Origin: Isurus oxyrinchus
Lineage: Eukaryota
Assembly (NCBI GenBank): GCA_026770705.1
Contig: JANJGN010000018.1
Location: 51,584,001 to 51,648,000, forward strand
Direction: 5' to 3'
Length of the DNA stretch: 64,000 nt
Shown: in pieces, positions 1 through 64,000 of the stretch
Layout of the letters: every line of letters starts with the position of its first letter
Numbering within the stretch: the stretch's first letter is position 1
Position numbers and translations under genes: made by a program
Notes under the pieces: model-generated
Databases searched by the model: none
Told to the model about the DNA's origin: nothing
Seen by the model: the letters and a program-made list of their open reading frames with translations, nothing else

Positions 1-1880
1 GATGAGAGCACACAAAGAGAATGACAGAACTCTGTGACGTCTGCCTACAACATTCCGGCAGCAATGACAAGCACCGTCGAGGTGCAGACATCAGTAATGT
101 TTCCAGGGAGTGTGAGGCCAGACAATCACTTTGGTCTGAAGGCTGCACAAAGCACAGGGAAAAGGCCCTGGACTAAGACATCTGACTTTATCTTGTGCAG
201 AAAGTTTTCACATCTGAGTGACACGAACTTTGCTCATCAGAACAAGGAGCCATAGGCAGGGAGACATTCTTGGGAGTTTAATGACAATAGTGAACAGTAT
301 GTACAAGTGATTAATACCTGTGCCCAGGCTGTGCAACCACATGTCCTTAACTTTCCTATCCCTGCCACAACATATTGGTGCTCCCTGGCGATCCACACCA
401 GGTGGAGGCAGCCTGCTGACTGTGATGCCCTGTCTGAGCTGAACTTTGAAGGCGTCCTCTGGAGGGCCGAGACTTGGAGGGCCCCGGCCTTCTGTCGGGG
501 TCCTGCTGTGTGGCAGTGGCATCTTCCTCGGCCTGTGGAGCTGGAGCTGCTGACATCACAAGAGGAGGAGTTTCGGATGGGCTGGACAGTCCCACGGAGC
601 AATGCAGATGTAATGTCCTGGACCAAGGTCTCCTTGGCAGACGCCATCCTTCCAGTGTTGACCTCGGTGCGTTGGCATGCCAGCATTATCACCTTAGCCT
701 GAAGGTGGATGGACTCCTCCATCATGCCTTGCAATCTGAGGAGTGCAGCGGACATCCCTTCCTGGTGCTCCCAAGCTTGCCTTTGCAGCTCCAGCAACTG
801 ACATGACCGAGCCCAAAGGCTCGTCATCTGACTTGGACTCAGCAAATTTTTGGCCTCCAAGAGTCGTCCAGGTGCCAGACTCCTCATGAAGTCCCTGTTG
901 TCACCTGCCACGGATCAGGCAATGTGCTCACCAGATTGTGATCCCAAGGCTACTCTAAAGCTAGGTCTCACCGAAGTGCGTCTCTCTGCACTGGTGGAGG
1001 GTGTGGGTGAGCGCTGTGACGGGACTTCAAGAAGAATGCCTCCAGATTCCTCTTCAGAGGTTTCCTTGGGCCTTGATTGGAGGCCCTGGGTCATGGACTC
1101 TGTCGGCTGTTTGGCAGATTGCCTGCGAAAGCAAGGAGGCATAATTAGTGCATGGCAGTGGCCTGTGAAAAAGGACACATCCCTCACAGCATGTCTGTCT
1201 GATGGATGTTGCACTGCTGGATCCTCACTTGGTAGAGCATCACCAACCTCACCGTCAGCACAGGACCAGTCCAGATCCTCGCCTGCCAGCTGGATGGCTC
1301 TGTTTTCAAAGTCTGTGAGGACTTGATTTCAAGTATGCCTGCATCAATCTGTGACCTATCCATCTTGTTGTGTGCCAGCTTGTCCTGCATGAATAGCGAT
1401 GGAGAGAGGGTAAGCAGGATGCTTGCCAGGCCAGATGATAAATATGCCTGGCATGTGTGCATGGTGACTGGCCAAGTGGATGGGATGAGGACAATGAATG
1501 TGAGTGTGAGAGAGTGAATGTGATGTCCCTTGAAACGGCAGTAAGCGAGGGCCCTGTGGGTGTGTAATAGTGTGTGTGAGTTGAGAGTGATGAGAACTGG
1601 CGGTACGGAAGAGATCATTCATCCTCTTGAGGCACTGGGTGGCTGTCCTCTTTTGAAGGGCATTGGTGCTGATACCTGCTGCCACCATCTCCCAAGCTGG
1701 ATTGGTGAAATTGCTGCCTATCCTATGGGCAGAGTGGGGGTAGCGGACATCACAGCGAGCCTCCACTGTGTCCAAAAGGCACTCAAGGGACACATCATTG
1801 AACCTGGGGGCTGCAGTCTTTTTGTATTTCAGGGCCATGTCTTCTTTACAGCAGTTGTGTGCTGGAAGCACTGAGAGGTG
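1..1880 (-). mobile_element. Harbinger transposon remnant: spliced Myb/SANT-like (ORF2) gene, cut by the window edge
   Basis: MALKYKKTAAPRFNDVSLECLLDTVEAR...AWEMVAAGISTNALQKRTATQCLKRMNDL is a trihelix/Myb-SANT signature. Exon 2 spans 1229-1384 (cag|...|gtgagg, 156 nt); exon 3 starts at 1122 and has a coiled-coil-like segment. Frameshifts are present. Confidence 0.8.
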
Positions 1881-1894
1881 TGCACATGGCTGGA

Positions 1895-2800
1895 TGTATA
1901 GTCCATAGGTTTGGGATAGGGGTATTCCATTCTTGTTATTTGCTATTAAGGACGCTCCTAATGCATTGACTGGTTTTAGTCCTTTTGAACTAGTTTATGG
2001 TTATGAGTTGAGAGGACAAATGAAATTGATTCATGAGAAATTGGTGAGTCAAAGTTCAGAAACTACTCCCTTCGATTATGTATCAAATATCAGAGAGATA
2101 TTGGACAGAACATGTGAGTTAGCTAGGGAACATTTAAAGATATCACAGCAAGTGCTGAAGATGAAAGCAGACAGGAAAGTTATAGCTTGTGGTTTTGTTG
2201 CTAGCGAGATTGTGTTAGATCAGTTACCAGTACTGGATGACTCATTAAAGGCAAGGTGGGCCATACAGAATTGAAAACAAATTGAGTGAAGTAAATTCTT
2301 TAATAAATACTCCATATAGAAGAAAGAAACAGAGGGTGCATCATGTAAATATGCTTAAAAAGTACTTTGACAGGGAAGAGGACCAAAGGAGGTGTTAATG
2401 GTGGTAGTTATTGAGAAAGAAATAGAGATACAGAATTTTGAAATTGATTTTCCTCTAATCAAATTGGATAATGAGGGGGTACTTGAAAATTTAAATGTAA
2501 TATTGAGTTACCTTGCAGACAAGTGATCTGGAGAAGCTATTATGGTCACACAAAGATATTTGTGGAAATAAGTTCAGAAGGACAAATTTAGCTAAACATT
2601 ATGTATCTGTAGAAGTTTCATCTTCGCTAAGGAAACATTCTTATAGATTAAACCTAGCAAAGTTATCGCAAGTACAGAAAGAAATTGAATTCATGCTTTA
2701 AAATGATATCACTGAGTCTAGCTGCAGTAACTGGAGTTCGTCTATTGTGCTGGTACCAAACTGGATGGAACACTGAGATTGTGTGTGGACTATCGAAAGG
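1895..2800 (+). mobile_element. Ty3/Gypsy LTR retrotransposon pol fragment with integrase upstream of RT (Gmr1-like)
   Basis: LLFAIKDAPNALTGFSPFELVYG and HVNMLKKY (integrase C-terminal region) precede YRLN..KLSQVQKEIEFML..SNWSSSIVLVPKLDGTLRLCVDYRK (RT start). Stops and frameshifts are present. Confidence 0.8.
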
Positions 2801-3729
2801 TGAGTGTGGTGCAATTGTCTGTGATTTTTCATGGCCGTCCAACCTTATCAAACTAGCAAATCGGCCAGATGGCCTTAAATTTTTTATCAAATCTCATCCA
2901 AGGATGGGGTGAAATCTCTGTTATGAAACAAAATAAACATAAATATCTGTGGACAGCATTTTTATGAGGTATGCTTTCAGGTGCCCGATTGTGATGTATG
3001 GACATTTTTCTGCTACTTTTTACACCTTTATTTCATCATTGGCAGGTCTGCAGCACCCTCAGACAGCTGTCTGCCTTCAGGGGGCTTACTTGCAGCACTC
3101 GCCCACACCCATACTGATGTAATCACCCACCCCCTTCCAGCCCCCATTCCAGCAACACTGAGTGTTTCAGTGTGCATGTCACGCTGGCTGGCCTTAAATT
3201 TGTCAGCCACCATGAAATCATGGTTGCCAGTTTATTTTCTGGCCATTCTTGGGCCCACCAATCATGTGTGCCCGCCAAGGGTAAAATTCAGGCCCTGGTA
3301 TTAGATGCCTTTTCTTTTCCCCTCACAGGAATGTGTCTACATTGCACCCAAACCATGTCCACTTTGAAGGCTTTACTTTCTTTAATTATTGTTTTGCCTA
3401 CCAATTTTTGATTCCAATCCACTTGAGTCTGATCCCTTTTCAACTCACTGAAGTTAGCCCTCCTCCAATTACATAAATTTACACTGGATTATTTCTTGTC
3501 CCCTTCCACAACTTTCTAGACCTGATGACATTATGATTCATGTTCCCTATTTGTTTCAATCAATACTGCCAGACTCCCCCCATCATTTCCTTCCCTACAT
3601 TTACTGGTGGTGTGTTATAGTTCACTCAGGGAGTCTGTGTTGCCGTGGCATGCACTTTTACATACATGTTGTATTCTGAAGCTATGGATCGTGATGGTAG
3701 AGGCTCCAACATTCTATCCATCATCTGGC

Positions 3730-3905
3730 TGACCAGGAATCTCTCCTGCTCTTACTGCCTGTCATTGGTATATGTTGGAAGGACTTGCAACTTGTTTGGC
3801 CATGTTTTGAATGCACCTTCCTTGGCCATCAAGTCCTGGGGTGGGACTTGAACCTGGAGCTTCTGGCTCAAAGGCAGGGATACTACCCTCTGCACCACAA
3901 GACCC
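3730..3905 (-). mobile_element. tRNA-derived SINE remnant
   Basis: The minus strand has TGTGGTGCAGAGGG (A-box-like) and GGTTCAAGTCC (B-box). Confidence 0.55.
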
Positions 3906-4026
3906 CCTCCTAAATTTCCTGAATGTTTTGTAAATAATCAAAATGTACTTTAGTGCCTTCATTAACATTTGTTAGGCAACAAACCTGTTTTTGGTGGGTG
4001 CTTGGGTTATCTGAAAAAATGCTTAC

Positions 4027-4992
4027 TGTTACAATTATAAGATATATAAGATTATGTTTTGGGACTGGTATCTTTAAATTTAGGTTGAATGAAGGGGTAA
4101 TGTGATCTGTTCTGACAGTCTGCAGTAAGCCTGGGTGGTTTAATTGTTAGAGATCAAAAGAAGGCTTAGATTATTTTACTAGGAAGAAGGCACAAGGTAT
4201 TTATGCTTGGAGACAATGGCAACAGCCTGTGAGTTTACAATGACTATAGTCTGAGTTTCCGAAAGTCCCAGAAAGGTGTTGAAGGTATCAGGGGTAAACA
4301 GTTGTGCTGTAATATGTCCATTTATTTCTACGATGAAAGAGAAATGAGATCAAGAATAGCTAATCAACATTTCTACCTCGGTGCAAGATTAATGTATTTG
4401 CCATGGGGAAGAGTACAGAGGAAGCCATATTTTAGATCATGTTACAGTCTTCGCTACAAATCAAATGAAAATCACAGACAGACAGAAGTTCTGTGTATTC
4501 AGCCGAGAGAGGTGGCTGCTTGGCTTTACAAACTACCACAGTCAAAAGGGGGAAGGAGATGGTCTCTAGTTGAACTGGTGCATTCTACAGCCATCTATGG
4601 ATGCCAGGAGCATTGCCAGGAGGAGGAAGAATCATTGGAACAGGCTTTACTGCTGGTAGTGGATTTAGGAAACTCTCTGAAAATTAAGAGAAGTGCCTGG
4701 AGATGGTCAAGCCAGCGAAAGGGGAAATGTGATCCTATTGCTGAGAGCAACTGTGGACTGTTTGCAATAAGGAGCATAATGTGTGGCATGTATGAAAGGG
4801 GAATGTTTATTTCTGTAGTTTAAAGTATGAGTTGCCTACAAAAAGAAATTATGCTTAGTGAGTGGTGTTTTTAGTTATTTGTTACAGAAAAAGTATAAAA
4901 TGAGAAATCTTGTTGTGTCATTCTTTCAGTTATCAACTGGAAGTTCAAATCTCTTTTTAGAAGTTACAAGTCTCCACAGAGATCATAATACA
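4027..4992 (+). mobile_element. Possible solo LTR
   Basis: Starts TGTTAC and ends GATCATAATACA (TG...CA); non-coding. No clear TSD. Confidence 0.3.
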
Positions 4993-5117
4993 TTTTTTAG
5001 GTTTACTTGGGTCCTGGGACAAAACCCTGAAAAATTGGTTGTTTTTGTCCCAACTCAGATGCAACAAGGCCCAATTTCTCCCCTTTTGTAGCAGTCTCTC
5101 TCATAGGATTGAATTAA

Positions 5118-5123
5118 TTTATT
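5118..5123 (-). terminator. Candidate polyadenylation signal (AATAAA) of the Ig receptor gene
   Basis: TTTATT on the + strand at 5118-5123, downstream of the predicted stop codon. Confidence 0.3.
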
Positions 5124-5353
5124 TAAAATAAAATATTTACATGTAATTTTATCTTTCAAAACACCACGATTACTGAATAGTTCTTTAAGTAAGGATAGGT
5201 AAAAGATTTATGAATGTATTTTTGGGATGAAACTAACATCACCTGATTATGAATAATTTGCTCCATGTTTTCCATTCTGTCTCCACAATGACTATGTACA
5301 ATATTGAGAGAGAATGAAACTGTATTTCTGCATTTTCAAGACGTTGTGCCCAA

Positions 5354-5437
5354 CTATGTCATCGAATATACATTATGGTGTTGAATAACTGGGACATTCG
5401 CCCAATTGTCATAACTGGCATAAGATCCACATGTATC
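5354..5437 (-). CDS. Exon 6 (putative terminal): Tyr-rich cytoplasmic tail end
   Basis: Acceptor attgttcttccag|; phase-0 frame reads DTCGSYASYDNWANVPVIQHHNVYSMT*, matching the phase of the exon-5 donor. AATAAA lies ~230 nt downstream. Confidence 0.5.
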   Translation of the reverse strand, partial: DTCGSYASYDNWANVPVIQHHNVYSMT

Positions 5438-6189
5438 CTGGAAGAACAATATTAACACCATTTGCATCACTTTTCTACTGAAGTTAGAATGGGTGATTGG
5501 GAAACCTCCATGGAAATTGTTTCTTTATAGTATCTATGCATTGAATGAGGTTTTGGGTTATTAGACTAGATATTTTGAGCTCTGAGTCACCAGCTATTTC
5601 TGAAAGTTGATCTCAAGTCCCCTCCAATTTGAAGTGTACCTTTATTTGCCCAGCAGCAAATGATAGCAAGACCAATAAATTATAATGGTAACTTTTGCCC
5701 TGTACACTGGCAACTAGCGTATACCATATGCTACTACATGAATTCACCCTCTCTCTTTCTCTCAAAAGATGTACTGAAATGTACAACAAGAGTCATGGAT
5801 CTTGAACAAATAAAGAATTTAATTTACACAAGGTAGATGACCAAATATTACACAATTTAGCACAGAGTTAGATATTCCCCTACACAGTCTGATATATAAA
5901 ACAAAGATGGTGCATACTTTCTTGCCTTAAACAGGTGTCCACTTAATATAAACCTTCTCTAACTCAATTCCCTTTGCCAAATTTTCACTCAGTTAAAAAA
6001 ATACACTCAGCCCTTCATCGTTTCCGAGATTCATTCACAGGCTACAGTCAGAAGAACTGCTCTTGTTCTGCCACTGTAATTTGCTGGAAGTGTAGTGTCA
6101 ACCTCTGTTTACACATGTAAATAGGGTTTCTGTGAAACATCCAGTGAAGTCTGGTGAGGGGAATGGAAACAGTTCTGAGGAAATTCCCA

Positions 6190-7655
6190 GCCTGTGCAAT
6201 TTCAGAGAAGGCCATTGATTATTAAATTGGGCAGATAGATGCTGGATGAAATTGAACAGGGAGAAGTGTGAAGTGATACATTTTTGAAGGAAGAATATGG
6301 ATTATAAAATAGAAAAGGTAAAAGGAAGGAAAGGAAAAAATAAATGTACTAAGTATTAAAATTGTAAAAAGAACTAAAGGAGCAGACAGACAAACCTTTA
6401 AAAGTGGAAGGGCAAATTGATAATGTTGGAAAAAGCAAACATTTGGCATCCTAGGTTTTATAAATAGGGACACAAAGTACATGAGAAAGTGGTAACATAA
6501 AAACTGTATGTATCATTGATTAGGCTACAGGTTGAATATTATATCCAGGTTTGGGTGCTCTTTGTCACTGTCACAGGTGATTCATTTGGATGACACCAGG
6601 AATGTGACGCTAGAGAAATCAGGACTCTTCTAATTATTGGAGGGAAGATAAAGAGGAGCTTGATAGGTATTTGGAATTCTGAGGGGTCCTAATGGTGTAA
6701 GTAAGGAAAAATGATTTCCGCTGATTAGTGACTCAGTAACAAGAGGGCATAAAGTAGAATGATCACCAAAAGAATAAGGAGAAAGATTAGGGGGAGAATT
6801 TTCTCCCCGGAGGGGTTGGGTGGGAGCAGGCGCGGGTGTACAGGCAGCTGATCGCTGCTCGTGTTCGTCTGGGCGCTGTCACTTTACATGGGTGGGCCAA
6901 TTAAGGCTAGCCCAGAGTGACACGCACCCAGAAGCGCTGAGCGCTTCTTGTGTGGGCGGGAGGGGGGTTGCCTGATCCGGGGCCTGTGCTCTTTCATGCA
7001 TGCGTGCAAAAGAGCACAGAAATTTCCCTGAGGCACAGGGAGCTTAGTTTAAGTTAAAAAAAAAACTTAATAAAGGAAAAAAATGTATAAGAAACTGTCA
7101 CAAGCTGGACATGCCTATTAATTTTATTAAAAAATTTTACAAGACTTTATAAAACTTCATGAAACCTCATCCCACCTGTGGATGAGGTTTCATGATAAAT
7201 ACGAAGGCTGCGTAGGCTCTTCGCCTGCCCGCCAACCTTAAGGTTGGATGGGCAGCTCAGCTAATTATTTTAATTGATAGTTAAATGGCCTTAATAGGCC
7301 TTTGACAGTTCAGCGGGTGCACAGCTGAGGCCAAACTGAAAATCTGAATGACACTTGGTGACATCGGGGCACACGCTTGATGTCACCACGTGTCATTTTA
7401 CACCTTGGCCCCGCTTGCCGAGCCGAAGATTTTGCCCTAGGATTTTTTTCATGCAGAGTTGTTATATGGAGTGCCCTACTAGTGGTAGAAACAAGTTGCA
7501 TTTTAACTTTTAAAAAGAAAGTGATTTTTTAAAAAAGAAGAATATGGGAAGAGAGCAACAAAATGGAACAAGGTGAATCACTCTTTCAATAGACAAGCAC
7601 ATGAATGATGGACCAAATGGATTCCTTCTGTGCCATAAAATTCTATGATTCCAAA
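6190..7655 (+). mobile_element. Old CR1-clade LINE 3' fragment, split by a MITE
   Basis: Degenerate RT C-terminus (W.D.W.MK...KCEVIHF) and a CR1-type 3' UTR that continues across the 6791-7437 insertion. Confidence 0.7.
6791..7437. mobile_element. Harbinger-type MITE (647 bp)
   Basis: TIRs GGGGAGAATTTT / AAGATTTTGCCC and a 3-bp TSD TAG (6788-6790, 7438-7440). Subterminal sequence resembles the ends of the 14772-20220 Harbinger. Confidence 0.85.
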
Positions 7656-8383
7656 AGTAATTCTTGTCAGTAGTTAATTAAACAAGTTACTGTTTGTAAC
7701 CAGTTAACATAGGTAAGGACAGTCTATAAAACTGTAAGCCAACTTACATATTTATGCACTGAAGTTGTCCACTTAGCATTCTTGAAAATGAATGCTAGAA
7801 GCAGGTTCACCATTGCCCTCTGACACAGGTGCTGCTAGATTATAGCAAGTCATTACAAAGTCACATCAGCTACAGACAAAAGCTCAGCAGCAGTACCTCT
7901 AGGGATACATCTCAGGCTGCCAGATAAGGCTGGAAAACGCAGCCTTGGTGTTGAGCTGTTTTCCCTCCCCTAAAAGACACTTAAATAACCCTGCTGCCCC
8001 TTTGTAAGAAGTTAGTATGCCTCCATCTCCTTAGCATGTCTTTGGAAGCCAGTATGCCATATTTTCGAGAAGTCATAGGTACAGGAACAAACGCTGGAAT
8101 GCCCAGCTTCTCAGTGCTGGTGCTTTTGTTTGGAGTGGCCGGAAGCTCCACCCCAAACAAAGGCTACTTCAATTCCTGATATAAGGCAAAGCCTGGCATA
8201 TCTAAGTCCCGACCTAGTTTGCAGGCTTTCCACTACATTCTCATCAGAGTTACAGCAGGAGTATGTAGAAAGCATCAAGGATTTGTATCCCCTTACTGAT
8301 CAAGCGATTAAAAAAAAAGATCACTTTGGCATAACTGACATCATTACATTTTTACATGAGTTTGTTCACACTTATTGTGGTAC

Positions 8384-8460
8384 CCTCCCCATACTTTCAT
8401 AGACATCCTCATTCTCACGTTTTCCATTTTTATGGGATTGTTCATCCTTGGCTCTTTTAC
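8384..8460 (-). CDS. Exon 5: cytoplasmic tail with acidic Tyr motif EDVYESM
   Basis: Acceptor ttttttatctcaacag|; phase-1 frame reads (S)KRAKDEQSHKNGKRENEDVYESMGR. Weak donor AGG|gtacca; if it is not used, the frame reads VPQ and stops at 8372. Confidence 0.65.
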
Positions 8461-10779
8461 CTGTTGAGATAAAAAATATATAATTATGGTGAATACTTCT
8501 TCAAGAAATGGGTGAAAAATGATATTTACATACAATTACACACTGAACTTGAGTTGTAAGATGTGATGAGTGTTTTCCATTTGACTAGGAGCTTTAGAAT
8601 ATTGCCAAATCAAATCTGTTTTCCCCTATTATTATGTAATTATTTTATACTCTCCTTCTCCAAAACCTCCCCACACCCTCAGATTAGAGGGTAAGCAGGA
8701 GGTCTTAATAGGTGGTCTTAAAAAGCATCCTGCAGAGACGCCTCCCATTTCTGGAACAAAAGGACGGCTTTTTAAAAACATTATTTAAAATGGCATTTTC
8801 TAATAATGCTTTCATTGATGGCATAGCTATGATTATCGTGAACTCACCACATGGGGAATCATTGGCAAACTCCAGAAATGTGCAGTAGAGGTCTGACAAA
8901 CAATGCTTGATCCTGGCCTCTTGAAGGCATAAGTAAGCAACACTATAGGTAACTCTTTACCATGCTAGTAGGCTTAAGGCAGTGGCAATTGACTTCCATA
9001 ACGAGCATGCAAGTAAATCACATAAGGAAGCAGCTGACACTGCACCATTTAGACCCAAATTCATGACCTTGATTCAAGTGATAAATGTCCTGTATTGGTA
9101 GATATGTTCAGCCTACCTTCCTGTTATAGACAACTAGAATCATTTAATTTGACCATTGTTATTTAATAGAAATGCCTCTGGTCTCCGAGAACAAACACTA
9201 ACTCCCTTTTTATTCCCTATTTTAAGTAGAGTGCAGCATCCAAATAAAAGCAGGTATTTTTAGCTGCAAGGAAAACATATTATCACAAGCTATATTGAAA
9301 GCACCTTGACAGTGTGTATCATTAAATAGCTTTCTGCAAAATCCATTCTACCTCTCCTGCCCATCAGGGAGTAGTGGGTTTAAATTGAGGCCAATGTCTC
9401 AATTTGATTCTGCTGTTCTATAGATTGCCACTTTCACTTTGATGTCAAGAGGTTTCTGATGTGCATCAAAATGAAAATAGTGGTCTAACTTGGAAGTCAG
9501 TTCCTGATCTGACTCCTGAGACCAATGAAGTTTGGAGGCGTGAGAAACTGTCTGGTAGGAACTCTCACATCAATTAAAGTTCCCAGCAAGTGTTGCATGT
9601 CTGTGACTTATTGCAATGTTACATTTGAAAAATATACAGGCATTATTTAGACTAAGCATATAATATTTATCAATTAAAATGTAAATGGTTTTCCCCAGCA
9701 CTCCTAACATTAAAAATGAGCATCCAAGCATGCATAAGCAAAACTCCAGGCGATCAGCTGTAACTGGGGATGACAGCTGTCCATTACACTACATGAATAT
9801 TGGTTTCAGATCAGCACGAGCTGTATAATGGCAGCCTAACTGTACTTAAATAATTCTAATTACACGTTGCCAATCGAATTCTGTCAGACCAGTCTCTCTA
9901 AAGCTAGCTTCCTTTCTCTCCCCCAGTCAGTCTTTTAAATTTTCATTGCGGTTACAGTGTCACCTGAAATTGTGGTACTTTGAGATAAATCTACACTGGA
10001 CAAATTTCATACCACGAAAGCAACAAAAATATTACTGCCAAGAATGATTGCCTTGAAATTCTGATTTATAATTTTATTTCCAGAGTTTCCAATTTCCTGA
10101 ATGGCTGAGGGGGGAAAAAAAGAACTGCATTGAGTGGCCTGGGACGGGTGATCTAAAAGGATAGCAGCTTCTGGTTTCACCCATGAAGATACCAGAGAAT
10201 CAACCTGTCAGTGGGTCACAGGCTGCTTTTGCATTACACTATGACCACTGAAGTCAATGAAGATATCAGTGCCAAAGCCAATGTAATTTTCTTCCATATA
10301 CTTGTCAAGTTGCTTTTCAAAGCCATTAGCAATCTCTATAGGAAAACCATAGCTAGTATTTTCCCAGGCATTGGGGGAGATTTTAACATTTTGGCCTGCT
10401 GGGAGTGAGGGTGCCTGGTCCCACACAGGAAACATGGGCCTCCAGGTTTTCCCACATTGTGGAGTTTTTCAGCAGGTGACAACACTGAGAGGTTCCCCTC
10501 TCAGAAACCAGGCTTTGTTCCAGTAGGACAGAGAATGTCGAAGAAGGAGCCTCAGGACCAGGTAGATCTGGAGGACTCAGGAATCAGAGGTTAGAGGGAG
10601 ATTGGAGACCCAGGAGTGGTGGAGGCAAAAGCTTGGACACCCAGGTTTAAATTTGAAATGGTGGGGATATGAGGCATGCATATAATAATACTTAAATTGT
10701 TAACCTGCCTCCTGGAAGTGGGTTGGCCACTTGCGCAACCCCATCCTGCCTCTGGTAAAACTGGAAATATAATGAAAGA

Positions 10780-11225
10780 TAGCATTTATATCTTGCCTTT
10801 CACAATCACAGGATGTGACCAAACTCTTCACTGTGAATGAAGTATTTCTGAAGTATAGTCCTCTTGTAATGCAGAAAACTCAGCAGCCAATTTGACACAG
10901 TAAGCTCCCACAAACAACAATGTGACAATGATCAGATAATCTGTTTTTGTGATGATTGAAGAATAAATAGTGGCCTGGTCACCAGGATTACCTTCTCTGC
11001 TCTTCTTCAAAATAGTGACATAGAATCTTTTATGTCCACCTGTTAGGTCAGACAGGGCATTGGTTTAATGGTTCACCTGAAAGATGGCATCTCTGACAGT
11101 GCAGCATTCCCTTAGTACTGCACTGGCATGTCAGCCTAGATTTTTTTGTGTCCAAGCCTCTGGAGTGGTTCTTGAACCCACAACATTTTGACTCAGTCCC
11201 AAGTGATAATTGAACCACAGCTGTC
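10780..11225 (-). mobile_element. DeuSINE-family SINE (SacSINE1-like)
   Basis: Deu-domain-like core (ATCTTTTATGTCCACCTG...GGTTTAATG..CACCTGAAAGATGGCATCTCTGACAGTGCAGCATTCCCTTAGTACTGCACTGG) and a tRNA-like head with GGTTCAAG at the high-coordinate end. Confidence 0.7.
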
Positions 11226-12370
11226 AGAGGCAGAGAAGTGGGTGGTTAGCAGAAGGTTGGACTCAGATTCAGATTTTTAACACTTCAACCTTCCAACCCA
11301 AATCCACAAAATTTTTGAGGTTAAGATTCCTACCAATGCATCTGAACATACCTGTATGATTTTGAAATGCTACACTTCAATTCTTGAAATCTTAGAATGT
11401 ATTATGTCTTTTCTAAATAATTATGCTCTGCCTACACATCATTTTATGTTAGTACTGAATATCAAATAGGTGTGTGAACAAGATATCAACCTGAAACATA
11501 ACTCTGTTCTCTCCACAGATGCTGCATGACCTGCTGAGTATTTCCAGCATTTTCTACTTTTATTTTAGGCTTCCAACATTTGCGTATTTTGCTTTTTGAA
11601 CATATGAATTAGGAACTGGAGTAGGCCACTTAGACCCTTGAGCCTGCTCCGCCATGCAATAAGATCTTGGTTGATCTGAATGTAATCTTAACCCTGCATT
11701 CCTGCCTACCCTCAATAACCTTTCACCCCCTTGTTAATCAGGAATCTATATAGTTTTGCCTTAAAAATATTCAAGGGCTCCACTTCCACCGCTTTCTCAG
11801 GAAGAGAGTTCCAAAGACTCACTACCCTCTGAGAGAAAAAAAAAAATCTAATTCCTGTCTTAAATGAGTGACCAATTATTTTTAAAGAGTGGCCTCTAGT
11901 TCTGGATTCTCCCACAAGAGGAAACATCCTCTCCACATCCATCTTGTCAAGACCCCTCAGGATCTTAAAGGTTTCAATTAAGTCACCTCTTACTCTCCTA
12001 AATTTCAGTGGTACAAGCCTAACCTGTCCAGCCTTTCCTCATAAAACAACCCGCCCATTCCTTGTATTAGTCTAGTAAGCCTTCTCTGAACTGTATCTAA
12101 TGCATTTACATCTTTCTCTAAATAAGGAGACCAGTACTGTACGCAATACTCTAGATATGGTCTCGCCAATGCCCTGTACAACTGAAGCATAACCTCCCTA
12201 CCTTTGTATTCAATTCCCCTTACAATGAGTGAAAACATTCCATTAGCTTTCCTAATTACCGGCTGTACCTGCATACTAACCTTTGATTCATACAATAGGA
12301 CACCCAGACCCCTCTGAATCTCAGAGCTCTGCAATCTCTCACCAATTAGATAATAAGCGTCCTTTTTATT

Positions 12371-13642
12371 TTATAGATAAAAACAAAAAAACTGCGGATG
12401 CTGGAAATCCAAAACAAAAACAAAAACAGAATTACCTGGAAAAACTCAGCAGGTCTGGCAGCATCGGCGGAGAAGAAAAGAGTTGACGTTTCGAGTCCTC
12501 ACGACCCTTCGACAGAACTTGAGTTCGAGTCCAAGAAAGAGTTGAAATATAAGCTGGTTTAAGGTGTGTGTGTGGGGGGGCGGAGAGAGAGAGAGAGAGA
12601 GAGAGGTGGAGGGGGGTGTGGTTGTAGGGACAAACAAGCAGTGATAGAAGCAGATCATCAAAAGATGTCAGCAACAATGGTACAAAAGAACACATAGGTG
12701 TTAAAGTTAAAGTTGGTGATATTATCTAAACGAATGTGCTAATTAAGAATGGATGGTAGGGCACTCAAGGTATAGCTCTAGTGGGGGGTGTTTTTTTTTT
12801 AAATAATGGAAATAGGTGGGAAAAGGAAAATCTTTATAATTTATTGGAAAAAAAAGGAAGGGGGAAACAGAAAGGGGGTGGGGATGGGGGAGGGAGCTCA
12901 CGACCTAAAGTTGTTGAATTCAATATTCATTCCGGAAGGCTGTAAAGTGCCTAACCGGAAGATGAGGTGTTGTTCCTCCAGTTTGCGTTGGGCTTCACTG
13001 GAACAATGCAGCAAGCCAAGGACAGACATGTGGGCAAGAGAGCAGGGTGGAGTGTTAAAATGGCAAGCGACAGGGAGGTTTGGGTCATTCTTGCGGACAG
13101 ACTGCAGGTGTTCTGCAAAGCGGTCGCCAAGTTTACGTTTGGTCTCTCCAATGTAGAGGAGACCACATTGGAAGCAACGAATGCAGTAGACTAAGTTGGG
13201 GGAAATGCAAGTGAAATGCTGCTTCACTTGAAAGGAGTGTTTGGGCCCTTGGACGGTGAGGAGAGCTATACCCACTAGAGCTATACCTTGAGTGCCCTAC
13301 CATCCATTCTTAATTAGCACATTCGTTTAGATAATATCACCAACTTTAACTTTAACACCTATGTGTTCTTTTGTACCATTGTTGCTGACATCTTTTGATG
13401 ATCTGCTTCTATCACTGCTTGTTTGTCCCTACAACCACAGCACCCCCCCCCACCTCTCTCTCTCTCACTCTCTCCGCCCCCCACACGCACACCTTAAACC
13501 AGCTTATATTTCAACTCTTTCTTGGACTCGAACTCAAGTTCTGTCGAAGGGTCATGAGGACTCGAAACGTCAACTCTTTTCTTCTCCGCCGATGCTGCCA
13601 GACCTGCTGAGTTTTTCCAGGTAATTCTGTTTTTGTTTTTGT
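12371..13642 (-). mobile_element. 5'-truncated Penelope-like element with GIY-YIG endonuclease and inverted pseudo-LTR
   Basis: ORF 12898-13275: NLVYCIRC..C.LLYIGETKRKL..RF.EH...HF...RKLEEQHLI..LGTL.P.GMN. The ~370-bp near-identical inverted arms span ~12412-12785 and 13271-13642. TSD TCCTTTTTATT at 12360-12370 and 13643-13653. Confidence 0.92.
13537..13575 (+). ncRNA. Minimal type I hammerhead-ribozyme-like motif in the Penelope pseudo-LTR (antisense copy at 12481-12519)
   Basis: AGTT-CTGTCGA-A-GGGTC(ATGAG)GACTC-GAAA-CGTC-AACT: stem I AGTT/AACT, 5-bp stem II, palindromic ACGT stem III and GUC cleavage triplet. The core has U in place of A6. Confidence 0.65.
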
Positions 13643-15007
13643 TCCTTTTTATTCTTCCTGCCAAAATGAATGATTTCACATTTGCCCACATTGTACTCCA
13701 TTTGCTAGATCTTTGCCCACTCACTTAACCTGCCTATGTCACTTTGTCAGCTCCTTACACCCTCCTCAAAATTTACTTTCTTACCTATTTTGTGCCATCA
13801 ACAAATTTAACCACCATTCCTTTGGTCCCTTCATCCAAGTAAATTGTATAAATTGTAAAAAGTTGAGGCCCCAGCAATGATCCCCATGACACACCACTCG
13901 TCACATCCTGCCAACCAGAAAAAAGACCCATTTATACCAACCCTCTGCTTCCTGTTAGCTGACCAATCTTCTAGCCATGCCAATATGTTACCCCCTATAC
14001 CATGAGCTTTTATTTTCTGCAAAATCTTTGATGTGGCACTTTATCAAATGCCTTTTGGAAATCTAAGTATGGTACATCCACCAGTTCCCCTTTACCTGCA
14101 GCATATGTTACTCCTTCAAAGAACTTCAATAAATTGGTTAAACATGATTTCCCTTTTACAAAAGCATGTTGACTCTGCCTGATTGCTTTGAATTTATCTA
14201 AGTTCCCTGCTATAACATCCTTAATAATAGCTTCTAACATTTTCCCTATGACAGATGTTAGGCTAACTGGCCTATAGTTTCCAGCTTTCTGTCTCCATCC
14301 CTTTTTCAATAAAGGAGTTATATTTGCTATTTTCCAATCTAATGGAACCTTACCAGAATCTAGGGAATTTTGGAAAATTAAAACCAATGCATCAACTATC
14401 TCACTAGCCACTTCTCTCAAGGCCTTAGGATGAAGTCCATCTGGACCTGGAGATTTGTCAGTCCACAGCCCCAACAATTTGCTCAATACCACTTACCTAG
14501 TGATGGTAATTTTCCCAAGCTCCTCCCTCCCTTCCATTTCCTGATTCACAGCTATTTCCGGGATGATCCCGAAGCAAAATATCTGTTTAATTTGTCCACC
14601 ATCTCCCTATTTTCCATTATCAATTCTCTAGACACACTCTCTATAGGACCAATGCTCACTTTATTAACTCTTTCCTTATTTAAGTATCTATAGGAACCCC
14701 TATTATCCGCATTTATGTTACTAGCTAGCCTTCTCTCGTACTGTAATTTTTCCCTTCTTATTAATCTTTATGGCCAAAATTTTCCATTTGGCGGGTGGGT
14801 GGAGCAGGAGTTGACGTGGACCTGATCGGTGCCCTTGATCGGTGCCATGCCGCCATTTTCCAATTAAGGCCCGCTCAGCATATTTCCAACTCCCGTGGAT
14901 AGCGGGAATGTGCGGGCAGCGGCGGGTGTGCACAGACTGCCGGGTCCAATGGTGACCCAGCAGTCTGTTTAAAAGAAGGCCTGGCAGCCTCCAGTAGGCT
15001 GCTCACA

Positions 15008-18000
15008 ATGGCCACCTAGAGATCCAACCGCAGGAGGGTCTGCTGAGCAGGGCACTCTGGAGGGAAGGGCAGAGGAGCAGGGCAGGCTGCAGGGTCTGCC
15101 ACAGGAGCAGGGCAGGCTGCAGGGTAGGCCAGCAGGGGGGCCAGTGTGCCCCTCGCTTTTCTGATGATTGCCTTGCTGCCCTCTTTGAGGAGGTGGCAAC
15201 ACCCCAGGATGGGAGGAGGAGGCCACCCCACATGACGAAACGTGCATGGGAGGAGATGTTGGAGGTGGTGAGCTCCCGTGACGTGGTGCGGCGCACCTAA
15301 ATCCAGTGCTGTAAGCGCTTCAATTATTTGTTGTGCTCTGGAAGGGTGAGTACCATGTTGGCATTGGGTATTTAACCCCGCATGTAGCCTTAGCCTTGAG
15401 GGCCCCCTTACCAAGTCTTACCGTCATGAATTCAGTGAATTATGTTTGCTATTTCTTGTACACTGTGTGGGCAAGCAGATAGTGACCATGCTTACATCAG
15501 CCTGAGTGGCTCAGGGAGAGATGAGTTCTTTGCTGCACCATATGTTGCTCTTAGTCACACATGACTAATCTGGGGGCAACCTGCAGGAGATGCAGCTAGG
15601 CACATACTCAGAACTCCAACACATATCCGATTCACGGTGATGAGATTGTGGAAGGGGAGCCTCAATGTCTCATGGCCAAGAGCCATCTGCTGCCCTCGAC
15701 GCTGCACATAGTTGCGCCTCCTTGCTATGGGAGCCATGTGTTTCCTAAAGTGATGGACGCAGAATGTGTCCAAGGTGGCCATTTGGTGGGGGGTTGGGGG
15801 TTGGGGGGGGTGGTTGAGAGCAGGTGTACTATCTTTGTGTGACTGATCAGCGGTAGTGTGGAGAGGAGGCACTGGAGGCCTGATATGGGCCACTGTGGTT
15901 GGGGTGCAGCGTGCGTGTGCAGAGTACATGTGCGATTAGCCACAATGAATGGTCTTCTCTGTTTTGCAGGAGGAAAATGCTCACAATGTCTGTGAGTGTT
16001 CACGGACTGGAGGCGGCCAGGCCCAGCTGATGACTTTAAGCTAATTTGAGCAGGAGGTCCTGGAGCTTGAGAGGCGCCATGTGCCCAGGTTCACTGGTGT
16101 CAGTGAGGCTGGGCTGGAACGGCCAGGTATTTGAAGTCCACAGTGACATCCGCTCTGTCTTCTCACTATCCATAGCACTGATGACTGTTGGAATCGTTAA
16201 TGTAGCAAACTGCTCATTCACAGACTGATAGAGTCAGAGGTGTGGGTCATAGACAAAGGTCCCTCGGCCCTTCGAAGATGCAAATTTCAACCACCTTCCA
16301 AAGTCACCTTATCCCATTTACGAACACTATCCCCATGACCTTGTATACCATGGCATCACAACTGCACATCCAAATACTTATTATATGTTAGGAGGGTTTA
16401 TGCGTCCATCACCCTTTCAGTCAGTGCATCCCACATTACTGTGTGCGAAAGTTGCTCATCACCTCACTCGTCAATCTCATGTCCTTTACCTTGAATCAAT
16501 GCCACCAGGTTACTCATCCCTCTGCCAAGGGGACAAGTTCCTTTCTGTTGACCCTATCTATGCCGCTCAATGTTATAAAGCTCAGTAATGTCACCCCTCT
16601 CTCCTCTGCTCCAGGGGAAATATCCCCAATCAGTGCTATGTCTCCTCATAACTCCAACTCTCCAGCCCAGCCAGCAGCCTGGTCAATGATGGCTGCACGC
16701 TCTCCACTCCAATCACATCCTCCCTGTGAAGTGCGTATCACAACTGCACGCAGAACGATAGCTGTGGCCTGGGCAGCGTTTTCTGCATTTGCAACATGAC
16801 CTCCCTGTTCCGATATTCTATTCCTCGGCTAATAAAGGCAAGTATTACATTTATCTTCTTAAACATCTTATGTACCTATCCCGCTAACTTAACGGGCTTG
16901 TCGACATGCCCTCTGATCCTCCTTACTTTCCACGGTCCTACCATTTCTCGTGTATTCCTGTACCTTGTTTCTCCTGCCCAAGTACTTCACCTCACAGTTA
17001 TCTACATAACATTCCATTTGGCATTCCTTACACCATCTGACCAGCCCGTCTGTATCTGCCTGTAATGTTAGGGTCTCCTCCTGACTATGTGCCACCCCAT
17101 CAATATTCATCTCCATAGGTTCTGGAAGGTTGAGCACATCATGAGTCTGGGGGAAAGGGATGAATTGTGTCACTGTGTGCACACTAACTGATCCTCTGTC
17201 CTTGTTGTTATTTTCAGTATCATCAGAGCCTGTTGACCAGGAGCAATTGCAGTGCCCCCTCTCACACCTGAGGGCCCTCAGCTGTCACCTACATCACACC
17301 ATTTCTGTGAGGCAAGTACCAGCGCAGATATTAGCAAATCGGTGGGCATTGCAACATCGGCTAGTGTCCTGGGGCACAGTGGAGAGGGCACTTCACAATC
17401 GCTGGAGGAGCTGGCTGAGGCAGAGTGCACTGATGGTGCCAGCAGTCGGAGGACTGCAGGGGACCAGGCACATGCTCAGTCAGTGTGTGATGATGTGCCT
17501 CTGGAGTCGTCCGCGATGCAGCAGCTGCAGGAAATGTGGCCGGGTGTGCGGGAGCATCTGGGAGTGTTGCATGAGTCTATGCTTTGCTTGGTGTCTGTGG
17601 TAGAAGAGTCCACGTGGAGCATCACTGGTGCAATGACCCTCATAGCCAATCGCCATGTTTCCTCCATGGAGAGAGTGGCAACTCTCATGGAAAGGGGCTT
17701 CCAGGAGAACAAGCAGCTTCTCCTGGGGTTATGCTTGGACCTGTAAGCCCTCACAGCACCAGTGGCCACAGCTGAACATTGCCAATGTGGGAGATGGTAC
17801 GGGCTTCAAGCTTCCCAGCTCGTAACTCATCCATCAAAGGTGAGCAGGGAGGCTTGGGACAAACTCATGTCGGCAGAGCAGCTGCCTGATGTATCTGTGG
17901 GCTCCTCTCACAGCGCTTAGGATGAAGGCAACAGCTCCTCCGCCCCTCTTCCAGTGACCACTTCATTGGGTGAGGCTGCGATGACTGGGGAGATGCCAGC

Positions 18001-18180
18001 TATGGACCTGGCAGATCCCTCCCAGGCGGGACCAGCACAAGCTCCACGGGCCAGAGGACAGTTGCCAAGGTAATCGAGGCCAACAGGACAGCAGAGTCAG
18101 CAGGCTGTCTCAGAAGCCACTCTGAGCGATGGGGCGGCACCAAGACGTAGCTTCTGTAAACGTAAACATAAGGCTCCTGA
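15008..18180 (+). pseudogene. Harbinger Myb/SANT-like gene (3 exons, disrupted)
   Basis: CPRFSDDCLAALFEEV...AWEEML..VSSRDVVRRT*IQCCKRFNYL. Exon 1 ends 15345 (|gtgagt), exon 2 spans 15970-16126 and exon 3 starts at 17218. In-frame stops are present. Confidence 0.8.
16225..17085 (-). mobile_element. Highly diverged CR1 3' fragment inside Harbinger intron 2
   Basis: LQADTDGLVRWC...QMEC....CEVKYLGRRN resembles the CR1 RT C-terminus; CR1-type 3' end near 16230. Confidence 0.65.
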
Positions 18181-18505
18181 GGCACACCATGGGTTTCTCA
18201 CTGGTACTTTTGTGTTGGCCCTTGATTCAGGAATTATTATTTGTTCATGCTTGAAAAACATTTTGGTTTGATTTTGTGTGACCTTATGATGGTGAAAATT
18301 AAAACCAGATGTTACTATGGCTGAGGGTGGCTCCTTTGTTCTGCATTCACATGTTTTACATACATATCATGAGTGTTTGAGTGGACATTGAGGTTTGTGT
18401 CCAAAGCCCTGAGTTGCAGCTGATGACGTGGCAGATGTAGCACTTAAGTGCCGAGTATGGAAGTGCCAGGCAAGGCTGATACTCCAGATCCATTTGCGTG
18501 GAGCT

Positions 18506-19720
18506 AGCTGAAGGTTCGTTGGATTAAAGTGTCCTGGGCATCCCTGCCTCCTTGGTGTAGTCCCAGGTCAGCGTTCAGCCCCTCATCATTCTCCTATGCT
18601 TCCTTATCCTCAGAATCAGTGCTGGACTCATCATGTGCAGCCGCATCCACTGTGTCAATGTCTTCATTGTCCATTGCATCCCCCCTTTCCAACGCAAGGT
18701 TGTGGAGAGTGCAGCATGCAACCACTATCACCAAGACATGATCTGGGGGGTACTGGAGTGCGCCCCCTGAGCGGACCAGGCATCGGAAGCACATCTTGAA
18801 AAGACCGATGGCTCTATCCACCACAGCCCTTGTGGTGCCATGACTCCTATTGTAGTGCTGCTCAGCTTCTGTTCTTGAATGGCGGAGAGACATCATGAGC
18901 CACCTTCTGAGGGGATAGCCCTTGTCACCCAGCAGCCAACCATCCAGCCAGGCTGGAGCACTGAAGAGCCCTGGCACCTGGGAGTGTCTGAGGATGTTGG
19001 CATCATGGGAGCTGCCTGGGTATCTTGTAGAAACTTATAGAATCAGCATCCTGTGATCACACACTATCTCCACGTTCATGGAGTGGAAGCTCTTCCTGTT
19101 GATGAAGGCACCGGGTTCACCTGCTGGCGCCTTGATAGCCACATGTGTGCAGTCTATTGCATCCTGGACATGGGTGAAGCCAGCAATAGCCATGAAGCCT
19201 CTGGCTCACTGTGTTTGGCTTGCCTGGTCCCAGTGGAAGTGGATGAAGGTCAATGCCCGTCTGAACAGAGTGTCTGCAACCTGCTTGACACAAGTGTGGA
19301 CAACTGATTGGGAGACACCGCAAAGATCACCTACCAAGCCCTGGAAGGAGCCAGAGGCATAGAAGTGGAGGATAACTGTAAGCTTCAGAGCCGTTGGCAT
19401 GGGTGGAGAGATCTCAGGGCCAATCATCTGGCAGGTGTGGTGTACTGTCTCCCTTGACAGCCAGTACCTCCTTCAGGACTGCATCTCAGTCACATTGAGG
19501 TAGCTGCTTCGCCGCCTGTATACCCTGGCAGCAGGATAGTGGCGTATTCTGCAGCCCCTTCCACCTTGAACTCCTCTTGGCCCTGCGCCCCTTGCGCCTG
19601 TGCCTGTACTCCCAAAGGTGGCTCCCCTGGAGGCTGATTGTCCACTCCTGGTCTCCTACTTATTCTAACTCTCCCTTCCTGTTCAGAGCAGCTGCCTCTA
19701 GTGGACATGTCAGAACCCAT
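18506..19720 (-). pseudogene. Harbinger DDE transposase (HARBI1-like), frameshifted
   Basis: Motifs FYASGSFQ..VGDLCGVSQS.VH.CV.QV, WLLGDKGYPL, EQHYNRSH..TR.VV.RAIGL.K..FRCL and CCTLHN. Confidence 0.92.
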
Positions 19721-22137
19721 ACCCAAGCTAAAGGGAGGCCTCTGAAAAGCAGCAGGCCCAATAAAGATTACTGACTGCAGACTGCTGAGCTGAAGGTTAA
19801 AAGTACACAGAAAGTTGCTGGTATTCATTCCGAACTGCTATAGATCACACAGGACAGTTTAAAACACTTTCTGCAATAAATGCTCACAGACCAGATTGAC
19901 AACTGCACTGAGCCCTCTTATCCCACCCGTGGATGCGTTTTATCAAAAAGTCTCTTACCCGCCTGCCCGTTGCACCTGTGCGCCGACCTGAAGAATGCAA
20001 GGGTGCCTGAAAATCGGCATTGATTGCCGATTTAAGGGCCTTAACTAGCCTGTTAATTAATGGCGGGCATACATTGAACTTCATCGCGCGTCCGCCCAGC
20101 AAAATACCACGATGGCGCGCGGTGACGCCAGGACCCTCACTCGACATCACCACGCATCATTTTACACGCTGACATGCGGGACCCCCCCCCCCCCCCCATG
20201 TCAAGCAGAAAATCCTGCCCTATGTCATTCTTTGCTGTTCTTTATATTTTTTCCAATCTTCTGACCTGCCCCTGTCTTTGTGTAATTATATGCCTTTTCA
20301 TTAAGTTTCATACTGTCTTTATCTGTTTTATTTAACCACGGATGGTGGACCCTCCCCTTGGAATATTTCTTTCTCATTGGAATGTATATATTCTGCATAT
20401 TCTGAAATATTCCTTTAAATGTCTGCCACTGAACTTCTAATGATATATTTCTTAACCTCATTTGCCAGTTCACTTTAGCTAGCTCTGCTTTCATGCCCTC
20501 ATAAATGTCTTTAAATTTAAAATATTAGTCTTGGATGCATTCATTTCTCCCTCAAAATGAATGTAAGATTCAATCATATTATGATCGCTGCTATCTAGGG
20601 GTGCCTTCACTATGAGGTTATCAATTAATCCTATCTTGTTGCTCTTACCAGGTCTAGTATAGCCTGCTCTCTGGTTGTCTCCAGAACATGCTGTTCTAAG
20701 AAACTATCCCAAAAACATGTATATGAATTACTCTATATACTGTATCCACTACAAGAAAATAAGGGTTTTCTTTGGATATTCAAAACAGTTTATATTCTGA
20801 TGGTGTTGTACATTTTGCTTACATGACATTTACCGGTGCAGGCATTGATAGAATGAGTTATTTTGCACTCTCAGTATGAGTTGTTAGCTGTGTTGACTTA
20901 TTATGAAGCATGCCATCGTTTAAAGTCCATTACATTGTAATTGATGTAAAGTAATTGCGATATGCTTTCCATATATGCACACTGGTTTACATGTCAGTGC
21001 TATCAGCATTATGTAAAAGATTGGCGTGCAATGTTTGTGGTTCATCAGGCCACAAGATGTCTGTGATGTGACCTGTATTTTCCAAAGCTGTACAACAACC
21101 ATGAACAATACAACAGTGAAGATGTGGCTACAAAATTGCAGAAAGCATTATTTGATGTATGATTATGTTTATCTATACTATTAGTTTTAAAAACTACTTT
21201 AATAGTTACACAGGGTTATTTATAATAAATGCAATATTGATCTTATGTGGTGATAAATTTTAACTATATTATTTCTAGAGAACATTTCAGAACATTTTCA
21301 TCTGTAAAATTTTAAGTTCGATTTTTCAAAGCCATTACAATTATAGATGGTTATGAATGGCTTACTGGGTGGTAAAAAAATGCTGTAAGGATTCTGGGTG
21401 AAATGAGATTAAGCAATCACAGCTAGCAAATACAGTGATGCAAAACATTTAAAAATGCATTAATATTTTTTGCACCTCTGTGCAATCACCACTATACTTT
21501 ATTGATAAAAATTAACTGTCAGGAAGAGAGTAATTTAACTTATCTAATTCATCTAATCATGATATGTGACCTCTTTAATTATGTTTATTGTTATGGTACA
21601 TTAATGTTTTAATTAGTGATTTAAACCTCTCCAACTCCCTTTCCTCCCTAAAACTCCCAATTTTGATCAGGCTTTTCTTCAGCTTTCCTAATATCTAATA
21701 TACCTTCTCTGGCTCAGTCTCTATTTTTTCCTAGTTATCCCTGTATCACATTAACAGCTCTGTATAAATGCAAATTTTCTTCTTGTAAAAAAATGGGGGG
21801 GCATTCCCACAGGTCTTTGCCAAAGATAGGGCAAACTAGGGAGAGAATCCCTGCAGAAATTTAACACAAGACTTTTAAGCATTTCTCCCTGATTTTTGTG
21901 CAGTCATTTACAGCCTCTCAGTGAATCTGCATTGGTATGTCAATTTTTGAACTGGTAATCCACATTTTATAAATAAATTGCAGAGTGACCAATCAACTGT
22001 TATGGGCATTTACAATATTGCGTTGTTTTTCTTTAAGTTAATTCTTGGATATAGATATTGCTGACAAGCCACATTTATTGTCCATTTCTAGTTGTCCTAG
22101 GAAGGTGATGGTGGACCTTCTTCTTGCACTGTATAGC

Positions 22138-23393
22138 CATCATGAAATAACAAATGTTTCGTTATATTTTCTGGTTTATTGTGAAATAGGTTTATGGGGT
22201 AAGTATAGTTGGGTCTATGTGTGATTTAATTACATTTGGAGTCAAGTAGACTGCAAGTTGAAAATCATCAAAAGAAGTTAGGTGTTTGACATGCTAATGA
22301 GTAAACATGGGGCAAAATTTTTACCTCAGTGGGCATGTGTCTCCCTGAACCGCTCAAGTGTAAGATGACGTGTGTTGATTTTGGGTGAGTGTCCTGATGT
22401 CAATGTGCAGTTGCATGATATTTCAGTCGGCAGGCGCATGTGGGAATTGGCAGCCTGCCCACCAACAATTAAAAGGCCTATTAAGGTGGGATGATGTTTC
22501 CAACATCAAATAAAAATAAAATAAAATGTTTCAAATTTCATTTATAACATGTCCCTACTCATGTGACAGGGTAATTGGCCTGCCAATCGCAGGTGGTGGT
22601 CAGCTTCCCGATAACGCCCATCAAGCCCGTCCGACAAAGGCAAAATTCTGCCCATGGATGCTGGCTTGGCATGTAAGGTGTGAAGGAAATTTGCATTTTT
22701 AGATAAATGAAGGGATATTTGGATTTCAATGGGATCTTAATCAGTTTACAACTAGTCAGATAAACAAGGCTAAGGAATATGTTGATTTTTCCCGAAAGTT
22801 ACTGGCAATATTGGCACCATGAAATTGTTTGTTATGAGGAAGATACAGTTTCAAAGACATATGGAACAATCAAATTTACATATTAAAAAGAGAGAAACAA
22901 ATATAAAGGAGAATGAAAAGTTATGTGTCAGAAGGCCATGTAATCTAACAGAAGTGTTTGAAATAGCCTTAATGAAGCCTCCAGCATTTGTGCAGAAGTG
23001 TGCTGTCTAACAAAGCTGAAATTGGGAAAAAACCATTTGGAATTTCATTATCCAGGGTATTGTGTTAACTTGATGAGTTTGTTTTAAATCTAAAATCTAT
23101 TGTGGATCATAGCCTTAAAAGAAGTGTCACTGGGGGTCAGCTTAATTAGGAATTTTAGAAGTTATTATAGTAGTAATTGTAGCCTTATATATGTGTTTGA
23201 AATCTTTTATTTTGTTAATAGATATTTTAATTTAATTTCTAAAATCTCCAAAGGTCTTTGTGGACTTATTACTTCTGAATTCAACACACACATCTCGTAA
23301 TAAACACAAATTGTAAAACCATTGTGATAGCGCGACCAAGTTTCCCTTGTGGATTTGGTCCGTCTGGCACACATTATCTGCCATGTCATAACA
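22138..23393 (+). mobile_element. Probable solo LTR inserted in a SINE-like repeat
   Basis: Ends ...GTCATAACA, has AATAAA near 23300, and flanks read ATAGC/ATAGT. The split host repeat matches an intact copy at ~26180-26400. Confidence 0.5.
22310..22653. mobile_element. Harbinger-type MITE (344 bp)
   Basis: TIRs GGGCAAAATTT / AAATTCTGCCC and TSD ATG (22307-22309, 22654-22656). Confidence 0.85.
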
Positions 23394-23710
23394 ATAGTAC
23401 TTTGATACAATTGAGTGGCTTGATAGATTACTTCAGAAGGCAGTTAAGAGTTAAGCACATTGGTGAGGTACTGGAGTCCACATAGATCAGGGTAAGGACA
23501 GCAGGTTTCTTCACTAAAGGGCATTTGCAAATTAGTTATTTTTTCTGACAATCCAACCGCTCCAATTTACTGATACCAGCTGAATTTTGCTATTTACACA
23601 TTTTTTTTTAAAAAAGAGATTCAAATTTTTTTCAATCCCCTAATGCTCCATGATTTGTACCTAGCATAGAATCAATTTTTTTTTTGCTCTCCCAACAATT
23701 TAATTCACAA

Positions 23711-23924
23711 CAAAAACAGAATTATCTGGAAAAACTCAGCAGGTCTGGCAGCATCGGCGGAGAAGAAAAGAGTTGACGTTTCGAGTCCTCATGACCCTTC
23801 ATGAGACTTGAAATGTCAACTCTTTTCTTCTCCGCCAATGCTGCCAGACCTGCTGAGTTTTTCCAGGTAATTCTGTTTTTGTTTTGGATTTCCAGCATCT
23901 GCAGTTTTTTTGTTTTTATCTCTT
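23711..23924. mobile_element. Palindromic Penelope-derived mini-insertion
   Basis: Two inverted copies of the PLE 3' terminus joined inside the hammerhead motif. 14-bp TSD AATTTAATTCACAA (23697-23710, 23925-23938). Confidence 0.9.
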
Positions 23925-23959
23925 AATTTAATTCACAATTTTACGTTGTCTTCACTTAC

Positions 23960-24133
23960 TTTGCCTCCTTGACTTTTTCTTACAATATCTCATAATAGAC
24001 CATGTTAATACAGCCAAGATGATCAGTGCTCCTGCTCCAGAGAATGCACCTATGAAACCACAATTCACCATGTGGTAATCTAAAAAGCAATTCAAAGATA
24101 TTTGATGAGAGCAGGTGGCACTGAACAGATATT
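23960..24133 (-). CDS. Exon 4: transmembrane segment and basic stop-transfer
   Basis: 174-nt phase 1-1 exon between ctttatttacag| and |gtaagt. Encodes YLFSATCSHQISLNCFLDYHMVNC-GFIGAFSGAGALIILAVLTWSIM-RYCKKKSRRQ. Confidence 0.85.
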
Positions 24134-24723
24134 CTGTAAATAAAGGTGACCATAATTCAATAAGCATCTGCAACAGGAATTGTGCAATTTACATTTTTAT
24201 AATCAGTTATTAATGGACAATGTTATCTTATAGGTTTTGATCTCAGTCAAACGTTTGTATAAAGCAAGTTAAGTCGCTAACTACAACAATTAACTCTTTG
24301 ACCAGGAGAAATGGAAGCCTGTTGATATGCATTCACTCTTATCTACATACTGACAAAGAATTCAGTTTAAACACCTCCAACAATACAGCACTCACTCTGC
24401 CACAGGATTGTCTGCCTACATATGAGCTCAAATCTTGTTTTGGGCTTTGTGGCATACAAAGGTATTAAAAGAGATAAACATCTTTTAGTTTTGTCAAAAG
24501 GCTGCAACTTTCTCTACATATTTCAATCAAGTATATAAAGAGGATTGGAGTGAGGTTTAGAATGGTTGGCAGAAAGAACAGAATATCAGAAATTATAGAA
24601 ACATATTAACTTTTAAACTTTTAAACTTGGGATGTTATAAATTCAATTTGCTGTTTCTGGTGTTAGAAGGTATGTACTAGTTTTACAAAAAAGAGCAGTC
24701 TGCTTGTCAAACAGCATTCTTAC

Positions 24724-24804
24724 CATTGGTTTCATTGGCTTTCACAAGAGTTAGTTTAGAGTCTGCACTTGCATTCCACCAATCACCTATTATCATCACT
24801 CCTC
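24724..24804 (-). CDS. Exon 3: extracellular stalk
   Basis: 81-nt phase 1-1 exon between gtatttccag| and |gtaaga. Open frame (G)GVMIIGDWWNASADSKLTLVKANETN with two N-glycosylation sequons. Confidence 0.65.
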
Positions 24805-27800
24805 CTGGAAATACAAATGCTCATGAGGAATTAATAACAAAACATGGATTGGCCTCTTGTCACAAATGCACATTTTTTGTGAATTAGGATACTGTCAGAT
24901 GTATGAGAAATTACAAAGTGCAGGCAATTTATTAATGATGGTTAGTTGATCTCCCATATCTTTACTCACAGATGGAGACCAGTGAAAACATGCTGAAGGC
25001 TAGATAGGAATTGGAGACTGAGGAAACTACCAAGGAGGGTGAACACAGTCCTAGAAAGAATCAGCAGGGAGGTCAGCAGAGACTGCAGCTAGTGGCAAAT
25101 GAAGACATTTTGTGTGGTACATGCAGCCAAAACATATTTTTTATTTGCTATGGGAATTATTTAACTTCCATTGGCTGGGCCACTGTCAGATCTTTTACAT
25201 GATTGTTGTTTTTACATGGACCAATCCAGTTTGATTTGGCAACTGGTCCACAGGCCAATGAAGCCTCCAAGACTCACCAAGATGGACTAGTAACATAAAT
25301 GGGACTGTATTTGTGCTAATGGTTACCTAATGATTGTCATTTTTAAAACGTGGTGTGAAGAAAATTACTATAGCTGTTAGAGCTATAAATGTGAAAGGAC
25401 TTGCAGATATGTTAAGCAGCAGGTGCTTGGCTACTTTTAGAAATCTGACAGTATCCTTATCTAATTTAATATCAAGCCCAATAACCTCACAAACTACAGC
25501 AATCATTTTATTCAGTTTATAAAAACTCCAAACTGTAGGAGCATAGCCTACTGCAATTGTATGGGTTTTCACCAGTGAGATATACTCTATAATGCAAACA
25601 AGCCCAAGGACCAATGAAGGAAAATATGGATTTATGATTAAATGATGCTAACAGAGAGTTGGGGAGCTAGACCCATAAATGTTTGCTGCTGGTTGATTGT
25701 CATGTAAAATTACAATCACTGCACAAGTATGATGCTGTGTTCATATTGCCTTTAAACAGCGTGCCTCTGCTGATTCCTCTCATACTGGTCTTGCACAGAC
25801 ATCACTACCTCTAATTAAACATGCTAGAAGTATTAAGGCAGAACACGAGGAAGATCCGTTTGAATGGCGCTAATCCCTTGCTAAATCTATGAAGCAAAGC
25901 AATTTAAAAGTGAGAGAATAGTACACAGTTGTTAAGACTTCTGAAACAGGTGCAATGATAAAAATGCCAAAAGCCATTATGTTCAGCTTGTTAACCTGGC
26001 AGAATTATCAACATATTTCCTTTTCCAAATTAGGAAAGGGATTAATTAAGAACTTGTTGAAATTGGTGTAGCAGCTTGTAAAGTGGCTGTAGGACTAGCA
26101 GAGGCCCACCCATATGCTTACCCTGCCCACAATTCTTGACTTCAGCTTGCTGTGACCAATTATTTTGTTTAATGTCACTTATGCATTTATTACCCATTCC
26201 TAATTGCCTGGAGAAGGTGGTGGTGTTGCAGTTCGTGCTTGTAGCAGTTTGATACAACTGAGTGCCTTCTGCTGCTAGCAAGCCAGTTAAGAGTCAAGCA
26301 CATTGGAGTGGGGCTGGATTCACATAGGCCGACTTGATAAGGAGAGCTGGTGTCCTTCCGGAAAGTTGTTACTGCACCAGTTGGGTTTTCTTAAACAATC
26401 CAACAACTTTACATGATGACAGCTTTTTATTTAAACTGACTTCAAATTCTCAACCAATTACAGTATTTCACCAAAGCTTTGTATGCTTTGTGACGAGGGC
26501 TTGACAGGCAGACTGGCTCAAAACTGAGGAAAATTGGTCCCTCTTTGTTAAAACATTTTCTTCCTTCAGCCTATGCGACCACTTCTGCTCGTATTGTTTC
26601 GTTGTGGAGCCCTTTTATTGCTCTTCTTTCTGCAAATGTGTACTAGGTACCTCCAACAATCCCTACATTGTCCCTGACTGTCCGCCAGTTTTTCTCCGGC
26701 TGGTTTTCCCGTCAGATAGAAAGCCACTTGGGAGGGAGAGCTTGCGGACCCTCATCCCCACCCGACCCCCCCCCCCCCCCCCCCCCCCCCCATCCCAACC
26801 CCCTCAGTGAAAAGTACTGCCATAGCCACTTAAAGAGGTTGTTGCTTGCCGCAAAAAAACCATCATCTTCACAGAATTTAAGAAACTCTCTTTAACCTTT
26901 AAATACTGCCTGGGAATTTCCTATTTACGTGATCGTTACACTACCACGACCGTGCGAAAGCTGAACAATGCGGCTTTCAGCATTGCCAGCTCTTGTCTGA
27001 CCACCCCCCACCCCCCCACCCCCCACAGAAAATAAAGGCAGAAATTGAATTATGTTTAAAGGGAAGAGGCGATGAAAGGAAAACCTGTGAGATGCGATAA
27101 CGAAAAGAGAACTAAAAAAAAAGAAATTTAGGTCAGAGGCTTTAATGAGAATTTTAGGTATCGACCTTCAAAACGCCAGACGTGGAGGTGTACATGAATA
27201 ACTCATTCGCTTTCAAAGGGCTCAGGCTACCACTTGTCTCAATGACAGATTTCTTTTGACCTTAATGCAGACTAACTGGTATTTTGACGACCCTTCCTCC
27301 TGTTTGCACAGGTACACAGATTCCTGCGATGAATATCTGTATTTGGCACGGATATCTTTCCTGTGTTTACATTGTTTCTTTTCCCAATGACAGAACTCCT
27401 GGCAAAAATGCCCTTTCCCAGACATTTGAGCACTGAAATTTCTTTGAGATGGGTGCCCGGAATAATATCGTTTAATTGTATACGTTTCCTTTAGTTTTGT
27501 CGAATGTCTATTTTACGATATGTTTTTACTAGTTGTGGGTTTTTTTAAAAAAACGCGGTCTTTTTGGTTTGGTGCTGGGTCTGGGGTAACCTCGGATATT
27601 CCTTATGGATTCGTTCGAAAAAGCAGAAAGGCCAAAGGAAGAAGTGGTTCAATTCTCATTGCCCTTTGTCGAGCCGGCTACAAGGAGCTCTGAGAATTGT
27701 ATTGATCACAATAGAGGTCGTGTATATGTAATCTAAATTATGCGCTAACTGATGCACTTCAAAACGATTGGCGATAACAAAACGAGGTAATCATTTATAT

Positions 27801-28327
27801 TTCTAGTCGAAACTCTGGGCTGTAAAAATTGAGGTGTGGCAATATATAAACTACAATTTAGATTCGAGGATTCGATACTAAAGTAAACACAGCTCCCGGG
27901 TTCCCGATGGCGAGCAGCAATGGAAGGGGTTTGAAGGGGAGAATCACAGCTTTACAGTTCAGCCCAGTCTCTGCTCCAGTGGAGCTCCCCTGTGGAATCG
28001 TTGCATTGCTGAAACTGGGAGGTAATGATTTGAGGAGCGAGTTCTCGAGGCGGGGATCATTGATCTTACCTGGTCTATCGAGTAGTCTATATTTTGTTAA
28101 CGATGGATATGGATGACGACCTGTGAGTCTCAAGCCAAGACATCTCAAAATTTGCAAAACATTTTGCTCCAAGGATTTAATTGCAGAACAATAAGGTAAG
28201 GCCATCCTGCTTACAATTGTGTTTCCCCAATAGTTTCATTTTATGAAAATTAATACTTACAAATTCGGTTCAAGGGCTGCAATGATTAATCTCCCGCATT
28301 TAACACCGAATAGGTGGGCATACTCAC

Positions 28328-28675
28328 CGAGCACATTCACAGTCATGTCCTGGGTTAACTCTTCTCCATTCTGATAGGTGACGGTGCAGGAATATATCCC
28401 GGAATCGTTCAGCATCGCATTTTGGATGGAGAGCGAGCCGTTCGGATAAATGTGTGTCCGCTGACGGTAATCGCTGAACCAGTGTGGTTTCTGGTTGCCT
28501 TTATCCAGCATCAACTGAACGATAGATCGCCGGGTCGTGCGGCTTACATATTTCCACTCTATTGTATGTATCTGTTCAGCGATGACCACGGATGGCATTG
28601 CCAGGAATACGGTCCCATTAACCGTTCCATTTACAACCTTGGGGTTGGTTCCAGTGGCCGCTGCTTGCAGTACAG
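28328..28675 (-). CDS. Exon 2: V-set Ig domain (CD2/SLAM/CEACAM/HEPACAM/VSTM5-like, B-strand Cys absent)
   Basis: 348-nt phase 1-1 exon between tctcttccag| and |gtgagt. Translation includes VNGTVNGTVFL, TIEWKY, YRQRTHIYPNGSLSIQNAMLNDSGIYSCTV and MTVNVL, i.e. V-set C-strand Trp, NGSLxI and DxGxY motifs, plus several NxT/S sequons. Confidence 0.92.
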
Positions 28676-28779
28676 CTGGAAGAGATCGTACACACAAGGT
28701 TAGGCAACAGATTTATTTCGATGCACCACAATAGAGGGACGAGGCAACAAGAATGAGCCAGTTGTGCGCAGGGAGTTAC

Positions 28780-28834
28780 CTTGCAGCCACCAACTGTACA
28801 GAGCAGCCATCGGGGGGGTTCGGGTCCAGTTCAT
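28780..28834 (-). CDS. Exon 1 (leader peptide) of a V-set Ig transmembrane receptor gene
   Basis: ATG at 28834 reads MNWTRTPPMAALYSWWLQ (second in-frame ATG at 28810), then a CAAG|gtaact donor in phase 1. A 104-nt intron joins it in frame to the Ig exon, giving ...WWLQAVLQAAATG-TNPK, which resembles a signal peptide. Confidence 0.65.
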
Positions 28835-29091
28835 CACGGAACCAAGCCTACTAAACTTTCAATATGTTTCACGAGGCGCAATTGCAACTTTCTTAATCTC
28901 TGCAAGTGATTCTCGCCTCTATTCAGGTAGTGCAGAGGAAAGCAGAGGCGGGCGAGCGACACCAAACTGCCAACTGTCTGCAATGAAAATGTAAACAGCT
29001 TAGCGAGTAACTGAATGAAAGACAGGCCCGTAGCAAAGATGGTCTCTGTGGGGGAAGCAGGGCGAGCCAGTGTCCAGCCTTGCAATTTGGA

Positions 29092-29273
29092 TAAAAGCAA
29101 AAAAAAACTGCGGAAGCTGGAAATCCGAAACAAAAACAAAAATACCTGGAAAAACTCAGCAGGTCTGACAGCATCTGCGGAGAGGAACACAGTTAATGTT
29201 TTGAGTCTGTATGACTCTTCAATAATACGGAATCGAAACGTTAACTGTATTCCTCTCCGCAGATGCTGTCAGA
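29092..29273. mobile_element. Palindromic Penelope-derived mini-insertion (second subfamily)
   Basis: Inverted arms around a ...GAAACGTTAAC hammerhead remnant. 13-bp TSD CTTGCAATTTGGA / CTTGCTATTTGGA with one mismatch. Confidence 0.8.
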
Positions 29274-30439
29274 CTTGCTATTTGGAGTATGGGAATACAT
29301 ATTTCAAGTAAAACTTTTAAATGACGGGCTGTTCTATTTACTAGATCATAATTTCCGTGTTGTGGTGGTATTCTACATAAACTGATTTAACGAATATGAC
29401 ATATTATTTAAATTGATGAAATAACGACACGGAAATAATAGTTAATATTTTAAAAGTTTACTTGATATATATAGGACGCATCTATATGTGGAGAATCCTA
29501 CCTTTGTATCTTGATTTCTTTAATCAAACTATTAGATTTTATTCCGTTTTATATCGATTTATTGGGAAAATGTAGATTGGACCAGACCAAAATTTACGGA
29601 CCGCTCGTGGTAATTGCATTCGGAAACTCCAGAAAGGTCTGACATGATTTCTGATGGGTTAGAGAAGTCACAATGATTTCGTTAAAAGGAGTGTAACTCA
29701 AGTCAAATTCAAATGAATGGCACATTATACTCAAAAGAGTAAAGGATCATAACGTATAAGTGTTCAAAATTCAATTAACAAATCGGGGCGAAAGTATAAA
29801 CAGATCGTTGGAGAACGAATTCGGAAACACGATTTTTTCAGTCGAGGTTAGTAATGCAACATGATACATTTGGATTATTCCGACCCACAACATGGACCAG
29901 ACATTTCAGTTGCGACTGTAAAACGAACACTAAACCAGCAGAAATGTTTTTCTTGTCATCAGTGTCGCTCCCATTGTTGGTTAGATACACTTCGAAGTAC
30001 TCACCGTCACTCATGGAATTTATTTTTAAAAGGTACAAGTTTAGTACTTAATGATAGGGATTTCTCGTTCCTAGTGAGACCATCAATTATGGCCTGACCT
30101 GACTCTGGTAGAGATAGTTTAACGCCACTTGGATTTTACTGTGTTAAAAGACTTGCACCTCCTGGACAATTAAACTTACAACGAATTCATTAAATGCGTG
30201 CAGTAGCTGAATATTTAGCTTGAGCGGCTGACAGTGACGTGTGCACGTCTTGTGTCACAGCTCTGTCCAGGGCAGGAAATTGTAGTGCTAGTTAGATTTT
30301 ACCTTCGAGCGCCACTTATAGAACTATAGGGTTCAAAACAGTAGCTGCCAAGTAAACGTTTCTTCCCAGATTAAGTCCACGTTTTTTTCTGAAAGCTGTC
30401 TTCTATTTCACATTGTTAGATGAACTGCAGTATTTCAGA

Positions 30440-30640
30440 AATAAAAACAAAAAAACTGCAGATGCTGGAAATCCAAAACAAAAACAGAATTACCTGGAAA
30501 AACTCAGCAGGTCTGGCAGCATCGGCGGAGAAGAAAGGAGTTGACCCTTCGAGTCATGAGGACTCGAAACGTCAACTCTTTTCTTCTCCGCCGATGCTGC
30601 CAGACCTGCTGAGTTTTTCCAGGTAATTCTGTTTTTGTTT
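30440..30640. mobile_element. Palindromic Penelope-derived mini-insertion
   Basis: Inverted PLE termini joined within the hammerhead motif. 14-bp TSD TGCAGTATTTCAGA (30426-30439, 30641-30654). Confidence 0.9.
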
Positions 30641-30675
30641 TGCAGTATTTCAGACCTACTTCATGCAAATTTGGC

Positions 30676-32447
30676 AGTAATTAAGAAATCCCAAAGAGAT
30701 TACCCACAATGTATGTTGTTATAACACACTGAGGCCAGCACAAATCCCTGTTAAATTACACCAAAATGACTAATTTATTTGATTCCCACACTGACCACTG
30801 CAAACTTACCTGATCCAATACCAATGGATGAGCTAGACATTTAATTAACCAATATAAAGGTGAACATTCAGCAATGGAGTGTACGATTTGATGAGACGAC
30901 GGGGACTGGGACGGGGTGTGGGTGGTGATAGCTGGGAATGCATAAAATACAAAGCAGTTTACTGAAAAATTTAAATAACCGATGCATGAGCATATGGCAA
31001 AGTTTATAGCGTTTATTAAAGATTAACGGTACAGCAAGCATAGGAGGCTATCATAGACCAGTGCCTATCCACGTCATGCGCCCGAGGATGGAAGAAGACA
31101 GTATAAGTAATACAGATGAACGCGAGTAAACTGAGGCAGCCACAAGTGGAGGCAGGAACACAAACAATGTTAATTCCACATTTCAGTAAGATTTTCTTTT
31201 CAAGCTTAATTATGCTAAATCCAAATTGACCCAGTCGCCCTTGGAATTGCAATAACGAAATAATTGACTGCAGGTTTAAAAGGGAAACAGATGTAACTGC
31301 CAAAAAGATTTCTATCCATCATTATTCACACGCAGGTTTGACAATTTCAATACATTTCATTCACTTACAAAGGGTTTTTGCACTCTACAAAAGCAAAATA
31401 CTGTGAACACTGGAAATCTGAGGTAAAAAAAATCTGGAAATCATCTTCATGACAGTCCCTCGGGATCGAAGATGACTTGCATCCATTCCAGTTCAATGTA
31501 CTCTGAAATGGCTGCAGACTCTGCCACAGACGGGGCAGGTGGTATTTGAAGAGTTGGGTGGATGAGTTCTTTGGGGCTTGTGTGCTCCCTCCAACTCCTT
31601 GACTTTGCTTCTGCCTGTCTCCCATGTGTCCGTGGGTACGTTTGACTTCTTTGAGACGCATTGAGGACATCCCTAAAGCTCTTTTGCTGTCCTCCAGGGA
31701 GTCTCCTGTCAGACTGAGTTCTGAGTGGAACAGTTGCTTAGGGCTTACCCAGTGGTGTAGTGGGTAATTTTGAGGTGCAGGAACTCTAAGACAATTTATT
31801 GTCTATATTATTTCTAAATCTGCTCTTACCTTGTTTTCCAATGTAGTTGTCATTTGGGTTCCCAAACATCAATAAAACTGCTTTTCAAGTGGAAAGTATT
31901 TGTGCTGGTAGGCTTTTATTTCAAACTATGTGGTATTTTGAATCATTAGTCTTTAGCATAGCTAGAATTTCATTAAGCACAGTTTAATTATTCAATTCAA
32001 GCCTTTTAAAAACATGAATTGCAGAAATCTTTACTTAATTCGGACTGGGGGGTGGTATCTAGAGGTAATTAAGAAATCCCTTACCCACAATGTATGTGTT
32101 TATGACACAGTGTGAGGCCAGCAGAAATCCCTGATAAATTACACTAAAATGACTAATTTGTTTTGATTCCCACATCAAATAATACACACTGACCACTGCA
32201 AACTTACCTGATCTAAAAGCATTTAATCAGCAAGACATTTAGTTAACCAATATAAAGGTGAACATTCAGCAATGGAGTGTATGATTTGATGAGACAGTGG
32301 GGACAGGAACAGGGACGGGGCGGTGATAGCTGGGAATGCATAGCACACAAAGCAGTTTACTGAAAAAGTTTAAATAACCGATGCATGAGCATATGGCAAA
32401 ATGGTATTAACAGTGTAGTGTTGATTAACGATTAACGGTACAGCAAG
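30676..32447 (+). repeat. Local direct duplication of ~370 bp (30676-31047 and 32065-32447)
   Basis: Both copies share GTAATTAAGAAATCCC...ACTGACCACTGCAAACTTACCTGATC...AATAACCGATGCATGAGCATATGGCAAA...GATTAACGGTACAGCAAGC, with substitutions and small indels. Confidence 0.9.
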
Positions 32448-32479
32448 CTTTTCTTGATTTATATTAATAATCTAGACTG

Positions 32480-33340
32480 GTGTACAGGGCACAATTCATA
32501 TTTGAAAATGATGCAAAACTTGGAAGTATTGTGGACTGTGAGGAGGATGGTGATAGACTTCAAGAGGATATAGACAGGCTGGTGGAATGGGCAGACATGT
32601 GGCAGATGAAATTTAATGTAGAGAAATGTGAAATGATACATTTTGGTCAGAAGAATGAGGAGAAGTGACATAAAATAAAGGGTATAATTCTAAAGGAAAT
32701 GCAGGAGCAGAGGGACCTGGATTTATATGCACATAAGTCATTGAAAGTGGCAGGGCAGGTTAAGAAAGCAGTTAATAAATTACACTGAATCTTGGTTTTC
32801 AGGGGCAGAGAGTAAAAAAGTAAGTAAGTTATGAACTTTCGTAAAACACTGGTTCAGCCTCAACGTGAAGGTTTTAGAAAGGGTGCAGAAAAGATTTACG
32901 AGAATGGTTCAGAGGATGAGAGACTTCAGTTATGCGGATAGATTGGCGAATCAATAGTTGTGAGGAGATTTGCTGGACATGTTCAAAATCATGAGGGTCC
33001 TGGACCTGGATAGCATAAATGGGGAGAATCTGTCCCCATCAGGAGAAAGTCAAGAACCCTAAGGTGATTAACAAAAAAAACAGAGGCAACATGAGGAAAA
33101 ACTTCTTTATGCAACAAGTGGTTAAGATCTGGAATGCACTGCCTGAGCATGTGGTGGTGACAAGTTAACTTACAGTTTCCTAAAGAAAACTAGATAATCA
33201 TCTTAAGAGAAAAGATTTTACAGGGCTATAGGGAAAAGATCAAGGATTGAGACTAGCTGAGTTGCTGTTGCAGCGAACTGACTCAGAGACGATATGCTGA
33301 ATAGCCTCCTCCTGGACTGGAACCATTCTATGATTCTAGT
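32480..33340 (+). mobile_element. CR1 LINE 3' fragment
   Basis: FENDAKLG.IVDCEEDGDRLQEDIDRLVEWADMWQMKFNVEKCE, followed by a CR1 3' UTR ending in ATTCTATGATTCT. Confidence 0.85.
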
Positions 33341-34136
33341 ATAGATACATTCAACGAAACTGATAAACACATGAGGAAGAAAGAAGCTGAAGGTTATCCT
33401 GATAGTGTGATCAAGAAAGGTGCGAGGAAACTTGTGTGGAACATATACACCAGCATAGATGAGGTGGGCCAAATGGCCTGTTTCTCTCTGTAAACTCCAT
33501 ACATAGCTGCCAGCAGGGAATACAAACACTATATTACATTTCACATGCTCAGGCCCTCACAGCCAAGGAATTAAGGTTCACTAGGCAAACGCAACAGGGT
33601 GTTTGAGGATATTGATGCTGCTTTAGATCCTGGGAACTTTGAGCTTCAAAGGCAGTGAAAATGTCTGTTTATGAGAAAGCTGTGTGCTGAGGGTTACTGC
33701 TGTTTTTAATAGTATTTCTTTTACAGTCAGGGAGCAGTACAGGAGGGTTACTGCTGTTACTGCTAATGCACAGTGACTCAGAGATATTCAGCACAATGTG
33801 AGGCCTCGGACCCTGGGCCCAGCCTTCCTTCTGCTACCTCTTAACCTCCCTAGACTCTGGATTAATGGCCACACTGCAGGATCCGGACATTTCAGTCAAC
33901 TCTTACGTCCAGCCGAACTAAAACTCCAGAAACTTGTGGCCAAACTTGCCCTTGTGCCCCACATCATAATGCAGTAGAAGTCACTCGACATGGTCCCCGT
34001 GCCAGCTGCTTCTGCATCACAAGTCACACAGCCCCACGTGGTTGCGAGAGCATTTCTCTTCAGTTCTGATTGTTGCCACCAGTGAGCCAAATCCTCCTGC
34101 ATGTGTTACTCCTAGAAACAGTAACTTCAATATTGG

Positions 34137-34364
34137 TAAAAACAAAGAAAACTGCGGATGCTGGAAATCCAAAACAAAAACAGAATTACCTGGAAAAACT
34201 CAGCAGGTCTGGCAGCATCGGCGGAGAAGAAAAGAGTTGACGTTTCGAGTCCTCATGACCCTTCAAGTTCTGTCGAAGGGTCATGAGGACTCGAAACGTC
34301 AACTCTTTTCTTCTCCGCCGATGCTGCCAGACCTGCTGAGTTTTTCCAGGTAATTCTGTTTTTG
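34137..34364. mobile_element. Palindromic Penelope-derived mini-insertion with a full hammerhead motif at 34266-34304
   Basis: Inverted arms essentially identical to the 12.4-13.6 kb element termini. 13-bp TSD ACTTCAATATTGG (34124-34136, 34365-34377). Confidence 0.92.
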
Positions 34365-34959
34365 ACTTCAATATTGGAGTCAGTGAGGGTAAAAATCAAC
34401 ACCAATCTTACAGATTGAAAATCCAGTCAGACAATTAATGGAGTGGGATTCCACTGAGATCAGTGGAAAGAAAAATCAAGTGGGGCATATAAGATCATAA
34501 GAAATAGGAGCAGGAGTAGGCCATTTGGTAAGATCATGGCTGATCTGATTGTGGCCTTAACTCCCAGCATCTACCCTTGGAAACAGATAAGCGAGACATT
34601 TACCCTAACCCTAACATTCAGATGCCACCACTTCTCAAGGGCAATTAGGGCAGTACATGCTGGAATAAAAACAGAAAGTGCTGGAAAAACTCAGCAGGTC
34701 TGGCAGCACCTGTGGAGAGAGAAACAGCATTAACATTTTTAGTCCAATATGGCTCTTCTTCAGGATAAATACAAGCGTTGCCAGTGCTGCTCACATCCCA
34801 TGAAAGAATAAAGAATTCTGATAAAGCACTATTGAGAGGGTTGGGTTTTAGTTGCAACATTATAGAAAGATTATTAAATATTATATATAATTATATAAGG
34901 ATAATCTCTATTGCTATAGAAAGGTGATCAAAGGCTGTGTATTTTGAGCTGACACCTAT

Positions 34960-35536
34960 CCTCAGTGCTGTTAGGTGACTAACTCCAGGCGGTAGCTCCT
35001 TGATCAGATTATCGGAGGCAGTGATGGAGTTTGGGAGGGAGAGGCCAGGCTAGAAGATGTCCCCAGGCAGGGCCAGCAGCTGGTTCCCAGACACATTGAG
35101 GCTGCTGAGGTGGAAGCAGAGGCCGAGGCCAGCGTGGATGGGGGGAGAGCCTGCTCAGGTGGTTAGCGCTCACATTTAGGCTGCTGAGCTGCTCCAGGAG
35201 GCCCAGGCTGTTGGGCAGGGAGCCAAGCTCATTCCCGGACACACTGAGGATCTGCTGGGCCTGCAGGTGCTCCAGCTCAGTGGGAAGGGTGACCAGCTGA
35301 TTTGACCTGAGCACCAGGCTCTGGAGCTGGCTCAGGCTGCAAAGCTCAGGCGACAGCTGCCGCAGGCCAGCCTCCAGCTCTAGGTTAATGAACAGCGACA
35401 GCTGGTACAGTCCATGGCCCAGGCTTCCCACCCGGACCTGCTCCTCCACCTCTGGACCCTGCAGCGCCAGCTCCCGCTGCCTCTCGGACAGAACCAGCTG
35501 GACCTCCGGCCACATAGCCCTGGCCACCACCACCAT
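34960..35536 (-). pseudogene. LRRC47: LRRC47-like 5' (exon-1-sized) pseudogene fragment
   Basis: WPEVQLVLSERQRELALQGPEVEEQV...LQSLVLRSNQL...LSVSGNEL..LP...LSSLNVSAN.L, and in another frame ITASDNLIKELPPGVSHLTALR, resemble my recollection of the LRRC47 N-terminus ([20 protein letters not shown]...). Frameshifts are present and no downstream exons were found. Confidence 0.8.
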
Positions 35537-35693
35537 CACAATTGGATATGGAGCAGCAGAACGGATGGCCAATCACCAAAGGAGAGTTTACATCCAGTGG
35601 TGCTCAGGAAATGCTGGAGTGGCGCTCCGGCAACACTACACCCCTGTGTTTATGAAATACTCAGCAGGTCAGGCAGTATCTTTGCAGAAAAAC

Positions 35694-35734
35694 AGAGTTA
35701 ACATTTCAGGCCAATAACCTTTCATCAGAGCTCT
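35694..35734 (-). ncRNA. Hammerhead motif with canonical core in an older Penelope-derived repeat (~35650-35735)
   Basis: Minus strand reads AGAGCT-CTGATGA-A-AGGTT(ATT)GGCCT-GAAA-TGTT-AACTCT. Partly decayed. Confidence 0.6.
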
Positions 35735-36235
35735 TTACATTCTCATACATTATGCATAATGTTGCAAAAACATGATGATAAAATGTAAAATGATGGATAT
35801 GCACTACAAATCAGATAGCATTTGTAAGGGAACATAGATAAGTTTAACATCAAAAATACATATTACAAAATACCCGTTCTTTAGGAGTACAATATTCTTT
35901 TCTTATCTGAAGTCTGCATTCAATGGAAACCACTGAGGTCAAACTGTCAATGGAGTACATCACATGTAACCCCTTGCTAACCTAGAGGAGGTAATCATGG
36001 AGATAGTGGAATAGGGGGCTTTTCCTTTCTGATGATTCTAAACCTGAAAGATGATTATACTACTTGTCTGAACAATTGTAATTGAGCAAACATGTTTTTA
36101 TGAGTGTAAAATAATACTTGTTGTCTGGCAAAAAGAAAATGCCATGTGCAATCTGTGTGGCAACATATGCTCATCAGATGCATTTCCTTTTTCTCCAGAT
36201 TTCAGGAGTGAACTTCAGAAGTAGCAAGTAGCTGT

Positions 36236-36767
36236 TCAAAATTACTAAAAAGATTTACTTTTCTAAACTAATAGCTAAGGTGGACCATTAATTAAGATTC
36301 CCCTCTCCACCCACACTGGGCTAATATGAGGGCTGTTTCCTGTTTGCTTTCATCATTTTGAGTTCTTATAGCTAGTCTCACCACAACATGCAGTGTAATC
36401 AGTATGACTTGAAACTTGCACCAGTGCAGATATTCACATGCTAGGGAAATTTATAAATTTAGAAAGGGAAACACACAATGAGTCACAGTCATAAAATTAC
36501 CTGATTCTGGAACACATTGAGGTAGGTGGCGTGCAGAAGCAAGAGAAGGGAGACCTCTTGATATGTCTCTACACCTACCCAAATGGCCTCCAGGGAATTG
36601 TAAAAGGTGGCCTGCCGAGGGAAATATGAGTCCTTCTTGAGTAAGCCCCTCCCTCTGAAACCACGTGGAACCCTCATATTAGTCCAGTGTGGGTGGAGAG
36701 GGGAATCTTAATTAATGGTCTATCTTAGCTATTAGTTTAGAAAAGTAAATCTTTTTGGTAATTTTGA
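36236..36767. repeat. 97-bp inverted repeat (36236-36332 / 36671-36767) with a ~340-bp spacer
   Basis: TCAAAATTACTAAAAAGATTTACTTTTCTAAACTAATAGCTAAG...CTAATATGAGGG and its reverse complement, with few mismatches. Confidence 0.9.
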
Positions 36768-38249
36768 GAAACCATTTGTATCATTTAAGCAGAAAGTGAT
36801 CCCCCCACAAAAATGTTCTAAGTGCTTTAAATTGCTTCATTTTTGTTTCTTGTTTGCTTTCATCATTTTGAGTTCCATATCTCTGATTTTTTTGTCATGG
36901 CAGTATACCTTCCTTTGCCTTGTCCCTCCAGGCTCTGCGTCGAGAGAGAGTTGGGTGTAGAGTTGTAAAAGGATTCGCATGCTATACAATGCCTGACAGG
37001 GGTTGTAGCATGTATGCTCCTTCTGTGGCCCCCACATTCATGTGAATTAGATGCTCTTTAATTCTTTTATAGCCTGATTCCATTTTCAACAATTGTTTAA
37101 ATTCTGTGGGTGTTAAATTGGTTAGCTCCCAAAACCGGGTGCAAGGATTGCAATGGACGATTAACCTGCTCCTGTTCAAAATGTAGTAGACAGCATTCAA
37201 ACTTCTCTGTTGCCTGCCAATTATAATTATTATATTATAATTATTGCAGTGTGCAGTCCAGCGCTGAATGCACTCTTCAGTGGTTGTATGGCTCATCACA
37301 GGTCTCAAGGTCTGGTAAAGCTATCCTGCATTACTTAAGACCAGACTACACATCTTAAAGGTGAGGGCCATTATGGCTGCAGCAGGGCTGAAACTGGCTG
37401 AAGAGAGACAAAGTATATAGAGAGATGGTACAACAGTCCAGAAAGTGTGCCCCAGGGTTCTCGGATGCTGTGTTGGAGGCTGTGGTGGAGGAAGTGTACA
37501 TGAGGAGAAAGGGCTTCTTCCCTCAGGGGACCAGAAGGCCCTCCAGAGAAGATGCTGAGAGCAGGGAGCTGTTGCAGTCAATGCCAGCAGTCTAGCTCTG
37601 AGAACTTGTATGTAATGCTGAAAGAAGGTTAATCTCACATGAGTGGCCAAGGTCAGCGAATGCATCATTATATGCCGTATCCTACCACTGCACCGACAGC
37701 CTCACATATTGCTCTATGCACCAAACCTTGAGAGCATTCATCGACCAAAAACTTCTTTCAGCTATAACTCATACTTCACATTCACAGTCCCATCTCATCC
37801 TCACACACTTAGCACTGTTGCCATTCACACCCTCATATTGCTAACTATTCAACTGTGGCAGGCACATCACCCAAACATAGTGCATTACACTCACTGACAA
37901 ATTTCCTCCTCTTTTGCTTGACAAGGTGTCACATAATAGGTGGCAGCAGCAGCAAACCAGCAAAGATCAGGCACAGCTGCATGTGTTTACCTCCATAAAG
38001 GGGACGGTACTGCAAAAATCTAAGGCGATGGGCAGCGCTGGAGCTGAAACCATTGAAGATGGTAGTATGCTCATAACCAATTCTCCTCATCCCGCATTCT
38101 CCTCATCACACAATCCCTTCGGATTTACAAACTACAGATGGTGTAACCATGCACATCTTGTGCTCCCTCACTGCCTCACCCAAAACTTGCTCTTGTACCT
38201 TTATGTTTTCAGATACTGGAAATCTGCTGTCCTTACCTGGTCTGGCCTG

Positions 38250-41200
38250 TGTCTGAAATGGCCTAGCAAGCCACTCAGTTGTATCAAACTGAGGCAGAAA
38301 AAATGACTAAGAATAAAATCATACTGACCACCTGGCATCAACCTAGGCATTGGAAACTACAAAGGTACAACTAGCCCTGTCAGCCTGGCAAAATCCTCTT
38401 ACAGCTCTAGACTTGTGTCAAGTTTGGGACAACAACAACAGCCTGACATAGTCATACTCATAAAATCATACCTTACAGCCAATGTCCCAGACTCCTCTAA
38501 CCCCATTCCTGGTTATGCTCTCTTCCACTGCAGGACGGATTCACCAGAGGTGGTAGCTCAGTTGTGTAAAGGGGTGGGAGTGGCTCTGGGAGCCCTCGAC
38601 ATTGACCGCAATCCCCATGAAGCCTTATGGCATCAGGTCGAACATGCGCAAGGAAACCCTCTGCTGGTAAGCACCTAGCACCCTCCCTAGCTGACGAATC
38701 AGTGCTCCTCCATGTTGATCACCACTTGGAAGAAGTGCTGAGGGTAGAAAGGCCACAAAATGTACTCTGGGTAGGGTATTTCAATGCCCATCACCAAGAG
38801 ATGCTCAGTAACACCAGCACTGACTGAGCCGGCCAAGCTCCCAAGTACATAACTGCCAGACTGAGTCTGTGTTAGATAGTGAGAGCCAACAGGAAGGGAA
38901 ACCTACCTGACCTTATCCTCACCAATCTGCTGTAGAGGCATCTGTCCATGACAGTATTGGTAGTAGTGACCATTGCACCTCATGCCCCAGCATATCGGCC
39001 TGGATTGTAGCCAAATTTGCTTGCGATACAAAGGTAAGTAGGAAAGCAAGTTGTGAGGAGAATACAAAAAGCTTGCAAAGCTTGCAAATAGATTAAGTGA
39101 ATAGGCAAAAATTTGGCAGATGGAGTATAATGTGGGAAAATGTGAGGTCATCCACTTTGGATTGGAAGAATAGAAAAGCAGATTATTTAAATGGAGCGAG
39201 ATTGCAGAATACTGTAGTACAGAGGGACCTGGGTGTCCTTGTACATGAATTACAAAAAGTCAGCATACAGGTACAGCAAGTGATTGGGAAGGCAAATGGA
39301 ATATTGGCATTTATTGGAAGGGGATGGAATAAAAAAGTAGGGAAATCTTGCTACGACAGAGTGTGGCATCAGGGAGTCCTAGCAAAATTAAAGTCAATAG
39401 GAACCAGGGGGAAAACTCTCTGCTGGTTGGAGTCATACCGAGCACAAAGGAAGATGGTTATGGTTGTTGGGGGCCAATCATCTCAGTCTCAGATATTGCT
39501 TCAAAGTTCTTCAGTGGAGTGTCCTCGGCCCAACCATTTTCAGCTGCTTCATCGATGACCTTCCTTCCATCATAAGGTCAGAAGTGGGGATGTTCGCTGA
39601 TGATTGCACAATATTCAGCACCATTTGTGACTCCTCAAATACTGAAGCTGTCTGTGACCTGGACAACATTCAGGCTTTGGCTGGAAGGTGACAAGAAGCA
39701 TTTGTGCCACAAAAGTGCCAGCAATCACCATCTCCAATAAAAGACAATCTAACCATTTCCCTTGACGTTTAATAGTGATGTGGTGTCTTTGATGAATGGA
39801 CCATAGGAGACTCAGGTACAAGTTATGATTGTTTATTTGAACAATTGCAAGGATGGCACTATCTCAATACAGCTTGAGACAGTACACTGCTAAACTACAA
39901 GTGTTCACCATTTTATACATTATTGGGCACGTACATGTAGGTTTACATTAAACAGACAAGTCTCTGGTACAAAGGTACATGCATCATCTGACCCTACTTT
40001 CACCCAGGCAGAGTCCCACCTTCCTATCTAAGCTGGGACTATCTGTCCTTCCCCCATCTGTTGAAGAGCACACTTAATCTATGTTATTGCCACCCCCTGA
40101 CTCCAGTCTAACAACCAGGACCTTGCCGGTGATTGCAAATCCTGAGGGTGTACAAACTTTGAGATTGTATAAGGTTCATCTGGAGTAACTGTTTAATTGC
40201 TGATTTACTGATTTGCGCTGGCCTGCCTATAGATTCTAATTTAAGTCATTCATTCCCTTATAATGAATTCTCCCTTACCATAAATTCTCATTTACTTTCT
40301 TCCCCATGATAATAGTATTACTATCACTGAATCTCCCACCATCAACATCCTGACTGTACAGAAACTGAACTGGACATATGAACATATGAACAAGGAGCAA
40401 AAGTAGGCCATTCAGCCTCTCATGTCTGCTCCACCATTTAATAAGATCATGGCAGATCTGAGTGTAACCTCAAATCTGCATCCCGCCTACCCCGATAACC
40501 TATCACTCCCTTGCTTACCAAGAAACTTTCTACCTCTGCCTCAAAAATATTCAAAGACTCTGCTTCTATCACCTTTTCAGGAAGAGAGTTCCAAAGACTT
40601 ATGACCCTCTGAGTGAACAAAGTTCACCTCATTTCTGTTTTAGATGGGCAACGCCTTATTTTTAAACAGTGACGCCTAGTTCTAGATTGACCCATAAGAG
40701 GAAACATCCTCTCCACATACACCCTCTCAAGACCCCTCAGGATCTTATATATATAAATACTGTGGCTGCAAGAGCAGGGCTATGAATTCTGTGGCAAGTA
40801 ACTCACCTCCTGACTCCCCAAAGCCTGTCCACCATCTACATGGCACAAGTCAGGATGCGGTCTCCTCTACATTGGAGAGACCAAACGTAAACTGGGAGAC
40901 CGCTTTGCAGAACAACTGCAGTCTGTCTGCAAGAATGACCCAAACCTCCCTGTCACTTGCCATTTTAACACTCCACCCTGCTCTATTGACCACATGTCTG
41001 TCCTTGGCTTGTTGCATTGTTCCAGTGAAGCCCAACGCAAACTGGAGGAACAACACCTCATCTTCCGACTAGGCACTTTACAGCCTTCCGGACTGAATAT
41101 TGAATTCAACAACTTTAGATCTTGAACTCCCTCCTCCATCCCCACCCCCTTTCTGTTTCTTCCCCCTTCCTTTTGTTTTTTCCAATAATTTATATAGATT

Positions 41201-42090
41201 TTTCTTTTCCCACCTATTTCCATTATTTTTAAATCTTTTATTCTACCCCCACCCCCACTAGAGCTATACCTTGAGTGCCCTACCATCCATTCTTAATTAG
41301 CACATTCGTTTAGATAATATCACCAACTTCAACACCTGTGTTCTTTTGTTCTTTTGTCTGTGACATCTTTTGATTATCTGCTCCTATCACTGCTTGCTTG
41401 TCCCTACAACCACACCACCCCCCTCCACTTCTCTCCCCCCACCCAACCCTCCCCCTCCCCCCAACACACCTTAAACCAGCTTATATTTCACCCCTCTCCT
41501 TGGATTCACCCAGTTCTGTTGAAGGGTCATGAGGACTCGAAACGTCAACTCTTTTCTTTTCTGCCAATGCTGCCAGACTTGCTGAGTTTTTCCAGATAAT
41601 TCTGTTTTTGTGATGGAATACTCGCCATTTGTCTGGATGAATCCATCAACACTCGAAGCTTAAATTGATCCAGGACAAAGCAGCTCACTTGATTGGCACC
41701 CCATCCATTGCCTTAAACAGTCACTCCCTCCACCACTGGCTATTGTAATCTTAAAATGCTCTGCAGAATCTCACCGGGATTACTTCAACAGTACCGTCCA
41801 AACCCATCATCTCTGCCACCTAGAAGAACAAGGGCAACAGATGCATGAAAATAATATCATCTACAAGTTCCCCAAGCCACACACCTTGATGGGGAATTAT
41901 ATCACCATTCCTTCACTATCGCTGGGTCAAAAATTTGGAACTCCCTTCCCAGTAGCACTATAGGCGTATGTACACCACATGGATTGCAGATGTTCAAGAA
42001 GGCAGCTCACCACCATCTACCCAAGGGCAGTTAGGGATGGACCATAATGCTGACCTTTCCAGTGGTGCTCACATCTCATGAGCAAATAAA
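38250..42090 (+). mobile_element. Cluster of CR1/L2-like LINE fragments with nested pieces
   Basis: EN-like PDIVIL..SYL...PGY and RT motifs DRVWHQG.L.KL and SVLGPTIFSCFIDDLPS...MFADD. An opposite-strand CR1 3' end lies at ~40370-40750. Confidence 0.75.
40853..41610 (+). mobile_element. Penelope-like element 3' fragment (partial GIY-YIG, 3' UTR, hammerhead motif 41512-41550)
   Basis: High similarity to the reverse complement of 12420-13165. The core reads CTGTTGA...GAAACGTC. No inverted arm. Confidence 0.9.
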
Positions 42091-45000
42091 AAAAAACTGC
42101 TGCATGATCTGCCATTGATAAAGGAGGCTGAAAGCCTAAAGGGTGAAGGGGCTGATCTGACATTTTCAAGCAGCAGCTCAGATATTGGCACTGTTTATAC
42201 TCTAGAAGGTTCTGAATGGGGTGAATCACTGGGAATGAGTTGTATACAGTCAGCACAGAAGGAAAGGACAAGGTTACATGAGTGCTGCTGCAGTGGACTC
42301 AGATGAGGACTTTGATTTGTCGGCATATAGAGAAAGGCTGATGGTTTTGCATATAGAAATGCTTTGTGCTTTGCCTGGCCTTCCAGAAAGTCTGTGGTCA
42401 CTCCAAAGGAGCATGGTGACATCAACTTGACATAGGGTTTTGTGTTGACTTGGAGCCCATCCTTTCCATGTGGAAGTGGTAGCCAACTCCATGGCAGCAC
42501 TTGTGGACTCAACCACAATTCAGCATCTCAGCTTTCACTGCAGCACAAACAGAAGCTCATTAATGTCTGAATGCTGCAGTGGAAGCTCAGGCTGAGGCCT
42601 CGACATTGAGATGCAATGCTTACAAGGCCACTTGTGCACAATTGATGGCACCTTGCACCATGAGAAAGTCCCATCTCCTTGCAAAGTCATGTTCACACTC
42701 CAAATGCCCTCTAATTAGAAAGAAGAAAGTAACATCCCTCTCCAGACATACAGAGTATCTGTCACCTCCTGGATGCACCAATGGGTGGCAAACTGTGAGA
42801 TGTTAGCATGTCACCTGTTCCAACATGGAAGAATCCCAAGCTGTATAAAGTTGAGGGCCATGGTTACATTCATCACAATTGGCAGTGCCGTCCTCACACA
42901 GCTCTGAGGCTGCAGGTTTGGTTCCAGAGTTCTGTGACTGCCTCATTTTGTGAATTACAGCTGCCAAATGCATTGCTTAGGTGGAGATAGGAAGAAGGGT
43001 CCTGAAAGACCCTGCTGGGCAAGGCCTCCTGCTGAGAGCCCTTCTTCCCTCTCTTACTGTGAGCAGCTTCTCTTCTGCTTTGCCGCTTCTGCAGCAACAT
43101 ATCTCTCTCATGCAGTAGCCCAAGAGTGATTGCTATTCTGGTACCAACAACTGATAGCAAATGTTATGCTCAGAGCCCTTGCAGCAGCAAGCAACATCTT
43201 ACTCACACACAGAACCACTCTCTGAAGTCTTCAGCGCCTTTAAGCAACTCCCCCAAATACCCAACACATCCACAAACTCAAGCAGAGCCAGTAGAAAGTA
43301 TTGAGTAACAAAGCTCCAATTTATTGATGATCACTTTAATAGCACTGGTGAATATTCCTTCCTGCTGCTGAAGGCATATGCAACTGCATGGATAAGAGGG
43401 GGCATTGACTAGAGTGGCTCAGTCCAAAATGAGAGCGGTGGTGTGAAACTAGCGTTAGCAGCTGACTAACATCATAATCTTCCTAGTCTATATACTTTCA
43501 GCGCAAGCTTGCAATGCTTGTGCCAATGTCCTTACCAGGCTGTGCTGGAATGCGTGAAAATGGAATATACACATTGCTTCCAAACCAGCGTCCAAAATAT
43601 TGAAGTTACCAGCATTACAGAGCCCAATTTTGCAACCTGGTTCCCTTTGTGTACCTTTTATGTTAACATAAAGTTTCTGAATATTTCTACTTAGACTTGC
43701 CAAGTATCCTATTCTCCTCTGGGTTCTTGTACTGTAATAGTAACATGCAATTTCTATATAATTTCGGGGGACTATGTATAGATGGAACAATTTATGAGTC
43801 ATTGTGACACTGTCAAATTAATCAGTTTAAAACTGGCTTGGACTGATATTTAAGCATTAAATCAAATTCATTTTGGTTCACTTCTAGAAAGCAAGTTTGA
43901 AAACATTTTTTTTGTCTGTGCACTGTCCTCCAACCCTTATTTCACAGACAATTCTCTAATGTGCAGCCAACCTTTCAACATTAAGAAACAGTTTTCTGAC
44001 TTGGCTAAAACCTGAGCATTTTGTAGCACAAAATTTTGCAACTTTCTTCAATCTCCAATTTCCCGGCATTCACTCAATTGCCCTTAGATAAATTCTAAGT
44101 CACACAGGCCTTTATCAAATTAAACCCAGCTTAATAGCTATAGTGCTCCAAATAATATTGGTTAGTTCACGTTATGGACAAGTCCTCAAAACGCAATAAT
44201 GCCCGAGCTGATAAATGTAAAAGCATGTAGGAATATCAATTAAAATGAAGTTAGATTACCATATCATTGACTAAATTATCAGCTAGTGTTTAGGCATATA
44301 TTATTAACTGACAGGTGCTAAAAGTGTCATGGTGGAAACATCATTTAAGTGTATCACAGTATTTCACCTTAGCTTGGCTTCATTTTATAAAGTCTAACAG
44401 TTTGTCTGAGAATCGTTGCAAGATTGCTTTACAGTTAAATTCCTTGTATAGCTAGCGGGATAACAGCTTTGAATTACAAGGATATTTTTCGTTAACATGT
44501 AACCATGTGTCCTGGGGCCAGTTGTGATGTATGTAGTTGGGTGGTTCTGTCTCCCTTTAGAACACTTGGATTTCTTTCTTGGACATCCATGGATACTTTC
44601 ATATCCATAGCATAGTATTCCTCTTCTCTTTCATCATCATCTTCTCTTCCTGGTGTAGCCAGCCTTATTCATTATCCCTCACTGAGTTATTACACTTTAC
44701 TTCTTGACTCCTTTTTCTCAGAAATGTGAACTGTTATCCAACAATGAGAGATATACTTTAAACATTGATGTTAAGAGTAAACTTGAAGTTTTTCAGGGAC
44801 ATTTTCTTGACTTTCAAGACATGTTTGAAAATCTATGACAAACTCCTAAGCCTTCTGAAACTTCCCAGATTCTTCCTTACAAAAATTTTGATGCGTGGCA
44901 GGGAAAAAAACAATTCACTTAATGAAGAAAAACTGTCTTTTCATACACATGTGCTATGTGACTAACCAAGCTTCATTTTACCTCATAGATTCATTTTAAG

Positions 45001-45679
45001 CCTCATTCCAATATAAATATGTAGGTCAGAGAATGATCTGAAAACCAGGCTGTCAGGGAAGACATTTGAATCCCATATTTATTGGCCCTCTAATAAAACT
45101 GTAATGAGCTAAGAGAATAACCTTGCAGTGATAACCCCAGATACTCCTTATCTGGGAAGATAAAATAGTTTACTTATTCAGTGGAATCACTTAGCTCCAA
45201 CCAATTAGTACCATTAATTGGAAGAAGCTGCTAAATCCAAATGTTCTTTGTTTGCTAATCTTTCTCACAGTGTTTGCTCACCCTTCCTAGAATTCTAGTA
45301 TTAACCTATTTGATTTTTCCAGACTTTAATAGTATGGTTTGAGAAAAAACATTTAATCTGCAACCTTATTGTAGGCAGTTTGCTGAAGTTGTGGTCCATG
45401 TATAGACCATATATAGTCCATAAATAGGCATAGATAGAAAGAAGGATGAGAACTGCCCACAGATCTTTGAGGGCTAGGAAAGAAATTAGCATGCAGGATC
45501 TCAAAATTGATGATCTCTGGATTACCCCTGCTGCTATATGCTAGTGGGCATAGACATGGGATATAGCGAGTGAATATATGGCTGGAGACCTGGTATATGT
45601 AAGAAGGCTTTAAATTCCTGGAGTATTGGAACCAGTTCTCGGGAGGGGAGACCTGTACAGACTGGACAGACTCACTGAA

Positions 45680-47090
45680 TCACAAAATCACAGAATGTTA
45701 CGGCATAGAAGGCGGCCATTTGACCTATTATGTCTTCACTGACTCTCTGAATGAGCATTATGACTTAGTGCCATTCTCCTGCCTTTTTCCAGTACCCTTG
45801 CATGTTGTTTCTATTCAAATAATCATCTAATACCCTCTTGAATGTCTCAATTGAACCTGCCTCCATCACACTTCTGGGCATTCCAGACTTGAACCGCTCG
45901 CTGTGTGAAAAAATTTTTTCTCACATCACGTTTGCTTCTTTTGCAAATCACTTTAAATCTATATCCTCTCAGTCTCGATCCTTTTACAAGCCGGAACAGT
46001 TTCTCCGTAACTACTCTATCCAGCCACCTCCTGATTTTGAACATCTCTAGTAAATGTCCTCTTAGCCTTCTCTCCAAGGAGAACAGTCCCAACCCCTTCA
46101 ATCTATCTTCATAACTGAAATTTCTCATCCCTGGAGCCTTGTAAATCTCTTCTGTACTCTCTCCAATTCGTTCACCCAGAACTGTACATAAATAAATACT
46201 CCAGCTGAGGTCTAACTAGTGTTTTATATAAGCTCAGCATAATCTCCCTGCTCTGGCACTCTATGCCCAGTATACATTATGCTTTATTAACTGCTCTCTC
46301 CACCTGTCCTGCAACCTGCGGTATTCTATGCACATATGCACCCAGGTCCTTTTGCTCGTGCATCCCCTTAAGAATTGTATCTCTTATTTTACATTGTCTC
46401 TCCATGTTATTCCTACTGAAATGCAGCACCTCACACTTCTCCGCATTGAACTTCAACTGCCACCTATCTGCCCACTCCACCAACTTGTCTATGTCCTTTT
46501 GAAGTTCTATATTGTCCTCACAGTTTACAATGTTTCAAAGTTTCAAATCATCTGCAAACTTTTAAATTGCCCCCTGCACACCAAGATTGAGATCAGTGAT
46601 ATGTATCAGGAAAAGCAAGGGTCCCAATACCAAACCCTGGGGGACTCCACTACAAACATTCCTCCAGCCAAAAAAATATCCATTAACTATTACCTTCTGT
46701 TGCCTATTATGCAGCCAATTTTGTATCCACATTGTTACTGTCCCTTTTATTCCATGAGCTATAACTTTTTTCACAAGCCTGTTGTGTGGCACTGTATTGA
46801 ATGCCTTTTGAAAGTCCATATACACCACATCAACATTATTACCCTCATCAACCCTCTCCCTTACCTCTTCAAAAAACTTCTGGAAGTTTGTTGAACACAA
46901 TTCCCACTTTAGAAATCCATGCTAGCTCTTCCTAAGCAACCCACATTTTTCCATATGACTATTAATTCTATCCCAAATAATTGTCTCAAGAAGCTTCCCC
47001 ACCAATGAAGCGACACTGACTGGTCTGTAGATGCTAGGCTTATTCTTACAACTGTTTTGAACAAGGGCATAATGTTTGCAATTCACGAAA
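45680..47090 (-). mobile_element. CR1 LINE RT/3' fragment
   Basis: Motifs YRPVS..SLVGKLLE, VYMDFQKAF..VPH.RL, SGVPQGLVLGPLLF and WQLKFNAEKCEVLHF. Confidence 0.9.
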
Positions 47091-47099
47091 AGTACATAA

Positions 47100-50000
47100 A
47101 AAGAGCTGGAAACAATATCTAGCATACTATTTTTCGGGATGGTTTGCTAGTGCTATTGGGAGCGTTTAAACTAAGTAGAAGTAAACTGGTAGAAGGATTG
47201 GAATCCAAAAGGTAACATTAGAGAGGAAAGACAAAACACACAAAGAATTGGGAGAGACACAGAGCCTTAGAGTTAGAAATTATGAAGTATTAGGTGGAGT
47301 CAGAGTAAGATAAATGCATCTGTGAGAATGCATAGAGTCTGGGAAATAAGGTTGGTGAGCTGCAGGTACACCTAGTCGCTTGGGAATATGTTGGGCTGAG
47401 TATTAAATATTCCTGCATACAAGGTGTTCATGAATGATAGGGAATGAAAGAAAGGAGGAGAGATGACAGTTGATTATGGAGAATATTATGCTGGAGAGAG
47501 AGAATGTCCTGGAGAGGTCAATAGAATTTATTTGGTTAGAGATAAGAAACCTGAGAGGTACAATTACATTACTGGGTGTATTCTATAGGCCACCAACCTT
47601 TTAAAAAATTCTTTCATCGGATGTGAGCATTACTAGCAAGGCCACCTTTTTTGCCCATCCCTAATTGCCCTTGAGATGGTCATGGTGAGCTGCCTTCCTG
47701 AACCGCTGCAGTTCATCTGGTTAGGTATTCCCATAGTACTGTTTGGAAGGGAGTTCCATGTTATTGACCCAGTGATGTTAACTCTCACTTTCCAAGACCA
47801 CAAAGGAAAGAATGGCTATAGACAGGTTCGCTGACATCCAGGGAATTGTATGTCAACACTCAGTGCAATGATCTCTGCAGTGATATTCATGCCAAGTTTT
47901 GATTGCAATATTTACAAGACCCAGGCATTGAAAGTTATTTTTTAAAATTGTTTTTGGGATATGACATCGATAGCAAGGCTAACATTTTTTTGGTCATCCT
48001 TAATTACTCTTGAGAAGATGGTAGTAAGCTGTCACCTTGAACCGCTCCAATCCGTCAGGTATAGGTGCATCCACAATGCTTCTTAGGATCTTGGTCCAGC
48101 ATCAGTAAAGGAACAGCAATATAGTTCCAAGCCAGGATGGTGTGTGACTTGGAGGGACACTTGGAGGTGGTGGTGTTCCCATGTGTTAGCTGTTCTTGTC
48201 CTTCCAGTTTGTAGAGGTTGTGGGTCTGAAAGGTGTTGTTGAAGGAGGTTGATGAGATGCTGCAGTGTACCTTGTATATGGTAAACACTGATGTCACTGT
48301 GCACCAATGGACAACTAATGGGAAAGATACACAGCAGAGGAACAAATTCATGAAAATTGCATAGAGCTGCCAAAGATATAATGTGGATCTTTAAATATCC
48401 TAATATAGATTGGGATAATAATGATTTAGAGGGCAGAGAGTGGGGAGGATTTCTGAAGTGTGTTCAAGAGGATTTTCTAGATCAATATATTTCCAGCCCA
48501 GTGACGAAGGAGGCATTGCTGGATCAGGTTCTGGGGAATACAGTGTGTCAAGTGAATCAAGTGCAATGAGGGAACATTTAGGAGAACGTGATCATAGTCA
48601 CATATTAGCTATGGAACAGGACAAGGAGCAATCCAGAGTAAAATTATTTAATTGCAGGAGGGCCAATTTCAATGGCATGTGAATAGATCTGGACCAAGCA
48701 AATTGGAATCAAAGACTAGCAGACAAATATATAATAGAACAATCATCTGCCTTTAAAGAGGAGATAGTTTGGATACAGTTGAGCTACATTTCAATGAGGA
48801 AAAAGATTAGGATGAACAAATGCAGAGACAAAAGAGAAAGAGAATAAAATGAAGTGCACACAGGGTGCAGATGACAGATGTCAGGTGGACTATACAAGTG
48901 AAAGTACAAAGATTAGATGGGAACTGCAAAAAGAAATAAGAACAGCAAAGGTAAAGTATGAGAAGAGACCATCAGCTAACATAACAGGGAACCCAAACAT
49001 CTATATGTAAATAGTAAAAGAGTGGTAAAAAGAGGAGTGGGGCTGATTAGGAACCAAAAAAGAGATTTATGCATGGAGGCAGAGAGCATGGCTGAGGCAC
49101 CAAACTGCACCTTGGGTTGGAAAAAGGATCAGGCCAGCAACTAAAGGCCTTTCAATTTAACTTCAGAAAGCTTTTAAAAATGGCAAAATTAATGGTCATT
49201 TGGACAATTGTGGATGATTAGGGCAACTTAGCATGGATTTGTAAAGAGTACATTATTTTTAACTAACTTGACTGAATTTTATGATGAGGTAACAAAGAAG
49301 GTTGATCAGGATAATATGGTTGATGTGGTGTACATGGACTCCTAAAAGACACCTGATAATGTGCCATATGGCAGGCTTGTCAGCAAACCAACAGCCCACT
49401 GAATAAAATGGACAGTGGTTGCATGAGTACAAATTAGGCTGAGTGATAGAAAATAGAGAGTAGTGATGAACTTATTTCTCAGACAGAAGGGAAGTAAACA
49501 GGAGGACTCCTGAGGTCTGTATTAGGACCACTGCTTTTCTTAATAGATGTTAATGACCTAGAGCCAAATATCCAGGTCACAATTTCAAAATTTGCAGATG
49601 ACACAAAACTAGAAGTTATGTGAATTGTAAAAAGTATAGTGATAGCCTTCAAGAGGCAGCATAGTGCACTGTGTGGACAAGAAGCAGATGAAATGTCATG
49701 CAGAGAAGTGTGTAATGATACATTTTGGAGAAGCAATATAAGCTAAAGGGTACTATTCTAAAGGGAGTACAGGAGCAGAGGGAACTGGGGTTTATGTGCA
49801 CAGATTGTTGAAGGTGGCAGGGTTGGATGAGAAAGTGGCTAAGTGGCATATGGGATCCTGGACTTTATAAATAGAGCAATAGAGTGCAAAAACAAGGAAG
49901 TTATGGGGCACTTTTATAAAACACTGGTTCTGCCTCACCTGGAGTATTCAGTCCAATGTTGGAGTCTGCACTGTAGGAAGTATGTGAAGGCATTTGATAG

Positions 50001-50200
50001 ATGCAAAAACAATTTATGACAATGGTTCAGGAAGGTGGGACTTCAGTTACATGGATAGATTGGAGATGCTGGAGCTGTTCTCTTTGGAGAGGAGAAAATT
50101 GAGAGGAAATTTGATGGCGAATCAAGATCAGGAAGGGCCTGGACATAGGAAAAGCAGCTCCCATTAGCGGGAAGGTCAAGAACCAGAGGACACTGATTTA
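47100..50200 (+). mobile_element. Degenerate CR1 LINE (EN to 3' region) with an opposite-strand LINE tail nested at ~47600-48310
   Basis: Remnants G.FYRPP, FKYPNIDW, FL.CVQE.FLDQY, ALLD.VLGN, SVLGPLLFLIDVNDL, SKFADDTKL and PHLEY. Confidence 0.8.
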
Positions 50201-50744
50201 AGGGGCTGAGGTTTAAGCTCCTTGGGGTCAAGCTTGCTGAAGGGAGGCTTGTAAAGTTGGGTGCAATGCCATTGGTATCTTTCCCAGTACCTAGCCACCA
50301 CCCTCGACCTCACTGCAATTTTACAGACTCTGGGGGAGGCGTTGGGAGGCCGATGGGCAAATTGAAGCCCTTAAAGTAGCAGTTAATGGAATCCAAGCAG
50401 TGGCCCCTGCTCCTGAGGGTACTGCTGCGACCTGAGTGCTGTTGGCCATTTGATTAGTAGCAAACAGCATTAGGGTCTGTAATGAACCCAATTAGCTGGT
50501 TCTCGGTGACCTACCTGCCTGGATAGCGGAGATTTAAACTAGATAGTGCTGAGCCTCATGGCCCCTGACATTGCGAGGTTACATTCAGTCAAATGGGCAG
50601 CTGCAGGTTTCTAATATCTGATTCAACCACTGACTAGATGGTTTTGATTGAGATTGTTATACCTAACTTGACTTAGCTTTTTATCACTGTTAAAGACTGT
50701 TACAGTGAAGATACACATCAATGTTGCATTTGAAATGGGACAAT

Positions 50745-51834
50745 ATGGCTGCACCCATGTGATACATCAGAAGTCTGCGGACATATGAGAGAGTTCAAAA
50801 ACCACTTGATTTATACATTGAAAGAATGGACACGTGTTTTAGAAGTAATAACATTTTGGAACGTAAAGATGAAAATGAAGAGGTCAAAACTCAGGATAAG
50901 GTAATTCTTTAGTGGAAGTTGGCTTGGAAGTGCTTGATATGCTAACAAACCTTCTTGCTCCCAACAAGGTAAAAGATGCACCATTCAAAACAATCATCAC
51001 TAAGTTGGAGGACCATTTCAATCCTAGGCCACTAGAGATAGAAGAAAGTTACAAATTTGGAACCAGAAAACAGAAAAGTAGAGAAACAGTTGGTGAGTTC
51101 CTTGTGGCATTGAAGTTTATCTTGCTACTTTGGCACATTCTTAGATCATGCATTACAATACAGATTTATGTGTGGATTGGTGGCCTAAGGAATCCAATCA
51201 TTGTTAATAAAAACAGAAGATCTAACATTTGAATTAGTATGTAAGATTGCTCTTACCATGGAGATGGCATCAAAGAATGCTAAGGAATTTCATCCTAGCA
51301 AGCGACTAGTGCAGTTTCTGTCCACTGCTTTTGCCAAGTCAGATGGCTTTCGCCAAGCCTGAAATAGGGACACCTGGTCAGAAGAGTACTGGTGGTAGTA
51401 TTTTAGTGCCTTGTTTAGTGCTGTAAAGGCAACCAAAAAGCACAGACATATTAGTGTAGAAATGCAAAATGCTTTAATTGCCAAAAGATAGGCCATATCG
51501 CAATTGCTTGCTGAGTGAAGGCCAAAGCAGAGAAGAGAACCCATTGCAGTGATGATGGAAAACAACATCTTCACAAGAAGGAGTTCACAATCTTGAAGTG
51601 AATCTAGCATGTTTAAGTGAAGAGGAGTTAGGGCTGTATAGTATTTATGTCACTAGCAATCATTCAAGTAACAGGTTTTTGTACAAAGATATTGTAAATC
51701 AACAGTATATCAACATGCACATTGATATGGCTGCAGATTGTTCCATTGTGAGTACAAATTCACTGATGTATCTCTAACTGAGAGCACAGTTCCGTTAAAT
51801 ACCTACTCCAGTGAGAGGTTAGAACAGTGTGCAC
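50745..51834 (+). mobile_element. Gypsy LTR retrotransposon A: gag/protease remnant, split by element B
   Basis: LLAPNKVKD..FK.II.KLEDHFNPRPLEIEESYKF..RKQ...ETVGEFLVALK (gag) and MHIDMAADCSIV (protease-like). YSSERLE.. appears to resume as ECNVQ at 58661. Confidence 0.75.
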
Positions 51835-54800
51835 TGTAGAATAAAGGGTTATTGGTTATATTAATGAGACAAAGATATTAATGAGGATATAAGCATGACA
51901 TCAGGGTCAGATGACCAAGAGGCTCCCAGAGAGCAAGAAACAGAATGGCCTTTGTCCATTGAACCATGTACTTACCATGAGGTCTTTGTGAATATTGGTT
52001 TCAAGAAAAACTATATACTAACTATCTCCAAGTCACTCCTGGAATAAGTGAAACCTCATAAAAACACGGTGGTAATTCATAACATGGTGGCAGCTTGGAG
52101 GCTGCAGTTTAAGAAATCGAGACCACAGATTGGTAACCCACAGTTGAAGACATCTCGACTTCACAACATAGAAGTACAAAACTGCAATTTACCTTGGTAG
52201 GGGCCAGTGAACCACACACAATGTCAGCAGCCATTGAACAGCCACTACCCCTTCCACAGCCTTTCCAAAACATTAAGGTTCTACAAAAAGGACAACGAAG
52301 GTACTGACCAGCTTGAGGCTTACAAAAAAAAGACTCAAAAACAAGAGGCCTATACCCTTTGTATTGGGGCCCTAGCCAATGATATCCTGGTGAGATAAGG
52401 AATTGAGGAGACGTCAGCTCCTACGATGCGATCATGAGGGCCTTCGATAATTACTTCAGCCCAAAGAAGAATCTAGTCATTGAACGATAGAGATTCAACC
52501 AGAGGGGCCAAAAGCTATGTGAATCCATTGCTTCATTTATTAATGACTTGTATGGACTGGCCAGTAGTTGTGGCTAAGGGGCTTTAAAGCTTGAGTTAAT
52601 TTGCGACCATATCGTAGTCAGTGTGATCGATGATGCGCTGTCAGACCTTTAGCAAACCAAACAGGATTATGTTAGAGAAGGATAATGAACAGCTTGTAAG
52701 ACAGGCGGAGCTGTGACAGCAGAATCACAGCCTACTTCGGGGAGACATTGAGGCTCGGGAGGGGGTACATGCAGTATGTAGGCCAAAGTCGGGACCCCTG
52801 CCTACTAGGAAGTTCATGAGAAAGCCTACCAAAACTGCTGAAGTGTCCAAGAGAACCCTTCCACCTATATTAAAATGTTCCAGATGTGGCACCAAAAAAC
52901 ACCACCACCACAGGAAATGCCCAAGGGGAGCCAAATGCTTTCTTGGTGGCAAGCCCGGACATTTTAAACAATTCTGCAGATTTAAAGCACATTTTAAGGG
53001 AAGAAAGCTGGAGCAAGCTTCCAATCATTTTGAAGTCCAGGAAATTGGAAATATAGCATTCCAACCTGATTTCCTAGGAGAAATTAAAGAGCCCAATAAG
53101 CAGTTCTGGTCTGTAGAGCTGGAAGTCCAAGAATGCAAAACAGAATTTAAACTGGACACGGGGTCAGGGATGACAGTCTTATCAGACAAATTGGACTGGC
53201 TTTAGGCCTGGTTTGAAGAAGTGGAAATACCTCCAACTAACATAAAGCTCACAGACCTCAAAGTGAAGGGTCAGGTCACTACAACCCTTAGGTATGAAGG
53301 TAAAGAAATTAACAAAACTCTTCATATATTAAAGAACCAGCCAATTTCTATGCTTAGTGGGTCAGTGTGTTTAGGACTTGGTCTTCGACAGAAGGCTGAT
53401 GAGCTAACAGTAGAGGACAATGCAGCAATACTCAGGGATGAATTTCCAAAGTTATTTCCAGGTCTGGGAAACCTCAAAACTGCAGCCAAAATTGAAGTTG
53501 ACTCATTATGCAATGAACCAGTCTTTATTGCAGAAACACCATCCACAGGACAACAGGAGGAGATTGCAAATCTCTCACTTCTCTTTGAAGACAAGCTAGA
53601 AGAAGCAGAAACAGTACTGTACTAAACAAGATGGTAACCATCCACTAGAGGAACTTCTAGATCTTGGTTGACTCTTTTGGGACAGAATTCAAGGGAATGA
53701 AGCCATTGCTGAAGTAGATGATCTGTTGGAAGAAGAGGTCTTAGATCTTACTATGCTCTTTGACTCTTCAAGTCTTTGTGTCTCTTTTGAGAACCATCCT
53801 TTTGTTGAAGAAAGCAATGAAGAGGTGAATTTGTTTACTTATTCCACTGAGTCCACCGATGACATGTATCAACAATTGCAAACATACAGCAGGAAGCTAT
53901 CCAAGGAGAATGAAGTGCTTAACTCCATGGGTACAGGCACACAGTACTCTCAATGTGCTGTGAAATAGAGTGTGATGATGTTGGGAGGAGTTCCTGATGT
54001 CTTCATGCCGCATCGTGATATTTTGGTGGGTGGGTGTGGCTGAATGTCGGTAGCCTGTCCAACATAAGCTAAAGGGGCAATTCATCCAATTAAAAAGGCA
54101 ATATACTGCAATTTCAAGCACCCCATGCAGTTAAATGGTCAGTGCATGGGCTGGACAGGCAGGTGGGGAACGCACAATTAGGATTTTCTAAACGCTATGT
54201 GGGGTATAAGGCCGAGGATGGAACAAAGAGTGTGGAGGTAGGAGTAAACATTTCTTGTTTAAGTCTGGACTTTGATTGCTCTGTGAAACAGATTACTCAT
54301 TTTTTTCTGAGGTAAGGAGGCTTCTGTCTTTAAAGAGCCATTTATAGACTGGCCATAGCATCACTAAGTCAGCACCTCAGCAATCCAATGGTTTAAAAAT
54401 GGGAATTGTTCTGTCAGGTGGAGGCTCTTCTTCAGATGAGGAGGAAAGGGGAGATGAGCTGGCCTGAGACATCATCAGCGTGTCTACCCACAAGACTAAG
54501 TAGCACGCCCTGAAGAGGATGAAGGCCAGCGAGGCTCACAAAGGAGGAGGAGCCAACAGAGACACCATTACCCTGCGGGAAGAGTATACAGAGTTAGATC
54601 CAGCTGTCTGGACATGACCAAGGTGCCGTGCAGAAGAAGAATCCACTGCCTCTCAAGGAAGACGGTGACTTCCATCCGTGAAATGACTAGGCCTGAGATA
54701 GCACCCAGCTGTGTTGAGTGGCATACTGTGCCTGTGGTTCTGCCTCGGGGTCCTTCCAGGACATCTCAGCAATGTGTCACAATCTGCAGCACACAGCTGT

Positions 54801-57800
54801 ATAAAGTTTGTGATGCATGCACTCTCCAGAAAGGTGAATATCTTTATACATTTCAGGACAGATATGGATAGCCAGGCAGAGCGTGCAAGAGGATTGGCAG
54901 TTATTGCAGGCTTCCCAAAGATTCAGGCTCAATTGATTGCACCATGTGTTGATCAAGGCACCTGCTGGAGAGCTAGTGGCCTTTGTGAATAAAGGCTTCC
55001 ACTCACTCAGTGTCCAGCTGGTGTGTGATCACAAACAACAAATCCTCCAGGTTTGTGTGAAGTATGCTGGGAGTTGCCATGACCCTTATATTCACCGGCA
55101 CTCCCAGATTCCAATGCTTTTCATCCCCCCTACATGATTGGATGGCTGGCTGGTGGGGGATAAAGGATACCCTCTAAAAAGATGGCTCATTACAGCTTAA
55201 AGATATCATCAAATTCCCGCTGAAGAGAGGTACAGCTGAAGCCATGACTCCACAAGGGTCATAATCGAGAGGACGATTGGACTGCTCAAAATAAGGTCCT
55301 GTTGCCTGTACTGGTCTGGGGCTTCTATTCAATATGCTGCAGATTGCGTGTCACTTGTTGTGTGTTGTGCCCAGCACAATCTGGCTCTCTCTCGGGGAGA
55401 TCAGATGGAGGGATACTGCGAAGTAGAGCCGCAAATGTTTGAGGATGGATCCAACACAGACTCTGAGCAAGAGCCTGCACAGCCACAGGGGCATGTTGAG
55501 GAGCCAGCAGGACAACAACTTTTGGGAGTAAGGAACACGAGGGTAGCTCTCATTCAAAGGAGCTTTCAGTTAACTTAATGAAATATCAAATTTCAAAGTG
55601 ATGTGGGACAACAATACATAAGTCACACAGATAAAGATTTCACCTGTGATTGCCTTAAACCGTTTATGAGGGTTTTGTCTTGATGCTCCCCCATTGCTGG
55701 CAGCTGCATTAAAGGCGGGCTGCTGATTCAGATGCCCCATTGGCCTGGATGACCTTGGCAGGCATCCTCTGGTTGCCGGAGGCTGCGAGGGCCTCGACTG
55801 GGTAGGAGAGTCTGCCCAGTGGTGGGACACTCCTCGGTCAACGTGGACTCTTCAGACAATACTGTCACTGGCAGAGGGCCGGAGGAGATGCTGTCATCAT
55901 CAGAAACACCCTGAGAGGAGCTCTCAGATGCAGAGAGCTACCACTCATCCACCAACATGAGATTTGCTTGGACCTCCCGGCTCACCGTAGATGGACAAGA
56001 AGGTAGCAGAGACACCAGCTGCCTCATCCATCCCTCACACTGCGGGGTCACTGTCAGTGTGTGGGCTTGCAGGCCTGAACGCAACCTCAGAAACCCTTGA
56101 TTAAGCTGCTGGAGCTGCCTGTCCATGAGAGTTGCCAATCTTTCAATGGAGGATGCTGTGCATTCAGAAGAGAGGGTGACCATAGCACCCATGCCCTGCG
56201 TGGGCTCGCATACCATCTGGAAGCTCCGCAAGGTCTCCACATACCTTCCACTGGACATCCAGCATTTGGTGCCTGATGGATGACTTCAGAGGCTCAGAGT
56301 CTGCCTAAAACTCAGCATCTTCCTGGTCTCCAACACTCCTCTGACTGTCAGAGGCCTGGGAACTCTCAATCTCTGCCATCTGCTCAGGTGAATGTAATAT
56401 GCTTCCTCCAATATGTGCTACTGTCTGTACTGATGCACTCAACCCTGTTGAGGTGCCAGTATCTGAGGTGGCATGAAGTGCGGAGTGAAGATGTGACACA
56501 GCAGCATCTGAAGGTCTCTCCTCCTGAGGTTAATGGTGGATCATCTGGATCTTCAATTAGTGTGGATGATGATCCATCTGATGGATGGAAAACAGCAGTG
56601 AGAATACGGGCATTAAATAAGCAGAATAAATAGCTGCTGCTACATTCTGCACATGAGCATTGTGCAATTCCAACATATACTAATGCAAGAACACAGAGGA
56701 ACAGAGGAGAGATCCTTGAACCCCTTGCCCCTGAGCCCTCCATATCTGAAGCCCTCTTTCCATTGAAAGTGTATCCTCTTCACTCTCACCCTCCTCATAA
56801 ACCCCGCCTCTCCTCCACCAGCAGATCTCACCTCCTGCTTGCACGCCAACTCTAGAATGACTTCCTCCATCGGTGTCAGCATTGCCAAATTTGGTACTCC
56901 ACCACCTTTACTGTTGTATTCCAGCACCATTTGTTTCCTCTTCTTCTGTGAAGACAAGAGCACATTACAGAGTCCCTATTCTATATGGTTGAGGTGTAAA
57001 TGCTCCTTCCCAAATTTGCTGGTCCATGCGTGTAACACATCACAGCACCTATCCCTTCTAGGTGCGCCTGCCATCCTATTTAGTCCTAAACAGCCTGGCT
57101 GGGCACAGGGCTCCTTTGCACCTGGGGCTGATCATGTCCCACCTTCCAGCCCCACCAAATGCATGCCCACACATATACATTCATTCAAGATGTGAATTCC
57201 CTACCTTACTCACCCTTGCAGAACGGAGAAGGTCATTCACCCTCTTCTGACACTGCACCCAGTGCACTGCTCACTATCGCCGCCATCTCTGTCCAGGCTC
57301 TCTTGGTTAGGTGTGGAGGCTTCCACTCACCATCACCCGGCAGCAGGGTCTCCTATCAATCACTGACTGGCTGCAGGAGGGCCTGCAAGCAGTCATCAGA
57401 GAAACGAGGGGCTGTTTGCATGTGGACATTTCCATTGCCACCAGCCTGGTTTTGTCCTCTGGTTGTCATGTCTCAAATCCCTCAACAATTTAGTCCTGCC
57501 TGTGCTGCAGGATAGCAGAAATTGATCACCTCTGAAGAGGGTCCTGCCACTGCATAAAGTCTTAACTTTGTCCCCTAAGTCTCCCCAATGTTCTTCCTGG
57601 TGTCCTTTTAAATGTACCCCCCACCACAACCCTCCCCCCCGCCCACCCCCGCCTGCAGTTGACTTCATACACTCAAATCTTCTTTCAGTAAAGAAGCAGA
57701 AACCCAAACTATAGGGCTTTAAAAAAAATAATTTATGCTATGTAGGCATTGCTGGCTAGGCCAGCAGTTATTGCTGATCCCTAATTGCCCTTGAAGGTGG

Positions 57801-58660
57801 TGGTGAGCTGCCTTCTTGAACCAGTTTAAAGCTGAAGGACTTTCATATAGATCCTGGTCCGGTGTTTTATTCCATTGTTGATGGTGCAATCCTACTTTCT
57901 CATGCTGACACTGTGATCTCAATGTCTACAGTGAAGCAGTCTCATGCTGAAGCAAATGTGGAAATGATACCACCACCTACAGCAAGTGAAATTCCTACCC
58001 CAAGAGTAGTATGGAAGTCTTCCTTTCCTCATATCCTGCAATGTCTTCAGGATGTTCTTCGTTCTTCTTTTCATCTACATGATTAATTCATGCCTCAGGT
58101 ATTAAATGCCTTTCTTATTTTCACAGCAGCAATGAATGATACAGCTTTGATGTTCTTCATTGGAGTCAAATGTGCTTCATTTTCTCAAGCTGGTGCTTTC
58201 ACCCTTCCCCAGTGTGCAAAGCAGAAGAAAATTACAGAGAGAATTTCAGTTTATTGTCTTCCTTTTCAAGGGGTTGTGATCAAGGGGAGGTAGGAGTTGG
58301 ATGGAAACTGTAAACAGGACATGAGGTCAAAGATGGTGAGAACATAATGTAAATAGTTTAACAAAATAAAGTAACAGTTTTGAGATTATACTTGGAGGAG
58401 ATGTAGATTTAAAGGGTTAATGGTTATGTTAATGAGACAATGTGTTAGTGATGATGTAAACATGACATCATGCCAGATGACCAAGATGCTCCTAGGGAGC
58501 ATGATACAGAACAGTCTGTGTCCACAGAACCATATACTTACCATGAGGTCTTTGTAAATAGTGCAAATAAATAGTTTCAAGAAAAGCTATATACTGACTA
58601 TCTCCAAGTCATTCATAGAGTAAGTGACAACTTCTCAAAACATGGTGAAAACATGAAACA
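51835..58660 (+). mobile_element. Gypsy LTR retrotransposon B with both LTRs (51835-52084, 58402-58660), PBS, PPT and gag-protease
   Basis: Two homologous TGTAGA...AACA repeats of ~250-260 bp. PBS-like TGGTGGCAGC at 52085 and PPT GGAGGAGA before the 3' LTR. Knuckles CSRCG..H..C and CFLGGKPGHFKQFC, protease FKLDTGSGMTV, and RT start EFPKLFPGLG, after which the RT is lost. Confidence 0.85.
53960..57650. mobile_element. Harbinger transposon nested in Gypsy B (transposase + 54400-55572; Myb/SANT gene - ~55650-57440)
   Basis: Transposase motifs KGFHSLSVQLVCD, YAGSCHDPYI, WLVGDKGYPL, TRVIIERTIGLLK and CC.QHN. Myb exon 1 ends 57214 (|gtgagt) and exon 2 spans 56790-56945. Termini are eroded. Confidence 0.85.
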
Positions 58661-59849
58661 GAGTGCAATGTCCAATGTAAGGACACATAGAAAAATAGGA
58701 GCAGGTGTAGGTTATTCGGTCGTTTGGACATCATAGTCAAACCCATTTTACAAGATTAAATAGCAGTGACATGATATTAGAACCTATATCGATATTACTG
58801 GTTTGTTAACTTTGAAATTTCCAATGAGCCAATATTTATAATACATATTTTACATTCATAAACATTAGTTAAATCAGCTTTTTGACCACTTAGAGCACAG
58901 ACAAATACTATAAATAAATAGCAACCAGAGGAAATTTAGTGCCTTATGGTATCAATTTGCATAACAGATTTTCCTACATTACAATTGTGGCTACATTTGA
59001 AAAGTACTTCATTGACTGTGAAATGCTGCAAAACATTCAGTGGTCATGTTGTATAAATGGATTTTTTCATCTTTTAAATGAAAGAACCAGTGGCAGGTGA
59101 AGCATAGGTGTAAAATGTTAATAAGAGAAAAGAATGGGCAAACTACATACTCAGTGAATGGTATGAAAATAATTGGCTGGGGATGTTTCAGGCCACTACA
59201 GGGCATTAGCAACAAAGCAAATAAAATGCGGAATCATGTGATCAAAACAGGCAAGTTTAAGCTGGAGGGTGTCATTGCTAAAATTGTATGGTGCACTGAC
59301 TGCACCCAGCTGCTACATCTTATTCTGGTTACTGCGACACATCGTAGACTTCAAATGGCAGAGTGGTACAAGGAGCCATGAGATGGGCTCATACCAAGAG
59401 AAACCTGAGTTAAGAATAATAGCAGTAGAAAAAATAATTTTAATATGAGGCAATTAAAAGAGAACCCCATGGAGGAAAAAGTGAAGTTGGTGTTCTTTAA
59501 AAAAACCATAACAGTCAGACAAGTGGACATAGTTCGAGTTGGTAAAAGACAAATTTAGGACTAACAATAGAAATTTCTTTAGCAAGAAGTAATTAATTCC
59601 TGGCTTGGGCCTCTGATAAATTTATTATGGAAGAACCATTTGGTCATGTTATCAAAAATCAGAATATAATAGTCATTTCTATCTAATTCAAGAGGAGGTT
59701 TTCCCGATAAATGTGGATTAACAGAATCACAGAATCACACAGTGCAGAAGAGGCCCTTCGGCCCATCGAGTCTGCATCGACACATTCAGATTTACATAAA
59801 GCCTTGGAGTGCCTGAGCTTCCACTTCCGATTATAGCCTATAATGATAT

Positions 59850-60770
59850 CCTTAACTCATGTTTGAAGTCGGGATTGGCAGAATGCAGCATAAATTCAGC
59901 AAAGACTTAATTGCCCATCCCAAGCTACAGTTGAGAAGGTGATGGTGAGCTGCCTTCTTGAACTGCTGCAATACATTTCGTGTAGGTACACCCATAGTGC
60001 TGTAATGGAGGGAGCTCCAAGATTTTGACCTGGGGAGAGTGAAGGAACGGCGATATATTTCCAAGTCAGGATGATGACTGACTTGGAGGGGAACTTCCAG
60101 GTGGTTGTGTTCCCATCTATCTGTTGCCCTTATCTTTCCAGAGAGTAGTGGTCGTGGGTTTGGAAGGTAGTGTCTAAGGAAACTTGGTGAATTCCTGCAG
60201 TGCACCTTGTAGATATACACACTGCTGCTACCATGCGTCAGTGGTGGAGGGAGTGAATGTTTGTGGATGTGGTGCCAATCAAGCTTTGGGGAGTCAGAAG
60301 GTGAGTTACTCATCACAGGATTCCTAGCCTCTGACCTGCTCTTGTAACCATTGTATTTATATGACTATTCCAATTCAGTTTCTTGTCAAAGGTATCCCCC
60401 AGGATGTTGATAATAGGGGATTTAGTGATGGTAATGCCATTGAACATCAAGAGGCGATGCTTAGATTCTCTCTTATTGGAAATGGTCATTGCCTGACACT
60501 TGGGTGGCACAAATGTTACTTGTCACTTGCCAGCCCAAGCCTGGATATTGTCCAGGTCTTGCTGCATTTGGACACGGACTGCTTCAGTACCTGAGAACTC
60601 ACAAATGGTGCTGAACATTGTGCAATCATCAGTGAACATCCCCACTTCTGACCTTCTGATGGAAGGAAGGTCATTGATGAAGCAGCTGAGGATGGTTGCG
60701 CTGAGGCCACTATCCTGAGGAACTGCTGCAGTGATGTCCTGGAGCTGAGATGACTGACGTCCAACAACTT
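59850..60770 (-). mobile_element. CR1/L2-like LINE 3' fragment (partial second copy at 61297-61545)
   Basis: Motifs VPQDSGL..TILSCFINDLPS..RSEVGMFTDD, QQDLDNIQAW and KCQAMTIS. Confidence 0.85.
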
Positions 60771-62494
60771 GCATCCATTATAAAGTAACTTTGGCACCAG
60801 ATTTTGTGTTAAGAATAAATGAGTCTGACAGTGCTCACTGTTATTGTGGAATAATTCGGACATCCACTTCCAAGGAATAAAAATGTTAAACATGGAAATC
60901 AGGAAGCCACTATCTGAGTTGCCAGGCTCCTCCAAAAGGTGTGCTGCCTTGATAGCTCAAATAGCAACTCACCATTGATATACATGGAATGGCAGGAAGT
61001 TGCTGTGCCTCCTGTGACAGGTCACCACTAAAGACATCAGAAAAAGTTAGCGTTTGCCCATCCTGGTGTAGGTAAATTTTTAATTGTATGATAAGTCTTA
61101 AATATTTTGAAACAACATATCTGGCACTGAAAATTTTACAAGTGTGGAGTAACATTCTTTCTCATTTTAATTATCATTGGAAATTTAAAAAACTAAAAAA
61201 GTGCTTACGAACTTTGTCTTTCTGTTACTTATACCTCTCTCTCTTTAATCAAATCTTTATTTTCCTTTCTTTATTTCACTTTCTGTACATGATTTCCGAG
61301 TCAGGATGATGAGTGACTTGGAAGGGAATTTCCAGGTGGCGGTGTTCCCATCTATCTGTTGCCCTTGTCCTTCCAGATGATAATGGTTGTGGGTTTGGAT
61401 GGTACTGTCTAAAGAGACTTGGTGAATTCCTGCAGTGCAACTTGTAGCTGGTACACACTGCTGCCACTGTGTGTCGATGGTGGAGGGAATGAATGTTTGT
61501 GGATGTGGTACCAATCAAGCTTTGGGGAGTCAGGAGGTGAGTTATTCAAATAATATTACTGAATAACATATTCCTGGTTTAGATTACATGGGTCTCATTA
61601 AGAATTCTGCATCTGGTTAGTTTAGGAAATAATCTTATTAGTATCCTGTTCACACAGGTCTCAAGTCCCTATAGAGGGCACTGTGCTGACATCGATTCCG
61701 AATCACAGCCAATTCCAATGCAAAATCTCATAGAAAATCCGTAGATAATTATAAATGTAATGAATGTTTGTTGCCTTCCTTTTAACACTGACCACAATAT
61801 CTAAACTATTATATAGCCCTATAAAACTTTTATAGCTCTTTAAATATTTATTTTTGGATTTATTCCTTGGAATTTGGGGTTTTGTATTGTTTTGCTGATA
61901 ATATCCTTGTCGGTCTCAATTAAACAAGCTCTGAAAAAGTAAAAAACTTTATTAGAATGTGCAAAGTAGTCCAGCATGCTGTGCTTTAGCATGTTTCCAG
62001 TGACTGAGTATTGAGAAAAGGGGAAGCTTTATTTCTCTGTGAGCAAAATGAGAATAACAATGAGAACCAGACACCTAGTTAAGGAGGCAGTTGCTCAGAC
62101 ACCATTCGCTGCAGTAAGAGCTAGCATTGAGATACTGCTAAGGCAGTCAGGATTATGGAAGCTAGTCAGTCTGTGTGACCAATGCTTTTAAAATTCTATG
62201 GACAAGAATGGAGTTGAAGGCTGAAAGATTAGTAACTGGGTAAATACCGCAATATGTGTCTTTCACAACGTGCACAAATGTATATTATTACACATTGATG
62301 CAGTACAAGGTGCTCCAGAGAACTGGATAACTATAAATGTTACACTCTTATTAAAGAAAAGGTATAAGGATAAACCCAGTAACCATGGGCCAGTCAATGT
62401 AACCTTGGAGGCGGAATAGCTTTAAAAAATAATTACTCGGGACAAAATGAAAATTCATTTGGACAAATGCAGATTCAGCAATGCCTTTTTAGAC

Positions 62495-64000
62495 TATAAG
62501 ACCATAAGATGTAGGAGCAGAAGTATGCCATTCGGCCCATCGAGCCTGCCCTGCCATTCAATGAGATCATGGCTGATCTGATAATCCTCAACTCCATTTT
62601 CCTGCCTTTTCCCAATAACCTTTGATTCCCTTACTGATCAAAAATCTGTCTATCTCCACCTTGAACATACTTAACAACCCAGTCTCTACAGCCCTCTGCG
62701 GGAAAGAATTCCACAGATTGACTACTGTCTGAGAGAAAAAATTCCTCCTCATCTCAGTTTTAAATGGGTGCCCCCTTACTCTGAGATTATGCCCTCTGCT
62801 CCTAGGCTCTCCCACAAGGGGAAACAACTTCTCAGCATCTACCTTGTCAAGCCAACTAAGAACCTTATATGTTTCAATAAGGTCGTCTTTCATTCTTCTA
62901 AACTCCAATGACTACAGGCCCAAACTACTCAACCTCTCCTCATAAGAAAATCCCTCCATACCTGGGATCAACTTAGTGAGCCTTCTCTGAACTGCCCCCA
63001 AAGCCAGTATATCTTTCCTTAGATAAGGGGACCAAATTGTTCACAGTATTCTAGGTGTGGTCTAATTAGTTCCTTGTATAGTTTTAGCAAACTTCCCTAT
63101 TTTTATATTCCATTCCCTTTAAAATAAAGGCCAACATTCAACTTGTGTTCCCTATTGCCTGTTAAAGTTTTATGTTAGCTTTTTGGGATTCATGCACAAG
63201 GACTCCCAAGTCCCGCTATGCTGCAGCCTTCTGCTGTCTTTCATCATCTAAGTAATATTCAGCTCCTCCATTTTTCCTGCCAAAGTGCATAACCTCACAT
63301 TTTCCCACATTTTATTCCATCTGTCAAGTTTTTGCCCACTCACTTAACCTGTCTATATCCCTCTGTAGACTCCTTGTGTCATCCTCACCACTTGCCTTCC
63401 CACCTATTTTTGTGTTATCCACAAACTTGGAGATCATACATTCACTTCCCTCATCTAAGTCATTAATATATATAGTAAATAATTAAGGCCCCAGCACTGA
63501 TCCCTGTGGCACTCCACTAGTTACAGGTTGCCATGCCGAAAATGCCCGCCTTATCCCAACTCTATCTTGTATTTGTTAGCCACCCTCTATCCATGCTAAT
63601 ACACTACCCCAATATCATGGGCTCTTATCTTATTAAATAGCCTTTTGTGTGGTACCTTATCAAATGCCTTTTGGAAATCTAAATATATTATGTCTACTGG
63701 TTTCCCTTTATCTATCCTGCTTGTTACCTCCTCAAGGAATTCTAATAAATTTGTTAGGCATGATGGGCCCTTCATGAAGCCATGCTGACACTTCTTGATT
63801 AGATTATGTATTTCTAAATGCTCTGCTTTAACATCCTTTATAACAGACTCCAACATTTTCCCAATGAGAGATATTAAGTTAACTGGCCAATAGATATCTG
63901 TTTTTTGTCTCCCTCCCTTTTTGAATAAGAGTGTGACATTGGCTGTTCTCCAATCCTCTGGGACTTTTCCAGAATCTAAGGATTCTTGGAAGAATACTAC
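62495..64000 (-). mobile_element. Relatively young CR1 LINE (RT to 3' end), continuing beyond the window
   Basis: Motifs QHGFMKG.SCLTNLLEF, IYLDFQKAFDKVPHKRL, SRGHNLRV and RRNFFSQ.VVNLWNS.P, plus a CR1 3' tail. Confidence 0.93.

Follow-up and report, generated by a model that had tools for sequence, protein, structure and literature searches.

A single-V-domain receptor gene with a conserved YxxM tail in sharks, rays and chimaeras

Several families of immunoglobulin-type receptors can be compared with the gene described here. CD2/SLAM proteins carry an N-terminal V domain without the disulfide between strands B and F, a membrane-proximal C2 domain, and a tail with an ITSM (TxYxxV/I) or a proline-rich stretch. 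CEACAM proteins have a disulfide-less N domain and a tail with an ITIM or a two-tyrosine ITAM; among them, CEACAM3 is a phagocytic or decoy receptor of myeloid cells. TIGIT and the other PVR-binding receptors have the canonical disulfide and a T(F/Y)P motif in the F-G loop, and the tail of BTLA carries an ITIM plus an ITSM. The CD28 family is defined, in a recent survey, by one extracellular V domain of the IgSF, with a CDR3 motif (YxC...PPP or E-I-P) and, in several members only, a G-strand GxG (PMC11599192). As regards the tail motifs, YxxM is assigned to p85 and YxN to Grb2 in earlier work (PMC4263166), and YEDM of CD28X, a motif similar to the one described below, is read as a PI3K site in the survey (PMC11599192).

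No older living group than the sharks has immunity based on antibodies, T-cell receptors and MHC, and the gene may bear on which "second signals" their lymphocytes use. The survey was limited to the CD28 family; beyond that family, the present gene offers a candidate that is conserved, occurs in single copy and has a single tyrosine open to testing. The combination of one V domain and a YxxM tail is a familiar architecture, and the gene extends the catalogue rather than introducing a new principle.

Gene structure and transcript

The window (the whole 64,000-nucleotide stretch of Isurus oxyrinchus DNA that was analysed) contains, on its reverse strand, a real spliced gene encoding a small cell-surface receptor. 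A preliminary description of this DNA had proposed six exons (28834-28780, 28675-28328, 24804-24724, 24133-23960, 8460-8384, and 5437-5354), which can be rebuilt into a model of 819 nt and 272 aa with AG/GT at all introns. The comparison with RNA junctions that it called for upheld the first three exons, a shortened fourth and the start of the fifth, but not the rest. In the public run X1, a contig of 1170 nt splices 28780 to 28675, 28328 to 24804, and 24724 to 24079, which leaves 120 nt rather than 174 nt in exon 4, and resumes at 8460; the exon-4 and 8460 segments were taken as one contig on the basis of their contiguous record positions and identical run, length and depth. The contig then runs uninterrupted from 8460 to 7950, across the donor proposed at 8384, where no junction was found. 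Translation therefore stops at the TAA at 8374-8372, and the protein ends in ...MGRVPQ. The corrected gene has five exons, 693 nt and 230 aa. Alternative 81-nt and 174-nt exon candidates were ruled out by the same spliced contig.

The coding part of exon 1 (55 nt, 28780..28834) provides the ATG and the first part of the signal peptide; the N-termini of the orthologues align with it, and the 5' UTR extends at least to 28887, the end of the X1 contig. Exon 2 (348 nt, 28328..28675) encodes the end of the signal peptide and the IgV domain (at about 28646-28329, residues 29-135). Exon 3 (81 nt, 24724..24804), delimited by the X1 joints, encodes a stalk with two N-glycosylation sequons and is skipped in one Scyliorhinus isoform (P0010). 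Exon 4 (120 nt, 23960..24079), whose acceptor is set by the joint from 24724, encodes Cys168, the transmembrane helix, Cys194 and a basic stretch. The cytoplasmic tail is encoded by the terminal exon 5 (coding part 89 nt including the stop, 8372..8460), and the orthologous proteins terminate at the same stop as the corrected model. X1 contigs at 7950-8462, 7717-7942, 7290-7664, 6383-6966, and 5854-6310 tile a 3' UTR that is probably some 2.5 kb long (5818..8371), and the transcript presumably ends near the ATTAAA at 5823-5818.

The corrected product is identical to Carcharodon XP_041066505 at 223 of 230 residues. Because X1 and the window disagree at about 2% of bases, and because the three amino-acid changes of X1 relative to the window are the residues of the Carcharodon protein, the X1 RNA probably comes from a close relative or sister species rather than from the window's own species. 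The gene has one locus in the genome, the next matches having 31% and 26% identity, and the spliced contig is therefore not a retrocopy. The transcript was found in one of the seven runs examined, none of those carrying RNA-like contigs being recorded as RNA; X14, X10, X11, X12, X13, and X8 contained no long piece of the gene.

The two additional pieces of the preliminary model fared less well. Its 54-nt extension of exon 4 (24080..24133) is in frame and is intronic in the X1 contig, and the 18 residues that it would encode are missing from every one of the 21 orthologous proteins, where the highest local score was 21 (99 for self); the acceptor at 24133 is a rare alternative at most. Exon 6 (5354..5437), which would have contributed the motifs SYDN and NVYSM, was rejected from the main product, as X1 reads through the donor leading to it and its peptide is absent from all 21 proteins (best score 26, against 156 for self). 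It also lies about 380 nt past the probable poly(A) signal. Of 4,970 acceptor-led short ORFs on the two strands of the surrounding 1.06 Mb, 18 have both a YxN and a YxxM, so that a look-alike exon 3 kb from a real one is unsurprising. Exon 6 has no contig cover in four runs, but this is a contig gap and carries no weight as evidence. A minor splice form that yields the three-motif protein from six exons would fit with its two additional splice sites being legal and in frame, with the tendency of rare variants to drop out of contigs, and with the alternative tails seen in the Narcine and Pristis orthologues; set against the read-through contig, the position past the poly(A) signal, the absence of both pieces from the orthologues and the chance level of look-alikes, we consider it very improbable. 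A 273-aa Pristis isoform that resembles the preliminary model in length is a coincidence, its tail matching unrelated DNA, probably a repeat, elsewhere on the genomic contig that carries the gene (C18).

V domain and relation to known families

The product is a type I protein of 230 aa with a signal peptide, one V domain, a stalk, a transmembrane helix and a tail of 39 aa. Against Pfam V-set the V exon reaches 36.2 bits (cut-off 26), and against Receptor_2B4 28.7 bits (cut-off 21). As noted in the preliminary description, the V domain has no B-strand Cys and retains the F-strand Cys (Cys115). The former holds in 21/21 orthologous proteins and the latter in 18/21, with Ser in three Narcine isoforms. 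A transmembrane helix is also supported (about residues 168-191, hydropathy peak 2.21 at residue 168). It has a small-xxx-small face (G172/G176), a membrane-proximal Cys168 and a juxtamembrane Cys194 that is followed by the basic stretch; of the 10 aligned orthologues, 3 lack Cys168 and 7 have a Cys exactly at the place of Cys194.

The AF2 model of the V domain alone reached a pLDDT of 90, while the full-length model was poor outside this domain (mean pLDDT 56.6). The V model was closest to ALCAM D1 (Z 16.8, rmsd 1.6, 101 residues aligned), NTB-A (Z 15.9, rmsd 1.7, 100 aligned), nectin-1 (15.4), CD48 (15.3 and 15.1), CD244 (14.7) and CEACAM1 (13.4), and CD244 was the top match in Foldseek. The top rows, from ALCAM to CD48, lie within about 1.5 Z of one another and include non-immune adhesion proteins; NTB-A and CD48 are level with nectin-1. 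ESM Atlas features link the protein to VSTM5 clusters (0.96) and TIGIT (0.95).

The likeness to CD2, CD58, CD48, CD244, and NTB-A consists of the V domain without B-F disulfide and the Receptor_2B4 score, and among disulfide-less domains NTB-A, CD48 and CD244 match best in structure. The genomic contig C18 also shares a calsequestrin marker with the CD2/SLAM setting. In contrast to that family, the gene has no C2 domain, the V exon being spliced in X1 to the stalk exon and then to the transmembrane exon, and its tail has neither an ITSM nor a proline-rich stretch. The earlier assignment to a CD2/SLAM/CEACAM-type V domain without C2 is supported.

CEACAM N domains were the top single-domain PDB sequence matches and ranked high by structure, with 24-27% identity in the structural alignments, and the layout of CEACAM3 (a single disulfide-less V, a transmembrane helix, a tyrosine tail) is that of the present protein. 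These features would suit a myeloid pathogen-decoy or phagocytic receptor working like mammalian CEACAM3. We find this distinctly unlikely, as the gene is single-copy, 1:1 in 14 species and shows no expansion, has one tyrosine motif instead of a two-tyrosine ITAM, and lies apart from a multi-V CEACAM/PSG-like cluster on contig C34. Unlike CEACAM, it retains the F-strand Cys in most species, and the gene and CEACAM-labelled V domains fall on separate branches of a tree whose deep forks are poorly supported (110 columns).

The V-domain motifs of the CD28 family are absent from the gene. The family (CD28, ICOS, CTLA4, CD28H, and CD28X) resembles the gene in having one V domain, a transmembrane helix and a short acidic-YxxM tail, EYEDM in CD28X, according to the survey (PMC11599192). 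A cytoplasmic YxxM or YxN, a further feature of the family, is present, as YxxM in 12 of 14 species and YENM in 4. However, neither PPP nor EIP was found in the F-G loop of 10/10 orthologues, the G-strand GxG is lacking, and so is the B-strand Cys. None of the synteny blocks given for the family in the survey (fsd1/stap2, pudp/sts/anos1, man2b, slbp/tacc3, and prkab1b) occurs among the neighbours that were recognised by their exons within 1.06 Mb, which are of NSUN type, syntaxin type, or CD200-, CD200R- or TIGIT-like. The survey's nine supplements contain neither the tail motif nor any of four accessions and one gene id of the orthologues (PMC11599192).

Spread among cartilaginous fishes and the tail motif

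Orthologues number 21 proteins from 14 chondrichthyan species, from lamnid sharks to chimaera, one per species and without expansion. They measure 201-250 aa, leaving aside truncated or extended models, and NCBI carries them as uncharacterized gene models, with the labels "VSTM5-like" for Heterodontus and "TIGIT-like" for Hemiscyllium; as stated in the preliminary description, no named orthologue could be assigned. In the V-domain tree, the chimaera is placed outside, batoids form one clade (support 100/96) and sharks another (97/88). V-domain identity between elasmobranch groups is 50-68% (54-74 of 109 residues), a divergence met more often among immune receptors. Word-based searches gave no bony-vertebrate orthologue (best non-chondrichthyan E 0.11), nor was one seen among the best 150 of 1,796 profile-search matches, which are mostly multi-Ig proteins down to E 1.8e-14 and could hide a distant orthologue. 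The gene thus appears, so far, restricted to sharks, rays and chimaeras: it is lineage-specific as had been proposed, though not narrowly so. A literature search, short on subscription journals, yielded no paper on the gene by orthologue accessions or gene ids, and nothing relevant on CD2, CD58 or SLAM in cartilaginous fish, on VSTM5, or on shark CD200, TIGIT, BTLA or GCSAM.

The C-terminal motif DVYESMGRVP (8378..8407, reverse strand), which contains Tyr222 in a YxxM, belongs to the best-conserved part of the protein. DxYxxMG(R/K)VP is present in 14 of the 21 proteins and 12 of the 14 species, chimaera included; the models of the other two species (Mobula and Cetorhinus) both look truncated, and seven isoforms lack it. 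D220, Y222, M225, G226, V228, and P229 are invariant in 10/10 aligned orthologues. At the tail end, 6 of 13 columns are invariant (mean 0.81), versus 15 of 108 (mean 0.66) in the V domain. Of the three-motif, CD28-like docking set that had been proposed, only this YxxM (EDVYESM) is conserved: the tail has one conserved Tyr and no second tyrosine motif, and a YxN, read earlier as a Grb2-type site, occurs only as YENM in 4/14 species. Residue +3 to the Tyr is Met in 10/10 orthologues while +2 varies (S, K or N), as one would expect of a site for p85 and not for Grb2. The invariant G-x-V-P after the Met is unaccounted for by p85 binding.

A YxxM also fits the YxxPhi endocytosis consensus, and acidic residues ahead of the Tyr, as found here, suit a kinase site. 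The motif might thus serve mainly as a sorting signal for AP-2 endocytosis, in a decoy or ligand-removing receptor like CTLA-4 rather than an activator. Its place in a short tail that has no further tyrosine motif, 8-11 residues before the C-terminus, would agree with this, as would the YVKM of the Hemitrygon orthologue, a CTLA-4-type YVxM in the terms of the survey (PMC11599192). Sorting signals, however, allow L, I, F or V at +3, yet Met is found in 10/10 orthologues, and the acidic residues favor a kinase; we regard the sorting role as unlikely. The presence of a YxxM does not by itself guarantee binding of p85: the YxNM tail of membrane IgG bound only Grb2-family adaptors (PMC4263166).

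Chromosomal neighbourhood and proposed function

The gene is flanked by a CD200-like and a CD200R-like gene, and CD200-type exons are 50 kb away. Within 0.65 Mb are two nectin/CD200-type V exons, a V+C2+TM gene, with CD200R1 as the best match of its C2 exon (E 5.7e-10), a CD226/TIGIT-type V exon, and syntaxin- and NSUN-type exons. A CD200/CD200R/TIGIT-like cluster, with extra members, is thus already present in sharks, and the immune reading of the preliminary description gains from this position. TIGIT and BTLA, of the human CD200 region, share with the gene a single Ig domain, a tyrosine tail and this neighbourhood. The gene differs from them in lacking an ITIM, an ITSM and the B-strand Cys, and from TIGIT also in lacking the canonical disulfide and the T(F/Y)P motif. 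The exon at C18:52.21 Mb, 0.6 Mb away, has both Cys and a TFP motif and is the better TIGIT candidate. In the human genome, BTLA adjoins CD200; no BTLA-type exon was recognised in 1.06 Mb around the gene, so that a link between the gene and BTLA by position is conceivable.

VSTM5 resembles the gene in size and layout (V, TM, short tail), and its clusters head the Atlas matches. Together with the first and third structural ranks of ALCAM and nectin-1, this could indicate a non-immune epithelial or nerve adhesion molecule akin to VSTM5, HEPACAM or the nectins, placed in the cluster by chance. MED17 and VSTM5 occur in one 0.5-Mb region (PMC8472390). In the shark genome, a MED17 exon was found at C11:89.10 Mb (E 3e-34) and another V exon at C11:89.14 Mb, at a distance of 20 kb from MED17 exons, so that the VSTM5 position is held by a locus separate from the gene, which moreover has a YxxM tail. 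A tree grouping the family in a clade with this MED17-linked exon is not rejected (p-AU 0.137); for a clade with two paralogous single-V exons on the gene's own contig (C18:51.92 and C18:86.38 Mb), p-AU was 0.074. Given the VSTM5 position, the CD200-, CD200R- and TIGIT-like flanking Ig genes and the divergence of the V domain between elasmobranch groups, we judge the adhesion role unlikely.

Our preferred reading, with a probability of about 0.5, is that the gene encodes a likely activating leukocyte co-receptor in the shark CD200/CD200R cluster, with a single YxxM predicted to recruit PI3K. That a CD2/SLAM-type ligand-binding V domain is here coupled to a YxxM recruiting PI3K p85 is, in our estimate, an even bet. 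By analogy with CD2/SLAM-type domains, the V domain would use its GFCC' face to bind an Ig-family ligand at the cell surface. The ligand would cluster the receptor, which may dimerise via Cys168 and the small-xxx-small face and be palmitoylated at Cys194. A Src-family kinase would phosphorylate Tyr222, downstream of the acidic residues, and the pYxxM would bind the SH2 domains of p85, leading to PIP3/Akt co-stimulation as for CD28, ICOS and DAP10. In the four species with YENM, Grb2 could bind too. More broadly, and doubtfully, the gene may represent an ancient jawed-vertebrate co-stimulatory family, retained by every chondrichthyan group but either lost from bony vertebrates or no longer recognisable there, in which a single CD2/SLAM-type V domain came to have a CD28-type PI3K tail independently of the CD28 family, with the two C18 paralogues as possible ligands, as CD58 is for CD2, and which would be the activating partner in an ancestral CD200/CD200R/TIGIT checkpoint cluster.

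Genome searches with HGAL and C2-set gave nothing usable, nor did one with V-set, which was swamped by antigen-receptor loci. The exon at C18:51.735 Mb has no Pfam match and a weak Atlas score (0.76), and is tentatively GCSAM-like. No Ig exon was seen in C18:41.74-42.14 Mb. A separate CD2/CD58-type candidate lies 10 Mb away at C18:41.54 Mb, where a V exon of CD2 type precedes one of C2 type (weak scores), and ATG3- and CCDC80-type neighbours lie 7.8 Mb from the gene.

Exon structure, transcript and orthologues

The window carries, on the minus strand, a receptor gene with a single IgV domain. All six exons named in the preliminary description were located and rebuilt into an open frame of 272 residues, and the V exon encodes a genuine V-set domain (36.2 bits). 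Among the seven public runs compared, the gene was present only in X1 (tissue unstated; presumed to be RNA), where a 1170-nt contig carries the joints 28780>28675, 28328>24804, and 24724>24079. Exons 1–4 are joined in it, with exon 4 starting at 24079 instead of the proposed 24133. The 8384 donor is read through: a contig of this run, of equal length and depth and at adjoining record positions, spans 8462–7950 with no joint at 8384. Four further X1 contigs tile the DNA as far as 5854, and an ATTAAA is found at 5823. A genome search with the V exon gave one locus, with next matches at 31% and 26%, which rules out a retrocopy as the source of the spliced form. X1 differs from the window by ~2% of bases and three amino-acid changes, all equal to the Carcharodon residues, which suggests that its source is probably a close relative rather than the window's species.

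The corrected gene (coding span 8372–28834) is split into five exons; its 693 coding bases give a protein of 230 residues, of which 223/230 are identical in the Carcharodon model. Neither the 18 residues added by the 174-nt exon 4 nor the exon-6 peptide occurs in any of 21 orthologous proteins; both were dropped from the model, and a long six-exon isoform is very improbable. A protein search with the V exon had returned five elasmobranch proteins of 222–249 aa, and later searches and cluster look-ups extended the set to 21 proteins; the 14 species represented include the chimaera Callorhinchus. Every entry is an automatic NCBI model, either "uncharacterized" or inconsistently labelled (VSTM5-like, TIGIT-like, RAGE-like, and PSG22-like). 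The gene is real and ancient, and is already in the databases as unnamed models. It was not found in the literature searched, coverage of which was incomplete, nor is it treated in the passages of PMC13262535 consulted. No bony-vertebrate orthologue was seen among the best 150 of 1,796 profile-search matches or in a word-based protein search; the sensitivity of these searches is too low to prove absence. A V-domain tree of 33 rows recovered the family, in which the chimaera branches first (89/63) while sharks and batoids each form a clade, but did not place it among other V domains.

V-domain fold and family identity

The protein begins with a putative, weakly hydrophobic signal peptide (residues 1–27, judged from position and alignment), followed by the V domain (29–135), a stalk, a transmembrane (TM) helix from about residue 168 (hydropathy 2.21), and a 39-aa tail. 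The B-strand Cys is absent in 21/21 orthologous proteins and the F-strand Cys is Ser in all three Narcine isoforms; thus, no canonical disulfide is needed. Partial conservation (7/10 sequences at each column) suggests possible dimerisation via Cys168 and palmitoylation of Cys194.

A V-only AlphaFold model (pLDDT 90) was compared against 48,161 representative chains. The best match was ALCAM D1 (Z 16.8), followed by NTB-A (15.9), nectin-1 (15.4), CD48 (15.3 and 15.1), TIGIT and CD244 (both 14.7), and CEACAM1 (13.4); the top Foldseek match was CD244. Based on this ranking, the modelled fold is CD2/SLAM-like among disulfide-less domains, and it does not fix the family. We consider a non-immune adhesion molecule unlikely and a CEACAM3-like pathogen decoy quite improbable.

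Three assignments were rejected. The CDR3 and GxG motifs of the CD28 family, as described in PMC11599192, are absent. For VSTM5, MED17 exons on another contig (C11) have a different V exon 20 kb away, an arrangement listed in PMC8472390. For TIGIT, a better candidate lies 0.6 Mb away. The gene is probably not CD2 or CD58 either, since a C2 exon is lacking and a separate V/C2-type pair is found at 41.54 Mb of C18, the contig carrying the window. That pair (L179:7020-8815, + strand), 190 kb from a cation-ATPase match, is a candidate shark CD58 or CD2 with weak CD244-family scores.

Cytoplasmic tail and predicted function

The CD28-like tail with three motifs originally proposed falls away with exon 6 (SYDN and NVYSM), leaving one YxxM, which is strongly conserved. 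Conservation across a 10-sequence alignment is highest in the last 13 residues, with 6 invariant columns, compared with 15/108 in the V domain and 0/31 in the stalk. The motif D-x-Y-x-x-M-G-x-V is present in 14/21 proteins and 12/14 species, and the models of the other two species look truncated. Met is always found at +3 of the tyrosine and +2 is S, K, or N, which favours p85 over Grb2 as the predicted partner. It should be noted that YxxM need not bind p85, according to PMC4263166. An endocytic YxxPhi signal is a tentative, rather unlikely reading of the same motif. We give a probability of about one half to the product being an activating leukocyte co-receptor: the V domain would bind a ligand, a Src-family kinase would phosphorylate Tyr222, and the phosphorylated tail would then recruit p85.

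Genomic neighbourhood and related V genes

We regard the genomic position of the gene as telling. Across 1.06 Mb (C18:51.18-52.25 Mb), the order is an NSUN-type methyltransferase exon and a syntaxin ORF (which we take to be NSUN3 and STX19), two tandem nectin/CD200-type V exons, the window gene, a tyrosine-rich last exon resembling GCSAM, a V+C2+TM gene, a related V exon without both canonical Cys, a nectin/CD200R-type V, and a V of CD226/TIGIT type that carries a TFP motif. Also on C18, 8–9 Mb off, are genes of ATG3, CCDC80, and calsequestrin type. The region presumably corresponds to the human 3q11-q13 block (plus 1p13) of CD200, CD200R, BTLA, TIGIT, CD96, and CD2/CD58.

The tandem V exons (L039:5069-8407, − strand, C18:51.54 Mb) are similar to each other and are followed by a TM-like exon (L039:1515-1874); a pattern scan found no C2 exon, and the gene is possibly a V-V form. 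The tyrosine-rich exon (L012:7214-7390, + strand, C18:51.735 Mb) has three tyrosine motifs and a presumed resemblance to GCSAM/HGAL, with a weak Atlas score (0.76) and no Pfam match. Two CD200R-like genes lie on opposite strands (L016-L018, −, C18:51.773-51.789 Mb; L070-L073, +, 52.07-52.10 Mb); the C2 exon of the former, the V+C2+TM gene, best matches CD200R1. The TIGIT/CD226-type gene (C18:52.21-52.24 Mb) comprises a single V exon with the TFP motif (L084:3659-4045, +), a TM exon (L085:1675-1776, +), and two candidate tail exons (L086:5871-6038 and 9754-9969, +), each with a YENV of YxN type, not an ITIM; it may be a shark TIGIT relative whose tail is of an activating type.

Broken frames at L023:5299-9617 (+, C18:51.843-51.848 Mb), presumably of an LTR retroelement, gave no Pfam match for the one frame tested. 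At window 34894-35572 (−), the N-terminus of an LRR frame can be aligned to LRRC47 (E 2.5e-18; residues 18-125 against 7-120). Past a break the sequence goes on in another frame, and it is probably a decayed LRRC47 copy.

The related V exon without both Cys (L055:6618-7004, +, C18:51.92-51.96 Mb; hhalign 96.9%) was not among the database proteins returned; its likely TM exon is 35 kb on, at L059:1735-1914 (+). A third related single-V gene (L002, C18:86.38 Mb), of 233 aa, corresponds to database proteins P0155 and P0167, unnamed in Cetorhinus and Carcharodon, and has a different tyrosine-containing tail. On contig C34 (10.8-12.6 Mb; L112-L115, L117), many near-identical disulfide-less V exons match Heterodontus proteins labelled PSG22-like, a possible expanded shark CEACAM-like family.
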